In this document: piece after piece, positions 1 to 64,000 of the stretch
Numbering within the stretch: the stretch's first letter is position 1
How the letters are laid out: each line of letters starts with the position of its first letter
Assembly (NCBI GenBank): GCA_035536715.1
Contig: DATLNO010000077.1
Coordinates: 9,221 to 73,220, forward strand
Origin: Solirubrobacteraceae bacterium
GTDB taxonomy: Bacteria; Actinomycetota; Thermoleophilia; Solirubrobacterales; Solirubrobacteraceae
Direction of reading: 5' to 3'
Length of the DNA stretch: 64,000 bases
The notes under the pieces: model-generated
Databases searched by the model: none
What the model saw: the letters and a program-made list of their open reading frames with translations, nothing else
Told to the model about the DNA's origin: nothing
Made by a program: the position numbers and the translations under genes

Positions 1-81
1 GCAACCGTCGGCAGGCGACGATCATTCGTCGCACCCGGCGACCCGTCGGGGGCCCGATCACCCGTGCGCTTCCCTCCGGTC

Positions 82-1347
<1,266 letters not shown>

Positions 1348-1356
1348 CGCTTGCGC

Positions 1357-2526
1357 TCAGCCTCGGATCGCGCTGGTGGCGTCGCCGGCGGCCCTGGGCC
1401 GCGGCGGTATCGGACCGCGCTTGCGCGCGAAGCGCAGCTGCGAGGACGGATCCCAGAGGCGGACCTCGAGTCCGGCAACCTCGGCCGCGACGTCGCCGAC
1501 GCTCGCCTGCCGATCCACCGCGGGCGTCTCGCCGGCAAGGTGGCCGCTGCGGTTGTCGGGGCGCGGGTTGGCGCCGTTGTCGGGCTGGCGCGCGACGTTC
1601 AGGCCGAGGTTCTCGAACATCGCCCGGTCCTCCTCGGGCGTGTTGCCGAGCGTCGTGAGGAAGTTGCCCATCATCACGCCGTTGATGCCGGCGCGAACCG
1701 CGAGCTGCTGCAGGTCACCGATGTTCTCCACGCGGCCGCCGCACAGGCGAAACAGCGCGTCGGGCAGGATCAGGCGGAAGATCGCGATCCACTTCACGGC
1801 CTCCCACGGGTCCATGTGGTCGCGGTCGCCGAACTTCGTTCCCGGGCGCGGGTTGAGCAGGTTGATCGGCACCGAGGTCGGGTCGATCTCCGAGAGCTCG
1901 AAGGCCATCTCGACGCGCTGCTCGCGTGACTCGCCGAGGTTGAGGATGCCGCCGACGCATGTCTCGAGGCCGGCTTCGCGGACGGCGTCGATCGTGTTCA
2001 GCCGGCCCTGGTAGCGGACCGTCTGCGAGACCTCCGGGTAGTAGGACTCGGCGGTCTCGACGTTGTGATGCACGCGCTGCACCCCGGCCTCCTTCAGCGC
2101 CTTGGCCCGTGTCCGCGACATGTGCCCGATCGACGCGCAGCGCTTGAGGTTCGTGTGTTCGGCGACCAGGCGCGTGCCCTCGAGCACCTTCTCGAAGTCG
2201 CGCTTGGAGAGGCCCTGGCCCTGGGTGACCATGCAGAACCGGTGTGCGCCGGCGGCCTCGGCCGCGCGGGCGTGCTCGAGAATCTGCGCGGGTTCCATCA
2301 TCGCGTGCATCGGCGTCTGCGCCTCCGCGAAGCGCGACTGGGCGCAGAAGCCGCAGTCCTGCGCGCAGCCACCGGACTTCGCGTTGACGAGCGAGCACAT
2401 GTCGGTGGCGTCGTCGAAGCGCTCGAGGCGCGCCTGCCAGGCGCGCTCGATCAGCGCCTCGATCTCTGCGGGCTCCTCGAGGTCGCCGAGCCGCAGCGCC
2501 TCCTCGCGGGTGATCAGCGGTGCCAT
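1357..2526 (-). CDS. bioB: biotin synthase (radical SAM)
   Basis: CxxxCxxC motif GGCAQDCGFCAQS, plus YHNVETAE-like and GGILNLGE motifs. ATG at 2526 (MAPLITREEALRL) is preferred over the track start at 2559. There is a C-terminal extension of about 60 aa compared with typical BioB. Confidence 0.85.
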   Translation of the reverse strand: MAPLITREEALRLGDLEEPAEIEALIERAWQARLERFDDATDMCSLVNAKSGGCAQDCGFCAQSRFAEAQTPMHAMMEPAQILEHARAAEAAGAHRFCMVTQGQGLSKRDFEKVLEGTRLVAEHTNLKRCASIGHMSRTRAKALKEAGVQRVHHNVETAESYYPEVSQTVRYQGRLNTIDAVREAGLETCVGGILNLGESREQRVEMAFELSEIDPTSVPINLLNPRPGTKFGDRDHMDPWEAVKWIAIFRLILPDALFRLCGGRVENIGDLQQLAVRAGINGVMMGNFLTTLGNTPEEDRAMFENLGLNVARQPDNGANPRPDNRSGHLAGETPAVDRQASVGDVAAEVAGLEVRLWDPSSQLRFARKRGPIPPRPRAAGDATSAIRG

Positions 2527-2614
2527 CGCGCGGCAGCGTCGCAGCCGCGCCGGACGCACGGTCTACTCCGCGGCCGGCAACTCGCGCCTCGGTTCCCTGA
2601 GTCATCATGTGGCG

Positions 2615-2806
2615 ATGCAGCGTCCGCGTACCGAGGCCGAGATCGCCGCCTGGAAGGCGAGCGATGCCGAGCGCAACGAGCGTGCGCGAGCCGAACGTCT
2701 GCGTAGCGACGGCGCCCGCAGCCCGAGCGAGAACCTCGCCGAGGGGATCGCGCTCGCCCGCTCCGCAGGGGCGTTCTTCGGCGCAGCGCTGCGCACCCGG
2801 ACATGA
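2615..2806 (+). CDS. small hypothetical protein (63 aa), possible partner of the downstream nucleotidyltransferase
   Basis: ATG at 2615 in the 3' part of track ORF 2102..2806 (MQRPRTEAEIAAWKASDAERNERARAERL...). Its stop overlaps the next ATG (ATGA at 2803-2806). Confidence 0.35.
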   Translation: MQRPRTEAEIAAWKASDAERNERARAERLRSDGARSPSENLAEGIALARSAGAFFGAALRTRT

Positions 2807-3312
2807 GCGGTCCGCTGGACCCCGTTCCGTTGCTCGGCGCGCTCGCGTCCGCAGGTGTCGAGCACGTCGTGATCGGAGGCTTCGCGGTCATTGCGCACGG
2901 TGTCGTGCGCGTTACGACGGATCTGGATATCTGTCCCGCTCCGGATCGGGGGAATCTCGCCCGGCTCGCGGAATGTCTTTCGGCACTTGCGGTGGAGCAG
3001 GTCGGCGCGAACGACTTCGGCGAAGACGAGATGCCGTTCGACCCGAGGCGAGCAGACGATCTCGCCCAGGGCGGCAACTTCCGGCTGCGTTCATCACTGG
3101 GCGCCCTGGACATCATGCAGTCGGTCGCGGGAGTCGAGGGCGAGCACGCGTACCCAGCGCTCATCACGAGCGCAATTGACGCTGACGTCGCGGGGACGGC
3201 CGTACGTATCTGCTCGCTGCACCAGCTTCGCGCAATGAAGCGTGCCGCCGGCCGCCCGCAGGACCTCCAGGATCTCGCCGACCTCGCGATCGCGCACGGC
3301 GACGACGAGTAA
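2803..3312 (+). CDS. nucleotidyltransferase-fold protein (minimal NTase / AbiEii-like)
   Basis: 169 aa. VIGGFAVIAHG...TTDLDI matches the G[GS]-x(9-12)-DxD pol-beta NTase signature. The C-terminal helical part is MKRAAGRPQDLQDLADL. Confidence 0.5.
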   Translation: MSGPLDPVPLLGALASAGVEHVVIGGFAVIAHGVVRVTTDLDICPAPDRGNLARLAECLSALAVEQVGANDFGEDEMPFDPRRADDLAQGGNFRLRSSLGALDIMQSVAGVEGEHAYPALITSAIDADVAGTAVRICSLHQLRAMKRAAGRPQDLQDLADLAIAHGDDE

Positions 3313-3459
3313 CTGCCCGTCGTCACGTCGCTGTCCGCGATCGAGTGGCCGCGGTCGGACCGCAGCTGAGTCGGCGCTTGCCGTAAGCTTGTGCACAGAA
3401 GTGGGATGAGGCGCCGGGGATCACCGGAGACTCGCCGCCTTGCCACATGGGAGGCCGTC

Positions 3460-4491
3460 ATGGCCGCAGCAGAGCAGGCGATCGTGTTGGCCCCTGAGCG
3501 CCCGTACTGGCGCGAGTCGCTGTCACCGTTCGAGGGTCCGCACCTGGGTCGCAGCATCCGCGACATCGGGACGTCGGTCGTGCCGTTCCTCGCGCTCGCG
3601 GTGCTCATGTACCTCGCGCTCGACATGTCCTACTTCCTGACGCTCGCGCTCGCGATCCCGGCGGCCGGCTTCCTCGTTCGCACGTACATCGTGTTCCACG
3701 ACTGCACGCACGGCTCGTTTCTGCCGTCCAAGCGACTGAACACGTGGCTCGGGACCGCGTTGGGGCTGCTGCTGTTCACGACCTTCGCGGCCTGGCGCCA
3801 CAACCATGCCATTCACCACGCCACCGCCGGCGACCTCGACCGGCGCGGTGTCGGCGACGTCGCGACGAAGAGCGTCGCCGAGTACGCGGCGATGACGCCG
3901 CGGGCGCGGCTGGGCTACCGGCTGTATCGCAATCCCATCGTCATGTTCGGGCTCGGGCCGATCCTCGGGATGATCGTGCAGGCGCGCCTGATCCCGCGCG
4001 GCTGCCGGCCCCGCATCAGGCGCGCGATCATCGCGACGAACGTCGCGCTCGCCGCGCTCATCACCACGCTGTGCCTATTGATCGGGCCGCTGGACTACCT
4101 GCTCGTCCAGCTTCCGCTCGTGCTGCTCACCGGTGCGGCCGGTATCTGGCTGTTCTACGTGCAGCACCAGTTCGAGGACGTCTACTGGGAGACGGGCGAG
4201 CAGTGGAGCTACGCCGAGGCCGCACTGCGCGGAAGCTCGTATCTGAAGCTGCCGAAAGTCCTGCAGTTCTTCACCGGCAACATCGGCCTGCACCATGTCC
4301 ACCATCTCAGCGCGCGGATCCCGAACTACAACCTGCAGCGCGCGCACGACGCCAATCCGATCTTCCACGACGTCCCGACGCTCACGCTCGCCGACGGCCT
4401 GCGCGCGGTCCGCCTCAAGCTCTACGACGAGGAGCAGCGGCGGATGGTCACGTACGCGCAGGCGCGCGCGGCCGGCAACTTCGGCTCGTAA
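3460..4491 (+). CDS. membrane fatty-acid desaturase (three His-box di-iron)
   Basis: His boxes HDCTHGS, HNHAIHH and HHVHHL, with several TM segments. ATG at 3460 is preceded by GGGAGG. Confidence 0.8.
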   Translation: MAAAEQAIVLAPERPYWRESLSPFEGPHLGRSIRDIGTSVVPFLALAVLMYLALDMSYFLTLALAIPAAGFLVRTYIVFHDCTHGSFLPSKRLNTWLGTALGLLLFTTFAAWRHNHAIHHATAGDLDRRGVGDVATKSVAEYAAMTPRARLGYRLYRNPIVMFGLGPILGMIVQARLIPRGCRPRIRRAIIATNVALAALITTLCLLIGPLDYLLVQLPLVLLTGAAGIWLFYVQHQFEDVYWETGEQWSYAEAALRGSSYLKLPKVLQFFTGNIGLHHVHHLSARIPNYNLQRAHDANPIFHDVPTLTLADGLRAVRLKLYDEEQRRMVTYAQARAAGNFGS

Positions 4492-4558
4492 CACGCATCC
4501 GCAAGGCCACGTGTACAAGGGCCGGCGGCGCGCGACTGCGCCGTCCGACCGCCAGTGA

Positions 4559-5347
4559 CTAGCGGCCCTTCCAGCTCGGCGTGCGCTTCTGGGTGAACGC
4601 GAGTACGCCCTCCAGCAGATCCTGGGACTCGAAGCTCGAGGTCCGCAGCGACAGCATCTCGCGCTCGACGTCGGGATCGAGCGCGCCCTCGGCGTGCAGC
4701 AGCTCACGCAGGACGCGCTTGTTGCCGGCCATCGACAGCGGCGAGTTCTGGGCCAGCTGCGTGGCGAGCTCGAACGCCGTCGTGTCGAGCTCGTCGCGCT
4801 CGACAACCCAGTTGACGAGGCCCCAGATCTCAGCCGTCGTCGCGTCGATATAGCGGCCGAGCAGAAACAGCTCGCGCGTGCGCGGCTCGCCGATCGCGTC
4901 GAGGAAGCGACGTAGGCCGGTGTGCGAGTAGATGAGGCCGAGCTTCGCGGGCGGCATGCCGAGCTTGATGTGGCCGCTTGCAAGGCGCAGGTCACAGCTG
5001 AGGGCGAGCTCCAGTCCGCCGCCGATCGCCGACCCGGACAGCACAGCGAGCGTCGGGACGTCGACGGCGTCGAGCGCTGCCAGCGCATCGCAGAACGGGT
5101 GCGCGACGAGCTTCTCCGCCTCTTCGGCGAAGTCCTCCGGCGCGATGTCGCTGATGTCGTAACCCGACGAGAACATGTTGCTCTCGCCGGTCAGGATCAC
5201 GCAGCGCGTATCAGCGTCCAGCGTCGTCAGCGCTTCCGTGATGCCGTCGAGGATCGCGTGGTCGAGCGCATTGCGCTTCGCGGGGTTGGAAATGGCCAGC
5301 CGGAGGACACCATCGGCGGGTCGATCGATGACCACTTCTCCCGGCAT
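4559..5347 (-). CDS. enoyl-CoA hydratase/isomerase (crotonase) family protein
   Basis: LRLAISNPAKRNALD...FSSGYDI...GSAIGGGLELALSCDLR is a canonical crotonase oxyanion-hole pattern. The internal ATG (MPGEVVIDRP) was chosen as start. Confidence 0.8.
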   Translation of the reverse strand: MPGEVVIDRPADGVLRLAISNPAKRNALDHAILDGITEALTTLDADTRCVILTGESNMFSSGYDISDIAPEDFAEEAEKLVAHPFCDALAALDAVDVPTLAVLSGSAIGGGLELALSCDLRLASGHIKLGMPPAKLGLIYSHTGLRRFLDAIGEPRTRELFLLGRYIDATTAEIWGLVNWVVERDELDTTAFELATQLAQNSPLSMAGNKRVLRELLHAEGALDPDVEREMLSLRTSSFESQDLLEGVLAFTQKRTPSWKGR

Positions 5348-5431
5348 AGACGGCGAAACGTAACGGTCCGCGGTGCAGTTAGCACAACGCCTATGGCGCA
5401 TTAGTCCTACGTCGATGAATGCAGCGGTCGG

Positions 5432-5644
5432 CTACTCGAGGATGACGAGCGTGTCGCCCTCGTCGACGGGCTGGCCTTCCTCGCACAGGATCTCCTTGAC
5501 GACGCCTGGGTCCTCGGCCTCGACGGGCATCTCCATCTTCATCGATTCGAGGGTGATGACGGTGTCGCCCTCCTCGATCTGGTCGCCGACCTTGCACTCG
5601 ATCTTCCACACGATGCCCGTGATGTGGGCCTCGACTTCGATCAC
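5432..5644 (-). CDS. stand-alone biotin/lipoyl attachment domain protein (BCCP-like)
   Basis: About 70 aa with the ESMKMEMPV biotinyl-lysine motif. GTG start is preceded by GAGGAGGAG. Confidence 0.75.
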   Translation of the reverse strand: MIEVEAHITGIVWKIECKVGDQIEEGDTVITLESMKMEMPVEAEDPGVVKEILCEEGQPVDEGDTLVILE

Positions 5645-5702
5645 GGCTCCTCCTCGTTCACACATCCGGGCACGTCAAGCGTCTGGCAGAGTAGCCGCCG
5701 GG

Positions 5703-6386
5703 ATGGACGCCGACACGATCGTCATCGTCACCGCGCACGATGAGGCCGATCGACTCGGCGAGACGCTCGCCGCTCTGGGCGAGGCGTTCCCGGGTGCCCG
5801 GGTGCTCGTCGCCGACGACGGATCGACCGATGACACCGCCGCCGTCGCCGCGCGAGGGGGCGCGGAGGTCGTGCGCAGCGAGCAGTCGATCGGCAAGGGC
5901 GGGGCCGCGACGCTCGCGGCCCGGCGCGTCCTCAGCCGCGCGCTGGAACCCGACCCGCCCGTCTTCGTGCTCGTAGACGGCGACCTCGCGCAGAGCGCCA
6001 GACAACTGCCCGCGCTCGCGCAAGCGGTGCGCGACGGGCGCTGCGACCTCGCCGTGGCGGTCTTCGCGAGCCGGGTCGGCGGCGGCTTCGGGTTCGCGAT
6101 CGGCGTTGCGCACAAGGCGATCCGCAGCCTGACCGGCCTTGATCTGCAGGCACCGATCTCCGGCCAGCGCGCGTTGAGCGGCCCGGCGTTCGCGACCGTC
6201 GTGCCGTTCGCGCCGCGCTTCGGCATGGAGATCGGGATGACCGTCGACGCCGCACGGGCCGGCTTTCGGATCGAGGAGATCCCGCTCGACCTCGCTCATC
6301 GCGCGACGGGGCGAACCCTGCGCGGCTTTCTGCACCGCGGCCGCCAGCTCGTCGACTTCCTCGCCGTCTACGCCAGCCGCCGCTGA
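5703..6386 (+). CDS. glycosyltransferase family 2-like protein
   Basis: IVIVTAHDEADRLGETL...VADDGSTDDT, a GT-A DxD-type N-terminus. ATG at 5703 lies inside track ORF 5373..6386. Confidence 0.7.
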   Translation: MDADTIVIVTAHDEADRLGETLAALGEAFPGARVLVADDGSTDDTAAVAARGGAEVVRSEQSIGKGGAATLAARRVLSRALEPDPPVFVLVDGDLAQSARQLPALAQAVRDGRCDLAVAVFASRVGGGFGFAIGVAHKAIRSLTGLDLQAPISGQRALSGPAFATVVPFAPRFGMEIGMTVDAARAGFRIEEIPLDLAHRATGRTLRGFLHRGRQLVDFLAVYASRR

Positions 6387-6397
6387 GGAACGCAGCC

Positions 6398-6823
6398 GTG
6401 GAGAGCGCCGGCTCGATCGTCGAGCTCTACCGCGAGCACACGCAGCGCAGCGAGCCCAGCGACGAGCTCGTCGCGCAGCTGCTGGCGCTGCTCGATCCCG
6501 GCGAGGAGGTCCTGTTCACCTGCGGGTGGGCCGACATGAGCGAGAAGTGGGGACCCCTGGCACAGCTCACGGTCACGTCGCGGCGGATCGTCGACCAGCG
6601 CTGGGCGGGACCGGGCGAGAGCGCGCCGCCGCGCACGGTCGAGCTGCGCGACGTTCTCGCCGCCGCCGACCGCCCGCGTGGCGCATCGTCGCTCTTTCAG
6701 ACGCACGCGCTCGTCCTCGCCCTGGCCGACGGCCAGACGCTGCAATGGGAGCACCTGACGAACCACCAGATCGAGCCGGCGGCGGCCGCAATCGCCACGG
6801 CGCTCGACGACCTCGGCACCTGA
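6398..6823 (+). CDS. hypothetical protein
   Basis: 141-aa ORF with good GC3 bias, 12 nt after the GT2 stop. I did not recognise a family. Confidence 0.45.
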   Translation: MESAGSIVELYREHTQRSEPSDELVAQLLALLDPGEEVLFTCGWADMSEKWGPLAQLTVTSRRIVDQRWAGPGESAPPRTVELRDVLAAADRPRGASSLFQTHALVLALADGQTLQWEHLTNHQIEPAAAAIATALDDLGT

Positions 6824-7093
6824 CGACCTTTCGACCGACGGGCGATCTACGGCGCGGCGAATTTGGACAGGCGTCGATGGGAGACCTCTGGAGCGGGCCG
6901 TACCGTCGATGCATCACCGTCGACGAGCTCTCCCGTCGCCGGCGGCGACAACCTGGCGCGCGTGATGATCGCCACGCAGCAGCGCCGCAATGCCGAGGGC
7001 AACGGCCGGGACCGTCCATCTCCCGGTCCCGGCCGGTCCTCGTCCTCGTGCTCACACCGCATCTCCGTCCCGCGGGCGGGTACGGTCCCAATC

Positions 7094-8590
7094 GTGATCC
7101 TCGCGATCGACCAGGGGACGACCGGCACGACCTGCCTCGTCTTCGACGAGTCCGCGCAGCTCGCCGGCCGCGCCTATCGGGAGTTCGGTCAGCACTTTCC
7201 GCGCCCCGGCTGGGTCGAGCATGACGCCGCTGAGATCTGGGACACGACCGTCGCCGTGGCGCAGGACGCGCTCGACGACGCCGATGTCGCCGACGGCGAG
7301 CTGCAGGCGATCGGGATCACGAACCAGCGCGAGACCGTCTGCGTCTGGGATCCCGGCACCGGAGAGCCGCTGCACCGCGCGCTCGTCTGGCAGGACCGCC
7401 GCACCGCCGCGCGCTGCGACGAGCTGCGCGCCGCCGGGCACGAGGCGCTCGTGCGCACCCGCAGCGGGCTCGTGCTCGACCCGTACTTCAGCGCCACGAA
7501 GATCGAGTGGATGCTCGACAACGTCGACGGCCTGCGCGAGAAGGCGCAGGACGGCGGCGCCGTCTTCGGCACGATCGACGCCTGGCTCGTCTTCAAGCTC
7601 ACCGGCGAGCTGCGCACGGATGCGACGAACGCGTCGCGCACGATGCTCTACGACATCAACCGCGGCGACTGGGACGACGAGCTGCTGGCGCTGTTCGGCG
7701 ACGTGCCACGCGCCGCGCTGCCCGAGGTGCTGCCGAGCATCGGCGAGTTCGGCACGCTGCGCGACGGCGCGCTGGGCGGCCACGACGGTGTCCCCGTCAG
7801 CGGCATCGCGGGCGACCAGCAGGCGGCGCTCTACGGCCAGGGCTGCCTCGAACCGGGCCTCGGCAAGAACACGTACGGCACCGGCTCCTTCGTCCTGCTC
7901 AACTCCGGCGAGAGCGTGCCCACCGCGCCGCCCGGGCTGCTCGCGACCGTCGCGTGGGAACACGGATCGCCATCCGACCGCCGGACGGTCTATGCGCTCG
8001 AAGCCGCGATCTTCGTCACCGGCGCCGCCGTGCAGTGGCTACGCGACGGCCTGGGGATCATCGAGCAGGCGGCCGAGACCGAGCAACTCGCCGGCTCGCT
8101 GGACGCCAACGACGGCGTCTATTTCGTGCCCGCGCTGACGGGCCTCGGCTCGCCGCACTGGGATCCGTATGCGCGCGGGACGATCGTCGGGCTCACGCGC
8201 GGGAGCACCAAGGCGCACATCGCGCGCGCGACGCTCGAGGCGATCGCGTACCAGACCGTCGACGCCGTCCAGGCGATGGAGTCCGCCTCCGGCCGGCCGC
8301 TCGAGGAATTACGCGCCGACGGCGGCGCGACCGAAAACGCCTGGCTCATGCAGTTTCAGTCCGACATGCTCGGCGTGCCTGTCGCGGTCGCCGAGCTGGC
8401 CGAGACGACCGCGCTCGGCGCGGCGCTGCTGGCGGGCGTCGGCGTCGGCGCGTGGACGCAGGACGATGTCGCCCGCCGCGACGCGACGGGCGCGCGCTAC
8501 GAGCCGCAGATGGGGCAGGACGAGCGCGAGGAGCTCCTGCAGCAGTGGCGCCGCGCCGTGCAGCGTTCCGGTGGATGGGCGCGGGGGTAA
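7094..8590 (+). CDS. glpK: glycerol kinase
   Basis: ILAIDQGTTGTT..., ITNQRETVCVWD, GDQQAALYGQ and GTGSFVL are FGGY kinase/GlpK signatures. GTG at 7094 gives about 498 aa; the upstream part of the track ORF is low-complexity. Confidence 0.9.
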   Translation: MILAIDQGTTGTTCLVFDESAQLAGRAYREFGQHFPRPGWVEHDAAEIWDTTVAVAQDALDDADVADGELQAIGITNQRETVCVWDPGTGEPLHRALVWQDRRTAARCDELRAAGHEALVRTRSGLVLDPYFSATKIEWMLDNVDGLREKAQDGGAVFGTIDAWLVFKLTGELRTDATNASRTMLYDINRGDWDDELLALFGDVPRAALPEVLPSIGEFGTLRDGALGGHDGVPVSGIAGDQQAALYGQGCLEPGLGKNTYGTGSFVLLNSGESVPTAPPGLLATVAWEHGSPSDRRTVYALEAAIFVTGAAVQWLRDGLGIIEQAAETEQLAGSLDANDGVYFVPALTGLGSPHWDPYARGTIVGLTRGSTKAHIARATLEAIAYQTVDAVQAMESASGRPLEELRADGGATENAWLMQFQSDMLGVPVAVAELAETTALGAALLAGVGVGAWTQDDVARRDATGARYEPQMGQDEREELLQQWRRAVQRSGGWARG

Positions 8591-8600
8591 AGTTCTTTTC

Positions 8601-9404
8601 ATGGCGAGACTGAAACGGTCCGAGCAACTCGCGGCGATGGGGTCCGGCGGCCGCGATGAGCGCCCCGCCGAGGACTTCGCCGCCTTCCACGAGCGCTCGC
8701 GCACGCAGGAGCCGGACTTCGCCTACGAGATCGTCCGGGTGCTCACCGGCCTCTGGGCGCTGACGTTCTTCCGCACGCGCACGATCTCCAGCGAGAAGGT
8801 CCCGCAGAGCGGCGCCGTGATCCTGGCCCCCAACCACGGCTCCTTCATGGACCACTTCTTCCTCGCCGCGTTCATCCGCCGCAAGGTCCGTTTCATGGCG
8901 AAGTCGCAACTCTTCCAGCCGCCGCTGCAGTACGTCTACTCGCACGGCGGCGTGTTTCCGCTGCGCCGCGGCCACCGCGACGAGGAGGCGTTCATCACGG
9001 CGCGGAAGATCCTCGAGCGCGAGGGCGCCGTCGCGATGTACTGCGAAGGGGCGCGCTCACGCGACGGCACGCTGTCCCAGCGCCCGAAGCCGGGCATCGG
9101 CAAGCTCGCGCTGCAGACCGGCGCACCCGTCGTGCCGGTCGCGATCCACGGCTCGGCGAAGGTGCGCAACTGGCGCCGCGGGCAGTTCCCGAAGGTCACC
9201 GTCCAGTACGGCGACCCGATCCACTGGGAGCGTGTCGAGGACCCGACGCGTGATCAGCAGATGGCTGTCGCGGAGGAGATCTTCGGCGAGATCAAGGTCC
9301 TCCACTCGGGCCTCGAGACGCTTGGCCGCAAGGGCGTGCTGCAGCGCCTGCGCGAGCAGCGCCGGTCCGAACGGCGCGGCAAGAAGCGCACGGCGACCGC
9401 GTAG
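8601..9404 (+). CDS. 1-acyl-sn-glycerol-3-phosphate acyltransferase family protein
   Basis: PNHGSFMDHF (the HX4D acyltransferase motif) and YCEGARSRDG (block III). ATG at 8601. Confidence 0.8.
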   Translation: MARLKRSEQLAAMGSGGRDERPAEDFAAFHERSRTQEPDFAYEIVRVLTGLWALTFFRTRTISSEKVPQSGAVILAPNHGSFMDHFFLAAFIRRKVRFMAKSQLFQPPLQYVYSHGGVFPLRRGHRDEEAFITARKILEREGAVAMYCEGARSRDGTLSQRPKPGIGKLALQTGAPVVPVAIHGSAKVRNWRRGQFPKVTVQYGDPIHWERVEDPTRDQQMAVAEEIFGEIKVLHSGLETLGRKGVLQRLREQRRSERRGKKRTATA

Positions 9405-9494
9405 CGACAGGACCCCTCAACCCGCGCGTACGCTGCGCGGAACGCCACGAACGGCGCAGCCAGCGCGCGGCAGGCCCAGGCGATGGCCGGCGGC

Positions 9495-10808
9495 TCAGGG
9501 CACCTGCGGGTGCGCGTGTGCGCGCGCGTCGGGCAGCGCGAACGGCGCGGCGGGGTCGTCGCGGCGCTCGAGCATCCGCGTCTCGCGCGGCAGCAGCCCG
9601 AGCCCCAGGGCGACGAACGCGACGGCTGCGCCGCCGAGCAGCACCTCGGTCGCGCCGAACGCCTCGGCGGCCGGGCCGGCGAGCACGTAGCCCAGCGGCA
9701 CGAGCCCGAGTGAGACCGTCCAGTCATACGACGTGACGCGCGAGAGCTTGTCCGGCGGGATCCGCTCCGCGAGCGCCGTCAGCCACAGCACGTCGAACAG
9801 CGAGGCGCCAGTGCCGGAGACGACCATCGCCGGAAGGACGACGCCCAGCGGCGCGCCGATCGCGAAGAGCGCGATCGCTCCCGGCCACAGCAGGATGCAC
9901 GTCATGGCCTGCCGCATCGGGTAGCGCGGCCGCCAGCGCAGCGAGGCGAACGAGCCGGCGACCGTGCCCGCGCCGAACGCGGCGAAGACGTAGCCGAAGA
10001 CGGCGAGGTCGCCGTACTGCTCCTTGGCGACGATCGGCCCGATCACGAACAGCGGCGCGATTGCGCAGAACAGCGCGATGCAGAACGCCGCGAGCGTCGC
10101 CCAGACCCACGCGCGCGAGCGCACCTCTGCGAAGCCGATCCGCACGTCGGCCCAGACCGACGCGGGAGCTGCCGGAGCCGTGCTCGCGGATTCGGCGGCC
10201 TTCGCGGACGCCGCGCGATCGCGCGGTGAGATCCGCACGAGCAGCGCGGCGCTGACGAGAAACGTCAGCGCGTCGATGCCGAACGCCGCCGCCGGGCTGA
10301 AGCCGAGCACGAGCACCGTCGCGAGCGCCGGGCCCGCGAACTCGGCGATGTTCGCGAACATCGTCGTGACGGCGTTGGCCTCCTGGATCTCGTCCTCGGG
10401 TACCGTCTGCGGAAGCAGGCCGCTGGCGGCCGGGCGGTAGAACGCCTCGGCCGAGCCGAACAGCACGCCGATGACGACGAGATGCCAGATGCGGACCTCG
10501 CCGGTGACGATGAGCAGCGCAAGCGCGCCGTGCAGCGCGAAGCGCACGAGGTCGGTCGTCACGACGACGAGATGGCGCGGCAGCCGGTCGGCAAAGACAC
10601 CGCCGACGAGCAGGAAGAAGATCAGCGGCAGGCTGTAGGCGGCCATGACGAAGCCGAGATCGACTGCGCTGCCCGTCAGATCGATGACGAACAGCGCGAT
10701 CGCCACAGTGACGATGCGATCCCCGACGACGCTCGCCGAGTTGCCCAGCCAGAGCAGGCGAAAATCGCGGTGGCGCAGGACGCGCATGAGCTGACGCAGG
10801 CCGGGCAT
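9495..10808 (-). CDS. MFS transporter
   Basis: About 12 hydrophobic segments with N-terminus RDFRLLWLGNSASVVGDR, typical of actinobacterial MFS exporters. ATG at 10808. Last gene of the DUF692 operon. Confidence 0.75.
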   Translation of the reverse strand: MPGLRQLMRVLRHRDFRLLWLGNSASVVGDRIVTVAIALFVIDLTGSAVDLGFVMAAYSLPLIFFLLVGGVFADRLPRHLVVVTTDLVRFALHGALALLIVTGEVRIWHLVVIGVLFGSAEAFYRPAASGLLPQTVPEDEIQEANAVTTMFANIAEFAGPALATVLVLGFSPAAAFGIDALTFLVSAALLVRISPRDRAASAKAAESASTAPAAPASVWADVRIGFAEVRSRAWVWATLAAFCIALFCAIAPLFVIGPIVAKEQYGDLAVFGYVFAAFGAGTVAGSFASLRWRPRYPMRQAMTCILLWPGAIALFAIGAPLGVVLPAMVVSGTGASLFDVLWLTALAERIPPDKLSRVTSYDWTVSLGLVPLGYVLAGPAAEAFGATEVLLGGAAVAFVALGLGLLPRETRMLERRDDPAAPFALPDARAHAHPQVP

Positions 10809-10861
10809 GGTATGCGTCAGCGTGACAGGAGGCGGGCCTGCGGCCCTGGCGGATTCGAACC

Positions 10862-11332
10862 TCAGCCAGGCTCGCCGTGCCAGTAGTCGACCGTGCTCGA
10901 CCGCTGCACGATGACGTCGTCCTCCGTGTTGCCGGTCCAGATCGCGATCTTGTCGCTGTCGGGGTAGACCGTCGCGGCCGGGTGGATGACGGTCGACCAC
11001 ATGAGGACGCGGGCGAGCTCGTCGGCGTCGTTGCGGATCTGATGTGCGCCCTCGGGCCCGAGCGCGAAGAAGACGACATCCTCGGGCTCGAGCTGGTGCG
11101 TGCCCTCGGGGTCGCGTACGGACGGCCGACCGCTGAGAACGAGCAGCCACTCCTCCTCGGCGTACTCGTAGTGGTAGGGGCAGAGCGCCTGGCCCGGTGG
11201 CAGCTCGTAGACGCTCGTGCCCGTCTGCGTGGCGCCGAGCTGCGGGCCGAAGCGAAACAGGCCCGAGCGCGAGCCCGCCGGATCGTCGTCGTCATAGGTG
11301 AATATCGGAGCGGAGATGTTGACGCGGTGCAT
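10862..11332 (-). CDS. cupin domain protein
   Basis: 156 aa. YHYEYAEEEWLLVLSG...PEDVVFFALGPEGAHQIRN matches the cupin G(X)5HxH...E / G(X)5PxG..H..N pattern. Confidence 0.7.
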   Translation of the reverse strand: MHRVNISAPIFTYDDDDPAGSRSGLFRFGPQLGATQTGTSVYELPPGQALCPYHYEYAEEEWLLVLSGRPSVRDPEGTHQLEPEDVVFFALGPEGAHQIRNDADELARVLMWSTVIHPAATVYPDSDKIAIWTGNTEDDVIVQRSSTVDYWHGEPG

Positions 11333-11344
11333 CGCGTCATCGTC

Positions 11345-11839
11345 TCAGCCCGCCCGCCGGCCTCGGCGCAGCAGGCTGCGATGCAGCGTTCCGAGCCGCG
11401 GGATCCGCGCCACGACGAGCAGCCGCGAGCGTGGCCGGCGCAACCAGGCGGCGGCGACGAACACTCCGCGGCGGCGCAGCGTCGCGCGCGCGAGCAGCAG
11501 TTCAGCGCGTGCCTCGTCGCCGAGCTCGGCCCGCGCCTGGAGCGTGCGAGCGAAGGCCAGCCCATCCTCGAGCGGCAAGCCGGACCGGGGTGCGGCGACG
11601 GCCCGCGCGAACGCGTCGAAGCGCGTCGCGAAGGTGTCGCCGAGCTCCAGCGCGAGCGCGGGCCACGCGAGCGCGACGAGGCGCCCGCGCTTGCGCCGCA
11701 GCGAGCTGCCGGCCGCACCGGCCTGCACGGCGTCGAATCCCGGCGGGGGCTCGTCGCCGCGCAGGAGCGCGTCGAGCAGCTGCGCCTGGCGCGCGGCGTA
11801 GGCCTCGCGGTCAGGCGCGGACACGGTGCTCGCTTCCAT
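11345..11839 (-). CDS. hypothetical partner protein of the DUF692 enzyme
   Basis: In-frame ATG at 11839 (MEASTVSAPDREAYAARQAQLLDALL...), or GTG at 11825. It overlaps the DUF692 stop by 15-29 nt. It is helical and Arg/Ala-rich, and I did not recognise a family with confidence. Confidence 0.5.
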   Translation of the reverse strand: MEASTVSAPDREAYAARQAQLLDALLRGDEPPPGFDAVQAGAAGSSLRRKRGRLVALAWPALALELGDTFATRFDAFARAVAAPRSGLPLEDGLAFARTLQARAELGDEARAELLLARATLRRRGVFVAAAWLRRPRSRLLVVARIPRLGTLHRSLLRRGRRAG

Positions 11840-12653
11840 GGCGCACGGCGCCGGCGATCGCCTCAAGCTCCGCGGCGAACTCGGCCTCCGGGGGAAAGTC
11901 GTCGTCGCGCTCGAGCAGCACGCCGGGCACGTCGGTGAGCGAGAACAGCTCCTCCACGAGATGCAGCACACCCGGCACGACCGGATCGGCGTGCGTGTCG
12001 TGGTAGACGCCCTCGCGGAAGCAGCCGCCGCCGACGTGCACGTAGGCGATCCGCTCCAGCGGGAAGCGCTCGAGCGACTCGAGCGCGTGGTAGCCGTGGT
12101 TGTGCGCGTTGGCATAGAGGTTGGAAAGGTCGAGCAGCAGCAGCGCGCCCGTGCGCTCGATCAGCTCGCTGACGAACGTCGCCTCGTCCATCTCGGCACC
12201 CGGCCACTGCACGAGCGTCGCGACGTGCTCGAGCGCGAGCGGCACGGGCAGCGCATCCTGGGCGATCGCGACGTTCTCGCTGAGGATGTCCAGGGCCTCG
12301 CGTGTGCGCGGGACCGGCAGCAGGTGCCCGGACTCGCGACCGTCGGCGCGCACGAACGCGATGTGCTCGCTGACGAGCGGCGCGCCGACACGCTGTGCGA
12401 CCGAAGCGAGGTGCGCCAGCCGGCCGCGATCCGGCCGCTCGGCGCCGCCGAGCGACAGGCTCACTCCGTGCGGAACGACCTGCAGGCCACGCTGCATCGC
12501 GGTCGCCACGCCGGCGGGCAGAGCGTGCGCGCCGATCGCCTCCGCGACGACCTCGATGAAGCCCAGCCCGTCGGCGCGCGCGATCGCGCCATCGAGTTGT
12601 GGGCGCCAGCCGGCGCCCTGTCCGAGCTGCCATGTCACGCGTGTCGTGTTCAT
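11811..12653 (-). CDS. DUF692 family protein (MbnB/TglH/HvfB-like multinuclear non-heme iron enzyme, TIM-barrel)
   Basis: 280 aa. GLGFIEVVAE..., VVPHGVSLSLGG, PLVSEHIAF, LALEHVA, LLLDLSNLYANAHNHG and YVHVGGG fit the DUF692/xylose-isomerase-like fold. ATG at 12653 lies 1 nt after the upstream stop. Confidence 0.8.
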   Translation of the reverse strand: MNTTRVTWQLGQGAGWRPQLDGAIARADGLGFIEVVAEAIGAHALPAGVATAMQRGLQVVPHGVSLSLGGAERPDRGRLAHLASVAQRVGAPLVSEHIAFVRADGRESGHLLPVPRTREALDILSENVAIAQDALPVPLALEHVATLVQWPGAEMDEATFVSELIERTGALLLLDLSNLYANAHNHGYHALESLERFPLERIAYVHVGGGCFREGVYHDTHADPVVPGVLHLVEELFSLTDVPGVLLERDDDFPPEAEFAAELEAIAGAVRHGSEHRVRA

Positions 12654-12654
12654 C

Positions 12655-13602
12655 TCAGCCACCTCCTCCGCCGCCGCATCCGCCGCCACCGCCGCCACCG
12701 CCGCATCCGCCGCCGCCACTGCCGCCGTCGCTCGCTGCGCCGGCGCAGCCACCCACGCCGCCACCGCCACCGCAGCCGCCGGAGCGGTGCGAGCCCCACC
12801 AGCCGTTGTTGGACTCGTCCTCACGCGGGACGCCGAGCGCCGACGCGATCGCCGGGTCGGCGAGCCACAGAGCGCCGCCGCCGAACAGCGCCACCGAGAG
12901 CGCGCCCTCGCCGGCCAGCGGGTGGCGGCGCAGCTGCTCGTTCTCCCGGCGCAGCCGGCCGAGCACGTCGCGCCCGCGGTTCGTGGCGACCGGCCGCCGG
13001 CGCAGGAGCCAGACGGTCGCGAACGCGACGACGAGCGTGATCGCGGCGGTCCAGCCGGTCGCCGCGCCGTTCTGCCATCCCGCGACGACCCGCGCGAGGC
13101 CGAGCGCCACGAGCAGCGCGCCCACGATCCACAGGCGCCGCACCCGCGCCGCCTGCTGCTCGTCGAGCAGGAGGCCCGACCGGGTCAGCCGCTCGGACAT
13201 CGACGCGAGCACGTCGTCCTCCCTGACCGCGCGGCGCAGCGCCGTGGTGCTGATGCCCGGCTCGCGGCGGACGACCTCGAAGACGGTCCGCTCGACCGGA
13301 TCGGCGCCCGGACCCAGCTCGCCGGAGACCTTCAGCGTGCCCTCGCGCCGGCGGACCCGCAGCACGTGGTCGCCGTGCAGGCACGTGAGCGCGCTCGTGA
13401 TCGCGAGCTGCGTTCCGCCGCTGAGCAGCGCCAGCTCATAGACGCCGAGGTCGGGCAACGGGTCTGCGCTGTGCTCCCTGCGCCCGATCGCCTCGTGCCA
13501 CTGCCACCAGATCGCGACCATCGCGACCAGGCAGAGCACGCCGTAGCCCGTCAGGAACTGCGTCTCGGTGATTCCCCAGGTTGTCGTCGCTGTCGTGAGC
13601 AT
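12655..13602 (-). CDS. membrane protein (TIGR04222-like) with a C-terminal Gly/Cys-only tail
   Basis: ATG at 13602 preceded by GGAG. It has 3-4 TM segments. The final 40 aa or so are SGGCGGGGGVGGCAGAASDGGSGGGGCGGGGGGGGCGGGGGG (4 Cys). Confidence 0.7.
   Translation of the reverse strand: MLTTATTTWGITETQFLTGYGVLCLVAMVAIWWQWHEAIGRREHSADPLPDLGVYELALLSGGTQLAITSALTCLHGDHVLRVRRREGTLKVSGELGPGADPVERTVFEVVRREPGISTTALRRAVREDDVLASMSERLTRSGLLLDEQQAARVRRLWIVGALLVALGLARVVAGWQNGAATGWTAAITLVVAFATVWLLRRRPVATNRGRDVLGRLRRENEQLRRHPLAGEGALSVALFGGGALWLADPAIASALGVPREDESNNGWWGSHRSGGCGGGGGVGGCAGAASDGGSGGGGCGGGGGGGGCGGGGGG
12658..12785. repeat. low-complexity GCC/GCA/CCG triplet tract encoding the Gly/Cys tail
   Basis: Plus strand reads cctcctccgccgccgcatccgccgccaccgccgccaccgccgcatccgccgccgccactgccgcc... 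The imperfect triplet repeats also supply the GGAGG-like RBS for the DUF692 gene. Confidence 0.6.
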
Positions 13603-13794
13603 GAGCACAACTCCGTTCGTTGCACTGTGAAAGGGCACGTTGTGTTGGTGTGAACGAGGCGAAGAATGGAGTGGCGATGCCCGACCCGCCACGCCTCGGA
13701 GCCTGCTCTCTCACGACCGGCGGGCGACGTTCGCGCAGTTGTCCCGTCACCCCCGACGTTGATCCGACGCGAATCCGACGCTACGGTGGCTGGC

Positions 13795-14922
13795 GTGAGC
13801 ACGCGTTCGGGTGACCTGGCGGACGAGCTCAAGCAGGTCATCCGCCTCGCCGGCCGCGACCCGGAGGCGCTCGAAACGGCGCTGCCGGTGCTGTCGGGCT
13901 TCCACCGTGCGGCGAGCGTCGACGCCCTCGACGAGCCCGCGCGTGTGCACTTCATCCTGCGCCGCCTGATCCCCGAATACCTCGACCGCCTCCCGGCCGG
14001 CCGCGATTGCAGAGCGATCCGCGAGCTGATGACCTGGGAGGACGAGGACGGTGAGTCGCAGTCGCTCACGACGCGCTACCACAAAGCCGCCGCGCATCTC
14101 GTCAACGCGGCGTCCGATTTCGGGCGCCGCCAGGAGCCGCGGCTGCTGGCCGAATGCGCCCGGCGCTTCATCGCCTTCGACCACGAGGACCGGCTCGGCG
14201 CCGGCGCCCCGGCAGGAGAGGTCGCGGCAGCCCTGCCGAGCGCGCCGGTCGTCATGGGGGCCGATCGGGGACACGCGCCGCCGCCCCTGCCACCGGTCCA
14301 ATCCGACGCCGTTGCCGGCGCGGTCGCAGTCGACGCCGGGATCGTCCAGGTGCACAAGAACCTCGACTACCACCTGCTCGTCGACCTGATGGTCGACGCC
14401 GAGGAGATCGTGATCCTCAACACGTGGATCCCGGAGCTGAACATCCTCGACGACGCGCTCGTCGACGCGCTCGCGCGCGGCACGTACGTCTCGATCCTCA
14501 TGCTCTATCCCGACTCGCACATCGCCCAGTTGCGCAGCGAGGCGCTGCAGGGCGTCAACCAGGCGCGCGTCCGGGAGGACCGCGTCAAGCCCGGCGTGCG
14601 TCACTGCCTCGAGGTGCTCGCAGCGATCGCTCGCACCGCCGGCGACGAGGGGCGCCGCCGCCTGCGGGTCAGGCTCTACCATTCGCTCCCGTCGATCTCT
14701 GTCTACGGCGTCGACGACCGGGCGTTCTTCAGCGTCTTCCTGCACGGTCAGCTCGCCGTCAAGTCGCCGCAGATCGAGGTCCTGGGACAGGAGTCGCTGA
14801 TGGGTCGGCTCGTCTTCCGCGAGCTTGAGACGCTCTGGGAGACCGGACATGAATTCGAGGATCTGGAGCAATGGCAGACGGAGCTGGAGGACATGGGCCG
14901 GAAGTTCGGGTTCGGTTCCTGA
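13795..14922 (+). CDS. hypothetical protein; the C-terminal half resembles a PLD-like/DUF5919-type domain
   Basis: The ORF is open from 13666; GTG at 13795 is an alternative start. C-terminal pattern: IVILNTWIP...YVSILMLYPDS...LYHSLPSISVYGVDDRAFFSVFLHG. It is divergent from the DUF692 operon. Confidence 0.45.
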   Translation: MSTRSGDLADELKQVIRLAGRDPEALETALPVLSGFHRAASVDALDEPARVHFILRRLIPEYLDRLPAGRDCRAIRELMTWEDEDGESQSLTTRYHKAAAHLVNAASDFGRRQEPRLLAECARRFIAFDHEDRLGAGAPAGEVAAALPSAPVVMGADRGHAPPPLPPVQSDAVAGAVAVDAGIVQVHKNLDYHLLVDLMVDAEEIVILNTWIPELNILDDALVDALARGTYVSILMLYPDSHIAQLRSEALQGVNQARVREDRVKPGVRHCLEVLAAIARTAGDEGRRRLRVRLYHSLPSISVYGVDDRAFFSVFLHGQLAVKSPQIEVLGQESLMGRLVFRELETLWETGHEFEDLEQWQTELEDMGRKFGFGS

Positions 14923-15620
14923 GCGCCGACGCCGCTGAGGCCGAGCTGCTGGCCGAGTTCACCGGGCACCCGCTGTTCGCGGCGATCGACGGACTCGACG
15001 GGGCTGCGTTCCGCGAGGTCCTGCTGCAGCGCCGCTTCCTGTCGCTGCTGTTTCCCGTCGTCTACGACATCGGCATCGACGGGCTTGCCGACGCGGCGTC
15101 GACGCGGCTCGTACGGGAGATCCTGCGCGAGGAGTACCCGGACCCGACCGGGGCAACGCCGTCGCATCGCGAGGACCTCGTCGGCGACCTCCTCGCACTG
15201 GGAGCGACGCGCGAGCAGATCATGGATGCGCGGCCGAGCGCCGTCACCGCGAGCGTCGTGCAGGAGACGCTCGCGCTGATGCTCGACGCTGCGGCGGCGC
15301 CTGGCGACGCGGCCGTGCTGGCGATCCTGCGCTTTTGGGGCGAGGTGCTGGTGTCGGTCGAGTACGGCGAGTTCTGGCGCCGGATGGAGGGCGAGCTCGA
15401 GGCGGCCGGCGCGACCTCACGCTTCTACCACCCGCATCACCACCACGACGGCCGGGAGCCGCTCGCAGCGGCGTCGGACGACTCGGCGACCCACTCGGGG
15501 CGGCTCGGCGCGTGCCTGGTGCGATCGCTGGAGCATGAAAGCGGTGCGGTGGAGGAGCACGCGCGCGTCGAGCGCGCGGTGCTCGCGGCGCGGATGCGTT
15601 TCTACGACCAGTTCTGCTGA
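14871..15620 (+). CDS. heme-oxygenase-like fold protein (TenA/PqqC/iron-containing redox enzyme family), putative di-iron oxidase
   Basis: All-helical. Acidic/His clusters LREEYPD...SHREDL, FWGEVLVSVEYGEFW and FYHPHHHHDGRE. The first 10 codons or so have poor GC3, so the true start is probably a little downstream of 14871. Confidence 0.45.
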   Translation: MADGAGGHGPEVRVRFLSADAAEAELLAEFTGHPLFAAIDGLDGAAFREVLLQRRFLSLLFPVVYDIGIDGLADAASTRLVREILREEYPDPTGATPSHREDLVGDLLALGATREQIMDARPSAVTASVVQETLALMLDAAAAPGDAAVLAILRFWGEVLVSVEYGEFWRRMEGELEAAGATSRFYHPHHHHDGREPLAAASDDSATHSGRLGACLVRSLEHESGAVEEHARVERAVLAARMRFYDQFC

Positions 15621-16090
15621 TGAGCGGCGGCGTCAGGGCCGGTGTCGTGGTCTTCGCGGTCGGGCTGTTGTTCATCTGGTTGATCCGGCCGATCGGCAAC
15701 GCCTGCTCGGACCTCGACAAGCTGCCGAGCGGCAGCGTGGCCTCTTCCGCACCGTCGTTCGCGCCCCCGTTTACGCGCACGTGCACGTACACGACGCCGG
15801 AGGGCACGAAGGCACGCAGGCGCTACGTACCGGCGCTCGACCTGCTCGCGCTGCTGCTCGTGGCCGTGATCGTCGGCGGCGCGATCGGGCTCGCCGGCCC
15901 GGGAGGGCGGGAGCGAGCATCCAAGCCACCGCACAAGCCGAAGCCGCCGGAGCCCGAGCGGTCAGAGCAGTGGGAGACGCCGCTCGATGCGCAGCCGCCG
16001 GCCGCGGACGAGGAGCAGGCGCGGCGCGATCGCGACGCGGCCGAGCGTGAGCGCGCCCGCCTGGAGCGCGAGGCGCGGCGGCAGAGCTGA
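15620..16090 (+). CDS. hypothetical membrane protein (2 TM, charged Pro/Arg/Glu-rich tail)
   Basis: The ATG overlaps the upstream stop (TGATGA at 15618-15623). Two hydrophobic helices are followed by KPPHKPKPPEPERSEQ...RERARLEREARR. Confidence 0.5.
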   Translation: MSGGVRAGVVVFAVGLLFIWLIRPIGNACSDLDKLPSGSVASSAPSFAPPFTRTCTYTTPEGTKARRRYVPALDLLALLLVAVIVGGAIGLAGPGGRERASKPPHKPKPPEPERSEQWETPLDAQPPAADEEQARRDRDAAERERARLEREARRQS

Positions 16091-16104
16091 AGGCGGAGGC
16101 GCGC

Positions 16105-16476
16105 TCAGCGCGCCCAGGGAACTTCGACCGAGTCCTCCTGTGGCGCGTCGCGTGCGACGACGTACTCGGCAGCCTCGGTCTCGGAGGGGTTGTCGAGCTG
16201 GTGCGTCTCGCGCGGCGGGACGTACACCATGTCGCCGGGCTCGAGCGTGAGCGAGTGCTCGAGCTCCTCGCCCCAGCGCACGTTCAGGCGGCCGTGCAGC
16301 ATGTAGACGGCCGACTCGCACTCGGCGTGGTAGTGCGGTCGCGACTGCGCGCCGGCCGGCACCCGGAAGACGCCCATGTAGATGTGCGACGCGCCGGTCG
16401 TGGCCTGCGACACCTCCGCGCCGCCGACGACGCCGCGCGGCACGACATGGTCTGGACCTGGCTTGACGACCTGCAC
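16105..16476 (-). CDS. cupin domain protein
   Basis: 123 aa with RPHYHAECESAVYMLHG...GDMVYVPPRETHQ, the two cupin motifs. GTG start. Confidence 0.7.
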   Translation of the reverse strand: MQVVKPGPDHVVPRGVVGGAEVSQATTGASHIYMGVFRVPAGAQSRPHYHAECESAVYMLHGRLNVRWGEELEHSLTLEPGDMVYVPPRETHQLDNPSETEAAEYVVARDAPQEDSVEVPWAR

Positions 16477-16589
16477 GCCGCGAAGACTACTCCCAGATCC
16501 GATTGTCGGAAACCCGCAGAACGGAAACTCGACGTTCTGACGGTCGCGTGTTCAGTTCGGCTCATTTGCAGGGACCCGCCAGGCGGTGA

Positions 16590-17423
16590 TTACGTCGTCA
16601 TGCCCGTGAACTGGCCGCCGGTGATGTTGAGCGTCTGGCCATGGACGTAGTTCGACCACGGCGAGCAGAGGAAGAAGACGCCGCCCGCCGCCTCCTCGGG
16701 CGTTCCCGGCCGGCCGAGCGGGATGACGTAGGACGCCATGCCGCGCAATTGCTCGGGGATGCCGAGCTGCACGGTCTCGCCGCCGATCTGCATCGTGTTG
16801 TCCTCGACCTTCGCCGCCGTGAGGCGGGTCTCGATGAAGCCGAACGCGACCGCGTTGACGTTGATCTTGAATTGCCCCCACTCCTTGGCCAGCGTCTTCG
16901 TCAGGCCCACGACGGCAGCCTTCCCGGCGGCGTAGTTCGCCTGACCGGCATTGCCCATCGTTCCGGAGATCGAGGAGACGTTGACGATCTTGCGAAAGAC
17001 CTCGATGCCCTCGTCGCGTTCCTTCTTGGCCGGCTCGCGCAGGTGCGGCGCGGCGGCACGGATGACGCGGAAGGGGACGATCGTATGGATGTCGAGCATC
17101 CGCTGGAAGGCCTCGTCGGTCATCTTGTGGACCGCGCCGTCGATCGTGTAGCCGGCATTGTTGACGATGATGTCGATCTTGCCCCACGCGTCGATCGCGG
17201 TCTGCACGAGCTCGTCGCACGCGCCGGGGGCGGTCAGGTCGCCGCCGTGGACGACGGTCTCGCCGGCGATCTCGCTTGCCGTCTGCTCCGCGACGTCGGC
17301 ATCGAGGTCGTTGATGAGGACCTTCGCGCCCTGCTCGGAGAGCAGTTCGGCGGTTGCGCGGCCGATGCCTCGTGCCGAGCCGGTGACGATCGCGACCCTG
17401 CCGTCGAGTACTCCCATTCGCAT
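16590..17423 (-). CDS. SDR family oxidoreductase (3-oxoacyl-ACP reductase-like)
   Basis: VAIVTGSARGIGRA (TGxxxGxG), NNAG, and YAAGKAA (YxxxK). ATG at 17423. Confidence 0.8.
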   Translation of the reverse strand: MRMGVLDGRVAIVTGSARGIGRATAELLSEQGAKVLINDLDADVAEQTASEIAGETVVHGGDLTAPGACDELVQTAIDAWGKIDIIVNNAGYTIDGAVHKMTDEAFQRMLDIHTIVPFRVIRAAAPHLREPAKKERDEGIEVFRKIVNVSSISGTMGNAGQANYAAGKAAVVGLTKTLAKEWGQFKINVNAVAFGFIETRLTAAKVEDNTMQIGGETVQLGIPEQLRGMASYVIPLGRPGTPEEAAGGVFFLCSPWSNYVHGQTLNITGGQFTGMTT

Positions 17424-17467
17424 GCGCTCCTGTTCGTGGTTGCGGCCGGCCACGATATCGACTGGTT

Positions 17468-17479
17468 GACTGGCCAGTC
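17468..17479. promoter_or_regulatory. perfect 12-bp palindrome GACTGGCCAGTC upstream of the SDR gene (candidate operator)
   Basis: Located about 45 bp upstream of ATG 17423. It is preceded by a half-site copy, GACTGGTT. Confidence 0.2.
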
Positions 17480-17708
17480 GGTATGCGTTGCGCGTGCGCG
17501 AGCCGCACCGGAGGGAAGCGGGTCGCCAAAGTGTTCTGTGCCAGCAGTTTCCCGACACGCCTCGGCGGGGGCGGCCGGGGGCGGCGTCTCGGGCAACCGT
17601 GGCCGGTCCGACCGATCTTCCTCATCGACGCAGTTCAGTCGGCGCCACACCCGCCTCACGCAGGCGTGCTGAACGCCAGGCGCGGATCACGGCGCGGCCC
17701 TCTCAGGC

Positions 17709-19943
17709 TCAGACGGGCGGCTTCGCGCCGCGCGCGCGGTAGGCCTTCTGCAGCGCCGCCGTGACCCCGTCGAACGAGGACGTGCGCGCCGGCGGGCGCC
17801 ACGTGATCCGCAGCTCACCCGCACGACCGGGCAGCCGCACCGCCCCGGCGCCGACGGGAAAGCCCGCCACGCGGACGCCGCGGGCGCGCGCCGGCACGCG
17901 CCACCACAGCGGCGTGCCCTCGGCAACCGCGGCGTTCCAGCGCAACACGGCCCCGCCGCGAACGGGATGCAGCGACACGTCGACGCGACCGCGCTTGGTC
18001 GGCGCGTCGCGCACGACGGTCGGGCGCCCCGGCACGAGCCAACGGCCCGGCACCGCCGACAGCAGCTCCAGCCCGCCGTCGCGCTCGCGCACGAGCATGT
18101 TGCGCAGCAGCGCCACGAGCTCGGCCGCGAACCAGCCGTGCGGCGCGAGGTTGTCGTCGACCGAGCGCCGCGCATAGGGCCGCACGCCGGTTTCGAAGCC
18201 TCCGTGCGTGTTCGTCGTATGCGCGAGCGCGTCGTACATGCCCTGCACCACCCGCGCCTGCTCGTCGCGCAGCAGCTCGGTCTGCCAGACGCGGAAGCCG
18301 AGGTAGTGATGGAGGTTGTGAAACTCGCCGTACGTCGCCAGGCCTTCGCGGAAGTTGCGCCGCGCGCGGGCGAGCGTCGCCGTCACGATCGCCGACGCCG
18401 GGTCGAACACCGGCTCGGGCCAGGCTGCCCAGAGGTTGCCCCAATCGCGGCCACCGGGCCGGTCCAGCACGGCTGGGATCGCGCCGCTGTTGCGCGCCGC
18501 GGCCTCGCCGACGCGCCGGCGCACCGCCACGCGCAGCGTCTCGAGCTCCGTGCTCCAGCCTGCGGCACGCTCGGTCTCGCCCAGCATGCGCGCCGCGTCG
18601 ACCACCGCCGCAAGCCCCGCCACGGCCCAGAAGTCGTCGCCCGCCAGGTGCCCCGCGACGAGCTCGTTGTCGCGCGGGTCGGACTCCGGGACGAGCCCGA
18701 GCGGATCGTTGCGCCGCGCCTCGCGCAGCCACTCGAACGCCGCGTCCAGGCGCGGCAGCATCGCTCGCGCAAACGAACTGTCGCCGGTGCGCAGCACGTG
18801 CTCGCCGATCGCCCAGAGCGCCTGGCCATGGCCGTCGAGCTGGCCGACGCGGGAGATGAACTGGCCGCTCGGGCGCTGCCACTCGGCGAAGAACCCGAGG
18901 TTCTCGCGGGCCTCGGCGTGCAGGCCCGCGAGATCGAGCGCCTGCGTCATGACCGCCCCGTCGCGCAGCCAGAAGCCGTGGTAGCGCAGCTTGTTGACGG
19001 GCTGCACCCAACGGCCGTCGGCGAGCCGGTAGCGCGGCAGGAGGATGTGCATGAGGCTCGCGTAGTAGGCCTCCTGCACGCGGCGCTCGGGCAGCTGCAG
19101 TGACATCGCGCGGGCGAATGTCGCGCGCCACGCCCGCAGCAACGCCGTGCGGCTGACCAGGTGCGACGCCGCACGCAGCTCGGCGACGACCGGCGACCCG
19201 ACGGGAACGGGTGCCACCGGCATGCGGAAGTCGAGCGTGCGGCGCGCGCCCGGGCCGAGCGGGATGCCGTACTCGACGAGCCCGAACGTCGTCGCCGCGC
19301 GGACCGGGCCGGCACCCTCGCGGCGCTGCAGTTCCACCGTGGCGGCGGCGGGCGCGGGTGGGAAGGTCGCCAGGACGCTGCCGTCGCGGACGATCGTGCC
19401 GTCGCCGAAGCCGTAGCCCCAACCGAGATCGAAGGCCGCGCCGGGCTGCATGAACAGGCCGGGCAGCAGGGGCGCAACCGGGCGCGGAAAGCGAAAGCGC
19501 CGCACGCCGTTGGCCTTCAGCGCGCCGCCGGAGTAGCGCATGCCGATCGCCCACCGCGCGCGCAGCCGGTGCGCCGACGTGTTGTGCATCGTCACGCGCA
19601 CGAACGCGACCGGCTGGCCACCGACCGGCGTCGCGAAGACGTCGAGCTCGTAACGCACACCGCCGAAGCGCTGGCCGTAGCGCATCACCGGGTAACGGCC
19701 GCCGTCGAGCGTTCGCACCGGCGCGCGCAGGCCGACGAGCCGCGGCCCCGCGCGAAACACGAGCTCACCGTGGCCGGCGTACAGAAAGCCCTCGGGCGTG
19801 ATCTCGAAGCCGGCGATGTGGCCGGGCACGGCGAGCTGGTCGGTCGGGGTCGCGAGGAAGCCGTAAGACCGGGCGTGCGCGGGAGCGGCGCCGATGAGCA
19901 GGGCGGTGAGCGCGGCAGCAAGAAGGTGAAGGCGCGACCGCAT
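17709..19943 (-). CDS. secreted (alpha/alpha)6-barrel glycoside-hydrolase-like protein (GH15-like)
   Basis: Signal peptide MRSRLHLLAAALTALLIGAAPAHA. YHGFWLRDGAVMTQAL is similar to the GH15 WxRD motif. The C-terminal half is long and helix-rich. Confidence 0.55.
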   Translation of the reverse strand: MRSRLHLLAAALTALLIGAAPAHARSYGFLATPTDQLAVPGHIAGFEITPEGFLYAGHGELVFRAGPRLVGLRAPVRTLDGGRYPVMRYGQRFGGVRYELDVFATPVGGQPVAFVRVTMHNTSAHRLRARWAIGMRYSGGALKANGVRRFRFPRPVAPLLPGLFMQPGAAFDLGWGYGFGDGTIVRDGSVLATFPPAPAAATVELQRREGAGPVRAATTFGLVEYGIPLGPGARRTLDFRMPVAPVPVGSPVVAELRAASHLVSRTALLRAWRATFARAMSLQLPERRVQEAYYASLMHILLPRYRLADGRWVQPVNKLRYHGFWLRDGAVMTQALDLAGLHAEARENLGFFAEWQRPSGQFISRVGQLDGHGQALWAIGEHVLRTGDSSFARAMLPRLDAAFEWLREARRNDPLGLVPESDPRDNELVAGHLAGDDFWAVAGLAAVVDAARMLGETERAAGWSTELETLRVAVRRRVGEAAARNSGAIPAVLDRPGGRDWGNLWAAWPEPVFDPASAIVTATLARARRNFREGLATYGEFHNLHHYLGFRVWQTELLRDEQARVVQGMYDALAHTTNTHGGFETGVRPYARRSVDDNLAPHGWFAAELVALLRNMLVRERDGGLELLSAVPGRWLVPGRPTVVRDAPTKRGRVDVSLHPVRGGAVLRWNAAVAEGTPLWWRVPARARGVRVAGFPVGAGAVRLPGRAGELRITWRPPARTSSFDGVTAALQKAYRARGAKPPV

Positions 19944-20002
19944 GCCGTTGGGACGTGGCGCGCACCTCGATGTTGCGCGGCAGACCACGTAGCCTGCTGC
20001 GC

Positions 20003-20788
20003 GTGATCGCCCTCGTGACCGGAGCCTCGAGCGGGATCGGGGAGGCGACCGCCCGGCGGATTTCCCGCGAGCCGGGTGCACGCTTGATCCTCGTCGCACG
20101 CCGCGAGGAGCGCCTGCGCGCGCTGGCGCTCGAGCTCGGCGGCGCGCCGATGGTGATCGCGGCCGACCTGACCGACGCGGACGCGCCGGCGAAGATCGCC
20201 ACCGCCGTCGACACGTGGGAGGGCGGCCTGGACCTGCTCGTCAACAACGCCGGCGCCGCCTGGCGCGGGACGTTCGGCGAGACCGGCTGGGCGAACGTGC
20301 GCCGTCACATGGAGCTGAACTTCGACGCGCAGGTGCGGCTCACGGAGGCACTGCTGCCGCTGCTGCGGCGCAATGCGCCGAGCGCGATCGTCAACGTCTC
20401 GAGCACCGCCGGCCGCGTCAGCCGCGCGCACTCCGGCGCCTATTCGGCGAGCAAGTTCGCGCTCGCCGGCTGGACCGACGCGTTGCATCTGGAGGAGCGC
20501 GAGCACGGCGTCCACGTCGGCATGGTGCTGCCGGGCTTCGTGGCGACGGAGGGCTTTCCGCAGCGCCAGCTCGTCGACCGGCGGCTCACGCGCTGGATCG
20601 TCTCGACGCCCGAGAAGGTCGCCGAGGCGGTCATGGACGCTGGGCCCGGCGGTCGCGCCGAGCGCTACGTGCCCCGGCCCTACTGGCTGGGCGCGGCCGC
20701 GCGGATCGTCCTGCCGCGCGCGACCCGCCGCGCGCTCACGCCGGTCGCAGCGAGGCGTCGCGGCCGGCGGCGCCCCACGCTGCAGTGA
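20003..20788 (+). CDS. SDR family oxidoreductase
   Basis: IALVTGASSGIGEA, NNAG and YSASKFA. GTG at 20003 is preferred; the track start 19955 would nearly abut the divergent gene. Confidence 0.75.
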   Translation: MIALVTGASSGIGEATARRISREPGARLILVARREERLRALALELGGAPMVIAADLTDADAPAKIATAVDTWEGGLDLLVNNAGAAWRGTFGETGWANVRRHMELNFDAQVRLTEALLPLLRRNAPSAIVNVSSTAGRVSRAHSGAYSASKFALAGWTDALHLEEREHGVHVGMVLPGFVATEGFPQRQLVDRRLTRWIVSTPEKVAEAVMDAGPGGRAERYVPRPYWLGAAARIVLPRATRRALTPVAARRRGRRRPTLQ

Positions 20789-23630
20789 GCTGCGTGCGCG
20801 ATCGCACGCCCAGCTTGGAGTAGGCGCGCGACAGGTGGTGCTCGACGGTCTTCTCGCTGAGAAAGAGGGTCGCCGCGACCTGCTTGTTCGAGCGGCCCTG
20901 GGCGACGAGCGCGGCGATCTCGCGCTCGCGCTCGGTGAGCGGGGTCAGCGCGGACGGCGCCGGCGCGGCGCGAGCCGCCCCGACCGGCGCCAGCCGCACG
21001 CCGAGGCGGCGCAGCTCGCTGCCCGCCGCGTCGCGCAGCCGCCACGCCTGCGCGCGGCCGGCCTCGTCGGCGACGCGCTGCAGCTCGTCGTGTGCCTCGG
21101 CGCGGCGTCCGGCCGTCGCGAGGGCGCGCCCCGCGCACAGCCGCGACGGCAGGGCGTCCAGCCGCGCACCGAGGCGTTCCTGCTCGTCGGCGGCCGCCTG
21201 GGCGAGCCGCACGGCGCGTTGCGGATCGCCCTCGGCGAGCGCGATCTCGGCGCGGGCGGCCAGCGCGCGCGTGACGCCGACCGGCAGCTCGTACGTGATC
21301 GCGCGCCGCTCGGTGAGCGCGGCAAAGCGGCGCGCCTCGTCGACGTCCCCCGTCGCGATCGCGGCGCGCACGAGCACGAGCGCCAGCCACAGCGACCGTG
21401 TCGGGTCGATCCGCTCGAGCTCGGGTCCGGCGGCGTCGACCATCTCGCGCAGGGCGAGCGCCGGATCCTCCTCGGCACGGTGCGCCGCCAGGTTGCAGCG
21501 CCCGATCGGCTTGAAGATGTCGCCGGGCTCGAGATCGTCGAGCAGCGGACGGCACTCGGCCTCCAGCCGTGCGACCTCGCGCACGTCGCCCTGCAGCCAA
21601 GCGACGAACGAGTGCGACGACAGCGCCCACTGCAGCTGGTAGCTCAGGCCCTGCAGTCGGGCCGTCTCCTCCGCGGCTTCCGCGAGCTGCAGGCTCTCGG
21701 CCAGGTCGAGCGTGTCGGTCAGCCCCAGCGCCAGCAACGTCGTCAGCGGTGCGACGAGGTGGCCGATCCGTTCGGCGCGGGCGATCCGCAGGCCGCGTCG
21801 CATGACCTCCTGGCTCTCGCCGTGGCGCTCGAGCAGCAGCAGCGTGTGACCGAGGACCCAGGCGGACTCGGGCCAGGTGGCGACGGCGTGGTCCGGGAGC
21901 CGCGTGAACCCGCGCAGGGCCAGGTCGACGTGCCAGCGCGAGCGGGTCGGATCACCGCTCAACAGCAGGCCGAGCGATTGCAGCGCGTTCCCCAGCACCA
22001 TCGCGCCGGCCAGCGGCGAGCCGGATGGCGGCTGCGCCGTGGTCTGCAGCGCGCGGCCCGCCCAGCGCGTGACGGCGGCGGCATCGGCCGCGAAGAACGC
22101 GGTGAGCGCGAGCTGCGTCTCCAACGCGGCCCGCAGCTCGGCCGCAGCGCCGTCCGGCAGCGAGGCCAGCGCGCGCTCGAGCCGTCCGCGAGCGGCGCCG
22201 TGCAGCCCGAGGACGTTCTCCAGCGTCGCGCAGCGGGCGACGAGCATGATGCGCTCGGGCGCTCCGGGCGCGAGCAGCTCCGCGGCGCGCTCGAACGCCT
22301 CCCTGCTCTCGTTGAGGTGGCCGGCCGACGCGAGCGCCGCGGCACGCGGTGCGAGCACCGCCGCGTGCCGCGCCGCGTCGCCGCCGGGCAGCAGCCGCTG
22401 CGCGGACTCGTAGAGGCGCGCAGCCGTCGCGGGAGCGGTCTCGGCAGACTCCGCGGCGGCCCGCGTGAGCAGCGCCACGGCGTCGTCGTCCCCCGGCCGG
22501 GCGCACTGCTCGACGTGGTAGGCGCGCACCGCGAGTGCCGCGCCGCGACGCGTGAGCTCCTCCGCCACCCGCTCGTGCGCGGCCAGGCGCCAGGCGGGCG
22601 GGGCGGCGTCGTAGACGGCGCGGCGCGCAAGCGGATGACGAAAGCGAAATCCGCGCGCTGACTCGGCGCGATGCACGAGGTCGGCGGCCACGAGCTGGTC
22701 GAGCAACGCCAGGGCATCCTCGGCCTGCCCGGCGGCACGCGCGGCGAGCTCGGGGTCGAAGGGCTCGCCGGCCACGGCGGCTCCTTCGAGCAGCACGCGC
22801 GCGGGGGCCGGGAGTGCCGCGACCTCCTGCTGCACGGCCGCGACCAGCGAGGACGGCAGCGACGCCTCCGCGCGCCCCGCGGCGAGCGCGAGCTCCTCGA
22901 GATACAGCGGGTTGCCGGCGGCCTCGCGCAGGAGCCGCGCGCGCAGCGCCTCGTCGCCGACGTCGTGCAGCAGCACGGCGGCGTCGGCGTCGGCGAGCGG
23001 CCGCAGCTCGACATGCTCGCCGCACGGCGCGCCACGCAGCGCGTCGAGCAGTCGCAGCGCCGGCCCGACGCGCCGGCCGGCGAAGACCAGCAGGTGCGCC
23101 CCTCGCGGCGGGCGCCGGATGAGGTGCAGGATGAGCTCCAGCGAGGCGTCGTCGGCCCAGTGCACGTCGTCGAGAACGAGCACCAGCGGGCGCTCGCGGC
23201 CGAGCCGCTCGAGCAGGGCCCGCAGCGCGCGGTGGTAGCGAAATCGCTCTGCGCCGCTCGCCGGCTCGGTCGCCTCGACATGCTGGGCGACAGCGGGAAG
23301 CACCGCGGCGAGCTCGGCTTCGCGGACAGGCCCGAGCGTTTGGAGCTGGCGCGGGTGCAGCGTCGACACGTGATCGTCGAGGGCGTCCACGGCGAGGCCG
23401 AACGCGAGATCGCGCTCGTGCTCGGCGGCGCTCCCCGAGAGGACGAGCAGCCCTGATGTCGCGGCGCTTGCGCTCAGCTCGCGCAGCAGCGCGGTCTTGC
23501 CGATGCCCGGCTCGCCGAAGACGCCGATCGAACGGGTTGCGCCGCCGCGCACCGCCGCGACGGCGTCCCGGAGCAGTTCGAGCTCGGGGTCGCGGCCGAT
23601 CAACTTGTCTCTCCCGGCGCGTTCGTGCAT
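20736..23630 (-). CDS. LAL-type (large ATP-binding LuxR family) transcriptional regulator
   Basis: 964 aa. N-terminal Walker A GEPGIGKT, a long helical/TPR-like middle, and C-terminal LuxR HTH LTEREREIAALVAQGRSNKQVAATLFLSEKTVEHHLSRAYSKLGV. Confidence 0.85.
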   Translation of the reverse strand: MHERAGRDKLIGRDPELELLRDAVAAVRGGATRSIGVFGEPGIGKTALLRELSASAATSGLLVLSGSAAEHERDLAFGLAVDALDDHVSTLHPRQLQTLGPVREAELAAVLPAVAQHVEATEPASGAERFRYHRALRALLERLGRERPLVLVLDDVHWADDASLELILHLIRRPPRGAHLLVFAGRRVGPALRLLDALRGAPCGEHVELRPLADADAAVLLHDVGDEALRARLLREAAGNPLYLEELALAAGRAEASLPSSLVAAVQQEVAALPAPARVLLEGAAVAGEPFDPELAARAAGQAEDALALLDQLVAADLVHRAESARGFRFRHPLARRAVYDAAPPAWRLAAHERVAEELTRRGAALAVRAYHVEQCARPGDDDAVALLTRAAAESAETAPATAARLYESAQRLLPGGDAARHAAVLAPRAAALASAGHLNESREAFERAAELLAPGAPERIMLVARCATLENVLGLHGAARGRLERALASLPDGAAAELRAALETQLALTAFFAADAAAVTRWAGRALQTTAQPPSGSPLAGAMVLGNALQSLGLLLSGDPTRSRWHVDLALRGFTRLPDHAVATWPESAWVLGHTLLLLERHGESQEVMRRGLRIARAERIGHLVAPLTTLLALGLTDTLDLAESLQLAEAAEETARLQGLSYQLQWALSSHSFVAWLQGDVREVARLEAECRPLLDDLEPGDIFKPIGRCNLAAHRAEEDPALALREMVDAAGPELERIDPTRSLWLALVLVRAAIATGDVDEARRFAALTERRAITYELPVGVTRALAARAEIALAEGDPQRAVRLAQAAADEQERLGARLDALPSRLCAGRALATAGRRAEAHDELQRVADEAGRAQAWRLRDAAGSELRRLGVRLAPVGAARAAPAPSALTPLTEREREIAALVAQGRSNKQVAATLFLSEKTVEHHLSRAYSKLGVRSRTQLTAAWGAAGRDASLRPA

Positions 23631-23642
23631 CCAGCCGCGATC

Positions 23643-23664
23643 TTAAGGGTTGATGCACCCTTAA
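23643..23664. promoter_or_regulatory. 22-bp inverted repeat TTAAGGGT-N6-ACCCTTAA in the LuxR/cupredoxin divergent intergenic region
   Basis: Perfect 8-bp arms that are AT-rich relative to their surroundings. It lies 13 bp upstream of the LuxR ATG (23630) and about 115 bp upstream of the cupredoxin ATG (23778). Confidence 0.3.
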
Positions 23665-23777
23665 CCAGGGTTTGGACTGGACGATCGAGGGGTTTCCCCG
23701 ATGCGTCGTGGACCCCTCGCCTGAGAGCCTCGCGGCCACCATTCCCCGCGGTCGCGGCTGACAAGGAGACGAAAGCA

Positions 23778-24353
23778 ATGAGGACTCGACGTTCGACGGC
23801 ACTGCGGGGCCTGCTCGCCGCGGGCGCCACGGCCGGCCTGGTGGCAGCGCTGGGCAGCGGATCGCCCGCGTCGGCCGACGGCGGGGCGCAGGTGCCCGCT
23901 TCCACCGCGAAGACGATCTCCATGAGGTCCACGCCCGTGCTGCAGTTCACCGGGTCGACGTCGGTCGCCTCGGGCCAGCCACTGCGCATCCGCAACCTCA
24001 GCAATCCGCGCGAGCACGGGCCGCACACCTTCACGCTCGTCGCGTCCAACGTCGTGCCGCAGAGCCCCAAGGCGATGAAGGACTGCTTCACCCCCGGCAA
24101 GATCTGCCTGATCGCGGCGACCGCGCACGAGTTCGACCCGAAGACGGAGAAGCTCGACCGCCCGCTCGTCGAGGCCGGCAAGATCGGCTGGGACAAGCGC
24201 TTCTCGCGCGTCTCCAGGAAGGGCGACTCCTGGTACAGCGAGAAGAAGAACGAGGAGTTCTCGCAGGTCGTCAGCTCGGCTCCGGGGACGATCCTGCGCT
24301 ACATGTGCATCGTGCATCCGGAGATGCAGGGCAAGATCAGGGTCACCGGTTAG
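23778..24353 (+). CDS. secreted cupredoxin (type 1 blue copper, amicyanin-like loop)
   Basis: RBS AAGGAG, then signal peptide MRTRRSTALRGLLAAGATAGLVAALG. Cu ligand set GPHTF ... CIVHPEM (C-x2-H-x2-M). Confidence 0.7.
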   Translation: MRTRRSTALRGLLAAGATAGLVAALGSGSPASADGGAQVPASTAKTISMRSTPVLQFTGSTSVASGQPLRIRNLSNPREHGPHTFTLVASNVVPQSPKAMKDCFTPGKICLIAATAHEFDPKTEKLDRPLVEAGKIGWDKRFSRVSRKGDSWYSEKKNEEFSQVVSSAPGTILRYMCIVHPEMQGKIRVTG

Positions 24354-24406
24354 GCCCACGTGCCCCGGCGGGCGGGAGCAACGCTTCCCGCCCGCCGACG
24401 CGTCCC

Positions 24407-25999
24407 TTGCACGAGCAATCGGAGCCTCCTGCGATCGACGGCATCAGCCGTCGATCGCTGCTGTCCGCCGCGGCGGCCGGTGCACTCGTGCTGACGCTTC
24501 CGGTCGCCGTGCGCGCGCCTGCTTCGCCGGGGCGCGTGCGGATCCGGCGCGCCGTGCGGCCGTACTCCACGCCGCTGCCGATCCCCGAGGTCCTGACGCG
24601 CGCCGACCTGACGATCCCGATGCGCGAGGCCGAGGTCGCGATCCTGCCGGGGCGCAAGACGCAGATGTGGACCTACGGTGGCAGCTTTCCGGGTCCGACG
24701 ATCCGCCGCCCCGCGGGCGTCACCACGAGGGTGCGCTTCCAGCACCGGCTACCGGCGCAGGCCGGCGAGCTCACCGTCCACCTGCACGGCGGGCACAACC
24801 GCTGCACGGAGGACGGCCAGCCGGGCGGGCTGACCGACGCGCAGCCGCAGTCGCTGTACTGCGACATCTCGTCCGCCGTGCCGGCCGCGCAGTCGGGCAA
24901 CGACCTGCTGATCGGTCCCGGCGGCGCGCGCACGTACAGCTACGAGCAGATCGAGGACGGGGTGCCGGAGCGCTCCGCGTTTCAGTGGTACCACGACCAT
25001 CGCCTCGACCGCACGGCGCGCAACGTCTGGCGCGGGCTCGCCGGGATGTGGATCGTCGACGACGAGCTCGACGCATCGCTGCCGCTGCCACGCGGGCACC
25101 GCGACATCCCGCTGATGCTCGCCGATCGCTCGTTGGACGCGAACAACCAGCTCACCGATCCGTTCGCGGCGCAGCGGCGCCCGCCCGACGACGGGGTCAC
25201 GGGCCGGCACGTGCTCGTCAACGGCGCGGTCCTGCCCTACCACCGCGTGTCGGCGCAGCGCTACCGCTTGCGGATGCTGAACGCGTCGCACTTCCGCGCC
25301 TACGAGCTGCAGCTCAGCGGCGGGCTGCCGATGGTCCAGATCGCAACCGACGCCGGCCTCATGCCCCGCCCGCTGCGCCGCAGCCGCGTCCTGCTCGGCC
25401 CCGGCGAGCGCGTGGAGGTCATCGTCGACTTCGCCGCGGCACGTGGCGAGCACGTGCACCTGCGCAGCGCCAGGCGGTCGCACGGACCGCAGGGCCTGGG
25501 CTCTACGACGTACGCCGGGACGCTCATGCAGTTCCGCGTCGGGACGCGGCGCGCAGCGGACCGCAGCTCCGTTCCGCGGCAGTTGCGCGCGCTGCCGGCG
25601 TGGGTCGCCGAGGCGGCCGCCACGCCGTCACACGTCTGGCGCTTCACCGTCGGCGGCGGCTTGCGGCCGCGCTGGCTCGTCAACGGCCGATCCTTCGATC
25701 CGACGTACGCCGACGTCACCGCGCGGCTCGGCGACACGGTGACCTGGGAGCTGCACAACCGGACCGCTGTGGCCCACCTCATCCACCTGCACCACACCGA
25801 CTGGTACGTGCTCTCGCGCAACGGCAGGCCGCCGCCGCCGTGGGAGGCCTGCCTGAAGGACACGTTCTTCCTCGACGGCGGCGAGCGCGTCGTCATCGCC
25901 GGGCGCATGAGCGACTACACGGGCAAGTACGTCATGCACTGCCACATGCTCGACCATGAGGATCACGGCCTGATGTCGCAATTCGAAGTCGTCGCCTAG
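24407..25999 (+). CDS. three-domain multicopper oxidase, Tat-exported
   Basis: Twin-arginine signal SRRSLLSAAAAGALVL. Copper motifs HLHGGH, WYHDH, HLIHLHH and HCHMLDHEDHGLM. The start is uncertain; TTG at 24407 is proposed inside track ORF 24305..25999. Confidence 0.8.
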   Translation: MHEQSEPPAIDGISRRSLLSAAAAGALVLTLPVAVRAPASPGRVRIRRAVRPYSTPLPIPEVLTRADLTIPMREAEVAILPGRKTQMWTYGGSFPGPTIRRPAGVTTRVRFQHRLPAQAGELTVHLHGGHNRCTEDGQPGGLTDAQPQSLYCDISSAVPAAQSGNDLLIGPGGARTYSYEQIEDGVPERSAFQWYHDHRLDRTARNVWRGLAGMWIVDDELDASLPLPRGHRDIPLMLADRSLDANNQLTDPFAAQRRPPDDGVTGRHVLVNGAVLPYHRVSAQRYRLRMLNASHFRAYELQLSGGLPMVQIATDAGLMPRPLRRSRVLLGPGERVEVIVDFAAARGEHVHLRSARRSHGPQGLGSTTYAGTLMQFRVGTRRAADRSSVPRQLRALPAWVAEAAATPSHVWRFTVGGGLRPRWLVNGRSFDPTYADVTARLGDTVTWELHNRTAVAHLIHLHHTDWYVLSRNGRPPPPWEACLKDTFFLDGGERVVIAGRMSDYTGKYVMHCHMLDHEDHGLMSQFEVVA

Positions 26000-26041
26000 C
26001 CCGGCGAGCCGCACGGCCACGACGCCGCGCCGGGCGCCGGA

Positions 26042-26959
26042 TCAGTCGTCGTGCCTCGCGGGCGCTCGCACCCGGCCGATCCGCAGGATCCGGCTCGTCG
26101 CGAGCGCCGTCGCGCCGTCGGCGAGGGTGTAGCGCACGCGGGCGCGCCGCAGCCGCGTGCGCAGCGTGAACGTCGCACCCGAGCGCTTGTCGAGCACGGC
26201 CGTGCGAACGGGCCACCAGCCGAAGCGCTCGGGCAGGAAGAGCTGCAGCACCACCCGACCGCCGCGCGCGGGCGGCGTCACGTTCGCGCGCAGCCGGACG
26301 CGGCCGAGCATCGTCGTGCGCGCCGTCAGGCTGATGCGGTGATCGAGGACGAGCAGCTTCACGCTCGAGCTCGTCGCGGCGCCCGCCACCGCACGCAGCG
26401 TCGTGCTCGCGGCCGGGACGATGCGTGCGGCAAACCGGCCGTCTTCGCCGATCGTGCTCGACGCGATGGGGGCGAAGCCGGTGCCGCTGTCAGCCTCGAT
26501 CGAGACCGGCGTGCCCGCAGGCAGGGCGGCGCGGCCCGACAGCGGGAACGGGCGGTTGGGCGCGGCGGCCTGGCCCGGGTTGTCGAGCAGCAGGTCGTGC
26601 ACGGCTACGAGCCCGCGCATCGACGGGTGCAGCCTGCAGAAGTACCGCGCCTCGCCGGCGGTGCCGAACCGGCGGCGATAGGCCTCTGACGACGCCAGGC
26701 GCCCCGAGTCGAAGCTGCCGTCCTCTGCCGTCACCGTGTGCATGCGCACGCTCTCGTTCGTCCACCTCACGGACTCCCCCGCGACGAGGTCCAGCCGGGG
26801 CGGCAGCATCGCGTCGAAGCTGATGCGCGCGGCGAGCGTCATCCCCGCAGGCGCGGTAGCGCCTCCCGAGGCGTCGTCGCTCGAAGGATGCTGCGACGCG
26901 GCGGGGGCGGCGTAGGCGACAGCGCCCAGCAGCGCGGCAAGGAGCGCCGCCCGCCTCAT
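26042..26959 (-). CDS. secreted cupredoxin domain protein with a C-terminal beta-rich extension
   Basis: Signal peptide MRRAALLAALLGAVAYAAPA. RMHTVTAEDGSF ... CRLHPSMRG gives the type 1 Cu ligands. The ATG overlaps the upstream stop (ATGA). Confidence 0.65.
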   Translation of the reverse strand: MRRAALLAALLGAVAYAAPAASQHPSSDDASGGATAPAGMTLAARISFDAMLPPRLDLVAGESVRWTNESVRMHTVTAEDGSFDSGRLASSEAYRRRFGTAGEARYFCRLHPSMRGLVAVHDLLLDNPGQAAAPNRPFPLSGRAALPAGTPVSIEADSGTGFAPIASSTIGEDGRFAARIVPAASTTLRAVAGAATSSSVKLLVLDHRISLTARTTMLGRVRLRANVTPPARGGRVVLQLFLPERFGWWPVRTAVLDKRSGATFTLRTRLRRARVRYTLADGATALATSRILRIGRVRAPARHDD

Positions 26960-27888
26960 CGGCGGCTCGCGCGGTAGGTGCCGATCATGCCGCGCTCCAT
27001 GTGCTGCTCGACGTGACAGTGGTACAGCCAGACCCCGGGGGCGTTCTCGCGGTAGCGGAAGCGGAACGACTCGGCGGGGCCCACCGTACGCGTGTCGCGC
27101 GAGATGCCGCCGGCCTCCAGCCAGCGGTGGCCGTGGACGTGGAAGGTGTGGTGCTCGGAGCCCATCGCCATGACGTCCCACTGCACGAGGTCGCCGACCT
27201 TCGTCTGAAACACCGGCGTGTTGCCGACGAAGGCGCGGCCGTCGATCGTCTGGAAGTCGCCCATCGGCGCGAACACGACGACGAACTCCTTGTCGGGCAG
27301 CTTCTCACCGCGGCCGCGGATCGAGAGCATCCCGTACATCCCGCCCGCGATCGACTCGTGCATCGACGACGAGTGGTCGTGGTAGGGCCAGACGCCGGCC
27401 GACTGGCGGCCCGCGGTGAGCCGGTAGGTCCAGGTCTTGCCGGGCAGGACGTTGCCGTCGGGGCCCGACACGCCCGGTACGAAGGCACCGTCTGAGCTCG
27501 GCTTGTACTCGACGCCGTGGAAGTGCATCGAGTGGCCGTTCATGCGCCTGAAGTCCATGTTCTTGAAGTGGATGACGAGCTTGTCGCCGACGCGGGCGCG
27601 CATGAGCGGCCCCGGGATGAGGTCCTGGTTGCCCGACATCGGCGAGTTGCTGAGCGGACGGCGCCAGTTGCGCGAGTAGCGCCGGTAGACCGTCGTCGGC
27701 ATGACGGTCTGCGCCGGATCCAGGCGCGTCCCGGTGATGTGGTCGCCCCCGTTGGGCGCCATGTTCCAGATGACCGGCGTCGCGGCCACCCAGAACTCGC
27801 GGGTCGCGGCTCCGGCGGCCGGCGCGGCGGCGAGCACCGCCGCGCCGGTCATAACGAGGGCCGCGAGAGCGACTCTGCCATCTGTCAC
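26956..27888 (-). CDS. two-domain multicopper oxidase (SLAC-like small laccase)
   Basis: 310 aa. HSMHFHG, WPYHDH, HTFHVHGH and LYHCHVEQHMERGM (HCH-x3-H-x4-M). N-terminal signal peptide. The GTG start overlaps the upstream stop (GTGA). Confidence 0.8.
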   Translation of the reverse strand: MTDGRVALAALVMTGAAVLAAAPAAGAATREFWVAATPVIWNMAPNGGDHITGTRLDPAQTVMPTTVYRRYSRNWRRPLSNSPMSGNQDLIPGPLMRARVGDKLVIHFKNMDFRRMNGHSMHFHGVEYKPSSDGAFVPGVSGPDGNVLPGKTWTYRLTAGRQSAGVWPYHDHSSSMHESIAGGMYGMLSIRGRGEKLPDKEFVVVFAPMGDFQTIDGRAFVGNTPVFQTKVGDLVQWDVMAMGSEHHTFHVHGHRWLEAGGISRDTRTVGPAESFRFRYRENAPGVWLYHCHVEQHMERGMIGTYRASRR

Positions 27889-28955
27889 TGCGCGGTGACC
27901 GTCGCGTGCATGAACGGGTGGATCACGCAGTAGAACTCATACGTCCCGGGGGCGGCGAACTGCACCGTGTTCGCCGGCGCAAACGGCGACGCTGAGATCG
28001 CGTCCAGCTCGCCGGAGTTCCAGAAGCCGTTGCCGTGCAGCAGCGGCGTCAGCGCCGCGACCGCCGGCGGCTGCTCGCTGGGATACGTCGCCCGAGGATC
28101 GACTCCCGTCGGCCCCTGATAGCTGCCGGAGATCGTGCCCAGATAGGACTTCGGGTCGGTCATCGGGTTCCCGGGCCCCGTCGTCGCCGTATGCGCCTCG
28201 GTCGACCGCGCCGGCATCGCGAAGCGCACGCTCGTGCCGACCGCCACCGTGAGCTTGGCGGGCAGGAAGCCCATGTGCTCGACCCCGCGCCCGCCGGCAG
28301 CGCCCACGCTGACGACGTTCGCCGGCGGCTTCGTGGCGGCGAGGCTCTTGGCCGTCGTCAGCGCCGACGCGGTCTGCCTCCTGACGCTGAGGGCAATCGC
28401 CCTCGGCGACTGCGCGGGCCGGTTCCTCGCGACGACGCGCACCGTGCCGCGCATGCCGGGGTGGACGTCGCAGAAGTACGTGAACAGCCCGGTGCGCCCG
28501 AAGCGGACGTTCATCGGCTTCGGCTTGTCGGCGAGCGGCAGGCCGCTCTCCACGCGCCCAGCGCCCTTCGTGACCGTCTTGCCGAAGTTCGACCTGAACA
28601 TCAGCGGATTGAAGGCGAGCTTGTCGCGCCCGTTGAACCAGAACGGCGCTCCCGCCGCGTCCGTGACACCGGTGACCTTTCCTGTCGGCACGTAGAAGGG
28701 CACGGCCCTGCCGCCGCGCGGTGGGAAGTCGACGGTGTGGAAGCCGACCGGCGTGAACGCGACCGTGTCGCCCCTGTGGATCCTGATGTTGCTCGGGAAG
28801 AACGCGTTGACCTCGCTCGCGCGCTTCTGGAATGAATCCTGGCTTGCCGGCGGCGCTCCCATGAAGACCGTCCGCTTGGCCGCCTGCGCCGCGGCCGGCA
28901 TGACCAGGGCGGCCATGATGGCGGTCGTCAGCGTGTACATCGTGGGTCGTGACAT
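27885..28955 (-). CDS. secreted tandem cupredoxin protein (two type 1 Cu domains)
   Basis: Signal peptide, then two ligand sets: GFHTVDF...CDVHPGM and EAHTATT...CVIHPFM. RBS GGAGGAG lies before ATG 28955. Confidence 0.7.
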   Translation of the reverse strand: MSRPTMYTLTTAIMAALVMPAAAQAAKRTVFMGAPPASQDSFQKRASEVNAFFPSNIRIHRGDTVAFTPVGFHTVDFPPRGGRAVPFYVPTGKVTGVTDAAGAPFWFNGRDKLAFNPLMFRSNFGKTVTKGAGRVESGLPLADKPKPMNVRFGRTGLFTYFCDVHPGMRGTVRVVARNRPAQSPRAIALSVRRQTASALTTAKSLAATKPPANVVSVGAAGGRGVEHMGFLPAKLTVAVGTSVRFAMPARSTEAHTATTGPGNPMTDPKSYLGTISGSYQGPTGVDPRATYPSEQPPAVAALTPLLHGNGFWNSGELDAISASPFAPANTVQFAAPGTYEFYCVIHPFMHATVTAQ

Positions 28956-29040
28956 CGTACTCCTCCGATGCGAGTCACCAAGCTGTGGACTGTCGTGCGA
29001 CCATAACCTTCGGGCCTGCGCCGAGGGGAAAATTTTGACC

Positions 29041-29695
29041 TCACAGCCCGTAGCTGCGCCCGATCACGTCGAGCATGATCTCGTCGGTGCCGGCGCCGAT
29101 GCGGTTCAGGCGCAGGTCGCGCCAGACGCGCTCGATGCCGTACTCGGTCATGTAGCCCGCGCCGCCGCGGATCTGGATGCACTCGTCGGCGACCTCGACC
29201 GCCATCCGCGACCCGTGCAGCTTCGCCATCGAGATCTCGCGCACGGGGTATGCCCCGTTGCCGTGGCGCCAGGCCGTCGTGTGGCCCTGGTCCGGACGGT
29301 CTTCGTGACGAGCACGATTGCGTCGGCGCGGTCGCCGTGGGTGATGTGTCGGCGCGGTGGCCGTTGGTGATGTAGGTCGATGACGTAATGGTCGCCGTCG
29401 CGGACAGCACGGGTCGTGATGGCGGCGACATCCGAGCCGGCATCGGGCTCGGTGATCCCGAGGCAGAGGATCTTCGTGCCAGCGATGGCAGGCACGACCC
29501 ACTCCTGCTTCTGCTCCTCGGTGCCGAACGCGAGGATCGGCCGAAGGAAACCGAGTTCGCCCATCCGCGTGAGGATCCAGTCGGGGAACGTCGTCTGCTC
29601 CCACTCGCCGGCGTGCGGGGCGAGCTCCTTGCCGACGAACGCGCGCATCGACTCGCGCAGCGCGTCGTGTCGTCGGTGAAGATGAAATGCCGGCG
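29041..29695 (-). pseudogene. decayed acyl-CoA dehydrogenase gene (multiple frameshifts and internal deletions)
   Basis: ACAD-like pieces lie in three frames: FIFTDD / DALRESMRAFVGKELAPHAGEWE...FGTEEQKQEWV...GITEPDAGSD...DGDHYVI / YITNGHRAD / AIVLVTKT / ...ISMAKLHGSRMAVEVADECIQIRGGAGYMTEYGIERVWRDLRLNRIGAGTDEI. Only about 220 of the expected 380 or so residues remain. Confidence 0.6.
29322..29373. repeat. imperfect 26-bp tandem duplication inside the ACAD pseudogene
   Basis: Unit 29322-29347 is gtcggcgcggtcgccgtgggtgatgt and unit 29348-29373 is gtcggcgcggtggccgttggtgatgt (24/26 identical). It duplicates the ITNG-xRAD motif and shifts the frame. Confidence 0.7.
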
Positions 29696-29837
29696 CCCGG
29701 CGGCGTGATCGGGCCTGCGGACGTCGTCGGTCGTGGCCGTCGCCGGTCCGTAGCGCGCGCTGCACCGGACGTGAACAGTGGCACGTCTTGCTTCCTGCTC
29801 TGACGCCACGTGCGTGCGCGCGAAGTAGATTGCGCCC

Positions 29838-30620
29838 GTGTCCTACGAGACCCTGAACTACGACGTGGCCGACGCCGTGGCCACGATCGCGCTCGACCAG
29901 CCCGAGTCGCGCAACGCGCTCTCGAACGCGCTGCTCGAGGAGCTGCTCGACGCGCTGACCGCGGCGCGCGACGACGGCGTGGTCCGCTGTATCGTGCTCG
30001 CCTCCACGCACGAGACGGTCTTCTCGAGCGGCGGCGACCTGGCGGGCTTCGCCGCCGCCGTCCCGCTCGTCCACAAACACGTCGCCAACGACCGCTTCCC
30101 GCGGCTGTTCGAGCTGATCGGCACGCTCGGTAAGCCCGTGCTGTGCGCCGCGCGCGGCCACGTGCTCGCGGGCGCGCTCGGCCTCGCGCTCGCCGGCGAC
30201 CTCGTGATCGCAAGCGAGCGCGCGACGTTCGGCACGCCCGAGATCAACGTCGGCCTCTTTCCCTTCATGATCGGCGCGCTCATCAGCCGCAACGTCGGGC
30301 GCAAGAACATGACCGAGCTGTTGCTGCTCGGTCACCGCATCGACGCGCACGAGGCGCAGCGGCTCGGGATCGTCAACCGCGTCGTCGCGCCCGCCGACTT
30401 CGACGGCGCCGTCGCCGACTGGGCGGCGCAGCTCGCCGCGAAGTCGCCGCTGCTCATGAAGCTCGGCAAGGACGCGCTCTTCGCGCAGCAGGACATGGCG
30501 TTCGGCGAGGCGCTGGAGTACCTGCGCGGGCAGCTCACGCTCGCGCTGTCGACCGACGATGCTCGTGAGGGCGTCGCGGCCTTCCTCGAGCGCCGCGAGC
30601 CACGGTGGATCGGCAGCTGA
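29838..30620 (+). CDS. enoyl-CoA hydratase/isomerase family protein
   Basis: IALDQPESRNALS...FSSGGDL...GHVLAGALGLALAGDL. GTG start at 29838. Confidence 0.8.
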   Translation: MSYETLNYDVADAVATIALDQPESRNALSNALLEELLDALTAARDDGVVRCIVLASTHETVFSSGGDLAGFAAAVPLVHKHVANDRFPRLFELIGTLGKPVLCAARGHVLAGALGLALAGDLVIASERATFGTPEINVGLFPFMIGALISRNVGRKNMTELLLLGHRIDAHEAQRLGIVNRVVAPADFDGAVADWAAQLAAKSPLLMKLGKDALFAQQDMAFGEALEYLRGQLTLALSTDDAREGVAAFLERREPRWIGS

Positions 30621-31348
30621 CCGCGCTGCTGTGCCGGACGTCCGACCGCGGTCCCCATGCCGCGGCCGGCACCCGTGAGCTCGGCGAGTTGCTGGGCGCG
30701 CGGATCATCGGCGAGCCGGGCGCGCCGCGCATCGCGGGCTGGGAGGACGATCTGCGCGACTCACACGGCTGCCTGATGGAGGCCGGCGGGCAGATCGACG
30801 ACGCGTTCGAGGCGGGTCTCGCGCCGGTACTGCTCGCGGCGGAGTGCTCGATCAGCGTGGCGACGCTCCCCGTCGTCGTGCGCCACCACCCGGACGTGCG
30901 CGTGCTGTGGCTCGACGCGCACGGTGACTTCAACACGCCCGCGACGACGAGCAGCGGCTTTCTCGGCGGGATGTGCCTGGCCGGGGCGTGCGGGCTGTGG
31001 GACACCGGCTTCGGCGCCGGCCTCGACCCGGCGCGCGTGATCATGCACGGCGTACGCGACGTCGAGGGCGCCGAGCGGGTGGCGCTCGATCGCTGTGGCG
31101 TCTACCGCATCGAAGACGCGGCTTCGCTCGAAGGGATGACGCTCTTCGTGCACGTCGATCTCGACGTGCTCGACCCCGACCTCTTCCCGGTGAGCTTCCC
31201 GGCGCCGGGAGGCCTCTCGCCGCTGGGACTGCACGAATTTCTCGACGAAGTGGGCCGGCTGGCGGACATCGTCGGCGCGGAGGTCACGTCCGCGGCGCCG
31301 GGTTATGGTCGGCTCGTTGCCGACGCGATCGAGCCGTTGCTGGCATGA
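30605..31348 (+). CDS. arginase/agmatinase/formiminoglutamase (ureohydrolase) family protein, atypical
   Basis: WLDAHGDFNTP (DAHxD) and HVDLDVLDP (DxDxxDP) are present. The usual GGDHS position reads AAECS. At 247 aa it is short for the family. Confidence 0.65.
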   Translation: MDRQLTALLCRTSDRGPHAAAGTRELGELLGARIIGEPGAPRIAGWEDDLRDSHGCLMEAGGQIDDAFEAGLAPVLLAAECSISVATLPVVVRHHPDVRVLWLDAHGDFNTPATTSSGFLGGMCLAGACGLWDTGFGAGLDPARVIMHGVRDVEGAERVALDRCGVYRIEDAASLEGMTLFVHVDLDVLDPDLFPVSFPAPGGLSPLGLHEFLDEVGRLADIVGAEVTSAAPGYGRLVADAIEPLLA

Positions 31349-31730
31349 GCATCATCGAGCTGCTCGATGCGATGAACGAGCTCGGCATCCGGCCCGAGCA
31401 CGAGTGCTTCGACATCGGCCACGTCGGCTCGCTCGCGCCGCTGATCGACATGGGCCTGCTGCGCTCGCCGCTGCACGTCGACTGCGTCATGGGCGTCACC
31501 GGCGGCATCCCGGCGACGGCGCGCAACCTCGCGGCGATAGTCGACAACGTCCCAGCGGGCGCGCATTGGGGCGTCATCGGGATCGGGCGCGCGCAGTGGA
31601 TGCTCGACGGACGATGGCGCGCTCCAACGGCGAGCTCGGCGCGCGTGCGCGGCGGATGACCGAGGACGCGGGGCGGCACGCCGCCACCGTCGCCGAGGCG
31701 CGCAAGATGCTCGGGGTGGTGCGCGCATGA
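31345..31730 (+). pseudogene. remnant of a BKACE (3-keto-5-aminohexanoate cleavage enzyme, DUF849) gene
   Basis: Only the C-terminal half is present: ELGIRPEHECFDIGHVG...PLHVDCVMGVTGGIPA...WGVIGIGRAQW. Then comes a frame change to RSNGELGARARRMTEDAGRHAATVAEARKMLGV. The GGHVRVGLED block and the whole N-terminal half are absent. Its stop overlaps the CoA-transferase ATG. Confidence 0.5.
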
Positions 31731-32965
31731 CCAGCCTGCCGCTCGAAGGCGTGCGCGTGCTCGACCTCAGCCGGCTGCTGCCCGGCGGCTTCTGCTCGCT
31801 GCTGCTCGCCGACTACGGCGCCGACGTGCTGAAGGTCGAGGACACCGGCCTGGGCGACTACATCCGCTGGGCGCCGCCGTACCTCGCAGGCGCCGCGGAC
31901 AGCGCGAAGTCGGCGCCGTTTCTGGCGCTGAACCGCAACAAGCGCTCGATCCGGATCGACCTCAAGCACCGGGACGGCCGCACGGTGCTGCTCGACCTCG
32001 CCCGCCGGCACGATGTCGTGCTCGAGTCCTTCCGGCCGGGCGTGCTGGACCGCCTCGGCGTCGGCTACGAGGCGATGCGCGCCGTCAACCGGAAGATCGT
32101 GCTGTGCTCGATCACCGGCTACGGCCAGGATGGTCCGCTGCGTGACCGCCCCGGCCACGACATGAACTATCTCGCGCTCATCGGCCTGCTCGGCCTGACC
32201 GGTTCGGCGGGCGGTCCGCCGGTGCAGCCGGCAGGGCAGATCGCCGACATCGGCGGCGGCGCGCTGATGGCCGCATTCGGGATCCTCGCCGCGCTGCGCG
32301 AGGCCGATCGGACCGGGGATGGCCAGATCGTCGACGTCTCGATGGCCGACGGGGCGCTGTCCTGGCTGGCGATGGTCGCCGCGCGCTACTTCGCCGACGG
32401 CGAGGTGCCGGCGCGCGGGGCGCTCGAGCTGTCCGGGGGCCTCATCTGTTATTGCCCTTACGCCTGCGCGGACGGCGGCTGGGTGACGCTGGGCGCACTG
32501 GAGCCGAAGTTCTGGCAGGCGTGGTGTCGCGGGGTGCAACGCGAGGATCTGGTCGCCGCGCAGTTCGCCGCGCCCGGCAGCGACGCCCACGCACAGGTCG
32601 AGGCGATCTTCGCGACGCGCACGCGCGCGCAGTGGGAGGCGTTCGCCGCCGAGCACGAGTGCTGTCTCGAGCCGGTCCTCGACCTCGGCGAGGCGCTGGA
32701 GTCCGGGCTTGTGTGCGCACGCGAGATGGTCGTCGGCCTCGACCAGCCCGGGGTGGCCGAGCCGGTACGCCTGCTCGGGGCGCCGGTCAAGCTCTCGCGC
32801 ACGCCGGCGGACTGCAACCGGCTACCGGGGCCGGAACTGGGCGAGCATGCCGCGGACGTCCTGCGGGCGGCCGGCTACGACGAGGCGCGGATCGCCGGCC
32901 TCATGGAGTCCGGTGCCGTCGCAGGCCCGCCGGCGGCGGGGTCCGGAGGCTCGTTCCTCGCCTGA
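31727..32965 (+). CDS. family III CoA-transferase (CaiB/BaiF / alpha-methylacyl-CoA racemase-like)
   Basis: LEGVRVLDLSRLLPGGFCSLLLADYGADVLKVE, LNRNKRSI, FRPGVLDRLG and GHDMNY are canonical family III motifs. Confidence 0.85.
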   Translation: MTSLPLEGVRVLDLSRLLPGGFCSLLLADYGADVLKVEDTGLGDYIRWAPPYLAGAADSAKSAPFLALNRNKRSIRIDLKHRDGRTVLLDLARRHDVVLESFRPGVLDRLGVGYEAMRAVNRKIVLCSITGYGQDGPLRDRPGHDMNYLALIGLLGLTGSAGGPPVQPAGQIADIGGGALMAAFGILAALREADRTGDGQIVDVSMADGALSWLAMVAARYFADGEVPARGALELSGGLICYCPYACADGGWVTLGALEPKFWQAWCRGVQREDLVAAQFAAPGSDAHAQVEAIFATRTRAQWEAFAAEHECCLEPVLDLGEALESGLVCAREMVVGLDQPGVAEPVRLLGAPVKLSRTPADCNRLPGPELGEHAADVLRAAGYDEARIAGLMESGAVAGPPAAGSGGSFLA

Positions 32966-33222
32966 GCGCCGGTGTCGGCTTCGTCCTTCCAGGAATCGAG
33001 CTCGGCACGTGCCCACGGGGGTAGGTCGCCCGAGGCCTTGAAGTGCTCGGCGGCGGCAACCATGCGCACGGCTGCCTTACGGAACTCGTGCGTGACGGCG
33101 GCTTCGGGGTCCATCAAGGCCCATCATCGCGCATGGCGCGTGCACAGAACAAGACGATCATCGTCGTATCGTGGTCGAGCAGAACTTCTGCGCCCCTTAT
33201 GACCGTCGGGTAGCCTCGCGTC

Positions 33223-33414
33223 ATGAGCGCGATACCAGGTGAGCCACTGAAGCAGAAGCCGCACGAGCTGATCCTGAAGGACGGAACGAAGCTGAAGCTC
33301 AAGTTTCCCGGCATGCCGCCGCGTATGGAACCGCTCGCAACGGAGGAGCGCGGCCCGGCCGAGCCTCCGCGCGACAACCCCGCGCCCGCGCACAACCCGA
33401 ACCACGGGTTCTGA
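33223..33414 (+). CDS. small hypothetical protein (63 aa)
   Basis: ATG ORF with reasonable GC3 bias following a lower-GC, promoter-like stretch (33120-33220). I did not recognise a family. Confidence 0.3.
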   Translation: MSAIPGEPLKQKPHELILKDGTKLKLKFPGMPPRMEPLATEERGPAEPPRDNPAPAHNPNHGF

Positions 33415-33435
33415 CGGAGCGCTCGTGGGCCGGCG

Positions 33436-33663
33436 TCACTCCGGCCGGGGCGCGTTTTCGAGCTTCTCCCAGGTCACCGGTCCGACGATGCCGTCGGGCA
33501 GATCGATCTGCGCCCACCGCTGAAACGACTTCACGGCGCTCTCGGTGTAGACGCCGAACACGCCGTCGACCTCGCCCGGCTTGAAGTCGAGCTCGATCAG
33601 GGCCGCCTGTAGGTCGTTGACGTCCTGGCCCTCGGATCCTCGCTGCACCGTCGGTCTTGCCAT
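33436..33663 (-). CDS. peptidoglycan-binding (PG_binding_1-like) domain protein
   Basis: About 75 aa: GSEGQDVNDLQAALIELDFKPGEVDGVFGVYTESAVKSFQ... matches the PGB1 repeat pattern. ATG at 33663. Confidence 0.6.
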   Translation of the reverse strand: MARPTVQRGSEGQDVNDLQAALIELDFKPGEVDGVFGVYTESAVKSFQRWAQIDLPDGIVGPVTWEKLENAPRPE

Positions 33664-33694
33664 GAATGTGCTCCTTGTCTGAGACGTGGGCGGC

Positions 33695-34228
33695 TCACGG
33701 TATCCGCGGCTCGCCATCGCCGCCGTCCCGTCGCAGGGTGAAGAAGAGCTGCTCTGCGCCCCACACGTGGCGCAGGCCGTGCTCGCGGAAGCCGAGCTTC
33801 CTCAGTACCCGGCGCGAGCCGAAGTTCGCCTCGCGCGTGATCGCCACGAGGCGGTCCATGGCGAGCGTGGCGAACGCCTCGGCGATTACCGCGCGGGCGG
33901 CCTCCGTGGCGTAGCCGCGACCCCAGTAGGCCGAGCCGAACGCGTAGCCGAGGGCGACGTCGGGCCCGTCGGGGGCGAGCGGAAACAGCCCGGCCTCGCC
34001 GCACATGAGGCCGCTCTCGCGCTCGATCACCGGCCAGAACGAGAAGCCGCCTGTCTCCTGCTGCTTCATCGTGCGCTCGAGCGCGGCGCGCGTTCCCGGC
34101 AGATCGCGTGGCCCGCCCAGCAGCGCCATCGCCGCCTCGTCGCTGTAGAGGACTGCGTGCAGCTGCGGCAGGTCATCCGCCTCGTACGGGCGCAGCACGA
34201 GGCGCTCGGTGACGATCGGAAGCGGCAT
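33695..34228 (-). CDS. GNAT family N-acetyltransferase (RimJ/RimL-like)
   Basis: TERLVLRPYEADDLPQLHAV..., WGRGYATEAARAVIAEAF, NFGSRRVLRKLGF. Confidence 0.8.
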   Translation of the reverse strand: MPLPIVTERLVLRPYEADDLPQLHAVLYSDEAAMALLGGPRDLPGTRAALERTMKQQETGGFSFWPVIERESGLMCGEAGLFPLAPDGPDVALGYAFGSAYWGRGYATEAARAVIAEAFATLAMDRLVAITREANFGSRRVLRKLGFREHGLRHVWGAEQLFFTLRRDGGDGEPRIP

Positions 34229-34299
34229 CGCCGTCGATGGTGACGGGTCCGGTCCCGCGCTGTCTCCGCGGTCGTGGTCGGCCCACTAGGGTCGGACGA

Positions 34300-35223
34300 A
34301 TGCGGACCGGTGTGATCGTCCCCGTCCACGGCTGGCCCTCGCTGCTGGCCGAGACGCTCGACGGGATCCTCGCGCAGGACCCGCGGCCCGAGGTCGTGCT
34401 CGTCGTCGACGACGGGTCGACCGAGCCGGTCGCGCTGCTTCCCGACCACACGGGGCACTGCCGTGTCGTCCGCCACCCCGAGCGCCGCGGCCTGGCGTAC
34501 GCGCGTGCGACGGGTCTGGCGCAGCTCGAGGGCTGCGAGCTCGTCGCCTTCTGCGACGCAGATGACGTCTGGGAACCCGGCAAGCACGCTGCGCAGCTCG
34601 CGGCGCTCGCCGCTCATCCGAGGGCGGCGGCCTGCTTTGGCAGCGCGTCGATCGTCGGCCTCGACGGGCGCCCGACGGGTGAGCAGTGGGACGAGCTCGC
34701 GGCGGGCTGCCATACGGCGGACGCGCTTTTGCCGCTGCTCTACGAGCGCAACCCGCTCTGCGTCTCCAGCGTGCTGCTGCGGCGCGACGCGGTGGTCGAG
34801 GCAGGCGGTCTCGAGTTCGAGCTGCCGCGCGCCGAGGACTGGGATCTCTGGCTGCGCCTGCTCGCGCTTGGCCACGCGTTCGTGGTGGAGCCGGCCGCCA
34901 GGGTCCGCTACCGCCGCTCTCCGGGCGCGCTGTCGGGCGACATCGCCGGGCTCGCGAGCGCGCAGCTGCACGTGCACGCGGCGCATGCCGGGCTCGTCGA
35001 CGAGGTCGTCCGCCGCCGCGTCGAGGCCGCCGATCGCGTGGCGCATGCGCGTGGGCTCGTGCGCCGGCGCGAGTACGACGCGGCGCGTGAGGAGCTGCAG
35101 CGCGCGTTCGAGCTGCGCCCGCCCGATCGGAGCGAGCGCGCTCTTGCGGCGCTGCTGGCCGTCCCGGGGCTGCGGTCGGCGCTCGGTCGCCGCGATCCGT
35201 ACTCGGCGGGCGCGCGTCCCTAG
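34300..35223 (+). CDS. glycosyltransferase family 2 protein
   Basis: GVIVPVHGWPSLLAETLDGILAQD...VVDDGSTEP...FCDADD (GT-A, DxD). ATG at 34300. Confidence 0.75.
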   Translation: MRTGVIVPVHGWPSLLAETLDGILAQDPRPEVVLVVDDGSTEPVALLPDHTGHCRVVRHPERRGLAYARATGLAQLEGCELVAFCDADDVWEPGKHAAQLAALAAHPRAAACFGSASIVGLDGRPTGEQWDELAAGCHTADALLPLLYERNPLCVSSVLLRRDAVVEAGGLEFELPRAEDWDLWLRLLALGHAFVVEPAARVRYRRSPGALSGDIAGLASAQLHVHAAHAGLVDEVVRRRVEAADRVAHARGLVRRREYDAAREELQRAFELRPPDRSERALAALLAVPGLRSALGRRDPYSAGARP

Positions 35224-37283
35224 ATCGCGGCGGGCGGCACGAGCACGCGCAGGCGCTCGGTCAGCGAGATCGTGCGCCAGCCGGCGTTGATCGCCCACTG
35301 CTGCGCCGGGGTGTTCTGGCGCGCGATGTCGCTTCTGCCGATGACGAGCACGTCGTAGTCGCCGTGCGACAGCGCCTCGCGAAAGCTCGCCTCGTCGCGG
35401 TACGGCGTGAGGAAGCCGTCGACGAACTCACCGACGAACTCGACCTCGTTGTCGATCCGCGTCCCGAATGCCGGCCACACGGGGGACAGATCGCCGAGCG
35501 ACCAGTACGTGGCGAACTCGAGACCGACGCGCTTGTCGGCCGGCGCCGCACGCAACAGCGCGTTGAGCCCGGGGTCGAAGTGGCTGTAGCGGTCGGCGTT
35601 GATGCGGTCCTGCATGCGATCGGCGAGAGCAAGCCCGACGACTGCCGCCCCGAGCGTGGCGGCGACGAGCACGACGCGGCGCTCGCGCAGGCGCCAGAGC
35701 AGGTACGCGGCGCCTGCGATCGCAGCGAGCGCGACCGTGGTGGCGACGAGGTCACGGCCCACGACTTGGTAGCCGTCGTAGGCGCCGAACAGCACGGCGA
35801 GCGTGAGCAGCGCCTCCAGCGCAAGGCCCGCGAGCGGCCGCACTCGACCCGCGACCCAGGCGAGCGCCGGCAGCGCGAGCATGAGCGCAGGGATCGCGTA
35901 GCGCGTGTTGGCGTGGGCAAGCGACGGGGTATCGCGCAGACCGAGCGCCGTCGCCGGGGTCAGGGTGTAGAGCGCGGCGAGCACCGCCGCGCCGGCGGCG
36001 AGGACAAGGACGCGCGGCTCGGCCGCGCGACGACCGGGCCGCGCGAGCACGACCGCCGCGACGAGCGCGAGAGCGCAGATGACCGGCACGCCGCCGAGCC
36101 CCTCGACGATCTTGATCGCGACCTTTGCGAGCACGTCGGGCTGGCCGGAGTAGTCGGCGATCGAGAATCCGACCTCGTCGCGGATGACGTCGCGCGGGGC
36201 GGAGAAGATCGTCACGCCGAACGGCTTGACGTTGAGCGGGAACACGGGATTGCCCGACTCGGCGAGATTGCGGGCGAGCCACGGCAGCATCCCGAGGAAC
36301 GCGAGGACGCCCACGAGCACGCCATCGCGCAGGACCGGACCCGCGTCGCCGCCGCCCGCCCGTCGCGCGGCCAGCAGCCGCGCCCCGAGCCAGATCGCGA
36401 CGACGACGGGCACCGAGCTGACGCCATACCACTTCGTCCCGGCCGCGATCCCGAGCGCGACGCCGGCGAGCACGAGGTCCGAGCGCAGGTTCGTCCGCGC
36501 ATGGCGCAGGAGGTACAGCACGCCGCAGGCGTACGTCGTCCACATGATCGCGTCGGGCAGGGCGCGCGGAATCGTCACAAAGCCGACGACCGGCAGCGAT
36601 ACGACGGCCGCGGCAGCGATCAGCGACGCCGCGGGCGGCGCGCGCAGCTCGCGCGCGACCGCGAAGGCGGCGACCGCGGTCGTCGCGAGGAAGAACACGC
36701 TCGGCAGGCGGGTGAGGAAGTCGTTGTGCCACGGCAGGATCGTGCTGAGCAGCACGACGTCGCCGTTGTTGGGGTAGTTGCCCTGGGCCAGCAGCGGGAC
36801 GAACTGGTCGATCTTCCACATCGTCCCGTCCTGGATCCAGCGGCCGATCCCCGGCAGGTGAAACGACGTCGGGTCGTCGCCGATGACCTCGTCGCCGCCC
36901 CAGCGGCCGAGGTTGGCGAGCGCGGCCACCGCCGTGAAGCCGCAGGCCAGCGCGGCCATGGCCCTGGAGGCGCGGCTGCTCGGGGGCGACGGTGGCCGCG
37001 GTTCCGGGTCCCCGGCGATGGCCGCGGGTCGGACGAGCGCCGCAAGGCCGACGGCGAGCGCGGCGGCGGCGATCACCGTGCCGCGCGAGAGGACGCCCAG
37101 CATCAGCGGCACGAGGTGCACGCCGATCAGGACGCCCGTGCCGGTCACGACGCTCGCAAGCACGGTCTCGAGCGGGTCGAGATGGCGCAGCCGGCGGCGC
37201 ACGACGAGCGCCGTCGCCACGATGACCGCGGCGAGCATGACGACGAAGAGAGCCGCCCCGGCGAGAAAGTCCTGCAAGGGCAT
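35220..37283 (-). CDS. polytopic membrane protein, GT-C-like (ArnT/PMT-type glycosyltransferase) candidate
   Basis: 687 aa. At least 12 hydrophobic segments are followed by a soluble C-terminal domain of about 130 aa. The family assignment is by architecture only. Confidence 0.5.
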   Translation of the reverse strand: MPLQDFLAGAALFVVMLAAVIVATALVVRRRLRHLDPLETVLASVVTGTGVLIGVHLVPLMLGVLSRGTVIAAAALAVGLAALVRPAAIAGDPEPRPPSPPSSRASRAMAALACGFTAVAALANLGRWGGDEVIGDDPTSFHLPGIGRWIQDGTMWKIDQFVPLLAQGNYPNNGDVVLLSTILPWHNDFLTRLPSVFFLATTAVAAFAVARELRAPPAASLIAAAAVVSLPVVGFVTIPRALPDAIMWTTYACGVLYLLRHARTNLRSDLVLAGVALGIAAGTKWYGVSSVPVVVAIWLGARLLAARRAGGGDAGPVLRDGVLVGVLAFLGMLPWLARNLAESGNPVFPLNVKPFGVTIFSAPRDVIRDEVGFSIADYSGQPDVLAKVAIKIVEGLGGVPVICALALVAAVVLARPGRRAAEPRVLVLAAGAAVLAALYTLTPATALGLRDTPSLAHANTRYAIPALMLALPALAWVAGRVRPLAGLALEALLTLAVLFGAYDGYQVVGRDLVATTVALAAIAGAAYLLWRLRERRVVLVAATLGAAVVGLALADRMQDRINADRYSHFDPGLNALLRAAPADKRVGLEFATYWSLGDLSPVWPAFGTRIDNEVEFVGEFVDGFLTPYRDEASFREALSHGDYDVLVIGRSDIARQNTPAQQWAINAGWRTISLTERLRVLVPPAAI

Positions 37284-37370
37284 CAGTGGCCCGTGAGCCT
37301 AATCCACGCGCAGCGGCCGTCCTCCACATGATTCCGGTGCCCATGAGCGGCGCTGATAGCCTCGCAACCG

Positions 37371-38033
37371 ATGGCGCGATCGACCCTTGCGCGGCTGCGA
37401 GGCAGGCTGCGCCCCCGATCCAAGGGCGATGCCGAGATGGGCTACTGGAACGAGCGTGCGGCGATCGAGGGGGTGCTCGGCAACGGCCACTACGAGCGCG
37501 TCTTCACGGCCCAGTTCGGCCTCGAGACGCGGTTCTTCGACGGCAAGCGCGTGCTCGACGTCGGCTGCGGCCCGCGCGGCAGCCTCGAATGGGCGGCCGG
37601 CGCAGCGCAGCGGGTCGGCCTCGACCCGCTCGTCGACCGCTACCGCGAGCTCGGGATCGACCGCCACGCGATGCGGTACGTCGGCGCGCCCGCCGAGACA
37701 ATCCCGTTCGAGGACGCCTCGTTCGACATCGTCGCGAGCCTCAACTCGCTCGACCATGTCGACGACGTCGAGCGCGCCGTCGCCGAGATCACGCGCGTCG
37801 CGGCACCCGGCGCGACGTGGCTGCTGACCGTCGAGGTCGGGCACGCGCCGACGGCGACGGAGCCGCACTCACTCTCGTGGGACGTCGCCGAGGGCTTCGC
37901 GGGCTGGACGGTGCAGTGGTCGGCGCGCAACGGGCTGCGCGAGGACCACGACATCTACGCGAGCATCGACGAGGACCGGCCGCACACGGGCGACGGGCCG
38001 GGCCTCCTCCGCGCTCGGCTGACGAGGACCTAG
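37371..38033 (+). CDS. class I SAM-dependent methyltransferase
   Basis: VLDVGCGPRGSLEW (motif I) and DIVASLNSLDHV (motif II/III region). Confidence 0.75.
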   Translation: MARSTLARLRGRLRPRSKGDAEMGYWNERAAIEGVLGNGHYERVFTAQFGLETRFFDGKRVLDVGCGPRGSLEWAAGAAQRVGLDPLVDRYRELGIDRHAMRYVGAPAETIPFEDASFDIVASLNSLDHVDDVERAVAEITRVAAPGATWLLTVEVGHAPTATEPHSLSWDVAEGFAGWTVQWSARNGLREDHDIYASIDEDRPHTGDGPGLLRARLTRT

Positions 38034-38081
38034 TGGATCCGTCCGGAACTTCGGCCCGCAGAACTTGCGGACGGATCCACT
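38032..38081 (+). terminator. strong hairpin immediately after the methyltransferase stop (14-bp perfect stem)
   Basis: AGTGGATCCGTCCG (38032-38045) pairs with CGGACGGATCCACT (38068-38081). The 22-nt loop contains GAACTT twice. There is no U-tract. Confidence 0.4.
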
Positions 38082-38133
38082 GGTGAGCCTGACCGCTCGG
38101 TCGTGGCGCGCGGGTCTGCGCCGGTACCCGACA

Positions 38134-40206
38134 ATGCGGTCGATGGACGTCAGGACCGACGACCCTGCGCCGACGGAGCTCGATGAGGAGATCAGCTCCG
38201 GCGAGACCGGCCCGCCCGGTCGCGGCGAGCCTGACGGCGCGGGCGATATGACGCCGGGCGACGGCCCGCCGGGGCTGTCGCAGCGTTCCAACCGGATATG
38301 GGCATGGGTCGCGCTCGCCACCGCGAGCGTGTCCGCGGTCGCGCTGGCGCGGTACACCGGCGTCGTCGGCAAGGGCGGGCTGAACGAGGTCGCGCGCGCC
38401 GGCGCGGCGACCGTCGCGGTGTTCGGCATCGTTGGCTTCGGGCCGACGCGGCTGCTGCTGCCGCCCGGCCTGCGCCGCTTCGAGTTGCTGTGGGTGCTGC
38501 CGGTCGGCGCGGTCGCGACGGCGCTCGAGCTGACGCTCCTGACCTACGCGCACGTGCCATTCGATGCTGCGCTGCCGATCGTCCTGCTCGCCGGCGTGGC
38601 GCTCGCGGGGTTCGGCTGGCGGCGCGACCCGGGACTCCCCACGGCGCGCTCGGCACCGGCGGCCGGATTGGACGGGTTGGACGCGGCGTCATGGCGCACG
38701 CTGCTCGTGCCGCTGTACATCGCGCTGCTGATCGCGATGGTCGCGCTGCTGCCAATGTTCCGCGCGGGCTTTGCGACCGTCATCGGCAACGGCTCGGACG
38801 CGCACCTCGCGGTCGGCACCGGGATGTTCCTGCAGGAGAACCGCGCGGGCACGGTCAACATCGATGCGCCGGTCGACCACGTGCCGCTCGTGTGGAACTC
38901 CAAGCCGCCGATCTACCTCGCCTTCGGGGCCGTGGCGAAGGTCGCCGGGATGGAGCCGTACGCGGTGATCGCGACGATGGCGGGGGTGCTGCTGGCGCTC
39001 GCCGCGCTCGGCTTCTGGCTGCTGGCGCGCGAGCTGCTCGGCGCGGGCGCGTGGGCGGCGGGCGCCGCGATGGCGCTCATCGGCCTGAACCGGATGGCGC
39101 TGTTCACGACGATGCACCCGTACTTCAACCAGATCTGGGCCTTCATGGCGATGCCCTTCGCGATCGTGCTCGCATGGCACGTGGTGCGCCGCGGGACGTT
39201 CGGCGGCTGGATCATGCTGGGGTCGTTTCTCGCCCTGCTCGGGTTCGCCTATCCGCTGGCGCTGCCCGTGCCGCTCATGTCGATCGTCGTCTTCATCGCG
39301 TTCGAGCGCCGCCGGCGCGGGCTGCGGCTCATCTGGCTGCCGCGCCTGCGCAGCCGCAAGGACCTCATCTGGATCGTGCCGCTGGCGCTGCTTTTGCTGT
39401 CGGGCCCCGTCAAGGGCGTCTTCGAGAAGGCCGGCTCCGTGTTGAGCCTGCTCAACTACGGCGGCTCGCTGGCCAACTGGGGCGGCGACCTGCCGGGCTT
39501 CATCCCGGAGCGCTACTTCCTCGGCCTCGGTGACTCGGGCGGTGCGGCGATCGCGCTGGGGCTGCTGCTCGTCGGGCTTGTGATCGGGCTGCGCCACGCG
39601 CCGCGCGACGTGCGCTGGGGCCTGGGCATCGTGCTCGTGTTCGGCGTCCTGGCGGCGCTCTTCTTCCGCCCGCGCGAATACGGCTGGTACTTCCATTTCA
39701 AGGCGCTGGCGTTCGTCGCGCCGATCGGGATCGCGATCGCCGCCGTCGGGCTGGCGCGCTTCAGGCACGCCTGGGTCAGCGCGATCGCGCTGATCCTCGT
39801 GATCGGCGCGGCTCGCACGAGCGCCGCCGACGAGATCGGTCAGACGTTCGATCAGCTGCCCAAGAGCCTGCTCGAGCTGCGCTCGGTGGACGCGAGGCTG
39901 CCGCCCGACGCGTCGGTTCGGCTCGACATCCCGGCTGACGGGCGGATGCTGTGGGCCGGGATCCTGCTCGGCGGCCAGCCGCTGTGCTCGCAGAAGCCGG
40001 TGATGGAGACGAGCTATCCGCACGTTCCTGTCTCACGTGCCGCCGACTACGTGCTCGTCGACGACGACTGGCGCAAGCCGTTCGATGCCGTCGGCGACCC
40101 GGTCATGACACTCGACCGCTACCGGCTGTTCCGCCTCGAGCCGGGGCTGGCGGGTGGCGACCGCTGCTCGCGCGAGATGGTGCAGAACGTGGAGTCGCTG
40201 CAGTGA
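38134..40206 (+). CDS. polytopic membrane protein (second GT-C-like candidate)
   Basis: About 690 aa with an acidic/Pro-rich N-terminus, then at least 13 hydrophobic segments and a C-terminal soluble part. ATG at 38134 was chosen because the track start 38065 lies inside the upstream hairpin. Confidence 0.5.
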   Translation: MRSMDVRTDDPAPTELDEEISSGETGPPGRGEPDGAGDMTPGDGPPGLSQRSNRIWAWVALATASVSAVALARYTGVVGKGGLNEVARAGAATVAVFGIVGFGPTRLLLPPGLRRFELLWVLPVGAVATALELTLLTYAHVPFDAALPIVLLAGVALAGFGWRRDPGLPTARSAPAAGLDGLDAASWRTLLVPLYIALLIAMVALLPMFRAGFATVIGNGSDAHLAVGTGMFLQENRAGTVNIDAPVDHVPLVWNSKPPIYLAFGAVAKVAGMEPYAVIATMAGVLLALAALGFWLLARELLGAGAWAAGAAMALIGLNRMALFTTMHPYFNQIWAFMAMPFAIVLAWHVVRRGTFGGWIMLGSFLALLGFAYPLALPVPLMSIVVFIAFERRRRGLRLIWLPRLRSRKDLIWIVPLALLLLSGPVKGVFEKAGSVLSLLNYGGSLANWGGDLPGFIPERYFLGLGDSGGAAIALGLLLVGLVIGLRHAPRDVRWGLGIVLVFGVLAALFFRPREYGWYFHFKALAFVAPIGIAIAAVGLARFRHAWVSAIALILVIGAARTSAADEIGQTFDQLPKSLLELRSVDARLPPDASVRLDIPADGRMLWAGILLGGQPLCSQKPVMETSYPHVPVSRAADYVLVDDDWRKPFDAVGDPVMTLDRYRLFRLEPGLAGGDRCSREMVQNVESLQ

Positions 40207-40217
40207 GAATACGCGGC

Positions 40218-41477
40218 ATGCTGTTGTGCGCTCTCGCGATGCTGGCCGCTGCTGGCAGCGCGGCGCCGGCGTTCGCGCAGGAGCCGGCGACCGCGTTCGC
40301 CGCGGACTCGACGCAGATCGGCGTCATCAGCCTCCTGTTCTTCGGTGCCCAGGGCGGCGAGGTGCAGTACTACGAGCGCGTCAGTGATCGCCTGAAGGCG
40401 CTCGGCCGGGCGCGCGCCGCCCCAGGCGCGGTGACGACGCTGAAGGACGCCACGACCTGGTCGTGTGATCGCCTCGAGCGCCGCTTCGAGGCGCGCGCCG
40501 TCCTGCCCGACGGCAGCACCGCGACGGGCGCATACGGCGTGCGGACCGCGTCGTGCGCGCAGCGCTTCCGGGTCGAGGCGCCGCGTCGCGTCGCCGCGGG
40601 AAAGCTGGCCCGCGTCCGCGTGATCGACCGCTGGAACATCGGCGGCATCAAGCCGATGCTCTGCATCACGCCGCCGGCGGGCCGGCGGGAGTGCAGGACG
40701 CTGGCCTTCGCGCGGGCAGTCGCCGTCGCGACGCGCCGCTTCCGCGCCGAGCAGCGCGGGCGCTGGCGTGTCGAGCTACGGGTCCGCGATCACCGCGTGC
40801 GGCGCGACGTCGCCGTCGGCGGCGACACGACGGTCAGACAGGTCGTGCTGCCGAGCGTGCTCGCGACCGGAGACTCGACAATGCAGGGCATCGACAGCTA
40901 CCTGTCCGACGAGCTGGCCGACGACGCTGCGCTGCGCAGCGACATCCAGCTCGGCAGCGCGATCAGCCGCGGCGACTTCTGGGCGACGTACGCGGCGACG
41001 CAGACCAAGCGCCTGCACCAGCGCGTCAGCGTGATGTCGATCGGCGCGGCGTTCGACGGCTATCCGCTGACGCCGCCCGGCGGCGCTCCGGTCGAGTGCT
41101 GCGAGGAGCCGTGGGTTGCGCTGTACGCCGAGCGCGTCCGGGCGATCATGGGGACCTACCTGCGGCGCGGGCGCGGGCGCGTGTTCTGGCTGACGCCGCC
41201 GCTGCCTCGCGACCCGGTGCGGCTGAAGATCACGACCGCGATCACGTTGGCGATCGAGCGTGCCGCGACGGGACTTCTGGGCGTGAGGGTCGTCCGCGTC
41301 GACCAGCTCTTCGCGCCGGCAGGGGTCTACACGGAGGTCATCCGCTACCGCGGCCGCGACGTCCGCGTGCGCGATCCCGACGGCGTGCACCTCAACATCT
41401 CGGGCACCGCGATCATGGCCCAGCTGCTGGCCCCGCAGATCCGGGCGGCGCTGGCGCAGACGAAGCCCGCGGGCTGA
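40218..41477 (+). CDS. secreted protein with a C-terminal SGNH/GDSL hydrolase domain
   Basis: Signal peptide MLLCALAMLAAAGSAAPAFA. Block I is VLATGDSTMQG and block V is DPDGVHLN (DxxH). I did not recognise the N-terminal 220 aa or so. Confidence 0.6.
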   Translation: MLLCALAMLAAAGSAAPAFAQEPATAFAADSTQIGVISLLFFGAQGGEVQYYERVSDRLKALGRARAAPGAVTTLKDATTWSCDRLERRFEARAVLPDGSTATGAYGVRTASCAQRFRVEAPRRVAAGKLARVRVIDRWNIGGIKPMLCITPPAGRRECRTLAFARAVAVATRRFRAEQRGRWRVELRVRDHRVRRDVAVGGDTTVRQVVLPSVLATGDSTMQGIDSYLSDELADDAALRSDIQLGSAISRGDFWATYAATQTKRLHQRVSVMSIGAAFDGYPLTPPGGAPVECCEEPWVALYAERVRAIMGTYLRRGRGRVFWLTPPLPRDPVRLKITTAITLAIERAATGLLGVRVVRVDQLFAPAGVYTEVIRYRGRDVRVRDPDGVHLNISGTAIMAQLLAPQIRAALAQTKPAG

Positions 41478-41543
41478 CGGGCGGTCCTGGGTGGTTGGCT
41501 CGCTGCGTTCGTGCGGTGCCCCGCATGCGTACGGTTGGGTCGC

Positions 41544-41645
41544 GTGGCACCTCAGGTGCGGATATCGCCCTTCGGGTGCCACGAGCACCCTGGCTGATGC
41601 GGTTGTGGCACGACAGGTGCGGATATCGCTCCTCGGGTGCCACGA
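41544..41645. repeat. two copies of a 41-bp hairpin-forming repeat upstream of the PPTase-PKS operon
   Basis: R1 (41544-41584) is gtggcacctcaggtgcggatatcgcccttcgggtgccacga. R2 (41605-41645) is gtggcacgacaggtgcggatatcgctcctcgggtgccacga. They are 38/41 identical. Each has GTGGCAC...GTGCCAC arms around a GATATC core. Confidence 0.65.
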
Positions 41646-41832
41646 CCCTCGCCGCACGGGCCTGGGGCCACCCGTCCTTCACCGATGTTGTTCGCAAGCG
41701 CGAGCACCCGCCCGGACGCACCGGCTCGACCCTGGTGCCCAACGCCCACGGCCTGCGCCGGCGCCGTGAGACAATCCGTCGCGTCTTGGAGGATGCATCG
41801 ACAACGCAAGCAGAGCCGGCCGTGAGGCGCCT

Positions 41833-42462
41833 GTGATCGAGGAGCTGGTGCCCGCGACCGTCACCGTGGTCGCGACGCGCGCCGACCTCGGAACCGAGTT
41901 GTTCGCGGATGAGCTGCGCGCGCTGGGATCCGCGGTCCATTCGCGTCGCCGCGAGTTCGAGACGGGTCGCGCATGCGCCCGCCGAGCGCTCGCCGAACTC
42001 GGTCTGCGCGAAGCTGTCGCGGTCGGGAGCGGGACGCGCGGCGAGCCGCTCTGGCCGGCCGGCGTGGTCGGCAGCATCACGCACTGCGCGCGCTACAGGG
42101 CCTGCGCCGTCGCACGCGACCACGACGTGCTCGCGGTCGGCATCGACGCCGAGCTCGACGCCCCGCTGCCTGCCGGCGTGCTCGCGACGATCGCGAGCCG
42201 CGTCGAACAGCGCGCGCTGGCGGCGCACGGCGCCGGCGCCTGCTGGGACCGCGTGCTGTTCAGCGCCAAGGAGGCGGTCTTCAAGGCGTGGTATCCGCTG
42301 ACCGGGCAGGCGCTCGCGTTCGAGGACGCCGACGTGCGGATCGACCCCGACCACGGCACGTTCACGGCGCGGCTGCTCGTCGACGGCCCGCTGCGCGAGC
42401 TGCACGGGCGCTGGGCTGTTGCCGGCGGGATCGTCGCGACCAGCGTGGCGGTGGCGCGATGA
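41833..42462 (+). CDS. 4'-phosphopantetheinyl transferase (Sfp/EntD type)
   Basis: GSITHC, GIDAE and FSAKEAVFKAW motifs. GTG start. Its stop overlaps the PKS ATG (ATGA at 42459-42462). Confidence 0.8.
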   Translation: MIEELVPATVTVVATRADLGTELFADELRALGSAVHSRRREFETGRACARRALAELGLREAVAVGSGTRGEPLWPAGVVGSITHCARYRACAVARDHDVLAVGIDAELDAPLPAGVLATIASRVEQRALAAHGAGACWDRVLFSAKEAVFKAWYPLTGQALAFEDADVRIDPDHGTFTARLLVDGPLRELHGRWAVAGGIVATSVAVAR

Positions 42463-45400
42463 GACAGCGAACCGTGGCGCTGCCCTGGGTCCTCTCCGCG
42501 CAAGATGAGCCCGCGCTGCGCGAGCAGGCGACCCGGCTGAAGGCACACCTCGAGGCGCACCCGCAGCTGCACACCGCCGACGTCGGCTGGTCGCTCGTCG
42601 CCGGCGGCGCCCATCTTGAGCGTCGCGCGGTCGCGATCGGGGAGGACCGCAAGGCGTTGCTCGGCGGGCTCGAGGCAATCGCATCGGGCGCGCCCGCGCA
42701 GGGCGTCGCACGCGGTATCGCGCACGCAACGACCGCGCACCGGCTTGCCTTCGTCTTCCCCGGCCAGGGCTCGCAGTGGCCGGGCATGGCGCTCGAGCTC
42801 GCGGCGCAGTCGCCGCTGTTCGCCGCCAGGTTGCAGGCCTGCGAGGACGCGCTCTCCCCGCACATCGACTGGAAGCTCGACGACGTCCTGCGCGCCGCGC
42901 CCGACGACGAGCTCTGGGACCGCTCGGACATCGTCCAGCCGTCGCTGTTCTGCGTGATGGTCTCGCTCGCCACCCTGTGGCGCTCCTTCGGCGTCCGTCC
43001 CGACGCGGTCGTCGGCCACTCGCTCGGGGAGATCTCGGCCGCCTGTGTCGCGGGGATCCTGTCGCTCGAGGATGCCGCTCGCGTCGCGGCGCTGACGAGC
43101 CGCGCCCTGCACGAGCTCGGCGGGGACGACGGGATGGTCCTCGTCGACCTCGGCGCCGAGCAGCTCGAGGAACGGACCGCGCAGATCGACGGCCGGCTGA
43201 CGCTCGCCGCGTTCAACGGTCCCCACGCGATCGTCGTCTCCGGCGAGCAGCCCGCGCTCGACGAGCTGCTGGCCGGCTGCGAGGCCGACGGGATCCGGGC
43301 GCGCCGGATTCGCGTGGACGGCACCTCTTCGGTCGCGCACTCGAGCCAGATCGAGGCGATCCGCGAGCGCCTCGCGCGCGATCTCGCGCCCGTCGAGCCG
43401 CGCCCGAGCGGCGTGACGTTCTACTCGTCGGTCACCGGCGAGCCGATCGACTACACCGAGCTCGGCCCCGAGTATTGGTACCGCAGCCTGCGTGAGCCGG
43501 TGCGCTTCGAGCAGGCGACGGCCGCGCTCGTGCGCGACGGCGCGACGGCCTTCGTCGAGTCCAGCCCGCACCCGGTGCTGACGTTCGCGGTGGAGGGGAC
43601 GATCGAGTCGGCTGCAGCGGCGGGCACGGGATTGGCCACGCCGATCGGCGATGTACCTCACGCGGTGATCGGGTCGCTGCGCCGCGACGGCGGGCTCGCA
43701 CGCTTTCTCGTCTCGGTCGGGGAGGCGCACGCCACCGGGATCGAGCTTGACTGGACGCCCGCCTTCGCCGCGGCGCGGCCGACGCGCATCGACCTGCCGC
43801 TGCGCGAAACCGCTTCGGCGGCGGTCGCCGATGTGCCGGTCGCGGCGGCCGCGGACTCGCTGCTGGCCGACGACCAGCGCACCGACGCCGGACTGCTCGC
43901 CCTCGTGCGCGAGCACGCCGCCGCGGTGCTCGCGCTCGGGTCTGCCGACGCCATCGCGCCGCGCCGCGCGTTCAAGGAAATGGGTATGGAGTCGCTGCAG
44001 GGCGTCGAGCTGCGCAACCGCCTCGCCCAGGTGACCGGGCTGCGCCTGCCGTCGACCCTCGTCTACGACCATCCCACGCCGGCCGCCGTCGCCGACCGGC
44101 TCGCCACGATCCTGTCGGGGGCGCAGCGCGCCTCCCGAGCGACCGTCCGCCTGAGCGCCCACCACGACGAGCCGATCGCGATCGTCGGGATGAGCTGCCG
44201 CTACCCCGGCGGCGTGCGGTCCGCGCAGGACCTCTGGGATCTCGTCGCTGCCGGCACCGACGCGATCGGCCCGTTCCCCGAGGACCGCGGCTGGGACCTC
44301 GACGGCCTCTACGACGAAGATCCAGATGTAACCGGCACGAGCTACGTGCGCAGCGGCGGCTTTCTCTACGACGCCCCGGACTTCGACGCGGCGTTCTTCC
44401 AGATCGCGCCCCGCGAGGCGTCGGTGATGGACCCCCAGCAGCGGATCGTGCTCGAGACGTCGTGGGCGGCGCTCGAGGACGCCGCCATCGACCCCGAGCG
44501 GCTCGCGGGCTCTGCGGCCGGCGTCTTCCTCGGCGTCAGCTCACAGGACTACGGCTCGTTCCTGCCGGGCTTCGCGACCGAGTACGAGGGCCTGAGGATG
44601 ACCGGGTCGCTGACGAGCGTCGTCTCGGGCCGCGTTTCCTACGCGCTCGGGCTGGAAGGCCCCGGGGTCACCGTCGACACGGCCTGCTCCTCCTCGCTCG
44701 TGGCGCTGCACCTCGCCTGCCAGTCGCTGCGCACTGGCGAGTGCTCGCTCGCGCTTGCCGGCGGCGTCACCGTGCTCTCGTCGCCGGGGATGTTCATCGA
44801 GTTCAGCCGCCAGCGCGGCCTCGCGCCGGACGGGCGCAGCAAGGCGTTCGCCGCGAGCGCCGACGGCGCCAGCTGGGCCGAGGGCGCGGGCGTGCTCGTC
44901 ATCGAGCGGCTGTCGGACGCGCGCCGCAACGGCCATCGCGTGCTCGGCCTCGTGCGCGGCACGGCGACCAATCAGGACGGCGCGAGCAACGGGCTGTCGG
45001 CGCCCAGCGGGCCGTCCCAGGAGCAGGTCATCCGCCAGGCGCTCGCGAACGCCGGCGTGTCGCCGGCCGACGTGGACGCCGTCGAGGCGCACGGGACGGG
45101 CACGACGCTCGGTGATCCGATCGAGGCCGGAGCGCTGCTTGCGACCTACGGCCAGGACCGCGTGGACGGGCCGCTCTGGCTGGGCTCGATCAAGTCGAAC
45201 ATCGGCCACTCGCATGCGGCGGCGGGCGTCGCCGGCGTGATCAAGATGCTCATGGCGATGCGCGCCGGCGTCCTGCCGCGCACCCTGCACGTCGACGCGC
45301 CGACGCCGCACGCCGACTGGTCAGGGGGGCGGGTCGAGCTCCTGACCGAGCAGCGCGACTGGCCGCGGGCGGGCCATCCAGTCCGTCCTCGGCGCGCGGG

Positions 45401-48400
45401 CGTCTCGGGCTTCGGGATCAGCGGGACGAACGCGCACGTCGTGCTCGAAGAGGCGCCGGCGGCGGAGTCCCACACCACGGCAGCGGACCTTCCCGCGGTG
45501 CCGCTCATCCTGTCGGCGAAGTCGCGGGGCGCGCTGCGGGAGCAGGCTCGGGCGCTGCACGAGCACATGGTGCGGCGGCCGCAGGTCGTGCCGGCCGACG
45601 TCGGCTGGTCGCTCGCGACCGGGCGTGCGCGCTTCGCGCACCGCGCCGCGGTCGTCGGCACCGACCGCGCGCGGCTGCTCGCGGGCCTCGACGCCGTCGC
45701 GAGTGGGATGCCCGCCGACGGCGTCGCCGCCGGCAACGCCCGCGACGCCGCGAGGGTCGCGTTCGTGTTCCCGGGCCAGGGCTCGCAGTGGCTCGGCATG
45801 GCGCTCGACCTGTGGGACACCGCCGACGCGTTCGGGGCGCAGATGCAGGCTTGTGCCGACGCGCTGCGCCCGCACACCGGCTGGGAGCTGCGCGACGTCA
45901 TCGCGGGAGCGCCCGGGGCACCGGCGCTCGAGCGCATGGACGTCGTCCAGCCGGCGTCGTTTGCCGTGTTCGTCTCGCTCGCCGCGCTGTGGCGCTCCTA
46001 CGGTGTCGAGCCGGCGGTCGTCGTCGGCCACTCGCAGGGCGAGATCGCCGCCGCGTACGTCGCCGGCGCCCTGACATTGCAGGACGCCGCGCGCGTCACG
46101 GCGCTGCGCAGCGCCGCGCTCGTCGACCTCGCCGGCGCGGGCGGGATGATGTCGGTCTTCCTGCCCGCGAGCGAGGTGCTCGAGCGGATCGAGCGCTTCG
46201 ACGGCCGGATCTCGCTGGCCTCCTACAACAGCCCGCGCTCGACGGTCGTCGCGGGCGAGCCGCAGGCGCTGCGCGAGCTGCTCGCGGAGTGCGAGGCCGC
46301 CGGCGCGCGCGCGCGGATGATCGCCGTCGACTACGCGTCGCACTCCCAGCAGATCGAGTCGATCCGCGCGCGCCTGCTCGAGGACCTGCGGCCGATCGCG
46401 CCGGTCAGCACGCAGATCCCGCTCTACTCGACGACGACCGCCGGGCTGATCGACGGCACCCGGCTCGACGCCGAGCACTGGTATCGCAACCTGCGCGAGC
46501 CGGTCCGCTTCGAGCAGGCCACGCGTGCGCTCGTCGACGACGGCGTGACGGCGTTCATCGAATCGAGCCCGCACCCGGTCCTGACGTGGGCCGTGCAGGA
46601 GACCGTCGACGATGCGGCGACCGATGGCGGGCGCGATCGGATCGCCGTCGTCGGCTCGCTGCGCCGCGACGAGGGCACGCTCGCGTGCTTTCTCTCGTCC
46701 GCGGGGGAAGCCTTCGCCGGCGGTGTCGAGGTCGACTGGGAGGCCGCGTTCGCCGGCGCCGGTGCGCGCCGCGTCGGCCTGCCGACCTACCCCTTCCAGC
46801 GCACCCGCTTCTGGTTCGAGCAGCGCGCGGGAGCAGGCGGGGGAGACGGGTCGCTCGCTGCGGCCGGCATCGGCGCGGCCGAGCACCCGCTGCTCGGCGC
46901 GGCGGTCGAGCTCGCCGGCGGCGACGGCTGCCTGCTGACCGGCCGCATCGCCTCGTCCGGCCATTCCTGGCTCAACGATCACGAGCTGTTCGAGCAGGTC
47001 ACGCTCGCGCAGTCGGCCTTCGCCGAGATGGCGCTGCGAGCGGGCGCCGAGGTTGGCTGCGACACCGTGGAGCAGCTGACCCTGGAGGCGCCGCTCGTGC
47101 TGCCCGCGGTGGGCGGCGTGCGGCTGCAGGTGACCGTGAGCGGCGCGGACGACAGCGGCCGCCGGACGCTCGCGATGCACGCCCGGCCCGACGCGGACGG
47201 ACTGGCCGACGCCGCCTGGGTGCGCCACGCGACGGGCACGCTCAGCGAGGCCGCGACCGCCGACCACGAACCGCTGCCCGCGCAGTGGCCGCCTTCCGGT
47301 GCGGTCGCGCTCGACCTCGACGAGCTCTACGACCGCCTCGCCGCCAACGGGCGCACGTACGGCGCGGAGCTCCAGGTGGTGCGCGCCTGGCGGCTCGGCG
47401 ACGAGCTGTTCAGCGAGGTCGGGCTTTCCGAGAAGGAGCTCGTCGACGGGGCGCGCTTCGCGATCCACCCGGTGCTCCTCGACGCGGCGCTGCATCCGGC
47501 GATCGCGGCGCGCGACCCGGCGAGTGTCTCGCCGGCGCTCGAGTGCAACGGCCTGCGCGTGCAGCAGCCCGGCACGCTCGCGCTGCGTGTGCGTCTCTCG
47601 CCCGGGGAAGGCGACACCCTGCGGTTGACGGCGACGGACGAGCGCGGGGCGCTCGCCCTGACCATCGACGCCGTCGCCATGGCGCCGCCGCAGGACGGCC
47701 GCGCGGCAGCCGGTCGCGACGCGGCCCTCGAGGCGCTCTACCGCATCCGCTGGACGCCGCTCGCCGCGTCCGCCTCCTCGAGCGGCGGCGCGACGGCGCA
47801 GCTCGACGCCGTCGACATCGTCGCCCCACGGACCGTCACCGAGGCGCTCGCGCTCGTGCAGGGCTGGCTCGTCGAGGACCGTCCGCCGGACGCTCGCCTC
47901 GCCGTGCTCGTGCCCGGCGCGGGCGCGGTACTCGACGGCGAGTCGCCCGACCCCGAGGCGTCGGCGATCCGCGGCCTGCTGCGCAGCGTGCAGTCCGAGC
48001 ATCCTGACCGCGTCGTCACGCTCGACGTACACGAGGCCAGTCCCCGGGAGATCGCCGCCGCGGTCGCGACGGGCGCGGCCGAGGTCGCGCTGCGCGATGG
48101 CGCGGTCCTCGTGCGCCGGCTCGCGCGCGCGCCTGCCGACACGGCGCCATCCGGCACCTGGCGGCTCGCGCCCGAGCGCGCCGGTGCGCTCGTCGCGGCG
48201 GCGCCCGACCACGGCGACGGCGACCGTCCGCTGCGCAGCGGCGAGGTGCGGTTGGCCGTCCGCGCCGCCGGCGTGAACTTCCGCGACGTGCTGATCGCGA
48301 TCGGCGTCCACGGGGCTCAGCTCGGCGCCGAGGCCGCCGGCGTCATCGCGGAGGTCGGGCCCGACGTGGACCGCCTGCGTCCCGGCGATCGCGTCATGGG

Positions 48401-51137
48401 GATCGTCCCCGGCGCCTTCGGTCCGCTGGCCGTCGCCGACGCCCGCACGCTCGTTCCGATCCCCGCCGAGTGGTCGTTCGCGCAGGCGGCCACCGTCCCG
48501 GTCGCCCACGCCACGGCATACCTCGCGCTGCACGACATCGCGCGGCTGCAGCCGGGGGAGCGCGTGCTGATCCACGCCGCCGCGGGCGGCGTCGGGATGG
48601 CCGCCGTCGCGCTCGCTCAGCGGACCGGAGCGGAGGTCTTCGCGACGGCGAGCCCGGCGAAGTGGGACGCGCTTGGAGCGCTCGGGATCGACGGCGAGCA
48701 TCTCGCCAGCTCGCGCACGACGGACTTCGCCGCGAAGTTCGAGCGGGTCGACGTCGTCCTGAACTGCCTGACGGGCGAGCTGACCGATGCCTCGCTCGCG
48801 ATCCTGGCGCACGGTGGGCGCTTCGTCGAGCTTGGCAGCGCCGACGTTCGGGATCCCGCGGCGATCGCCGCCGCATTCCCTGGCGCGACGTACGAGACCG
48901 TCGACCTCTTCGGCACGAAGCCGAAATCGCTCGGCAAGATCCTGCGTGCGGCCGCCGCGCAGGCCCAGCCGCTGCCGATCACGGCCTGGGACGTGCGCGA
49001 CGGCTCACAGGCGCTGGCGTTCATGAGCCAGGCCCGCCACATCGGCAAGGTCGTGCTGACCGTGCCGCACGCGCTCAATCCCGAGGGGACGGTGCTCGTC
49101 ACCGGTGCAACGGGCGGCCTCGGCGCCGTCGTCGCCGAGCACCTCGCGCGCGAGCACGGCGCCCGCCGCCTGCTGCTTGTCAGCCGCCGCGGTCCGGACG
49201 CGCCGGGGGTCGACTCCCTGTGCGAGCGCCTGGGTCAGCTCGGCTGCGAGGCAACCGTCGTCGCCTGCGACGTCGGAGACCGCGCCGCGCTCGCCGCGCT
49301 GCTCGAGACGATCGACACGGGCAACCCGCTGACGGCGATCGTCCACGCCGCGGGAACGCTCGACAACGGCATGGTCGAGTCGATCGACGAGGCGCGCCTT
49401 GCTGGCGTCATGCGCCCGAAGGCGACCGCCGCTCGCTGGCTCGACGAGCTCACGCGCGGCGAGGACCTCGCGGCGTTCGTGCTGTTCTCGTCGGTAGCGG
49501 CGACGTTCAGTCACCCCGGTCAGGGCAACTACGCCGCCGCAAACGCCTACCTCGACGCGCTTGCCCAGCAGCGCCGCACCAATGGGTTGCCCGCGACCGC
49601 TGTCGCCTGGGGACTGTGGGGCACGGGCAGCGGGATGTCGACGCGCCTGAGCAAGGAGGACATCGAGGTGCTGGCGGCCGACACGGGTCAGCGCGAGTTG
49701 CCCGTCGCGCAGGCGCTGGCGCTGCTCGACGTCGCCATCGGCCATCGTGAGGCGCTGCTCGTCGCCACGACGCTCGACCACGCATCGCTGCGCGCGCAGG
49801 CGCGGTCGGGCGTGCTGCCGGCGCTGCTGAGCGACCTCGTGCGCGCAACCAAGCGGACCACGGCCCGCGGGGGCGCTGCTGCTCGCGCGGGCGCGACCGG
49901 CGGCTCGCTGGCACAGCAGCTCGCCGCTGCCGCACCGCAGCAGCGCGACGAGCTCGTGCTCGAGCTCGTCCGCGCCCAGGCCGCCGCCGTGCTCGGTCAC
50001 GCGTCGGGAGGCGACGTGCCGCCCGACCGCCCGTTCAAGGAGCTCGGCTTCGACTCGCTCGGGTCGGTCGTGCTGCGCAACCGCCTCGGGCAGATCACCG
50101 GCCTGCGCCTGCCGTCGACGCTTGTCTTCGATCACCCGACGCCGCTGGCGATGGCGGCCTTCATGCGCGCGCTGGCCGAGCAGGACGAGCACGCCCAGGA
50201 GGGCGCGCAACCCACGGCGCCGGTCACCGTGCCGGCTTCCGAGCCGCTCCCCGCGATCGGGATGGCGCTGCTCGCCGAGCCGATCCGCCAGGAGGTCGCG
50301 CCGAGCGCCAACGGCCACGGCCCGCACGCGTCGTTGCCGGCCGGTGCGGCGCACGACGGGTCCCACGTCGCCGTAGGCGGCTACCGTGGCGCCGTGCTCA
50401 GCTCACTCGCCGGCGCCGTGCGGACCCTGCGCTTGCGCGCCTGGATCCTGGCGACGCGGGCACGCCTTGCGCGGCTGGGTTGCACGTTCGTCGTCGAGAT
50501 CGACGGGACGCCGCGCTTCGACGAGCTGCCGCGGATCGTGACCGACGCCGTCGGCGCGGGCGGCGGCTCGCTGACGATCAGGATCGGTCGTGGGTGCCGC
50601 TTCGGCCGCGGGCTGACGCTCGACCTCTGGACGCACGCCGACAGTGTCCTGGAGATCGGCGACCGCTGCCAGTTCCAGGACCGCATTCGCCTGCAGCCGT
50701 GGGGCGGCGCGATCCGCTTCGGCGCGCAGGTGCGCGTGCGCGACGGCGCCGAGCTGAAGTCCAAGGGCGAGCTGCTCGTCGGCGCCGACTCGTTCATCGG
50801 GCGCAACACGGCCGTGCACTGCCACGAGCGCATCGAGTTCGCCGATCACGTGAACCTCGCCGAGGGCGTGAACGTCATGGACTCCGACCACACGCACGAC
50901 GGCAGCGATACGTACGTCGCGCGTCAGAAGATCGTGTCGGCGCCGGTCGTGGTGCAGAGCAACGTCTTCGTCGGGACCAACGCGCTGATCCTGCGCGGCT
51001 CCCACGTCGGGCGCAACGTGATGATCGCGACCGGCGCGGTGCTCACGGGCGGCGAGTATCCGGAGTGCTATCTGCTGGCGGGGGCGCCGGCGCAGCCGCT
51101 GCGGCCGCTGGAGCCCGACGACCCCATACCGTCCTGA
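42459..51137 (+). CDS. type I polyketide synthase: AT-ACP loading didomain + KS-AT-DH-ER-KR-ACP + C-terminal hexapeptide-repeat acyltransferase domain
   Basis: Single open frame of 2892 aa. The motifs are listed under the domain features below. ATG at 42459 was chosen rather than track start 41973, whose first 162 codons overlap the PPTase gene. Confidence 0.9.
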   Translation: MRQRTVALPWVLSAQDEPALREQATRLKAHLEAHPQLHTADVGWSLVAGGAHLERRAVAIGEDRKALLGGLEAIASGAPAQGVARGIAHATTAHRLAFVFPGQGSQWPGMALELAAQSPLFAARLQACEDALSPHIDWKLDDVLRAAPDDELWDRSDIVQPSLFCVMVSLATLWRSFGVRPDAVVGHSLGEISAACVAGILSLEDAARVAALTSRALHELGGDDGMVLVDLGAEQLEERTAQIDGRLTLAAFNGPHAIVVSGEQPALDELLAGCEADGIRARRIRVDGTSSVAHSSQIEAIRERLARDLAPVEPRPSGVTFYSSVTGEPIDYTELGPEYWYRSLREPVRFEQATAALVRDGATAFVESSPHPVLTFAVEGTIESAAAAGTGLATPIGDVPHAVIGSLRRDGGLARFLVSVGEAHATGIELDWTPAFAAARPTRIDLPLRETASAAVADVPVAAAADSLLADDQRTDAGLLALVREHAAAVLALGSADAIAPRRAFKEMGMESLQGVELRNRLAQVTGLRLPSTLVYDHPTPAAVADRLATILSGAQRASRATVRLSAHHDEPIAIVGMSCRYPGGVRSAQDLWDLVAAGTDAIGPFPEDRGWDLDGLYDEDPDVTGTSYVRSGGFLYDAPDFDAAFFQIAPREASVMDPQQRIVLETSWAALEDAAIDPERLAGSAAGVFLGVSSQDYGSFLPGFATEYEGLRMTGSLTSVVSGRVSYALGLEGPGVTVDTACSSSLVALHLACQSLRTGECSLALAGGVTVLSSPGMFIEFSRQRGLAPDGRSKAFAASADGASWAEGAGVLVIERLSDARRNGHRVLGLVRGTATNQDGASNGLSAPSGPSQEQVIRQALANAGVSPADVDAVEAHGTGTTLGDPIEAGALLATYGQDRVDGPLWLGSIKSNIGHSHAAAGVAGVIKMLMAMRAGVLPRTLHVDAPTPHADWSGGRVELLTEQRDWPRAGHPVRPRRAGVSGFGISGTNAHVVLEEAPAAESHTTAADLPAVPLILSAKSRGALREQARALHEHMVRRPQVVPADVGWSLATGRARFAHRAAVVGTDRARLLAGLDAVASGMPADGVAAGNARDAARVAFVFPGQGSQWLGMALDLWDTADAFGAQMQACADALRPHTGWELRDVIAGAPGAPALERMDVVQPASFAVFVSLAALWRSYGVEPAVVVGHSQGEIAAAYVAGALTLQDAARVTALRSAALVDLAGAGGMMSVFLPASEVLERIERFDGRISLASYNSPRSTVVAGEPQALRELLAECEAAGARARMIAVDYASHSQQIESIRARLLEDLRPIAPVSTQIPLYSTTTAGLIDGTRLDAEHWYRNLREPVRFEQATRALVDDGVTAFIESSPHPVLTWAVQETVDDAATDGGRDRIAVVGSLRRDEGTLACFLSSAGEAFAGGVEVDWEAAFAGAGARRVGLPTYPFQRTRFWFEQRAGAGGGDGSLAAAGIGAAEHPLLGAAVELAGGDGCLLTGRIASSGHSWLNDHELFEQVTLAQSAFAEMALRAGAEVGCDTVEQLTLEAPLVLPAVGGVRLQVTVSGADDSGRRTLAMHARPDADGLADAAWVRHATGTLSEAATADHEPLPAQWPPSGAVALDLDELYDRLAANGRTYGAELQVVRAWRLGDELFSEVGLSEKELVDGARFAIHPVLLDAALHPAIAARDPASVSPALECNGLRVQQPGTLALRVRLSPGEGDTLRLTATDERGALALTIDAVAMAPPQDGRAAAGRDAALEALYRIRWTPLAASASSSGGATAQLDAVDIVAPRTVTEALALVQGWLVEDRPPDARLAVLVPGAGAVLDGESPDPEASAIRGLLRSVQSEHPDRVVTLDVHEASPREIAAAVATGAAEVALRDGAVLVRRLARAPADTAPSGTWRLAPERAGALVAAAPDHGDGDRPLRSGEVRLAVRAAGVNFRDVLIAIGVHGAQLGAEAAGVIAEVGPDVDRLRPGDRVMGIVPGAFGPLAVADARTLVPIPAEWSFAQAATVPVAHATAYLALHDIARLQPGERVLIHAAAGGVGMAAVALAQRTGAEVFATASPAKWDALGALGIDGEHLASSRTTDFAAKFERVDVVLNCLTGELTDASLAILAHGGRFVELGSADVRDPAAIAAAFPGATYETVDLFGTKPKSLGKILRAAAAQAQPLPITAWDVRDGSQALAFMSQARHIGKVVLTVPHALNPEGTVLVTGATGGLGAVVAEHLAREHGARRLLLVSRRGPDAPGVDSLCERLGQLGCEATVVACDVGDRAALAALLETIDTGNPLTAIVHAAGTLDNGMVESIDEARLAGVMRPKATAARWLDELTRGEDLAAFVLFSSVAATFSHPGQGNYAAANAYLDALAQQRRTNGLPATAVAWGLWGTGSGMSTRLSKEDIEVLAADTGQRELPVAQALALLDVAIGHREALLVATTLDHASLRAQARSGVLPALLSDLVRATKRTTARGGAAARAGATGGSLAQQLAAAAPQQRDELVLELVRAQAAAVLGHASGGDVPPDRPFKELGFDSLGSVVLRNRLGQITGLRLPSTLVFDHPTPLAMAAFMRALAEQDEHAQEGAQPTAPVTVPASEPLPAIGMALLAEPIRQEVAPSANGHGPHASLPAGAAHDGSHVAVGGYRGAVLSSLAGAVRTLRLRAWILATRARLARLGCTFVVEIDGTPRFDELPRIVTDAVGAGGGSLTIRIGRGCRFGRGLTLDLWTHADSVLEIGDRCQFQDRIRLQPWGGAIRFGAQVRVRDGAELKSKGELLVGADSFIGRNTAVHCHERIEFADHVNLAEGVNVMDSDHTHDGSDTYVARQKIVSAPVVVQSNVFVGTNALILRGSHVGRNVMIATGAVLTGGEYPECYLLAGAPAQPLRPLEPDDPIPS
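42744..43610 (+). other. PKS domain: loading acyltransferase (AT1)
   Basis: FVFPGQGSQWPGM, and GHSLGE (Ser codon about 43020). The specificity position reads SVAHS rather than HAFH or YASH. It is preceded by a KS-AT-linker-like segment of about 95 aa but no KS. Confidence 0.75.
43890..44115 (+). other. PKS domain: ACP1
   Basis: FKEMGMESLQGVELRNRL (Ser codon 43991-43993). Confidence 0.7.
44166..45455 (+). other. PKS domain: ketosynthase
   Basis: PIAIVGMSCRYPGG, DTACSSS (Cys codon 44684-44686), EAHGTGT, and NIGHS. It ends at GTNAHVVLEEAP. Confidence 0.85.
45755..46610 (+). other. PKS domain: extender acyltransferase (AT2), methylmalonyl-type signature
   Basis: FVFPGQGSQWLGM, GHSQGE, and VDYASHS (YASH motif). 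Confidence 0.8.
46880..47690 (+). other. PKS domain: dehydratase (divergent active-site motif)
   Basis: HPLLG start, then WLNDHELFEQVTLAQSAF where the consensus is HxxxGxxxxP. The His is kept; the Gly and Pro are replaced. Confidence 0.6.
48155..49070 (+). other. PKS domain: enoylreductase
   Basis: VRAAGVNFRDVLIAIG and HAAAGGVGMAAVALAQ (NADPH site). Confidence 0.8.
49085..49650 (+). other. PKS domain: ketoreductase (catalytic subdomain)
   Basis: GTVLVTGATGGLG, LDN at the LDD position, and GQGNYAAANAYLD. The structural psi-KR region lies at about 47700-48150. Confidence 0.8.
49950..50175 (+). other. PKS domain: ACP2
   Basis: FKELGFDSLGSVVLRNRL (Ser codon 50055-50057). Confidence 0.75.
50385..51134 (+). 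other. PKS C-terminal domain: left-handed beta-helix (hexapeptide-repeat) O-acyltransferase-like, in the place of a TE
   Basis: IGDRCQFQDRIRLQP.., VGADSFIGRNTAVHCHERIEFADHVNLAEGVNVMDSDHTHD, PVVVQSNVFVGTNALILRGSHVGRNVMIATGAVLTGG, LLAGAPAQPL. This is the LacA/WcaF/NodL-type pattern with a candidate catalytic His in SDHTH. Confidence 0.6.
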
Positions 51138-52107
51138 CCGGGGTCAGCAGCGGTGGCGGCCCGCCCGGCAGCCCCAGGCCGCCGAGGATCCCGCGCACCT
51201 CGCGCGGGTCCTCGCGGCGGGCGAGGCACAGCGCCGCGCCGGCGAGCGCGTCGGCGAGCAGCGCGACGGTGAGCCCGGCCCGCTGCGGCCGGCTCCAATG
51301 CAGCGCCGCGTAGCGGCGCAGCGACGCGACCCACTCGGCCCGCATCCGCGCCGGGTCGGCGCGCTGGGCGCGACCGACGCTCGTCCCGTAGCCGTGTGCT
51401 GCGGTCGCGGCGGGCACGATCTCGATGCCGCGGCCGGCGTCGGTCAGGCGGCGACAGAGGTCGCCGTCGTTGAAGAACAGCGCAAAGCGCTCGTCCAGCG
51501 GACGCGGCTGCAGATCACTGCGCCGCGCCATGATGCAGGCCGCGGCCGGGCAGAACACGGCGACGGGGTCGCTCGGCGGGCCGCCGGCCCAGAGGTCCTC
51601 GTAGCGGCGCGTCGCCGCCGCGCGGCCGCCGCGCAGCGCCGCGTCGGCGCGCCGGCCCACGGTCGTGTAGGCCCACAGCACCCCGGCGAGGCCGATGTCG
51701 CGGCGCGCGTGCAACTGCGGCGTGCCGTCGGGATCGTGCAGCAGCGCGGCGGCGATCGCGACCTGCGGCCGCGTGGCGAGGTGGTCGCGCAGCGCGCGGG
51801 CGCAGCCGGCGTCCATCACGCAGTCGGGGTTGAGGAGCAGCACGTGCTCGCCGGCCGAGGCGTCGAACGCCGCGTTGACCGCTGCGGCGAAGCCCGTGTT
51901 GGAGCCCATCTGCAGCAGCTGCACGCCGTCGGCCGCCCGCGCCGCGACGCGCGCGACGGTGTCGTCGCGTGACGCGTTGTCGGCGACGGTCACGTCCACC
52001 GTCAGATCCTCGCCGGCCTGCGCCAGGGCCGCGTCGAGGCACGCTGCGATCTCGTCGCCGTGCTCGTAGGTGACGATCAGGACCGATAAGCCGGGTGCGC
52101 TGGGCAC
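51043..52107 (-). CDS. glycosyltransferase family 2 protein (rhamnosyltransferase-like)
   Basis: LSVLIVTYEHGDEIAACLDA..., ADNASRDDT, NTGFAAAVNA and LLLNPDCV. GTG start. Its 3' end overlaps the PKS 3' end by 95 nt (convergent). Confidence 0.75.
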   Translation of the reverse strand: MPSAPGLSVLIVTYEHGDEIAACLDAALAQAGEDLTVDVTVADNASRDDTVARVAARAADGVQLLQMGSNTGFAAAVNAAFDASAGEHVLLLNPDCVMDAGCARALRDHLATRPQVAIAAALLHDPDGTPQLHARRDIGLAGVLWAYTTVGRRADAALRGGRAAATRRYEDLWAGGPPSDPVAVFCPAAACIMARRSDLQPRPLDERFALFFNDGDLCRRLTDAGRGIEIVPAATAAHGYGTSVGRAQRADPARMRAEWVASLRRYAALHWSRPQRAGLTVALLADALAGAALCLARREDPREVRGILGGLGLPGGPPPLLTPVRTVWGRRAPAAAAAAPAPPPADSTPDTRRP

Positions 52108-52158
52108 GGCCTCACCCTACGGAGCCGCGGCGATCTGCCGATCGCTGCCGTCCGCGGC

Positions 52159-52184
52159 GGCGGCGACCCCGCAGGGTCGCCGCC
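52159..52184 (-). terminator. GC-rich hairpin downstream of the 52197..52826 gene
   Basis: GGCGGCGACCC (52159-52169), CGCA loop, GGGTCGCCGCC (52174-52184): an 11-bp perfect stem with no clear U-tract. Confidence 0.35.
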
Positions 52185-52196
52185 CCGGACATCCTG

Positions 52197-52826
52197 CTAC
52201 GGAGTGTTGGTCAGCGTGATGCCACCGATGGGCGTCGCGATGATCGACGACTCCGATAGGCGGAAGCTCGTGCCCGCGCTGCATTCGAGGAAGAACTCCG
52301 ATGGCGTGGCGACGGTGCGGGTGCTCTGCATGAACAGCGTCGCCGGTGCCGTCTTGCTGCTGACGACGACGTTCTGCAGTGACTCCGTGGCGTCGCCCGC
52401 GAGGTCGAGCCGGCAGCGGCCCTCGGGGCTGCTGCGCTCCGGAAGCAGCGGGTTCTGCGCCGCTGGCAGCGCGGTCATGACGGTCGACGCGGTCACCGCG
52501 TAGGCGCCCGGCGGGACCGTCAGCGACAGGACCCTCGCCGCGATGTTCGGAGGCTGGCCCTCGGGGCCCGCCTTGCGGGCACCGTGATAGACGGTGGCGG
52601 CCCCGCCACCGCCCGAGGCGGTCTTCAGCTTGTCCGCCGTGATGGTGCCGTTCTTGATGTCCCTGCCCTGGAGCGAGCCATCCTTGATGTCGGCAGAAAG
52701 GATGATGTTGTTCTTGATCTGCTTGCTCGACGTGATCATCGTCGCCGCGTATGCGGTCCCGGCAAGGGCCGCGAAGAGCGCGATGCCCGAGATGACGAGT
52801 GCTGGGCTGGGCCGTCGAAGCTTCAT
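52197..52826 (-). CDS. hypothetical secreted/anchored protein
   Basis: RBS GGGGAGAA, then signal/anchor MKLRRPSPALVISGIALFAALAGTAYA and a short repeated motif IKDGSLQGRDIKNGTITADKLK. It is visibly less GC-rich than its neighbours. Confidence 0.5.
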   Translation of the reverse strand: MKLRRPSPALVISGIALFAALAGTAYAATMITSSKQIKNNIILSADIKDGSLQGRDIKNGTITADKLKTASGGGGAATVYHGARKAGPEGQPPNIAARVLSLTVPPGAYAVTASTVMTALPAAQNPLLPERSSPEGRCRLDLAGDATESLQNVVVSSKTAPATLFMQSTRTVATPSEFFLECSAGTSFRLSESSIIATPIGGITLTNTP

Positions 52827-52925
52827 GAGGTTTCTCCCCTGATGTTTGGATGCCGGTCTTCCGTTGACCGGACCTTAGTCTTCCTGCTGCTGAGAAGGAA
52901 CACGCGGCCCGGGCGAGAGCTTCGC

Positions 52926-53636
52926 TCAAGCCTTTGTGCAGAAGTGCACGACTTCCTCCTCGAGCACGCCGTAACGCCGCGTCGTCTCGGGCCCGAGCCG
53001 CTCGGCGTAACGATCCAGCCGCACCTCGAAGCCGGCCTCGCGCAGCCGGTCGGCGTAGTCCGGGCCGTACGCGCGGACATGATCGCGCTGCGCGAAGCGG
53101 CGCAGGCGCTCCTCGGGATCGGTCAGCGTCGGGTCCTCGTCGGTGCGCTCGAGCAGGATCGGCACCTGCAGGATCGCCCAGCCCGTCGGTCGCAGCACGC
53201 GGCACAGCTCGCGCATCGCGCGCCGGTCGTCGGGCACGTGCTCGAACACGTGGCTGCAGTAGATGACGTCGAAGGAGTCAGCCGGGAAGTCGATCGCCGT
53301 GATGTCCATCTGGACATCGGCGAGGCCCGGCTCGAGGTCGGCGCTCAGGTAGTCGATGAGCGGCTCGCCGACCAGCCGCTCATGCAGGGCGGGCTCGGGC
53401 GCGATGTGCAGCATCCGCTTGCGCTCGGTTGCGGTGAAGAGGTCGGTCTCGTCGCGCAGGTAGAGCCAGATCAGGCGGTGGCGCTCGAGCGACTCGCAGT
53501 GCGGGCACTGCGCGTTGGGGCGCTTGATGGTGCCGCCGCCGAACGGGCGAAACCGGCGCGCCGTCTTCTCGCAGAGCGGGCAGAGCACGCGCGTGAACAC
53601 GGTGCGAGGGTAGATGCATTCGTGCACCGCCGTCAC
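52926..53636 (-). CDS. class I SAM-dependent methyltransferase with an N-terminal Cys4 zinc-ribbon
   Basis: CPLC...CPHC ribbon, then HIAPEP..., SFDVIYCSHVFEHV and LRPTGWAILQVP. GTG start at about 53627-53636. Confidence 0.7.
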   Translation of the reverse strand: MTAVHECIYPRTVFTRVLCPLCEKTARRFRPFGGGTIKRPNAQCPHCESLERHRLIWLYLRDETDLFTATERKRMLHIAPEPALHERLVGEPLIDYLSADLEPGLADVQMDITAIDFPADSFDVIYCSHVFEHVPDDRRAMRELCRVLRPTGWAILQVPILLERTDEDPTLTDPEERLRRFAQRDHVRAYGPDYADRLREAGFEVRLDRYAERLGPETTRRYGVLEEEVVHFCTKA

Positions 53637-54273
53637 CAGCGAGCGCGGTGGTGCTCCATCACGCCGAGGCCGTCCGCGAGCTCCCCGGCGCCCGGCAGCC
53701 TCCCCGTGAAGGTGCCGAACGGCTGGCGGTACTCCGACTCGACGATCAGCAGCCGGTCGTGACGGGCGCGGACCGCCTCGGCCTCGAACCGCAACCGCTC
53801 TCCGGTCGCAAAGCAGACCGCCGAGAGATCGGCCTCGAAGCGCACGGCCTCGACCTCGTGAGCGGCGCCGGCGACCCACACCGAGCGCTCGCTTTCCACC
53901 GGCCCGTCGTTGACGCCGGCGACGAGGTTCCAGCCGACGGGCGAGCCGTCCGCGGCGCGCCCGACGCCCGCCGACCACCACCACTCGGTCGCCCGCGCGT
54001 GGGAGCCGGCTGTGTCGTCGACGATCGACAGCGCCTTGCCGGAGCCGATCTCGATCAGGGGCCACCCGGCAGCGACACGCGCCCGATGACCGGTCGCGCA
54101 CCGACACGCGGCCGCCGTGATCGAAGCGCGCGAGCGCCGGGCCAGCGCTTCAGCGTCCGCCCGCCGCGCACCGGCGCCAACCGCGCGGGCGGGACCGCGA
54201 CCGTCAGCCCGGCGGGCGGCGTGGCCGTGGTCCAGCGCAACGGGGCGGCGAGTCGGCGCATCGGCGGTAGCAT
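53633..54273 (-). pseudogene. DUF2804-like gene, apparently truncated or frameshifted in its N-terminal half
   Basis: The C-terminal 130 aa or so are well formed: IVDDTAGSHARATEWWWSAGVG...WNLVAGVND...SERSVW...YRQPFGTFTGRLP...GVMEHHRARW. The only upstream start (54273, ...RGGRTLKRW) is in another frame, and about 100 aa expected between the two parts are missing. Confidence 0.4.
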
Positions 54274-54319
54274 CCCCCTGTGTTGACTGACCAGTCAACC
54301 CGGGGAGAGCGGCCTCAGC

Positions 54320-55150
54320 ATGCGGGTAGCAGCAGTTCAGTTGACCTCCACAGCAGACTTCGACGGCAATCTTCAGACCGCCGATCGGTTGACGCGTGCG
54401 GCCGCGCGCGACGGCGCCCGGCTCGTGGTCCTGCCGGAGAAGTGGAACGCCCTCGGCCGCGGCGATGCGCTCGTCGCCGGCGCCCAGGCAATCGACGGGC
54501 CCGCGATCAGCTGGGCCCGCGCCGCCGCGCGCGAGCTCGGCATCGAGCTCGTCGCGGGCTCGATCGCCGAGCGCGTCGAGAGCGAGCAGCGCCTGCGCAA
54601 CACATCGGTCCACATCGGCGCAGACGGCGCGCTGCGAGCGACATACCGCAAGGTCCACATGTTCGATGTCATCGTCGAGGGCGTCGTCTACAACGAGTCC
54701 GAGCACGAGGAGCCAGGCGAGGAGCTCGTCGTCTCGCCCACCGCGGACGGCGTCGAGCTCGGGCTGAGCATCTGCTACGACGTGCGCTTTCCCGAGATGT
54801 ATCGGATCTTGGCGCTCCGGGGCGCCCGCGTCTTCACCGTCCCGGCCGCCTTCACCGTCCCGACGACGCGCGACCACTGGGAGATCCTGCTGCGCGCCCG
54901 CGCGATCGAGGACCAGGCGTTCGTCGTCGCCGCCAACCAGATCGGCGAGCACGCCCCGGGGCTGCGCTCCGGCGGGCGCTCGATGATCGTCGACCCCTGG
55001 GGGATCGTGCTCGCGCACGCCCCGGACCGCGAGTGCCACATCCTCGCCGACCTCGACCTCGAGGCCCAGGGGCGCATGCGTCGCGACCTGCCCGCGCTCG
55101 CCAACCGCCGCCCGGGCGCCTACAGCTGGCCGGTCGAGGTGAAGGCCTGA
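54320..55150 (+). CDS. carbon-nitrogen hydrolase (nitrilase superfamily) protein
   Basis: RVAAVQL..., LVVLPEKWN (catalytic Glu), YRKVHMFD (Lys) and LSICYDVRFPE (Cys). Confidence 0.85.
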   Translation: MRVAAVQLTSTADFDGNLQTADRLTRAAARDGARLVVLPEKWNALGRGDALVAGAQAIDGPAISWARAAARELGIELVAGSIAERVESEQRLRNTSVHIGADGALRATYRKVHMFDVIVEGVVYNESEHEEPGEELVVSPTADGVELGLSICYDVRFPEMYRILALRGARVFTVPAAFTVPTTRDHWEILLRARAIEDQAFVVAANQIGEHAPGLRSGGRSMIVDPWGIVLAHAPDRECHILADLDLEAQGRMRRDLPALANRRPGAYSWPVEVKA

Positions 55151-55806
55151 TGGCCTCCGCGCATGACAGCGAGGCCGGCGCCACGCCGGACAAACCGGCC
55201 GGGCTCGACAAGCGCCGCATGATCCTCGACGCGGCCGTCATCGCGTTCGCGAAGCGGGGCTTTCACGCGTGTCGGGTGTCGGACATCGCCGACGAGGCGA
55301 ACGTCGCGTACGGCCTCGTCTACCACTACTTCCGCTCCAAGGACGAGGTCCTCGACACGCTGTTTCTCGAGCGCTGGAACGTGCTGCTGGAGGTCATCAC
55401 GGAGATCGACCGCCAGGCGCTGCCGGCGCGCGACAAGCTCTACGCGATCACCTCGTTCATCGTCGACTCCTACCGTTACGACCCGGACCTGATGAAGGTC
55501 ATCATCGTCGAGGTCACGCGGGCGGCGAACTCGTTCGGCCGCACCCACCTCAAGACGATCCGCGAGGCGTACGCGCTGATCGCGGGCATCGTCGAGAAGG
55601 CGCAGGCCGACGGCACGTTCCGCGACGCGGTCACGCCGGGCTTCGCCGCGCTCGCCTTCTACGGCGCGATCGAGCAGGTCCTCACCGGCTGGATCTTCGA
55701 CATGCTGCCGCGCGGCGAGGAGGAGTTCGACCAGGCGAAGGCCTTCATCGTCGAAACGATCTGTGGTGGACTCGATGCAGATCCGTCGTCCGCCCGAGCC
55801 GTCTGA
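55150..55806 (+). CDS. TetR family transcriptional regulator
   Basis: RRMILDAAVIAFAKRGFHACRVSDIADEANVAYGLVYHYFRSKDEVL (TetR HTH). The ATG overlaps the nitrilase stop (TGATG). Confidence 0.85.
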   Translation: MASAHDSEAGATPDKPAGLDKRRMILDAAVIAFAKRGFHACRVSDIADEANVAYGLVYHYFRSKDEVLDTLFLERWNVLLEVITEIDRQALPARDKLYAITSFIVDSYRYDPDLMKVIIVEVTRAANSFGRTHLKTIREAYALIAGIVEKAQADGTFRDAVTPGFAALAFYGAIEQVLTGWIFDMLPRGEEEFDQAKAFIVETICGGLDADPSSARAV

Positions 55807-55819
55807 GAGGATTGGGCGC

Positions 55820-55957
55820 ATGCAGAGCAACGAAATGGTCAAGCGCCTCGTCTGGTCGGGCCTGCTCGCGGGCATCGGCGCGATCGCGTCGATCGCGACC
55901 ACGCGCCTCGCCGCGGTGATTTGGCGGCGGATGTACGGGGAAGACCCGCCGGAATGA
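55820..55957 (+). CDS. small membrane protein (DUF4235-like)
   Basis: 45 aa: MQSNEMVKRLVWSGLLAGIGAIASIATTRLAAVIWRRMYGEDPPE. Confidence 0.5.
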   Translation: MQSNEMVKRLVWSGLLAGIGAIASIATTRLAAVIWRRMYGEDPPE

Positions 55958-56541
55958 AGTTCGGCAAGCGCCGCCAAGAATTCCAGGTGCCCGGTGTGCC
56001 GGGCGTCACGATCCCCGTCTCGAAGCCCAAGGGCAGCGGACGGCGCCGCGGAGGGGGCATTTCGGATGCGCCCCCCGCGTCGGCCCCGGTCACCGACAGC
56101 TGGACGGGTACGCCTGCCGAGACGGCGCCGCCGACCGCGGCGCTGCCGACGGAACAGCCCGCTGAGCCGACGGCTGCGCCGCTCGGGTACGCCGAGCCCG
56201 TCGTCGAGGGCGAGGCCGTCGAGCTTCCCCCCGTCGAGCCCGCCGCCCCGATCTACGAGCCGCCGTTGCCGCTGACCCAGCAGGGCACGGTGGCAACGCC
56301 CCGGGTGGCCGACCAGCCGATCTCCGCGGTCGAGGCCGGCGGCCCCGTCGCGGGCGGCGCCGGGGTCAGCTCGCTCAGCGACAGCGGCGCGGCCTTTGCC
56401 TCCGGCCATGCGGCCGCGCCGGGCCCATCCTGGCAGGAGCCCCTGATGGCGCTTGCCGACGAGCGTCCCGAGCTCGTGGTGGGCGCCGCGTTCGCCGGCG
56501 GGATCCTCGCGGCCATGATCCTGAGACGCCTTGGCAACTGA
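55954..56541 (+). CDS. hypothetical Pro/Ala-rich protein with a C-terminal TM helix
   Basis: The ATG overlaps the upstream stop (ATGA). It is largely disordered and ends ELVVGAAFAGGILAAMILRRLGN. Confidence 0.45.
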   Translation: MKFGKRRQEFQVPGVPGVTIPVSKPKGSGRRRGGGISDAPPASAPVTDSWTGTPAETAPPTAALPTEQPAEPTAAPLGYAEPVVEGEAVELPPVEPAAPIYEPPLPLTQQGTVATPRVADQPISAVEAGGPVAGGAGVSSLSDSGAAFASGHAAAPGPSWQEPLMALADERPELVVGAAFAGGILAAMILRRLGN

Positions 56542-56947
56542 CAGCCCCACACACGACCTGGCGCAGACCGTCCAGGACATCAGCGAGCGCGTCACGCTGC
56601 TCGTGCACGAGGAGATCGAGCTCGCGAAGGCCGAGGTCACCGGCAAGGTCACCAAGCTCCTGCGCGGAATCGTCATCGGCCTGGCGGCCGGCATCTTCGT
56701 CGTCATCGGCCTGCTCTTCCTGCTGCACGGGCTGGCCTGGCTGGCGTGGTACGCGCTGCCGGTCGGCAACGGCTCGTTCTTCTGGGGCTTCTTCGTGGTC
56801 GCGGGCCTGCTGTTCCTGCTGGGCGGCATCTCGGGCTATCTCGCGGCGAGGTTCTTCAAGGACAGCACCCCGCCCGTGCCCGAGATGGCGATCGACGAGG
56901 CCGGCAAGATCAAGCGGACCCTGCTGCGCAAGAGGAAGAAGTCGTGA
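56531..56947 (+). CDS. holin-X / phage-holin-3_6-like membrane protein (actinobacterial)
   Basis: N-terminal amphipathic helix (VQDISERVTLLVHEEIELAKAEV), then two TM helices. TTG start overlaps the upstream stop. Confidence 0.55.
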   Translation: MATDSPTHDLAQTVQDISERVTLLVHEEIELAKAEVTGKVTKLLRGIVIGLAAGIFVVIGLLFLLHGLAWLAWYALPVGNGSFFWGFFVVAGLLFLLGGISGYLAARFFKDSTPPVPEMAIDEAGKIKRTLLRKRKKS

Positions 56948-56954
56948 TCTGCTG

Positions 56955-57185
56955 ATGGCGACCCATGCGCGCACCCCCGAGCAGATCCGCCAGTCGATCG
57001 AAGAGAACCGCCGCCAGCTCGGAACCTCCGTGGAGCGGCTGCATAACGAGATCGCGGTGCTCACCGACTGGCGCGGTCAGCTCGTCAAGCACCAGAAGAA
57101 CGCCGTGATCGGCGCCGCCATCGCCGGTTTCGTCATCGGTGGCGGGATCGCCGCCTTCGGCGGGTTGTTCCGCCGCAAGCGCTAG
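56955..57185 (+). CDS. DUF3618-like small membrane protein
   Basis: RTPEQIRQSIEENRRQLGTSVERLHNEI... followed by a C-terminal TM (VIGAAIAGFVIGGGIAAFG). Confidence 0.6.
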   Translation: MATHARTPEQIRQSIEENRRQLGTSVERLHNEIAVLTDWRGQLVKHQKNAVIGAAIAGFVIGGGIAAFGGLFRRKR

Positions 57186-57769
57186 CGAGCGAGCCTGATA
57201 CCGCCGAGTGTCGGGCGCGGTGTCGTCGATGCTGGCGCGTGCCGGGTCTGCGGCCGGTGCGTCGGTGGTCAGCCGGCGCTTGCGAACTGCATCGATGAGG
57301 GGATCGGCCGAGCCAGTCTGATTGACGCGACACATCGCGGCGTTCGGAGCGTGTCGCGGAAGTGTTCGCACAGAGCGGTTACGCGACTCGCTGGCCTGCT
57401 GGCGAGGCCGCGTCGCGCGACGGCGCAACGGGTTGTCACGACCATCAACGATGACTCGTGTGTGCAGCGGCTGAGGACCAAGCGCAGCTAGAGGGCGTTC
57501 CGCGCCCGCTACCCGTCGGCCTTGCGTGGGCCGGAAATCGCGAGGGAGCGGAGGGGTCTGGCGTGGGTTGGTCGTCGGATTCACCCTGTATGGCGGGGTC
57601 ATTCCGACATTTCGACCCTGGGTGCGTGGGCTCTGGCGCGAAATCCGCTCCTACAGCGGTTACTCGACATAGCGCTCCCGGAGCCCCAGGGAGCATCGGC
57701 TCCCTACCTTCACAGAAGGCACCGCGGGGTCGTCGCCGCGTCGTCCGGTGCGCTGCATACCCTCGCAGC

Positions 57770-58930
57770 GTGTCCGTCTGGGATGCCCTGAACACGCGAC
57801 AGATCGCGCGCATCCTCTTCACGACAGTGGGCTTCCTGGCGCTGCTGTACCTGCTCGTGCAGATCCGCGGCACGCTGCTGCTGCTGGCGATCGCGGTGTT
57901 CTTCGCCGTCGCGCTCGGCCCGGCGGTCGACTTCTTCGCGCGCGGGAGGCTGCCCCGTGCCGCGGCCATCCTGATCGTGTACCTCCTCATCTTCTGCGTC
58001 TTCTCCGGCGTGCTGTCGCTCATCGTGCCGCCCGTGATCAACGGCGCGACGGACCTCTCGCGCGATGTCCCGGGCTACGTCGACGAGCTGCGCGACAACG
58101 CCGCGATCCGCGAGTTCGACAACAAGTACGACATCACGTCGAAGCTGCGCGACGAGGCCGAGAAGCTGCCCAACCGGCTCGGCGACGCTGCCGGTGCGCT
58201 GCAGAGCATCGCCGCCGGCGTCGTGAACGCCGCCTTCCAGCTGCTGACGATCCTCACGATGACGTTCTTCCTGCTGCTCGACGGCCGGCGCATCACGAAC
58301 TTCCTGATCACGCGCTTCGGCCGCCACCGCGAGGAGCGGCTGCGCGGCATCGCCGAGCGCATCTACAAGTCGACGTCGGGCTACGTCGCGGGCGCGCTGA
58401 CGATCACGTCGATCAACGGGATCCTGACGTTCATCGTGCTGACGATCCTCGGCGTCCCGTTCGCGGTCCCGCTCGCCGTCATGATGTCCTTCTTCGGCCT
58501 GATCCCCCTCGTCGGCGCGACGATCGGCGGCGTGCTGATCCTCATCGTCACGCTGTTCACGGACTTCACGAGCGCGGCGATCTACGCGGCGTTCCTGATC
58601 CTCTACCAGCAGGTCGAGAACAACGTGCTGCAGCCGTTCATCTTCAAACGCACGGTCAACGTGCCGCCGCTTGCCGTGATCGTGGCGATCCTTGCCGGAT
58701 CGGCGCTGCTCGGCGTCGTCGGCGCACTCGTCGCGATCCCGATCGCGGCAGCGCTGCAGATCATCCTCAAGGAGTTCTTCGGCGACCGCACGACCACCTC
58801 GGGCACGGTGATCCTGCCCGACGACGTCGCGCCGCCCGACGACGATCCGCCGCCGCCGACGCTCATCGTCGAGCAACCTCCGCCGGGTCCGAAGCCCAGG
58901 CCGCCGAAGCCCAGGCCCAAGCCCACGTAG
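57770..58930 (+). CDS. AI-2E family transporter (PerM/YdiK-like)
   Basis: 8 TM-like segments and a pattern typical of UPF0118 (...VINAAFQLLTILTMTFFLLLDG..., FGLIPLVGATIGGVL). Pro-rich tail. GTG at 57770. Confidence 0.8.
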   Translation: MSVWDALNTRQIARILFTTVGFLALLYLLVQIRGTLLLLAIAVFFAVALGPAVDFFARGRLPRAAAILIVYLLIFCVFSGVLSLIVPPVINGATDLSRDVPGYVDELRDNAAIREFDNKYDITSKLRDEAEKLPNRLGDAAGALQSIAAGVVNAAFQLLTILTMTFFLLLDGRRITNFLITRFGRHREERLRGIAERIYKSTSGYVAGALTITSINGILTFIVLTILGVPFAVPLAVMMSFFGLIPLVGATIGGVLILIVTLFTDFTSAAIYAAFLILYQQVENNVLQPFIFKRTVNVPPLAVIVAILAGSALLGVVGALVAIPIAAALQIILKEFFGDRTTTSGTVILPDDVAPPDDDPPPPTLIVEQPPPGPKPRPPKPRPKPT

Positions 58931-59084
58931 TCAAGACTCCGCCGTTCGGGCCGATTGCGGGCGCATCCCCCGGGCCCGACACGGACCGATCGGGGGTTCC
59001 AGCCCCGGTCAAAGGATTCGGCAATGTCAAAACGCAACCTGCTTGCGGTTCTCGGCGCAATGAGAGCGCTCGCCGCGCGCGCCC

Positions 59085-59951
59085 TCAGTTGAGCAGCAGC
59101 GACTGCGCCATCGCGCCGACGCCGATCATCCCCGGCCCGGCGTGGACGCCGATCACGGGGCCGACCTCGCTGACGAAGAGCGGCTCGCAACCGAAGATCT
59201 CGCGCCCGCGCCCGACGAGCCGCTGGGCGTCGTCGGCGGCTTGGATGTGCTGCACGACCCAGGCGTCAGCACCGTCTCCGTGCAGCTCGCGCATGTATTC
59301 GACCATCCGCTCGAAGGCGCGACGGCTCGTGCGAACCCGCTCGACGGGCGTGATCTGGGACTCCAGCGAGAGGATCGGCTTGATCTTCAGTGCGCCGCCG
59401 AGCCACGCCTGGGCACCGCCGACGCGTCCGCCCCGGCGCAGGTACTCGAGCGTGTCCAGGCAGAACCAGATCCGTATTCCGTCACGAGCTTGCAGCGCAT
59501 GATGCGCGACCTCGCCGAGGCTGCCACCGGCACCCGCCCGCGCCGCGGCGGCGAACAGCATGAGCCCCAGGCCGCCACAGACCGTGCGCGAGTCGAGCAC
59601 CTCGATGCGCCCGTCGTGGCCGCGCTCGGCGAGCTGGGCGCGTGCCTGCAGCGCCGAGTCGTACGTGCCCGAGACGCCGGCCGACAGATGGATCGAGACG
59701 ATGTCGTGCCCGGCTTCCAGCAGCGGCTCGTAGCACTCGAGAAAGTCGCCGATCGACGGCTGCGAGGTCGTCGGCATGTCCGCGGCGGCAGACCGTAGAC
59801 GCCGGTAGAAGTCGTCCAGGTCGGTCATTTCGCTCTCGCGTGACTGCACGTCGCGAAAGCGGACGTAGAGCGGGACGGCGTGCAGCTGCTTCGCCGCGAC
59901 GAGGTCGTCGGGCAGATAGTGCGTGCTGTCCGTCACGATGGCCACCGGCAT
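59085..59951 (-). CDS. DegV family fatty-acid-binding protein
   Basis: VAIVTDSTHYLP..., TTSQPSIGDF, HLSAGVSGTY. Confidence 0.85.
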   Translation of the reverse strand: MPVAIVTDSTHYLPDDLVAAKQLHAVPLYVRFRDVQSRESEMTDLDDFYRRLRSAAADMPTTSQPSIGDFLECYEPLLEAGHDIVSIHLSAGVSGTYDSALQARAQLAERGHDGRIEVLDSRTVCGGLGLMLFAAAARAGAGGSLGEVAHHALQARDGIRIWFCLDTLEYLRRGGRVGGAQAWLGGALKIKPILSLESQITPVERVRTSRRAFERMVEYMRELHGDGADAWVVQHIQAADDAQRLVGRGREIFGCEPLFVSEVGPVIGVHAGPGMIGVGAMAQSLLLN

Positions 59952-59974
59952 AGGGCGCGCAGGCTAGTGGACCG

Positions 59975-60919
59975 CTAGCGATGCGGGTCGACGACGAGCT
60001 TGCGTGCCTCACCGTCGGACGGTCGCAACAGCGCCTCGCGCAGCTCGTCGAGGCCGATCGTCGGGCCCGCGAGCGCGCGCCAGTCCACCTCGCCCGTCGC
60101 GAGGAGCGCGAGCGCCTCGTCGACTTCGGCGGGGGTATGGTGAAATGCCCCGCGAACGTCGAGCTCGGCGTAGTGCAGCGGTGCCGCCGGCAGCGTGACC
60201 TCACTGCCCGACGGGCAGCCGCCGACGAGCACGACCGTCGCGCCGGGTGCCGCCGCCTCGATCGCGGCGCGCCAGGCCTGCGGGCGCCCGACGGCCTCCA
60301 TGACGAGGTCGTAGCCGCCCTGGTCCAGCTCGTGCACGCCCTGTGCGCCGAGGGCCCGTGCCTGCGCGCGGCGCTCCTCGTGGCGGTCTGCAAGCGTCAC
60401 GTCGCAGCCGGCGAGGACGAGCAGCCGGGCGAGCATGAGCCCCATCGTGCCGCCGCCGAGCACCGCGGGGCAGCCACCCGCGTGCGCCGCGTCGCCCGCG
60501 CGCGCCACCGCGTGCACCGCCGCCGCCAGCGGCTCCGCCATCGCGGCGCCGGCCGCTGCCAGCCCCGCCGGCACGGCGTGCAGCGCGCCGGCCGGGGCGG
60601 CGATCCGCTGCGCGAAGCCGCCGAGCACCCAGGTCATGCGCTCGCACAGCTGCGTCTGGCCGGCGACGCAGAGGCGGCACGTGCGGCACGGCACGGAGTC
60701 GCCGACGAGCACGCGCTCGCCGGTGTCCTCGCGCACGCCGGCCGTCTCGTGGCCGAAGCGCGCGGGGTAGGGGCCGAGGATCAGATGGCCGTGGCGCAGG
60801 CACTTGACGTCGGTCGCGCACGCGGTGGCCGCTTCGACGGTCACGAGCACCTCGCCGGCCGGCTCGTCGACCTCATCGATGCGCAGGTCGTCCGGCCCGT
60901 GCAGGCGTGCCGCCTTCAC
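59975..60919 (-). CDS. zinc-binding alcohol dehydrogenase (MDR) family protein
   Basis: GHETAG, and GGTMGLM in the Rossmann region. The GTG start overlaps the upstream stop (GTGA). Confidence 0.8.
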   Translation of the reverse strand: MKAARLHGPDDLRIDEVDEPAGEVLVTVEAATACATDVKCLRHGHLILGPYPARFGHETAGVREDTGERVLVGDSVPCRTCRLCVAGQTQLCERMTWVLGGFAQRIAAPAGALHAVPAGLAAAGAAMAEPLAAAVHAVARAGDAAHAGGCPAVLGGGTMGLMLARLLVLAGCDVTLADRHEERRAQARALGAQGVHELDQGGYDLVMEAVGRPQAWRAAIEAAAPGATVVLVGGCPSGSEVTLPAAPLHYAELDVRGAFHHTPAEVDEALALLATGEVDWRALAGPTIGLDELREALLRPSDGEARKLVVDPHR

Positions 60920-61881
60920 GGCACGACCACGGCCTTGATGGCCGCACCGCGGCGCTGCAGGCTCAGCGCGTGCGCGGTCCCGTCGAGGCCGACGCGGTGC
61001 GTGACCAGGGAGAGCGGCTCGATCTGCCCGGTCGCGATCAGGCCGTGGGCCGCGCGCATGTCGGCCGGCCCCGCCGACCAGCTCGTGAGCACCGTGATCT
61101 CGCGCAGGAAGAGCTGCTCGGCGTCGAGGCCGAGCGTGGCGCCGGGCTTCGTCGTCGCGTAGAGGCAGAGCGTTCCGCCGATACCGAGCGCGTCCGCCGC
61201 GTCGGCGATCGCGTCGGGCTGGGCGGTCGTCACGAACGCCACGTCGACGGGCTCGCCGTCATGCGCCACCGCGCCCCAGTCCTGCGCGAGGCGGCGGCGC
61301 TCGTCGCGCGGCTCGCGGATCCAGACCGGCTCGGCGCCGCGCGCCCGCGCGGCGGCGACCGCGAGCAGCCCGTTCGAGCCGGCACCCACGACAAGCAGCG
61401 AGTCGCCCGCGACGAGCCGTGAGCGGTCGAGCGCGCGCAGGACGCAGCCAAGCGGCTCGACGAACGTGCCGGCGATCGGATCGAGGTCGCCGAGCGCGAG
61501 CAATTCGGGCACGAGCGGCGCCTCCACCCGCACCTGCTCGGCGAAGCCCCCCGGATGGATCGCCGTCGACCGAAACTGGTCGCAGAGCGTCTCGTGCCCG
61601 CGGCGACAGTGCCGGCAGTCCCCGCAGGGCGCGTGGTGGTGGATGACCACGCGGTCGCCGGCGGCGACCGTCGTCACGCCCGGACCGGTCTCCAAGACCT
61701 GTCCGACGACCTCATGGCCCAGCACTGCGGGCAGCTTGCGCGCGACGTAGGCGTCGCTGACGTCAGAGCCGCAGACGCCACAGGCGAGCACGCGGCAGAC
61801 GACCTCCCCCGGTCCCGCCACCGGATCGGGCAGCTCCTCGACGATGACGTCATCCAAGCTCGTAGACCGCGCGGCCAGCAC
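60916..61881 (-). CDS. zinc-binding alcohol dehydrogenase (MDR) family protein
   Basis: CGVCGSDV, GHEVVG, CGDCRHCRRG (structural Zn) and VVGAGSNGLL. GTG at 61881 overlaps the mtnA stop by 1 nt. The track start 61995 lies inside mtnA. Confidence 0.75.
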   Translation of the reverse strand: MLAARSTSLDDVIVEELPDPVAGPGEVVCRVLACGVCGSDVSDAYVARKLPAVLGHEVVGQVLETGPGVTTVAAGDRVVIHHHAPCGDCRHCRRGHETLCDQFRSTAIHPGGFAEQVRVEAPLVPELLALGDLDPIAGTFVEPLGCVLRALDRSRLVAGDSLLVVGAGSNGLLAVAAARARGAEPVWIREPRDERRRLAQDWGAVAHDGEPVDVAFVTTAQPDAIADAADALGIGGTLCLYATTKPGATLGLDAEQLFLREITVLTSWSAGPADMRAAHGLIATGQIEPLSLVTHRVGLDGTAHALSLQRRGAAIKAVVVP

Positions 61882-62909
61882 TACGCCAACAAGGCCAGGA
61901 CCGACGCGGTCGTCGGCGGCGATGCGATCCCGCGCTCGGTGACGAGCGCCGTCACGAGCTCGGCGGGCGTCACGTCGAAGGCCGGATTGCGACACGGAGT
62001 GTCGGCGCCGGTCAGCAGCGCGCCGCCGGCATGGCGGACCTCGTCGGCTGAACGCTCCTCGATGACGATTTCGTCGCCGCTGGCGATCGAGGCATCGATC
62101 GTCGAGGTCGGCCCGGCGACGATGAAGGGGATCCCGGCCGCGCGCGCGGCGAGCGCGTGGGCGTACGTGCCGACCTTGTTGGCCGTATCGCCGTTGGCGG
62201 CGACGCGGTCACAGCCGACGATCACCGCGTCGACCTCGCCGCGGCGCATGAGCCCGGCGGCGGCGCCGTCTACGAGCAGCTCGTGCGAGATACCCGCGCG
62301 TTGGAGCTCCCAGATCGTCAGCCGCGCGCCCTGAAGCAGCGGCCGCGTCTCGCAGGCGAGGACGGTGACGTCCTTTTCGCGCGCGGCGAGCTCGATCGCG
62401 ACCGCAAGCGCCGAGCCCGTGCCGCCGCACGCAAGCGCGCCGGTGTTGCAGTGCGTGAGGATCCGCCGCGAGCCGGCGAGCAGGTCCGCGCCCGCGAGCG
62501 CGATCGCGAGGCTCGCGGCGTCCTCGCCCGCATGGATCGCCTCGGCCTCGGCGCGCGCCGCAGCGGCGCGCTGCTCGGGCGCGACCGCGAGCGCGGCGGC
62601 CTGCACGCGGTCGACGGCCCAGGCGAGGTTGACCGCCGTCGGCCGTGCCTCTCGCAGGACGGCGGCGGCGTCGCGGACCTCGTCGTCGCCCGGCGCCTGC
62701 GCGATCGCCATCGTCAGCCCGTAGGCCGCGGCGATGCCGATGTTCGGCGCGCCGCGCACCGCCAGCCGAGCGATCGCCTCGGCGGTGTCGGCGGCGCCTT
62801 GCAGCCCGATCCAGGCCTCCTCGCCGGGCAGCAGCGTCTGGTCGAGCAGGCGCAGGACGCCGCCGTCCCAGGCGAGCGCGAGCGTCGCGGTCGTTGTGTC
62901 GGGTGCCAT
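61881..62909 (-). CDS. mtnA: S-methyl-5-thioribose-1-phosphate isomerase
   Basis: LRLLDQTLLPGEE, VRGAPNIGIAAAYG, THCNTGALA and VGCDRVAANGDTANKVGTY (eIF-2B/MtnA family). Confidence 0.85.
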   Translation of the reverse strand: MAPDTTTATLALAWDGGVLRLLDQTLLPGEEAWIGLQGAADTAEAIARLAVRGAPNIGIAAAYGLTMAIAQAPGDDEVRDAAAVLREARPTAVNLAWAVDRVQAAALAVAPEQRAAAARAEAEAIHAGEDAASLAIALAGADLLAGSRRILTHCNTGALACGGTGSALAVAIELAAREKDVTVLACETRPLLQGARLTIWELQRAGISHELLVDGAAAGLMRRGEVDAVIVGCDRVAANGDTANKVGTYAHALAARAAGIPFIVAGPTSTIDASIASGDEIVIEERSADEVRHAGGALLTGADTPCRNPAFDVTPAELVTALVTERGIASPPTTASVLALLA

Positions 62910-62959
62910 CGCGCCGATGCTAATGGTCGAGCCGGGGTGCGGCTGCTACCGTCGCCCCC

Positions 62960-64000
62960 TTGCGCCGCCTGCTCCTCGTCGCTCTCGCGGCCCTGCTCGT
63001 GGCACCGGCGCCCGCTCGAGCGGCCGATCCGATCATGCCGCTCGCCGACGTGCAGCCTGGCTTGCGCTGCACGGGCCTGAGCGTGGTGCGCGGCCTGGAC
63101 ATCGCATCGTTCGACGCCGAGGTCCTCGACGTCCTCGACCGCCGGCGCCCGAGCTCCGCGCGGATCATCGTCCGCGTGTCCGGCGGTGCGGTCGACGCGA
63201 CCGGCGTGGGCCCGGGCTTCTCGGGATCGCCGATCATCTGCACCGGCACCGACGGCGTCGCTCGCAACATCGGCGCGATCTCCGAGACGATCGGCGAGTT
63301 CGGCGGCCGCACGGTGCTTGCCACACCGATCGAGGCGATCCTCGCCCAGCCGGTGCTGCCGCCCGCGGCGACCCGCTCGTCGATCGCGCCCGGGCGCACG
63401 TCGATCATCGGCGCGCGCCGCCTGGCGGGACCGCTGACGATCGCCGGCCTGCGCTCCTCGCTGGCGCGTGGCTTCATCCGCGCAGCGCGCAAGGCGGGCC
63501 GCGTGCTGATCGCCTCGCCCGCCGGGACGCGCGCCGCGTTCCCGCCGCAGCCGCTCGTACCCGGCGCCGCGGTCTCCGTCGGCCTGACATCGGGCGACAT
63601 CTCGATCGGCGAGGCGGGCACCGTCGCCTACGCCGACGGCCTGAACGTCTGGCTGTACGGCCACCCGCTGGACGGCGCCGGCAGGCGTTCGCTGTTCCTG
63701 CAGGACGCCTACATCCACACCGTCGTCAACAACCCGGTCGCGGCGCCGGAGATCGCGACCTACAAGCTTGCGACGCCGGGCAACGACGTCGGCACGGTCA
63801 GCTCGGATGGCCCCTCCGCCGTCGTCGGCATGCTCGGCGCGCTGCCACCGAGCTTCCCCCTGCGCGTCACGGTGAAGGATCTCGACAGTGGCAAGGTGCG
63901 CAGCTCGCTCACGAACATCGCCGACGAGGGCGACGTCGGCCTACCGACCGGCGGCTCACCGCTCGGGCTCGCGGCCGCGGCCGCCGCCGCCGAGTCCGCC
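62960..64000 (+). CDS. secreted serine-peptidase-like protein (SpoIVB/S55-like?), 3' partial at the window edge
   Basis: Not in the ORF track because there is no stop before the window end. I translated by hand from TTG 62960: LRRLLLVALAALLVAPAPARA (signal), ...VDATGVGPGFSGSPIIC... (GxSGSP serine-protease-like motif). GC3 is high throughout. Confidence 0.45.
   Translation, partial: MRRLLLVALAALLVAPAPARAADPIMPLADVQPGLRCTGLSVVRGLDIASFDAEVLDVLDRRRPSSARIIVRVSGGAVDATGVGPGFSGSPIICTGTDGVARNIGAISETIGEFGGRTVLATPIEAILAQPVLPPAATRSSIAPGRTSIIGARRLAGPLTIAGLRSSLARGFIRAARKAGRVLIASPAGTRAAFPPQPLVPGAAVSVGLTSGDISIGEAGTVAYADGLNVWLYGHPLDGAGRRSLFLQDAYIHTVVNNPVAAPEIATYKLATPGNDVGTVSSDGPSAVVGMLGALPPSFPLRVTVKDLDSGKVRSSLTNIADEGDVGLPTGGSPLGLAAAAAAAESA

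Follow-up and report, generated by a model that had tools for sequence, protein, structure and literature searches.

By family-model score, the closest characterised MNIOs are those of the captophorins, which comprise the bufferins (BufABC), oxazolin (HvfABC) and fontiphorin (FonABC). Recent work has shown that BufB, HvfB and FonB-type enzymes form 5-thiooxazoles and prefer a cysteine followed by a small residue (PMC13097082). An NVCGG motif is modified once by FonBC, and the product of HvfB, formerly taken for an oxazolone/thioamide, is now assigned as a 5-thiooxazole (PMC13097082). The precursors of captophorins are soluble peptides or small proteins that carry Sec signal peptides and DUF2282, EGKCG or Cys-Lys motifs. 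Two other systems are relevant. In the methanobactin system (MbnABC), cysteines beside small residues become a metal-binding heterocycle. Its precursor MbnA, a leader-core peptide that is secreted, has 20 to 30 residues; the product is an oxazolone/thioamide, and dedicated export and uptake genes are present. In 3-thiaglutamate biosynthesis (TglHI), TglH removes the beta-carbon from one Cys at the C-terminus of a carrier peptide, in a system with neither a membrane protein nor a Gly-rich repeat.

That MNIOs act on the C-terminal Cys-rich segment of TIGR04222 proteins, together with DUF2063-like 'PME-type 2' proteins as partners, was proposed in silico by Antoine et al. (Microb Genom 2025, PMC12452194). 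The substrate hypothesis considered here is therefore not new. Their clusters share with the present locus the same three families, gene order and phylum, and their C-terminal segments are likewise rich in Gly/Ser with interspersed Cys (PMC12452194). The locus is a member of these TIGR04222-MNIO-'PME-type 2' clusters and differs in nothing essential. Antoine et al. reached the hypothesis independently, which counts in favour of the tail as substrate (PMC12452194). An earlier note on this DNA had called the class uncharacterised. This stands for experiments, since we found none in the literature on the TIGR04222-MNIO-partner trio, but not for the substrate hypothesis, which was already in print (PMC12452194).

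The window (the whole stretch of DNA analysed, 64,000 nucleotides) comes from a soil actinobacterium of the Solirubrobacteraceae. Five genes follow one another on its minus strand, in this order:

12655 to 13602, minus strand: TIGR04222 domain-containing membrane protein, putative MNIO substrate, 315 aa, ATG start (NCBIfam TIGR04222)
12662 to 12669, minus strand: Shine-Dalgarno sequence of the MNIO gene, GGAGGAGG, read from the sequence
11811 to 12653, minus strand: MNIO (DUF692), 280 aa (PF05114)
11345 to 11839, minus strand: MNIO partner, SCO6045_C family, 'PME-type 2'-like (PF26136 on homologues; AF2/Foldseek)
10862 to 11332, minus strand: cupin, 156 aa (Cupin_2, 34 bits)
9495 to 10808, minus strand: DHA3-type MFS efflux pump, 437 aa (MFS_3 and MFS_1, ~110 bits each)

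The MNIO ATG lies exactly 1 nt 3' of the TGA of the membrane protein gene (12657-12655). Its Shine-Dalgarno sequence (12669-12662) is built from the last GGA GGA GGT Gly codons of that gene and ends 8 nt before the ATG. The switch to GGA codons ahead of the stop is also present in most close loci. The partner may start at ATG 11839 (164 aa) or GTG 11824 (159 aa), both of which overlap the end of the MNIO gene (stop at 11811). The GTG is the more likely start, matching the NCBI annotation and the starts of homologues. The cupin gene begins 12 nt past the partner stop and the MFS gene 53 nt past the cupin stop. With intergenic gaps of 1 nt, an overlap, 12 nt and 53 nt, there is no space for a hidden small precursor gene. 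The spacing of the five genes suggests that they form an operon. The earlier note had described this anatomy correctly, from the co-directional packed genes and four-Cys Gly tail of the first protein to the ribosome-binding site within Gly codons and the overlap of a partner of about 160 aa with the DUF692 stop. Its family assignments for the three proteins (TIGR04222, PF05114 and a SCO6045-like partner) were also right.

The MNIO matches PF05114 with 254 bits. Alignments to 3BWW, TglH and MbnB, with the ligand list of PMC9060507, place its nine iron ligands at H62, H97, E142, D175, N178, H206, D219, H221 and E248, and the catalytic Asp at D250. All nine MbnB-defined ligands and the Asp are invariant in 31 orthologues. 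Captophorin enzymes are identical at these ligands and the Asp, and the methanobactin enzyme has the same ligand set. The best family-model scores are for BufB (182.7 bits, equivalog cutoff 310) and HvfB (154.2 bits, cutoff 360), both sub-cutoff and far above those for MbnB, ChrH and ApyH. Similarity to MbnB is weak (37.9 bits, cutoff 325), and TglH aligns with the catalytic half at 73.6 bits.

PF26136 (SCO6045_C) is found on homologues of the partner, including a 99%-identical protein, and the partner's AF2 model (pLDDT 90.5) has five helices and a three-stranded sheet. The top four Foldseek PDB matches of this model, MbnC 7dz9_C, TglI 8hci_A, MbnC 7fc0_C and NGO1945 3dee, are all MNIO partners. 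A Pfam search found no DUF2063 match, whereas captophorin partners are full DUF2063-RRE (PME1) proteins of ~260 aa. The size of the partner fits the 158-residue Micromonospora model of Antoine et al. (PMC12452194). As in captophorin systems, the partner gene lies directly 3' of the MNIO gene; the DoxX gene of those systems is absent here.

The candidate substrate also differs from captophorin precursors: it is an integral membrane protein of 315 aa that has a poly-Gly tail and lacks a signal peptide. It scores 141.7 bits against TIGR04222 (cutoff 43), is 100% identical to an NCBI protein from a Solirubrobacteraceae MAG, and gives an AF2 model with a mean pLDDT of 78.8. Its parts are:

13501 to 13563, minus strand: TM1, residues 14-34 (Kyte-Doolittle peak 1.65; AF2 helix 13-39)
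13162 to 13443, minus strand: soluble domain, residues 54-147, predicted cytoplasmic (AF2; positive-inside rule)
13000 to 13161, minus strand: hairpin of helices TM2 and TM3, residues 148-201, whose short outer loop carries no charge (Kyte-Doolittle peaks 2.15 and 1.76; AF2 helices 148-178 and 183-201)
12919 to 12999, minus strand: Arg-rich loop, residues 202-228 (charge count)
12820 to 12918, minus strand: juxta-tail segment, residues 229-261, ending in ALSVALFGGGALWLADPAIASALGVPRE (conservation; insertion energy; AF2)
12658 to 12819, minus strand: Gly/Cys tail, residues 262-315, putative modified core (sequence; AF2 pLDDT 38-47, disordered)
12658 to 12714, minus strand: 27-nt tandem duplication spanning the last two tail Cys, 2.1 copies, 90% matching (Tandem Repeats Finder)

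The first 13 residues contain neither Lys nor Arg, and the prediction puts them outside the cell. Since residues 201-228 hold 10 Arg, the Arg-rich loop is assigned to the cytoplasmic side. The positive-inside rule makes a cytoplasmic location probable for the large soluble domain too, whereas Antoine et al. place the large domains outside the cytoplasm and the tail in the periplasm (PMC12452194). The soluble domain consists of two winged-helix-like alpha/beta modules with the order H-H-E-E then H-H-H(-E) (AF2, pLDDT 92-97). Its sole external match is the MarR-type regulator HosA, which is non-significant (E 0.75), and Foldseek with the whole model gave no significant match.

The juxta-tail segment is the best-conserved part of the protein. 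Its mean column identity is 0.79, against 0.57-0.65 elsewhere; 14 of its 33 columns reach at least 90% identity, and it holds nine of the 19 invariant columns. The V258-P-R260-E boundary preceding the tail is nearly invariant among homologues. AF2 gives three short broken helices here, and the summed insertion free energy is ~+5 kcal/mol, compared with ~0 to +2.8 for TM1-3. The segment may serve in recognition, as a 'leader-like' element, or may form a marginal fourth TM or re-entrant hairpin. If it does span the membrane, the tail would be outside and a cytoplasmic enzyme would have to act before translocation.

The last 41 residues, GGCGGGGGVGGCAGAASDGGSGGGGCGGGGGGGGCGGGGGG, are composed of G/C/V/A/S/D only. 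Four Cys lie at 277, 286, 300 and 309, each in a G-C-G or G-C-A context, so that, as in captophorin substrates, a small residue follows each Cys. A Gly/Cys tail is present in 118 of 120 homologues, with 57% Gly, 10% Cys and a median of four Cys. It ends in C-G(2-6)-C-Gn in 93 of the 118, and the residue after Cys is Gly in 81% and otherwise Ser or Ala. Across 35 related genome loci the MNIO gene directly follows the TIGR04222 gene in 31, 29 of them with the partner too. The distance from TIGR04222 stop to MNIO start, where that start can be placed, is at most 8 nt or an overlap. This pattern of tails (118/120) and adjacency (31/35) is not chance. Antoine et al. give partners as present in 10% or more of clusters only, whereas the subfamily studied here has one in 29 of 30 evaluable loci (PMC12452194). 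Micromonospora, Nocardia, Smaragdicoccus and Mycobacteriales keep the trio and share none of the remaining neighbourhood. Because the iron ligands are intact and the MNIO and the tailed protein are conserved neighbours, the tail remains the best substrate candidate, and the functional unit is best explained as three genes: the TIGR04222 membrane protein, the MNIO and the SCO6045_C partner.

Most likely, by analogy with characterised MNIOs, the enzyme and its partner turn the tail Cys into metal-binding rings. The membrane protein would insert through its three strong TM helices with the N-terminus out and the winged-helix-like domain and Arg-rich loop in the cytoplasm. Its disordered 54-residue tail would be last off the ribosome. 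In the cytoplasm the partner, made up of a helical DUF2063-like domain and a three-stranded sheet resembling a truncated RRE, would hold the MNIO and present the substrate, probably by binding conserved residues 229-261. The tri-iron, O2-dependent MNIO, which like captophorin enzymes would be cytoplasmic, would then carry out a four-electron oxidation of each of the four tail Cys. If it works like its nearest characterised relatives BufB, HvfB and FonB, each Cys would become a 5-thiooxazole, with a shift of -4 Da per Cys (-16 Da total) and absorbance at ~305 nm. The result would be a thiolate-rich, metal-chelating tail tethered to the membrane, with copper the most likely metal by analogy. No copper or other metal genes were found within ~7 kb. 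We put this reading as a whole at about 0.5. Some modification of the tail is considerably more probable, and, given modification, 5-thiooxazole formation is somewhat more likely than not. That assignment is an analogy, because the enzyme falls below the BufB and HvfB cutoffs and MNIO chemistries are diverse. The poly-Gly context, which has none of the Glu/Lys determinants that FonB uses, counts against it.

The tail could instead be the substrate of other chemistry, such as methanobactin-type oxazolone/thioamide pairs, TglH-like beta-carbon excision, backbone N-C-alpha cleavage (trimming or amidation) or a cross-link. The sub-cutoff BufB and HvfB scores are consistent with this, as is a partner that is not of the DUF2063/PME-type 1 kind but of a truncated SCO6045_C type with a fold nearest MbnC and TglI. 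The captophorin chemistry has been unified for MNIO-PME1 pairs only, and reactions are diverse among MNIOs outside the main groups (PMC12452194). However, the BufB and HvfB models far outscore those of MbnB, ChrH and ApyH, FonB shares all the conserved ligands and the catalytic Asp, and Antoine et al. put TIGR04222-linked MNIOs near the bufferin and oxazolin enzymes (PMC12452194). Such chemistry is unlikely, though it fares best of the alternatives. The earlier note had expected thioamide or oxazolone-like products, a view now dated because BufB and HvfB have been assigned 5-thiooxazole formation (PMC13097082).

Improbable, in our judgement, is release of the modified tail, cut at the ...GVPRE boundary and freed as a Gly-rich metallophore that the cupin tailors and the MFS exports. 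The near-invariant boundary fits such a cut, the cupin and MFS genes closely trail the partner here, and the MFS resembles EntS and DHA3-type exporters. It matches MFS_3, MFS_1, TIGR00900 and Tet(V)/EntS-like models, all below cutoff. One partner homologue (P0388) carries a trypsin-like peptidase domain, a fusion seen once and possibly due to faulty gene calling; the module itself has no conserved protease. A peptide of ~54 residues is also a large cargo for an MFS pump. The two genes are retained solely in Solirubrobacterales: cupin orthologues occur in six of the 35 loci, Solirubrobacterales-like in every case, and MFS orthologues in 11. Both sit in a Solirubrobacterales-wide synteny block with glycerol kinase and acyltransferase, and neither accompanies the trio in Micromonospora, Nocardia, Smaragdicoccus and others. 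In relatives, unrelated genes (PIN, ApbE+GNAT, PGA_cap, GST+HxlR) often separate them from the trio, and in one the pair makes up a separate unit together with an HxlR regulator. Because of this separation they are not core. They are physical neighbours, co-directional here, and probably lie outside the MNIO system; the tailoring and export roles that the earlier note thought possible for them are not supported.

About as doubtful is a scaffold role, in which the TIGR04222 protein anchors or receives the MNIO-partner pair, its tail stays unmodified (binding metal or forming disulfides) and the enzyme acts elsewhere. At four of the 35 loci no MNIO was found within 8 kb despite Cys-rich tails, and at two of them (L024, L035) a DUF1648 membrane protein lies downstream in its place. 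No MNIO at all is present in a third of the genomes that encode TIGR04222, and many TIGR04222 proteins lack Cys or an MNIO neighbour (PMC12452194). The soluble domain resembles a protein- or nucleic-acid-binding winged-helix module, and the tight translational coupling suggests ~1:1 stoichiometry, more in keeping with a complex than with an enzyme and its substrate. Against this, the locus has no room for another precursor gene, and every characterised MNIO with a partner modifies the product of the adjacent upstream gene (PMC12452194; PMC13097082). Several genomes carry two or three tandem TIGR04222 paralogues ahead of a single MNIO, like multiple precursors in RiPP clusters. It is very improbable that the genes are functionally unrelated and stay adjacent through inherited gene order: synteny accounts for much of the surrounding 10 kb (glycerol kinase, acyltransferase, a second cupin), but distant Actinomycetota retain the trio alone, with tight or overlapping junctions.

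A further likeness concerns the membrane protein itself. A sub-threshold match to Pfam DUF2207_C (YciQ-like) covers TM2-TM3 and part of the basic loop at 12.8 bits, rising to 26-27 bits in two homologues (P0024, P0106; cutoff 33), a relationship that is not significant. We know of no link between DUF2207 proteins and MNIOs. Many DUF2207 proteins likewise end in Gly-rich tails.

Five genes, all running in the same direction on the minus strand, occupy window positions 9495-13602. The first three are a TIGR04222 membrane protein (g1), an MNIO/DUF692 enzyme (g2) and its putative partner (g3), which we refer to together as the trio.

Genes of the locus, in order of transcription (window positions)
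13602 to 12655, minus strand: g1, TIGR04222 membrane protein, 315 aa, C-terminus ...SGGCGGGGGVGGCAGAASDGGSGGGGCGGGGGGGGCGGGGGG
12653 to 11811, minus strand: g2, MNIO/DUF692 enzyme, 280 aa, beginning 1 nt past the g1 TGA
from ATG 11839 (164 aa) or, more likely, GTG 11824 (159 aa), minus strand: g3, partner
11332 to 10862, minus strand: g4, cupin, 156 aa, 12 nt past g3
10808 to 9495, minus strand: g5, MFS pump, 437 aa, 53 nt past g4

The GTG at 11824 is the likelier start of g3 because it agrees with the NCBI annotation and with the N-termini of homologues. Whichever start is used, the gene overlaps the MNIO stop. The sequence GGAGGAGG lies at 12669-12662, 8 nt upstream of the g2 ATG, and is spelled by the terminal g1 Gly codons GGA GGA GGT. 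An earlier note, made from the sequence alone, had every element of this region right: the five co-directional genes, the Gly/Cys tail, the 1-nt gap, the ribosome-binding site built from Gly codons and the overlap. Its actinobacterial assignment was also correct, since a metagenome-assembled genome from the Solirubrobacteraceae encodes a protein with 100% identity to g1. A small precursor ORF hidden between the genes was rejected because the gaps (1 nt, an overlap, 12 nt and 53 nt) are too small. A promoter and terminator scan was uninformative in this high-GC region.

The second gene encodes the candidate modifying enzyme. Its DUF692 family call is borne out by a match of 254.2 bits to Pfam PF05114 (MbnB_TglH_ChrH; cutoff 25; profile positions 2-260 of 263). 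Against the NCBIfam equivalogs, g2 scores highest with BufB (182.7 bits, cutoff 310) and HvfB (154.2, cutoff 360) and far lower with ApyH (109.5), ChrH (68.3) and MbnB (37.9, cutoff 325). These profile scores place it closest to the MNIOs of the bufferin/oxazolin type, but it is neither a BufB nor an HvfB equivalog. Alignment to 3BWW, TglH and MbnB (7TCR) gives the iron ligands as H62, H97, E142, D175, N178, H206, D219, H221 and E248, with E248 assigned through the ERD motif because the phmmer ungapped alignment to MbnB is off by 2 residues there. The crystallographic ligands of MbnB are His54, His90, Glu133, Asp163, Asn166, His192, Asp208, His210 and Glu239 (PMC9060507). D250 is the counterpart of the catalytic base FonB-Asp249 (PMC13097082). 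The earlier note had named missing ligand residues as a refuting finding; all are present, and all ten positions (nine ligands plus D250) are invariant in 31 TIGR04222-linked MNIOs of related loci. In one related locus (L004, 8946-9762) the MNIO gene is apparently split across two frames and may be a pseudogene or an assembly error. A hydrophobic N-terminus is absent from both g2 and g3, which are therefore expected, on this reading of the sequence, in the cytoplasm.

The product of g1 belongs, as first proposed, to TIGR04222, which it matches at 141.7 bits (NCBIfam cutoff 43; profile positions 5-229 of 229). Hydropathy gives three strong transmembrane helices (TM1-3), at residues 14-32, 157-175 and 182-200. 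The loop after TM3 (residues 201-228) holds 10 Arg, whereas no Arg occurs in the first 13 residues or between TM2 and TM3. From this charge distribution the positive-inside rule predicts an external N-terminus, with the large soluble domain (residues 35-156) probably in the cytoplasm. Large TIGR04222 domains have been described as extracytoplasmic (Antoine et al. 2025, PMC12452194), and the placement predicted for this subfamily would differ from that description. The AlphaFold2 model of g1 has a pLDDT of 78.8 overall and 92-97 in the soluble domain. There it suggests two winged-helix-like alpha/beta modules, as read from the order of secondary-structure elements. Foldseek with the whole g1 model returned insignificant matches only (best MotA, E 0.18). 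The soluble domain has no Pfam match and, among PDB sequences, just a non-significant MarR-type match (E 0.75). Cys24 in TM1 (window 13531-13533) is at least 90% conserved in the subfamily, as is Trp9 (short external N-terminus).

Between the membrane helices and the tail lies a juxta-tail segment, residues 229-261 (ALSVALFGGGALWLADPAIASALGVPRE). It is weakly hydrophobic: the insertion free energies sum to about +5 kcal/mol, compared with about 0 to +2.8 for TM1-3. The AlphaFold2 model renders it as three short broken helices. It is the most conserved part of g1, with a mean column identity of 0.79 against 0.57-0.65 elsewhere. Fourteen of its 33 columns are conserved at 90% or more, and it holds 9 of the 19 invariant columns of the protein; L245, W246, V258 and R260 are among its invariant residues. 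We read it as a putative recognition element directly ahead of the core, in the role of a leader peptide. Whether the tail sits inside or outside would hinge on whether residues 229-261 cross the membrane.

The tail itself is of extreme composition. The last 41 residues of g1 are only G, C, V, A, S and D; four Cys (277, 286, 300 and 309) fall within the last 39, and residues 262-315 are disordered in the AlphaFold2 model (pLDDT 38-47). A Gly/Cys tail follows the ...VPRE boundary in 118 of 120 homologues. They span 22-57 residues and contain 1-7 Cys (median 4); Gly accounts for 57% of their composition and Cys for 10%. Of the 118, 93 end in C-G(2-6)-C-Gn. The residue after a tail Cys is Gly in 81% of cases and otherwise Ser or Ala. 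BufB-, HvfB- and FonB-type enzymes prefer a small residue after Cys, and FonBC modified an NVCGG motif once (PMC13097082). The last two tail Cys lie within a 27-nt tandem duplication (12658-12714, minus strand; 2.1 copies, 90% match). Even close homologues differ widely in how long the tail is and how many Cys it has, suggesting that Cys number evolves by repeat expansion and contraction. In one TIGR04222 homologue (P0022) the tail is in another frame and is Arg/Trp-rich; this may be a pseudogene or an assembly error.

We compared 35 loci, one genome per species, found with the peptide pattern AL[FY]GG[GA]ALW, which limits the sample to this subfamily. An MNIO gene lies directly downstream of a TIGR04222 gene in 31 of them, so the lack of conserved adjacency that the earlier note named as a refuting finding is not what this sample shows. 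A partner, detected by its profile, follows the MNIO in 29 loci, and one further locus stops at a contig edge. Wherever the start can be placed, at most 8 nt separate the TIGR04222 stop from the MNIO start, or the two overlap. In most close loci, too, the last Gly codons change to GGA and so create a Shine-Dalgarno sequence. In the closer Solirubrobacterales-type loci the MNIO is about 71-89% identical, against about 43-56% (one 83% outlier) for the N-terminal 261 residues of its neighbour. In five loci (L001, L010, L017, L018 and L028) a single MNIO-partner pair is preceded by two or three TIGR04222 paralogues in tandem, every one of them ending in a Gly/Cys tail, an arrangement reminiscent of RiPP clusters with several precursor genes. 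With its 1-nt gap, its four tail Cys and an arrangement shared by 31 of 35 loci, the locus is by gene content and order a TIGR04222-MNIO cluster.

The remaining four loci have a Cys-rich tail and no MNIO within 8 kb, and one third of TIGR04222-bearing genomes lack MNIO genes (Antoine et al. 2025, PMC12452194). The coupling is thus frequent and not obligatory. Two MNIO-less Mycobacteriales loci (L024, 8684-9820; L035, 8285-9331) carry a DUF1648 membrane protein gene downstream, which may be a different partner context for a Cys-rich tail.

The partner, g3, was identified through precomputed annotation and a fold search. It has no match in NCBIfam, in PDB sequences or in a Pfam set that lacks PF26136 (E up to 10). 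The earlier call of an SCO6045-like partner agrees with an annotation as PF26136 (SCO6045_C), which is precomputed for the 99%-identical homologue P0121 and for all 120 homologues among the matches listed. A profile search of 1.84 billion representative proteins (50% clustering) gave 960 relatives at E <= 1e-3; most are 145-200 aa long and stand alone. The AlphaFold2 model (41 sequences; pLDDT 90.5) has five helices followed by a three-stranded sheet. Among 350,542 PDB chains, Foldseek ranks MbnC (7dz9_C), TglI (8hci_A), MbnC (7fc0_C) and NGO1945 (3dee) first to fourth, with weak statistics (E 0.06-0.3, TM 0.39-0.47, probability 0.80-0.96). In this model-based search, the four best matches are exactly the known MNIO partner proteins. 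Such partners (PMEs) are termed type 2 when the gene follows the MNIO, lacks a DUF2063 signature and encodes a DUF2063-like helical domain and a truncated RRE (Antoine et al. 2025, PMC12452194). Overlapping the MNIO stop, without DUF2063 and related in fold to NGO1945 and TglI, g3 fits this type. No MNIO-partner fusion was found among longer proteins containing a partner-like region. Two single proteins combine a partner-like N-terminal region with another domain, GPP34 in P0268 and a trypsin-like peptidase in P0388; both may be artefacts of gene calling. A literature search on SCO6043-6046 gave no functional data and one transcriptome table entry.

The cupin and the MFS pump behave differently from the trio. 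The Cupin_2 protein g4 has orthologues in 6 of 35 loci, and g5, a pump of the MFS_3/DHA3 type whose similarity to Tet(V) and EntS falls below cutoff, in 11 of 35. All are Solirubrobacterales-like loci, where gene order is kept throughout the 10-kb neighbourhood: second cupin, three unknown genes, trio, MFS, acyltransferase and glycerol kinase. Depending on the genome, a PIN-domain gene, ApbE and GNAT, PGA_cap, or GST and HxlR genes lie between the partner and the cupin-MFS pair. In L039 the pair adjoins a divergent HxlR regulator, and in L037 two opposite-strand genes separate the MFS gene from the trio. In distant loci (Micromonospora, Nocardia, Smaragdicoccus, Mycobacteriales and others) the trio alone remains. 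Cultivable carriers of the trio include Micromonospora sp. (L023), Smaragdicoccus niigatensis (L028), Nocardia seriolae (L030) and Micromonospora okii (L031). In view of these inserted genes and solitary trios we reject g4 and g5 as core members, and comparative gene content leads us to conclude that the conserved module is three genes. The tailoring or export role once suggested for the pair finds no support, both genes being absent from distant trios and separated by unrelated genes in relatives. In the window, g4 and g5 may be co-transcribed with the trio. Two loci contain MFS fragments (L002, 10381-11013; L032, 10551-10721) that may be pseudogenes or assembly errors.

The idea that the tail is a substrate is not new, and neither is the cluster type; both were described in silico in 2025. 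That study proposed that an adjacent MNIO may modify the C-proximal Cys-rich segments of a subset of TIGR04222 proteins, with PME-type 2 partners (Antoine et al. 2025, PMC12452194). Our literature search found TIGR04222 and MNIO together only in that paper and its preprint. It gave no experimental study, in keeping with the earlier statement that the chemistry of this class is experimentally uncharacterised. MNIO-PME1 systems, whose partner is of the DUF2063 type, have been unified as 'captophorins' and tied to copper detoxification, with actinobacterial and membrane-protein systems outside the scope of that work (Gadgil et al. 2026, PMC13097082). A bufferin/captophorin cluster has a Sec-signal precursor with DUF2282, Buf_6/12Cys or an EGKCG motif, a DUF2063-RRE partner and often DoxX. 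In contrast, g1 matches none of those precursor families and starts with a transmembrane helix rather than a cleavable signal, g3 lacks DUF2063, and neither the five genes nor the genes around them include DoxX. The locus also differs from a methanobactin operon: g2 reaches only 37.9 of the 325 bits required for MbnB, no MbnC family match was obtained and there is no room for a short MbnA-like precursor ORF. By analogy, the function of the trio is probably metal handling at the membrane. No copper or other metal genes were found within about 7 kb.

In the mechanism we favour, g1 would insert co-translationally, with the tail the last part to emerge, on the cytoplasmic side. The helical domain of the partner would bind the MNIO and, judging from its fold, its sheet would bind the conserved juxta-tail, as MbnC and RRE domains do. 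The iron cluster would then carry out a four-electron oxidation of each tail Cys to a 5-thiooxazole (-16 Da for four Cys; absorbance near 305 nm), leaving a membrane-tethered chelating tail. That the MNIO modifies the tail at all we consider quite probable. The earlier note expected oxazolone- or thioamide-like products. That expectation has been overtaken, as the HvfB product has been revised from oxazolone/thioamide to 5-thiooxazole (Gadgil et al. 2026, PMC13097082). Given modification, analogy with BufB, HvfB and FonB makes 5-thiooxazole somewhat the better guess. For the complete reading, a tail modified to 5-thiooxazoles, we put the probability at about 0.5.

Another MNIO chemistry on the same tail shares the substrate evidence and departs from the HvfB analogy; we think it unlikely. 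Cleavage at VPRE followed by export is more doubtful still. The VPRE boundary is shared by nearly all homologues and the peptidase fusion, if not an artefact, would suit tail release; export through g5 is the part that comparison of loci does not favour. Equally doubtful is that the TIGR04222 protein is an anchor and not the substrate: in its favour, Cys-rich tails do occur with no MNIO nearby; against it, the tandem paralogues look like precursors. Coincidental synteny, in a region where gene order is widely kept, is scarcely credible for a trio that stands alone in distant genomes.

A bolder form of the thiooxazole reading, which we hold only tentatively and think improbable, makes g1 a self-contained membrane-anchored substrate whose built-in recognition replaces a leader. 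Its winged-helix-like domain and juxta-tail would supply what the truncated partner, without RRE helices, cannot. The tail would become a string of thiooxazoles at the inner membrane face, staying there as a tethered metal buffer or being flipped out via the marginal fourth hydrophobic segment. To our knowledge, every MNIO substrate characterised so far is a soluble peptide or protein of small size. If this reading is true, g2 would be the first MNIO known to act on an integral membrane protein, and its mode of substrate recognition would be new. Proof would carry the MNIOs beyond natural-product biosynthesis into post-translational modification of membrane proteins, and would reveal how a substrate is recognised with neither leader nor signal peptide.

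The trio occurs widely among soil Actinomycetota. More than 3,500 TIGR04222 proteins at <90% identity have been collected (Antoine et al. 2025, PMC12452194), and with the 960 partner representatives this breadth means that the trio could matter ecologically. In principle the locus goes no further than what was described in silico in 2025. It is of use as a clean, compact test case, no more testable than hundreds of similar loci. The additions made here are modest: a predicted cytoplasmic large domain, the conserved juxta-tail, Cys number apparently driven by repeats, a near-universal partner in the subfamily, and the exclusion of the cupin and MFS genes.

Several neighbours share the synteny of the locus. 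A second, unrelated cupin (window 16105-16476, minus strand; 123 aa; Cupin_2 47.9 bits), with weak ureidoglycine aminohydrolase similarity, lies within the syntenic block. Two divergently transcribed genes, at 13666-14922 (plus strand, 418 aa) and 14871-15620 (plus strand, 249 aa), have no match in Pfam or NCBIfam; the second contains a His-rich HPHHHHD stretch. Among Solirubrobacterales-like loci the 418-aa gene is syntenic with the trio in nearly all and the 249-aa gene in about half, and both are missing beside distant trios. On the other side, the end of the MFS gene faces two convergent genes, for a glycerol kinase (FGGY) and a PlsC-type acyltransferase (6863-9404, plus strand). The two are syntenic across Solirubrobacterales, which shows how far plain gene-order conservation reaches here.

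Follow-up and report, generated by a model that had tools for sequence, protein, structure and literature searches.

The 19-kb block at positions 34300-53636 of the window (the whole 64,000-nucleotide stretch of DNA analyzed, from an uncultured Solirubrobacteraceae actinobacterium) is a mosaic and not one conserved cluster. An exported DUF459/SGNH protein, a PPTase, a type I PKS that ends in an LbH acyltransferase domain and the glycosyltransferase GT2b are encoded by genes that travel as a unit across relatives and would form a mobile acylation cassette. Two further genes appear to have joined the cassette in this clade, namely g08, a dedicated GT-C paralog, and memb2, a core GT-C-like gene; the whole lies among resident glycosylation and methylation genes. 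In the pathway that we infer, at every step, a precursor of an envelope glycoconjugate is O-acylated in the cytoplasm and then handled by GT-C and SGNH proteins outside the membrane; this proposal as a whole is tentative, with a probability of about 0.4. All genomes compared, including this one, are MAGs.

The 11 genes listed by an earlier note on this DNA were all found, departing by no more than a few codons from the coordinates given there, and their GC3 frame bias shows them to be real. The block is made up of a pair each of GT2 glycosyltransferases, polytopic membrane proteins and SAM methyltransferases, together with the DUF459/SGNH protein, a further exported protein, a PptT-like PPTase and the PKS with its LbH end. 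The GT2 density (two genes in 19 kb) is approximately 10-fold that of the genome at large, a rough figure based on ~40 GT2-like candidates in 3.5 Mb.

The PKS (42459-51137, forward strand; 2892 aa, by Pfam domains) has the order AT-ACP-KS-AT-DH-ER-KR-ACP-linker-LbH, i.e., a loading AT-ACP and one module, with the LbH acyltransferase domain (roughly 50380-51137, forward strand) where a thioesterase would stand. The true start of the PKS overlaps the stop of the Sfp/PptT-type PPTase gene (41833-42462, forward strand; 4PPT_N 3.2e-23, ACPS 2.1e-13) in an ATGA, and the two are translationally coupled. The PPTase is nearest to PptT/Npt (170-180 bits) and is found almost exclusively in PKS-carrying genomes: it is present in 8 of 10 of these, and the 15 PKS-less congeners yielded one divergent and one fragmentary match and no others. 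Both ACPs of the PKS would be activated by this enzyme. Compared with established AT motifs, the extender AT carries a methylmalonyl-type YASH motif and the loading AT is without the carboxylate-binding Arg. A short monocarboxylic starter is predicted to enter through the loading AT-ACP, with acetate or propionate as the likely starter of those relatives in which the PKS has a KSQ loader. The single module would then add and reduce one methylmalonate to form a short 2-methyl-branched acyl-S-ACP, e.g., 2-methylbutanoyl or 2-methylpentanoyl. The DH motif is missing the canonical Gly and Pro, which counts against this scheme.

The same KS-AT-DH-ER-KR-ACP set with a methylmalonyl-type AT is found in MAS, a strong match at 605 bits. 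An iterative, MAS-like PKS could thus be envisioned to generate a long, multi-methyl-branched acyl chain that the LbH domain esterifies to a sugar and that the glycosyltransferases and methyltransferases elaborate into an envelope glycolipid. The LbH domain has weak matches to LpxD and LpxA, which are LbH enzymes that handle long acyl-ACPs and so speak for a long chain. This long-chain route is nonetheless quite unlikely, as the KS-AT region is much nearer to non-iterative assembly-line modules (1050 bits to the lasalocid module Lsd14 and ~1000 to DEBS), a loading didomain or a KSQ loader typifies modular PKSs with C2-C4 starters, and the LbH domain aligns best with short-acyl sugar O-acetyltransferases and not with LpxA/LpxD. 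Also against this route, a profile search of the block detected no FAAL, PapA or MmpL gene, in agreement with the earlier note as to the latter two. The KS-AT is, by its scores, of the modular type, and this relationship, together with the KSQ loader of relatives, favors a short 2-methyl-branched acyl product over a long lipid of the mycocerosate kind; a module that works iteratively, with a longer chain, may still be compatible with the sequence. For this locus, a short branched decoration is likelier than the acylated sugar lipid first suggested.

The LbH domain matches the WbbJ (2.3e-13), WcaF (3.3e-11) and maltose O-acetyltransferase (MAT; 8.5e-10) families, with all scores far under the family cut-offs (e.g., 50 bits for WbbJ compared to 243). 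The MAT catalytic His aligns with a DSDH motif of the domain. Matches to DapD, NeuD/PglB-family and LpxD models (E 1e-5 to 1e-9) and to DapD structures would fit an N-acyltransferase like PglD, LpxD or DapD that uses the polyketide acyl group to amidate an amino sugar or amine; this activity is very improbable given that the best family matches are the O-acetyltransferases and that the domain aligns with MAT around the catalytic His. O-acylation is the preferred assignment, and the fused LbH domain is proposed to take the acyl group straight from the ACP, in the cytoplasm, and place it on a hydroxyl of a sugar; the acceptor would be a precursor of an envelope glycoconjugate, nucleotide- or polyprenyl-linked, made with the neighboring GT2 enzymes. 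A mismatch between the trimeric LbH enzymes and the dimeric PKS modules sits against this reading of the fusion.

Fused PKS-LbH homologs number 27, all in one lineage. The fused form occurs in 10 genomes of the genus and a free-standing 250-aa homolog in 15, with both forms in none. An N-terminal extension of ~60 aa is common to the fused domain and its free-standing relatives, and one split in the LbH tree (support 93/99) separates the fused from the free form. The fused and free forms are positional homologs that share two chromosomal slots: the FKBP slot holds the PKS cassette in two genomes (G019 and G017) and a free LbH in two others (G014 and G024), and the window-type slot holds a free LbH, adjoining memb2, in the PKS-less G003. 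Since the PKS-LbH sits among envelope sugar-transfer genes and shares its slots with a free acetyltransferase-like gene, it probably decorates an envelope sugar with a custom branched acyl group instead of a plain one. The free LbH of sister species presumably modifies the same acceptor with a simple acyl group, in which case the PKS fusion would be a swap of acyl donor. Against the proposal, no glycan genes lie beside the free LbH genes of G024, G014 and G008. G024 (97% complete, one contig) has a free LbH and is missing GT2b and any g08; thus, the LbH acceptor is not strictly dependent on that pair.

GT2b (51043-52107, reverse strand; PF00535 E=1.5e-17) is a GT-A/GT2 glycosyltransferase that is convergent with the PKS, their 3' ends overlapping by 95 nt, and is single-copy throughout the genus. 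Its AF2 model (pLDDT 78) has only generic GT-A matches in Foldseek; homologs are annotated automatically by JGI as WbbL-type rhamnosyltransferases. In all 15 of the PKS-LbH loci (15/15), GT2b adjoins the LbH end, whichever way it is oriented, despite an inversion and two different slots; a single ancestral rearrangement passed on by descent may account for this adjacency. In 11 PKS-less genomes, GT2b is flanked by a Wzx flippase gene on one side and the GT-C gene g08' on the other, with GT4 and methyltransferase genes also nearby, and only in PKS-carrying genomes has it moved away from this locus. In 24 of 25 genomes, GT2b and the g08 family either both occur or are both missing. The Wzx-type flippase gene, the ancestral neighbor of GT2b, is retained on another contig (C3) of this genome; export, for which the earlier note had supposed transport parts unrelated to those of mycobacteria, need not be missing from the system.

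The two membrane proteins tie the PKS to envelope glycosylation, as had been suspected. The g08 protein (35220-37283, reverse strand; 687 aa) has ~12-14 hydrophobic helices followed by a C-terminal part of ~130 aa, and exceeds the profile cut-offs of PMT_2 (29.3 bits; cut-off 26.1) and PMT (28 bits); it is GT-C-like (PMT_2/ArnT-type) and not a transporter. A second g08 copy (67% identity) adjoins the Wzx gene on contig C3, and the PKS-linked copies form one PKS-specific clade (99% SH-aLRT); g08 is a PKS-linked paralog of a genus-wide GT-C. The memb2 protein (38134-40206, forward strand; 690 aa) has ~12-13 helices and a C-terminal part of ~125 aa. It has no match in Pfam, NCBIfam or PDB sequences, and its more than 407 homologs, all from Solirubrobacteraceae/Thermoleophilia metagenomes, are without exception named 'hypothetical'. 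Its AF2 model (pLDDT 70, pTM 0.72) is best matched in Foldseek by STT3 (1.4e-4), PglB (1.4e-3) and ArnT at probability 0.99-1.0 (TM 0.35-0.39), with transporters at probability <0.11; memb2 thus has a GT-C-type fold and is not a transporter. The memb2 gene is found in 22 of 24 congeners and is single-copy throughout the genus. After flipping, for which the Wzx gene at the ancestral GT2b locus is a candidate, these GT-C-like enzymes would set the sugar on its final acceptor.

The exported DUF459/SGNH protein (40218-41477, forward strand; PF04311 E=4.4e-22) is a putative esterase or transacylase that carries a Sec signal (AFA|Q); its catalytic triad is intact, as are its GDS and DGVH motifs. Its N-terminal domain of ~200 aa belongs to no known family, and a weak match (5.7e-6) is noted to the peptidoglycan O-acetyltransferase PatB. 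In the final step, this protein may trim or relocate the ester. In each of the two slots, its gene immediately precedes that of the PPTase; the family is multicopy (five copies in this genome), so this adjacency is weaker evidence.

GT2a, MTa, MTb and the second exported protein are residents of the window-type chromosomal slot. GT2a (34237-35223, forward strand; GT2 family, PF00535 E=4.1e-19) has its first ATG 63 nt upstream of the start at 34300 assigned earlier, is without a TM helix, and is best matched among PDB sequences by PglI, a PP-undecaprenol-oligosaccharide glucosyltransferase (1.5e-8). Nine congeners, among them the PKS-less G003 and G024, have an ortholog with an identity of 70% or more. 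MTa (37371-38033, forward strand; class I SAM methyltransferase, Methyltransf_11 E=1.5e-16) is kept at the identical position in G003. The exported 209-aa protein (52197-52826, reverse strand) has a signal peptide and no Pfam or NCBIfam match; it is found in window-type PKS loci and is missing from the G017 and G019 cassettes. MTb (52926-53636, reverse strand; Methyltransf_11 5.1e-14), a SAM methyltransferase with an N-terminal Cys4 zinc ribbon (CPLC...CPHC), is carried by G006, L052, L057 and G003 and not by G001, G015, G007 and L055.

The earlier view of one 19-kb cluster does not hold. While DUF459, PPTase, PKS-LbH, GT2b and g08 go with the PKS, the whole block does not: the PKS-less G003 keeps GT2a, MTa, memb2, MTb and fragments of the 209-aa exported protein at the locus, memb2 and GT2b are genus-wide, and in two relatives a selenocysteine/glycine-reductase island of 14-20 kb splits the block. 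The PPTase and PKS-LbH may alternatively be viewed as a self-contained secondary-metabolite unit whose product would be a small ester, such as that of a sugar, a polyol or another alcohol; the unit would play no part in the envelope, and its glycosylation neighbors would be there by descent only. The PPTase as the sole strictly PKS-specific gene, a left block separable from the PKS by an unrelated island, and the persistence of GT2a, MTa, memb2 and MTb without the PKS are in its favor, as is the use of free sugars by maltose- and galactoside-type acetyltransferases. This explanation is rather unlikely, however, as the GT2b adjacency outlives rearrangement, GT2b left its Wzx/GT-C locus only where the PKS is present, one GT-C paralog clade is found solely beside the PKS, and the exported SGNH protein moves with the cassette. 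Acylation of an envelope precursor remains the preferred reading.

Among known systems, the mycobacterial PGL/DIM, sulfolipid-1, DAT/PAT and LOS loci likewise cluster a reducing type I PKS with methylmalonyl-type AT with glycosyltransferases and methyltransferases, and in both cases the product is presumed an acyl ester on a cell-envelope sugar. The analogy drawn earlier to their long-chain polyketide glycolipids is, however, weak: the mycobacterial loci use iterative MAS-like PKSs with FAAL priming, off-loading by PapA (condensation-fold) or a Pks13-type TE and export by MmpL, whereas this locus has a modular-type KS-AT, AT-ACP loading (KSQ in relatives) and off-loading by a fused LbH domain. 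Two-step envelope glycosylation by a GT2 and a GT-C enzyme (ArnC/ArnT, Ppm1/Pmt, GtrB/GtrC) and Wzx-dependent glycan clusters resemble the GT2b and g08 family pair beside a Wzx flippase; GT2b has no specific similarity to polyprenyl-phosphate sugar synthases, and none of the GT2/GT-C two-step families reaches its NCBIfam cut-off at the locus. PatA/PatB and OatA-type extracytoplasmic O-acetylation systems likewise tie an acylation pathway to an exported SGNH-fold protein whose Ser-Asp-His triad is intact, but here the family is DUF459 and the MBOAT or AT3 membrane partner is absent. In the dinoflagellate Karenia brevis, C-terminal LbH regions in multidomain PKS transcripts are flagged as unusual (PMC5725682), a likeness, by description only and from eukaryotic transcripts, in the placement of LbH at or near a type I PKS end. 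LpxA and LpxD (PMC6408518) set a precedent for an LbH enzyme that moves an acyl group from a carrier protein to a sugar. These lipid A enzymes are only distantly related to the LbH domain (E 1e-5 for LpxD and 5e-3 for LpxA) and draw 3-hydroxy fatty acyl groups of FAS II from a free ACP, not a fused one. The best family and structure matches of the domain, the maltose/galactoside O-acetyltransferases, WcaF, WbbJ and NodL, are free-standing proteins of ~180-200 aa with acetyl-CoA as donor. In lovastatin synthesis, the single-module reducing PKS LovF forms a 2-methyl-branched short acyl-ACP that LovD passes directly to an acceptor hydroxyl with no hydrolysis, and the proposed PKS-LbH would similarly transfer a short 2-methyl acyl group from ACP to hydroxyl. 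[quoted passage not shown]

The 19-kb block around the polyketide synthase (PKS) is a mosaic of: (i) a mobile core of the DUF459, PPTase, PKS and GT2b genes, in which the PKS ends in a left-handed beta-helix (LbH) acyltransferase domain, (ii) recruited partners, namely two membrane proteins, the GT-C paralog g08 and memb2, and (iii) slot-resident genes (GT2a, MTa, an exported protein and MTb). The earlier note had read the block as one envelope acylated-glycolipid cluster, conceptually like those of mycobacterial polyketide glycolipids; this reading is partly supported, in that the membrane proteins are GT-C-like and the PKS lies with envelope glycosylation genes, whereas the block is not a single conserved cluster and the mycobacterial analogy is weak. 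The strongest pattern is that, at two shared slots, fused LbH genes take the place of free-standing ones and vice versa, an argument for a single conserved acceptor with a changed acyl donor. The fused LbH domain is predicted to move the PKS product onto a carbohydrate hydroxyl, with a probability of about 0.6.

The synteny set includes 24 congeners and 16 genomes of other families of the same order, from which about 60 loci were fetched. The relatives are all uncultured Solirubrobacteraceae/Thermoleophilia metagenome-assembled genomes, and the assembly that contains the window is 93% complete in 314 contigs. Searches on the window organism and its relatives turned up no culture, no lipid data and no papers, and a literature search on Solirubrobacteraceae envelope lipids found nothing. 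Loci were compared by tblastn with default statistics; without composition correction, these 72% GC genomes give spurious Ala/Arg-rich matches. Genes of the window (72% GC) were called by ORF listing and GC3 frame analysis, with eleven between 34.2 and 53.6 kb. The gene content listed in the earlier note is confirmed by gene calls, domain matches, hydropathy, signal peptides and motifs. A promoter and terminator scan gave no promoters, and terminators at chance level. Upstream of the block, a multicopper oxidase gene and a cupredoxin-domain gene (26956-28955, minus strand) are part of a copper-protein island that has no relation to the PKS.

The PKS (42459-51137, plus strand) has the domain order AT-ACP-KS-AT-DH-ER-KR-ACP-linker-LbH by Pfam and sequence. 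It is of the modular cis-AT type I, with KS, AT, ACP and DH/ER/KR in a single chain and a dedicated loading module. The motifs DTACSSS, GHSQGE, YASH and LGFDSLGS are present, while the DH motif is non-canonical. Read against established AT motifs, the extender AT with YASH is taken to be of the methylmalonyl type, and the loading AT lacks the malonyl-carboxylate-binding Arg. With the lasalocid module Lsd14 the KS-AT region gives 1050 bits and with the DEBS modules about 1000, compared to 605 with mycocerosic acid synthase (MAS). On a deeper branch of the family, PKS-LbH proteins of 3355-3508 aa (L061 944-11012; L063 443-11117) have a KSQ-AT-ACP loader in which DTGQSSS replaces DTACSSS; such loaders are classical in modular systems and yield acetate or propionate. 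Taken together, YASH, the loading AT, the KS-AT scores and the KSQ loader of the relatives favour a single non-iterative extension that would form a short 2-methyl-branched acyl-ACP, and a short-chain product is judged slightly more probable than the converse. Iterative action of the module is a possible alternative, against which stands the far closer relation of its KS-AT to Lsd14/DEBS than to MAS. No thioesterase or other known release domain is found at the C-terminus, where the last 250 aa form the LbH domain. Literature searches turned up no characterised bacterial PKS that ends in an LbH domain; in dinoflagellates, PKS transcripts with LbH regions at their ends are on record, with no function assigned (PMC5725682).

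The LbH domain matches WbbJ (2.3e-13; 50 bits vs a cut-off of 243), WcaF (43 vs 192) and maltose O-acetyltransferase, with all of these scores far under family cut-offs, and its Hexapep score of 21.9 bits is under the cut-off of 27. Its superfamily membership is clear, and the subfamily level is not reached. In HMMER alignment, its DSDH motif pairs with the catalytic-His TATH motif of maltose O-acetyltransferase 3hjj and is retained in the free-standing relatives. Enzymes of the MAT/GAT/WcaF/WbbJ family use acetyl-CoA as donor and a sugar as acceptor, and assemble as trimers. How LbH trimers would be compatible with PKS dimers is not obvious. Among the 25 genomes of the genus, 10 carry the fused PKS-LbH (PKS+) and the other 15 a free-standing 250-aa homolog (PKS-); no genome has both. 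The free-standing homologs share 36-43% identity with the fused form, and the two fall on opposite sides of a single split in the tree (support 93/99). In a collection of 5.8 billion proteins only 27 are fused, all with a C-terminal part that is 55-100% identical, while 1.8 billion representatives, scanned without a profile, yield 52 clusters at E<1e-30, most of them free-standing proteins of about 250 aa.

The replacement is evident at both slots. In the FKBP slot, the cassette of G019 and G017 is bordered by two FKBP genes on one side and a conserved block on the other, and free LbH occupies exactly this position in G014 and G024. The window-type slot is exemplified by the PKS- genome G003, which shares the gene order of the window: GNAT-GT2a-MTa-memb2-[free LbH]-exported protein-MTb-DUF2804-CN hydrolase. 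GT2a (34237-35223, plus strand; PF00535, 4.1e-19), MTa (37371-38033, plus strand), the family-less exported protein with a signal peptide (52197-52826, minus strand) and MTb with its CPLC...CPHC ribbon (52926-53636, minus strand) are, therefore, slot residents and not PKS-dependent. Thus, synteny upholds the grouping proposed in the earlier note for DUF459, PPTase, PKS-LbH and GT2b, which travel together, but not for these four genes, which persist in G003. No glycan genes were found beside free LbH in G024, G014 and G008, where the surrounding genes encode FKBP isomerases, threonine synthase, LigD and a response regulator; thus, the acceptor is not revealed by those neighbours. In the window, the adjoining DUF2804 protein (53633-54133, minus strand) has its C-terminal half alone in frame (PF10974 positions 190-339, E=2.5e-20), and the gene looks truncated or frameshifted; the DUF2804 matches of relatives are likewise limited to the C-terminal half.

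The PptT-like PPTase (41833-42462, plus strand), the stop of which is overlapped by the PKS start, is found in 8 of 10 PKS+ genomes (both misses are fragmented assemblies) and is essentially absent from PKS- genomes. In both slots the PPTase is immediately preceded by the gene of the exported DUF459/SGNH protein (40218-41477, plus strand; 4.4e-22), a gene missing in G007. The protein scores 78.9 bits against PF04311 (cut-off 27.2) and has a signal peptide and intact GDS and DGVH blocks. Across the genus the DUF459 family has grown to as many as six copies per genome; the window's own has five, and there the four further paralogs form two adjacent pairs on contigs C293 (3328-5873) and C273 (506-2815). 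In G001 (L013 3950-17866) and G015 (L041+L017 17932-38020), an island of 14-20 kb separates the DUF459 gene from the PPTase. Further biosynthetic genes were considered for this interval and rejected, as it encodes SelB, SelA, a SelD-like protein, the GrdB selenoprotein and an MFS transporter; the island is a selenocysteine/glycine-reductase module in Solirubrobacteraceae.

The two polytopic membrane proteins are GT-C-like, for memb2 on the evidence of a predicted structure. By hydropathy, g08 (35220-37283, minus strand) has 12-14 helices followed by about 130 C-terminal residues, and memb2 (38134-40206, plus strand) 12-13 helices followed by about 125. With PMT_2/PMT matches above the gathering cut-off, g08 is, as judged from sequence, a PMT_2/ArnT-type GT-C protein. 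No family matched memb2, and its more than 407 homologs are all unnamed, none with a Pfam domain. A memb2 model built from 24 homologs (pLDDT 70, pTM 0.72) retrieves STT3, PglB and ArnT in Foldseek at probability 0.99-1.0, with modest TM scores of 0.35-0.39, and transporters at less than 0.11. Thus, the classification as unrelated transporters, which the earlier note had named as fatal to its reading, fails. GT-C enzymes use a polyprenyl-linked donor, and their first extracytoplasmic loop carries an acidic residue that is conserved. Among its residues, memb2 has the invariant acidic D219, D245, D449 and E456. Sequence searches of the PDB with memb2, g08 and GT2b gave no useful match. Of 24 congeners, 22 have a single copy of memb2. 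It lies beside the LbH gene, fused or free, in G003, G017 and the window clade, and in a separate locus in G019 and most PKS- genomes. The PKS-adjacent g08 copies, found in PKS+ genomes only, group in a separate clade (99% support) that falls within the Wzx-linked copies. The second copy of the window's own genome, g08' (67% identical to g08), is of the latter type and resides in a polysaccharide locus with Wzx, GT4 and methyltransferases (contig C3, L043, 1500-13300).

GT2b (51043-52107, minus strand) occurs as a single copy in 21 of 24 congeners. Its neighbours in 11 PKS- genomes are g08' on one side and a Wzx-type flippase gene (Polysacc_synt_3, 5e-34) on the other, alongside one GT4 and two methyltransferases. 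In PKS+ genomes this position is empty, Wzx adjoining g08' on contig C3 and in G001 and G019, and GT2b instead adjoins the PKS at its LbH terminus, in 15 of 15 distinct loci; the adjacency may stem from a single ancestral event. The two genes are mostly convergent, with an antisense coding overlap of 95 nt in the window (51043-51137), while GT2b is co-directional and downstream in L061 and L063. GT2b has about 354 aa when convergent, compared to about 325-335 aa in PKS- genomes or the co-directional arrangement; therefore, its C-terminal extension is linked to the overlap. The WbbL-type name of GT2b comes solely from automatic JGI annotation of homologs; against the rhamnosyltransferase model TIGR01556 it scores 18 bits (cut-off 200), short of the family level, and its structural model gives generic GT-A matches alone, which do not distinguish polyprenyl-phosphate sugar synthases from WbbL-like enzymes. 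GT2b and the g08 family are jointly present or absent in 24 of 25 genomes. G024 (97% complete, one contig) has apparently lost both and keeps free LbH, memb2 and GT2a; thus, the LbH acceptor is not strictly dependent on that pair.

That a GT-C paralog and two core genes, one a single-copy GT2 and the other GT-C-like, lie beside a cytoplasmic acyltransferase, with a co-travelling exported SGNH protein, points to an envelope glycoconjugate as acceptor. The glycoconjugate would be acylated at the inner membrane face and flipped, a GT-C enzyme would act in transfer on the outer side, and the SGNH protein would trim or relocate the ester; this chain as a whole is put forward tentatively, at somewhat below even odds. 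More speculative still, the free sugar O-acyltransferase and the PKS fused to the same acyltransferase may be interchangeable cassettes at the same slots in one uncultured genus, by which species switch an envelope-glycan ester from a simple to a custom polyketide acyl group. If true, this would be the first modular PKS to off-load via LbH directly onto an envelope sugar precursor, a new chain-release route in which a fused left-handed beta-helix domain passes the acyl group directly from ACP to sugar, and cell-surface chemistry would be diversified by exchanging the acyl donor while the decoration step itself is conserved. It would also give a first functional handle on memb2 and the 250-aa LbH family, both abundant and unannotated in Solirubrobacteraceae metagenomes, as well as on the poorly known Thermoleophilia envelope. 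The fused and free-standing forms in sister genomes offer a natural comparative experiment.

Likeness to the mycobacterial glycolipid clusters is limited to a PKS acyl group on an envelope sugar. Their defining parts are a MAS-like iterative PKS, FAAL, PapA and MmpL; by contrast, the PKS family described here has an AT-ACP or, in relatives, a KSQ loading module in addition to its Lsd14/DEBS-like scores, and no PapA-type acyltransferase, FAAL loader or MmpL exporter matched among the genes called at 33.7-55.2 kb, which bears out the earlier remark that MmpL- and PapA-type genes are missing. Nearer mechanistic analogues are LovF/LovD, in which a diketide is transferred from ACP to a hydroxyl, LpxA/LpxD, which are LbH enzymes supplied by acyl-ACP, and WcaF/WbbJ/NodL, which O-acylate glycans.

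Follow-up and report, generated by a model that had tools for sequence, protein, structure and literature searches.

Assembly-line polyketide synthases (PKSs) are known with two forms of loading module. Type A loaders have the composition KSQ-AT-ACP, as in tylosin, pikromycin and FD-891 GfsA, with the active-site Cys of the KS replaced by Gln. In type B loaders, an N-terminal AT without an upstream KS is followed by an ACP and the carboxylate-binding Arg of the AT is not conserved; KSQ-partner ATs retain this Arg and are limited to dicarboxylic CoA esters, a limit that does not apply to AT-ACP loaders (PMC5655351). The loading ATs of eurocidin and rimocidin, which are of extender-AT ancestry, take acyl-CoA starters directly, and the KS upstream of them is redundant. 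Zhang et al. (2026) predicted KS loss as the origin of AT-starting lines, and no extant AT-starting eurocidin cluster was reported (PMC12843615).

Single fully reducing modules form a second point of comparison. Mas, Pks2, Pks3/4 and Pks5 share the domain set KS-AT-DH-psiKR-ER-KR-ACP and use a methylmalonyl extender, and MAS products are esterified to envelope acceptors. PapA-type enzymes carry out this transfer in trans. MAS itself has no loader, is primed by long fatty acyl chains and ends 11-13 residues past its ACP (PMC2443190). The last domain (TE) of Pks13 releases the chain onto the sugar trehalose and not onto water (PMC12933137). LovF, a full-size fully reducing PKS, performs a single extension that yields a short 2-methyl-branched acyl group, which the acyltransferase LovD esterifies to its acceptor (PMC10779115).

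Here we describe a PKS that shares features with each of these systems. Taking loader history, reaction steps and a short-chain product together as one explanation, we consider it fairly probable that this type I PKS is complete in itself and descends from modular cis-AT assembly lines, combining a loader with a single methylmalonyl-specific, fully reducing module and a built-in domain that releases the chain by acyl transfer.

Gene and domain organization

The PKS is encoded by a single open reading frame of 2892 aa at positions 42459-51137 (forward strand) of the window, that is, of the whole 64,000-nucleotide stretch of Solirubrobacteraceae DNA analysed, which comes from a soil actinobacterium. 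Its start codon (ATG at 42459) overlaps the stop codon of a phosphopantetheinyl transferase (PPTase) gene as ATGA, and its own stop codon occupies 51135-51137. Translation, Pfam and NCBIfam give the domain order KS-AT-linker remnant, AT1, ACP1, KS, AT2, DH, psiKR, ER, KR, ACP2 and a hexapeptide (left-handed beta-helix, LbH) domain (Table 1). The original prediction had read this order correctly, and all motifs it cited were located. Its start position also stands; the end it gave, 50175, is that of ACP2, and the gene continues to its stop codon.

Table 1. Features of the PKS and of neighbouring genes, in window coordinates
Feature	Residues	Position	Strand	Evidence
GT-C (PMT_2/ArnT-like) polytopic membrane glycosyltransferase		35220..37283	-	Pfam PMT_2, PMT
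DUF459 / SGNH (PatB-like) protein		40287..41477	+	weak NCBIfam PatB match
Sfp/PptT-type 4'-phosphopantetheinyl transferase		41833..42462	+	Pfam 4PPT_N + ACPS
N-terminal KS-AT-linker remnant	1-94	42459..42740	+	alignment to DEBS M5 linker
AT1, loading acyltransferase (GHSLGE, Ser188; DGTSSVAHS, His294)	95-400	42741..43658	+	
ACP1, loading (GMESL, Ser512)	about 455-550	43821..44108	+	Pfam PP-binding, two stretches
KS, condensing (DTACSSS, Cys743; HGTGT, His878; NIGHS, His917)	571-945	44169..45293	+	
Extension-module KS-AT linker		45300..45743	+	Pfam KAsynt_C_assoc, CurL-like_PKS_C, RhiE-like_linker
AT2, extender, methylmalonyl-type (MDVVQ; GHSQGE, Ser1192; Arg1217; YASH, Tyr1292)	1100-1424	45756..46730	+	
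DH (His1508, Asp1675)	1476-1740	46884..47678	+	Pfam PKS_DH_N, PS-DH
psiKR, structural subdomain	about 1745-1915	47691..48203	+	alignments to 8G7W, 3SLK, MAS 5BP4; PF22953 in precomputed annotation
ER	1920-2200	48216..49058	+	Pfam ADH_N, ADH_zinc_N, ADH_zinc_N_2
KR (GATGGLG; LDN at LDD position; Tyr2358)	2205-2400	49071..49658	+	Pfam KR, 192 bits
ACP2 (GFDSL, Ser2533)	2495-2570	49941..50168	+	Pfam PP-binding 2503-2568
LbH off-loading domain	about 2610-2892	50286..51137	+	
GT2 glycosyltransferase		51043..52107	-	Pfam Glycos_transf_2

The ATGA overlap indicates that the PPTase is translationally coupled to the PKS. In all related loci examined, the gene immediately before the PKS is likewise a PPTase gene; the window protein scores 170-180 bits against PptT/Npt-like NCBIfam models, below cut-off. 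The GT2 gene, which follows the PKS in convergent orientation, always adjoins it, with 73-83% identity in the related loci L001, L002, L006 and L008. A role for GT2 as a polyprenyl-phosphate sugar synthase of GtrB/ArnC/Ppm1 type was considered and set aside, the protein having at most one weak hydrophobic segment and family matches that are weak and mixed. Around this conserved PPTase-PKS-GT2 core, the DUF459 protein and GT-C are recurrent. DUF459 homologues (51-72% identity) are frequent neighbours, lying beside the PKS in L001, L005 and L008, and GT-C, with about 14 hydrophobic segments, is 57% identical to a PMT_2 gene of L008.

The genome also contains methylmalonyl-CoA mutase and carboxyltransferase genes. 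The 76-kb contig that carries the PKS has no AMP-ligase/FAAL (AMP-binding) gene, and none was seen in the related loci. All PKS relatives come from metagenomes or MAGs. At 90% identity, 5.8 billion proteins yield 27 clusters with this architecture, and of the 301 genomes sampled from the class, 2 carry the PKS, so that the combination of domains is as atypical as had been predicted; its distribution is sporadic and it is not a core gene.

Kinship of the extension module

The protein had originally been called MAS-like. This is correct for the domain set, a single KS-AT-DH-psiKR-ER-KR-ACP module with a methylmalonyl extender as in Mas, Pks2, Pks3/4 and Pks5, and the reducing region can be aligned along MAS (5BP4/9D2Y). 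It is not correct for kinship: the KS, both ATs and the reducing region fall within the modular cis-AT clade, and MAS has no counterpart of the loader. In comparisons with PDB entries, the KS scored 520-631 bits to DEBS/Lsd14 versus 377-381 bits to MAS, and the DH-ER-KR region 564-673 bits to modular PKSs versus 246-266 bits to MAS. The closest modules overall are those of DEBS, Lsd14 and SpnB type. Against KSs of multimodular PKSs from the same order, the identity of the KS is about 70%; against Mas/Pks2-family KSs (taken from proteins above the NCBIfam Pks2 cut-off) it is 43-47%. In the KS tree it is sister to the same-order multimodular KSs (100/94), inside a 100/100 modular clade and far from Mas/Pks2. 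The whole protein scores 1208 bits with the NCBIfam Pks2 model, below the cut-off of 2400. Priming differs as well, since the protein carries its own AT-ACP loader where MAS depends on a long acyl primer supplied by FAAL. A lone KS-AT-DH-ER-KR-ACP protein should not be named MAS-like by domain order alone.

The remaining claims about the module were confirmed. AT2 is of the methylmalonyl type according to its YASH, GHSQGE, MDVVQ and Arg signatures and to the AT tree, in which it is nested among YASH/GHSQGE extender ATs and apart from HAFH ATs; MAS ATs, in contrast, read VASH with GHSLGE or GHSMGE. The reducing loop is complete, with intact catalytic residues in DH, ER and KR. In the DH motif HxxxGxxxxP, Gly and Pro are not conserved. 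Inactivation of the DH through their loss was considered and rejected because both positions vary family-wide, while the His never changes and the other catalytic position retains Asp (or Glu). Most relatives retain the NADPH motif of the ER, HAAAGGVG; six no longer have it. At least three lineages lost the ER or had it deleted while retaining all else.

Unlike DEBS1/LipPks1-type systems, the window PKS is a single module without partner proteins and has a putative LbH release domain instead of a TE. No other type I KS was found in the genome (93% complete, 314 contigs), so that a colinear series of modules is not seen there. A KS grouping with modular PKSs that have partner modules elsewhere in the genome had been named as grounds against the original prediction; the grouping was found, and a partner module in the genome was not.

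Origin of the loading didomain

Residues 8-444 match DEBS module 5 from its KS-AT linker through the AT to the post-AT linker (PDB 2HG4 residues 468-887, 394 bits). This end-to-end alignment establishes that the protein does begin with a linker that lacks its KS, as had been noticed, and the Pfam models CurL-like_PKS_C and RhiE-like linker both hit the PKS twice. The unusual loading AT-ACP didomain is equally real. Two features of AT1 had been missed, namely the loss of the carboxylate-binding Arg (Thr213 occupies the position of FabD Arg117) and a 3-residue insertion in the motif at the YASH position. Catalytic Ser and His are retained, and AT1, with 83-94% identity within the KS-less clade, is among the best conserved domains. 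The change from Arg to Thr occurs in 16 of 16 relatives with a GHSLGE-form AT. The ACP1 motif is GMESL in 13 of 15 KS-less relatives, GMDSL in relative P0016 and GFDSL in the other KSQ-type relatives.

By its composition this is a type B loader, and it resembles those of DEBS1 and LipPks1 in the linker-like segment ahead of the loader AT, the missing Arg, and the KS-AT-(DH-ER-KR)-ACP module that follows. It does not belong to the canonical loader-AT clade. The Arg117 position was tabulated in 498 ATs from the 150 best representatives. It holds Arg in 482; 12 of the 16 exceptions are N-terminal KS-less loader ATs, and 11 of these 12 have Trp. Canonical members combine Arg to Trp with xAAHS, whereas AT1 has Thr, DGTSSVAHS with its insertion, and a separate clade. 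The all-against-all search with AT1 that supplied these ATs was reused solely for this tabulation. It was useless as a finder of close loaders, giant multimodular PKSs coming out on top because scores sum over their many ATs.

Deeper relatives of the PKS have exactly the type A loader known from tylosin, pikromycin and GfsA: KSQ (DxGQSSS), an AT with GHSQGE, Arg and YASH, and an ACP, a set that should give a propionyl starter. KSQ is carried by relatives P0016, P0018, P0019 and P0024-P0027; relatives P0020, P0021, P0023 and P0028, which are truncated or split, were left out of the closer comparison. In contrast to these loaders, the window protein has no KSQ, only the linker being left, and its AT appears reprogrammed. 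P0016 lies between the two states. Its KSQ is intact and slowly evolving (a short branch in the KS tree) and stands beside an altered, Thr-type AT with GHSLGE and the 3-residue insertion. The KS-less proteins form a nested, monophyletic clade (100/98). In the alignment with KSQ-bearing relatives, in which the motif LPWVLSA follows KSQ, they begin 3-8 residues before this motif, 7 in the window protein. The Thr-type loader ATs are sister to the Arg-type loader ATs of their own family (94/69, moderate support) and not to the canonical Trp type.

These comparisons indicate that the loader descends from a KSQ-AT-ACP module in which the AT was reprogrammed first and KSQ was deleted next, with the cut exactly at the linker; the N-terminal linker stub exists because of this descent. 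They also indicate that the AT-ACP loader arose here independently of the canonical Trp-type loaders. What is new is that all three stages (KSQ with Arg-type AT, KSQ with reprogrammed AT, and KSQ deleted) are found within one orthologous family. Compared with eurocidin and rimocidin, P0016 corresponds to their transitional state and the clade of the window protein to the predicted end-point. It differs from them in lineage (Thermoleophilia), in having Thr plus an insertion versus GAAH, and in being a single-module enzyme.

Product, release and alternative explanations

The LbH domain consists of a conserved helical lead-in and a left-handed beta-helix with a DSDHxxDGxD motif. It matches maltose/galactoside O-acetyltransferases and other hexapeptide transferases in the PDB (E about 1e-7). 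Its best NCBIfam matches, WbbJ/WcaF/MAT, are far below their cut-offs (WbbJ 49.6 vs 243), and with Pfam Hexapep also low (22.1 vs 27) the domain is clear at superfamily level and below every family cut-off. It is the most conserved part of the PKS, with 90-96% identity in the close clade. Stand-alone homologues, 36-44% identical and conserved with the PKS domain, occur in five genomes of the class Thermoleophilia. We considered them as a clue to the acceptor and they gave no lead: their neighbours (DAG kinase, CorA, a PALP enzyme, a methyltransferase, OMP decarboxylase and PfkB) have nothing in common with the PKS loci. A literature search brought up nothing of relevance on PKSs that off-load through a hexapeptide or left-handed-helix domain.

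In the proposed pathway, the co-translated PPTase would convert both ACPs to the holo form. Judging from its motifs and family history, AT1 would take a short monocarboxylic acyl-CoA and load it on ACP1. The most likely substrate is propionyl-CoA, favoured because the ancestral loader would have made propionyl from methylmalonyl by means of KSQ. The KS would accept the starter from ACP1 and AT2 would put (2S)-methylmalonyl on ACP2; condensation, followed by the action of KR, DH and ER, would then give a 2-methyl-branched saturated acyl-ACP2. The LbH domain would move this acyl group to an acceptor hydroxyl or amine, probably of a sugar made by the adjoining GT2 for a cell-envelope glycan pathway.

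The product is likely a propionate-primed, 2-methyl-branched reduced acyl group passed to a glycan acceptor, and its esterification to an envelope acceptor would parallel that of MAS products. Transfer to a sugar by a terminal PKS domain, as predicted here, recalls Pks13; the Pks13 TE, however, has an alpha/beta-hydrolase fold and an acyl-enzyme intermediate, and the window domain is a putative left-handed beta-helix transferase resembling those of MAT/WbbJ/WcaF type. We lean slightly towards one or few rounds of extension, giving 2-methylpentanoyl or a short deoxypropionate decoration rather than a long mycocerosate-like lipid, because the release domain is acetyltransferase-like, the ER was lost in several lineages and the loader is a dedicated one. 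LovF and LovD are a model for a single round, without kinship: LovF is an HR-PKS from a fungus that contains a C-methyltransferase and extends with malonyl, and LovD is a separate protein of alpha/beta-hydrolase type. The lean is weakened by the fact that characterised stand-alone fully reducing bacterial modules are mostly iterative and that modular ones can iterate. We know of no sequence signature of iterative module use.

One alternative is that the module iterates many times and acts as a functional analogue of MAS, making a long multi-methyl-branched saturated chain that anchors an envelope glycolipid, with the LbH domain in the role of a PapA-type enzyme. We regard this as possible though doubtful. 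A lipid anchor would be in keeping with the envelope and membrane context (GT2, GT-C, polytopic membrane proteins), this is the only type I PKS module found in the genome, and the methylmalonyl-type AT and reducing domains are those expected of MAS. Fully reducing methylmalonyl modules of modular descent are also known to iterate, as in borrelidin BorA5 and the azalomycin iterative module. On the other hand, the protein has no kinship to the Mas/Pks2 clade, its loader is of a short-chain type of KSQ descent in place of FAAL priming with a long fatty acid, and its release domain is acetyltransferase-like. The sporadic distribution of the PKS does not fit such a lipid well, and repeated ER loss would turn a long saturated chain into a polyene, a drastic change.

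It is improbable that AT1 still loads methylmalonyl (or malonyl), which the module KS would decarboxylate, so that KSQ loss meant no change of starter. AT1 does fall within the methylmalonyl AT clade, and P0016 pairs an intact, short-branched KSQ with the Thr-type AT, so that the latter may still take methylmalonyl-CoA, a point that counts against our main reading. However, none of the 16 members has kept the Arg, and the change of GHSQ to GHSL and a remodelled YASH motif go with its loss. Similar changes mark monocarboxylate-loading ATs elsewhere (our AT tabulation; PMC5655351), and parallel loading ATs behind a retained KS hydrolyse acyl-CoAs only (PMC12843615). Very improbable, in our judgement, is that the protein is the first of a larger assembly line with modules left unassembled and the LbH domain serving as a tailoring or docking element. 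Its KS is sister to multimodular KSs, and a missing partner module could have escaped detection in a genome 93% complete in 314 contigs. Against this, no second type I KS turned up in that genome; related loci on contigs of 0.1-1.9 Mb have PPTase and GT2 flanks and no further PKS gene within 8-10 kb; and the LbH domain is highly conserved in the close clade.

The preferred reading, of a self-sufficient PKS with a reprogrammed loader, makes this family a natural three-stage series from a KSQ-type loading module to an AT-ACP loader. The route was proposed from polyene pathways in 2026 without an extant end-point, and here it would have been invented independently, with Thr and an insertion instead of Trp. 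This compact enzyme, in which a loader and a release domain enclose one fully reducing module, may serve as a ready-made minimal chassis for 2-methyl-branched acyl groups and as a clean system to ask why a modular module iterates. Tentatively, this self-primed assembly-line module may itself iterate to an oligo-deoxypropionate (multi-methyl-branched) lipid that the fused beta-helix acyltransferase esterifies to an envelope glycan. In that case a route convergent with the mycocerosate/PapA lipid pathways would exist outside mycobacteria, and its release step, in which an LbH domain esterifies a PKS lipid onto a glycan, would be a chemistry not so far described from any PKS. To our knowledge, almost no natural-product chemistry is known from Thermoleophilia, and the LbH release domain, together with its glycan-related surroundings, suggests that members of this class make an envelope glycoconjugate acylated by a polyketide.

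Domain layout and kinship with modular synthases

In DNA of about 72-75% G+C, positions 41913 to 51137 form a single long ORF whose GC3 is of the coding type. The PKS starts within it at the ATG at 42459, which forms an ATGA overlap with the stop of the upstream gene, and its translation gives 2892 residues. The domain order of the original prediction was reproduced by Pfam, NCBIfam and domain-by-domain BLAST, and every motif quoted there was located in the protein. The N-terminus had been read as a KS-AT linker without its KS, and accurately so: residues 8-444 match DEBS module 5 without a break, from its KS-AT linker through the AT to the post-AT linker. The end needed correction, as 50175 is the end of ACP2 and the gene extends to 51137. 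Catalytic residues for loading, condensation and full reduction, together with two carrier sites, are all present.

Domains of the window PKS (Pfam, NCBIfam and domain-by-domain BLAST)
Feature	Residues	Remark
KS-AT-linker-like segment	N-terminal 94
AT1	95-400
ACP1	about 455-550
KS	571-945	followed by linker
AT2	1100-1424
DH	1476-1740	followed by psiKR
ER	1920-2200	window 48216-49058
KR	2205-2400
ACP2	2495-2570
C-terminal domain with hexapeptide repeats	about 280 residues

On its sequence relationships, the window enzyme is a type I PKS of modular descent. The label "MAS-like" given to it earlier is true of the domain set only, and the scores of the KS, the linker-AT1 segment and the reducing region all favour modular PKSs. 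Seven loci from the phylum served as the Mas/Pks2 reference set; with the NCBIfam Pks2 model (cut-off 2400 bits) their 2097-2149-aa proteins reach 3274-4248 bits, whereas the window protein scores 1208 bits, below the cut-off. In the KS tree the window family is sister (100/94) to the multimodular KSs of genome G169 within a 100/100 modular clade, and the Mas/Pks2 KSs form a distant clade (100/100). MAS ATs have VASH with GHSLGE or GHSMGE, whereas AT2 has YASH and GHSQGE. MAS and Pks2 have no loader and end 11-13 residues past the ACP (PMC2443190), whereas the window PKS has AT1-ACP1 and continues into the LbH domain.

Similarity of window PKS regions to modular and MAS-type enzymes
Region and measure	Modular PKSs	MAS/Pks2 family
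KS, PDB bit score	520-631 (DEBS modules, Lsd14)	377-381 (MAS of M. tuberculosis, M. smegmatis)
Linker-AT1, PDB bit score	394 (DEBS AT5), 268 (avermectin loading AT)	180-186
DH-psiKR-ER-KR, PDB bit score	673 and 564 (8G7W, SpnB 3SLK)	246-266
KS identity	about 70% (same-order multimodular PKSs, G169, G029), 65-69% (actinomycete modular PKSs)	43-47% (true Mas/Pks2-family members)

The original prediction had named as evidence against itself a KS clustering with modular PKSs that have partner modules. The clustering was found and the partner was not: the window's genome (93% complete, 314 contigs) yielded no second type I KS, other matches being FabF-size or thiolase-like, and no second PKS gene lies within 8-10 kb at relatives on 0.05-1.9 Mb contigs. 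G065, a genome from the same bacterial family, has two other ORFs for type I PKSs, each about 2300 aa long (loci L021 and L022 on contigs C125 and C62). Their KSs share only 49% identity with that of the window protein and group with neither the modular nor the Mas/Pks2 clade, and we read them as a further PKS type in the family.

Origin of the loading didomain

In FabD, malonyl-type substrates are bound at their free carboxylate by Arg117. This position is Arg1217 in AT2 and Thr213 in AT1, which also has GHSLGE versus GHSQGE and a three-residue insertion at the YASH-position motif (VDGTSSVAHS versus VDYASHS). The original prediction had noted neither the lost Arg nor the insertion. A census of 498 ATs, drawn from the 150 representative proteins with the highest scores, counted 482 with Arg. 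Of the 16 others, 12 are N-terminal without a KS upstream; Trp stands at this position in 11 of these, as a rule together with an xAAHS-type motif. Thr occurs in this census only in the window PKS family. ATs of KSQ-type loaders keep the conserved Arg as extender ATs do and accept dicarboxylic CoA esters only, a restriction that ATs of AT-ACP loaders lack (PMC5655351).

A search with the C-terminal region gave full-length relatives in 27 clusters, onto which the window domains were mapped. The 15 closest relatives start at a linker stub as the window protein does, and eight deeper ones (P0016, P0018, P0019, P0022, P0024-P0027) carry an extra N-terminal KS. In seven of these KSs, Gln replaces the active-site Cys (DSGQSSS, DTGQSSS or DCGQSSS) and both His are kept, which is the KSQ decarboxylase signature; P0022 has Ala at the active site and a degenerate HGTGT (DGSAS). 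The AT after the KSQ is of the GHSQGE/Arg/YASH type in six relatives, for which a methylmalonyl-derived propionyl starter is therefore predicted. P0016, at a locus with the same gene order as the window's, combines an intact KSQ with a window-clade AT (Thr, GHSLGE, insertion).

The KS-AT2 tree groups the KS-less proteins in a single nested clade (100/98), with P0016 as sister (81/72) and P0022 outside, and places KSQ-bearing proteins on either side of the root. With outgroups, the window protein, P0011, P0017, P0016 and P0022 are again monophyletic (100/100). In an AT tree, the family's own Arg-type loader ATs are the sister group (94/69) of the Thr-type ones, which lie within the methylmalonyl extender clade and apart from canonical Trp-type loaders. 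KS-less proteins start 3-8 residues upstream of the LPWVLSA motif that follows the KSQ in other relatives. The ACP1 motif changed along with the loader: it is GFDSL where the loader is of the Arg type, GMDSL in P0016 and GMESL among KS-less proteins. The simplest reading, supported by the trees, the P0016 combination and the linker-stub start sites, is that a KSQ-AT-ACP loader had its AT reprogrammed, after which the redundant KSQ was cleanly deleted. A route of this kind was proposed in 2026 from polyene pathways (PMC12843615). In that study, loading ATs for eurocidin and rimocidin that derive from extender ATs hydrolysed only acyl-CoAs, and its authors noted that no eurocidin cluster starting with an AT was known to exist today.

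The GMESL of ACP1 lies at window 43983-43997 (Ser512). Just before the phosphopantetheine Ser, 13 of the 15 KS-less relatives carry Glu (two escaped the motif search), and P0016 and all KSQ-type relatives carry Asp, a change that came with the loss of KSQ. In P0022 (3363 aa) the loader AT falls inside the family's extender-AT clade, beside those of the P0002/P0011/P0017 group, as though gene conversion had overwritten it, and P0022 looks like a second, different route of loader decay. P0020, P0021, P0023 and P0028 were called N-terminally truncated, beginning within the KS, linker or AT2, three of them on 0.27-3.2 Mb contigs; they may be frameshifted genes or pseudogenes.

Reducing loop, LbH domain and gene neighbourhood

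The DH His is invariant family-wide, and the DH Asp position holds Asp or Glu. Inactivation of the DH through the missing Gly and Pro of HxxxGxxxxP was considered and rejected, since both positions vary across the whole family. The window KR has its Tyr and LDN at the LDD position, and the ER motif is HAAAGGVG. P0018 and P0025/P0026 have lost the ER by deletion, P0013/P0014 retain part of it, and the ER of P0012 has a destroyed NADPH motif. The ER was thus lost at least three independent times with all remaining domains kept, including DH and LbH terminus, and such relatives should make 2-methyl-2-enoyl products instead of saturated ones.

At superfamily level, the C-terminal domain resembles maltose/galactoside/WbbJ/WcaF-type O-acetyltransferases, and its nearly invariant DSDHxxDGxD motif is common to PKS LbH domains and stand-alone homologues. 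The Pks13 TE domain is a precedent for release onto a sugar, although its fold differs (PMC12933137). At L001, a KSQ-form locus, a separate 230-aa hexapeptide-repeat protein is encoded between PKS and GT2 (20068-20760), and at the corresponding place in L006 (about 1015-1770) there is a gap of similar size with no called gene. The 230-aa protein gave no tblastn match to the PKS LbH at 1e-6 and is therefore no close paralogue.

An Sfp/PptT-type PPTase gene lies upstream of the PKS and a GT2 glycosyltransferase gene at its 3' end, an arrangement kept in all related loci examined (L001, L002, L005/L006, L008). Four of the five loci have a DUF459/SGNH (PatB-like) gene. A gene for a GT-C (PMT_2-like) membrane glycosyltransferase is shared by the window and L008, and L008 has an Acyl_transf_3 gene in addition. 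The PKS contig has no AMP-ligase gene; methylmalonyl-CoA mutase and carboxyltransferase genes lie elsewhere in the genome. The product of window 38065-40206 (+), 713 aa long, has about 12 hydrophobic segments and no Pfam or NCBIfam match. That of 52197-52826 (-), 209 aa long, carries a signal-anchor-like segment at its N-terminus and is found beside GT2 in L002 too (65% identity). Both may belong to the same envelope pathway as the PKS. The fused PKS-LbH occurs in two of 301 sampled genomes of the class, the window's and one congener's (KSQ form), and is therefore an accessory enzyme, not a core one; five other genomes have stand-alone LbH homologues.

Proposed reaction and number of rounds

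AT1 would load a monocarboxylic short acyl-CoA, most likely propionyl-CoA, since propionyl was the ancestral loader's output and the starter to which the KS had adapted. AT2 would supply methylmalonyl, and KR, DH and ER would leave a 2-methyl-branched saturated acyl chain on ACP2, 2-methylpentanoyl after one round. The C-terminal domain would then move the chain to an acceptor hydroxyl or amine, plausibly of a GT2-connected sugar.

The number of rounds can be read in two ways. Iteration to a long chain, which seems to us rather doubtful, would suit a lone, fully reducing module and an envelope setting fit for a lipid anchor, and modular PKS modules are known to iterate. Extension by one to a few rounds has about an even chance of being correct. 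In its favour are a loader dedicated to the module, a release domain of the acetyltransferase type, the fact that ER losses are tolerated, and the precedent of LovF/LovD, where a full PKS makes a C5 acyl group for esterification (PMC10779115).

For a type I PKS of modular descent, the self-contained layout of the window enzyme is unusual. So are an AT-ACP loader of independent origin, with intermediate stages surviving in relatives, and the presence on a PKS of what would be an LbH release domain.
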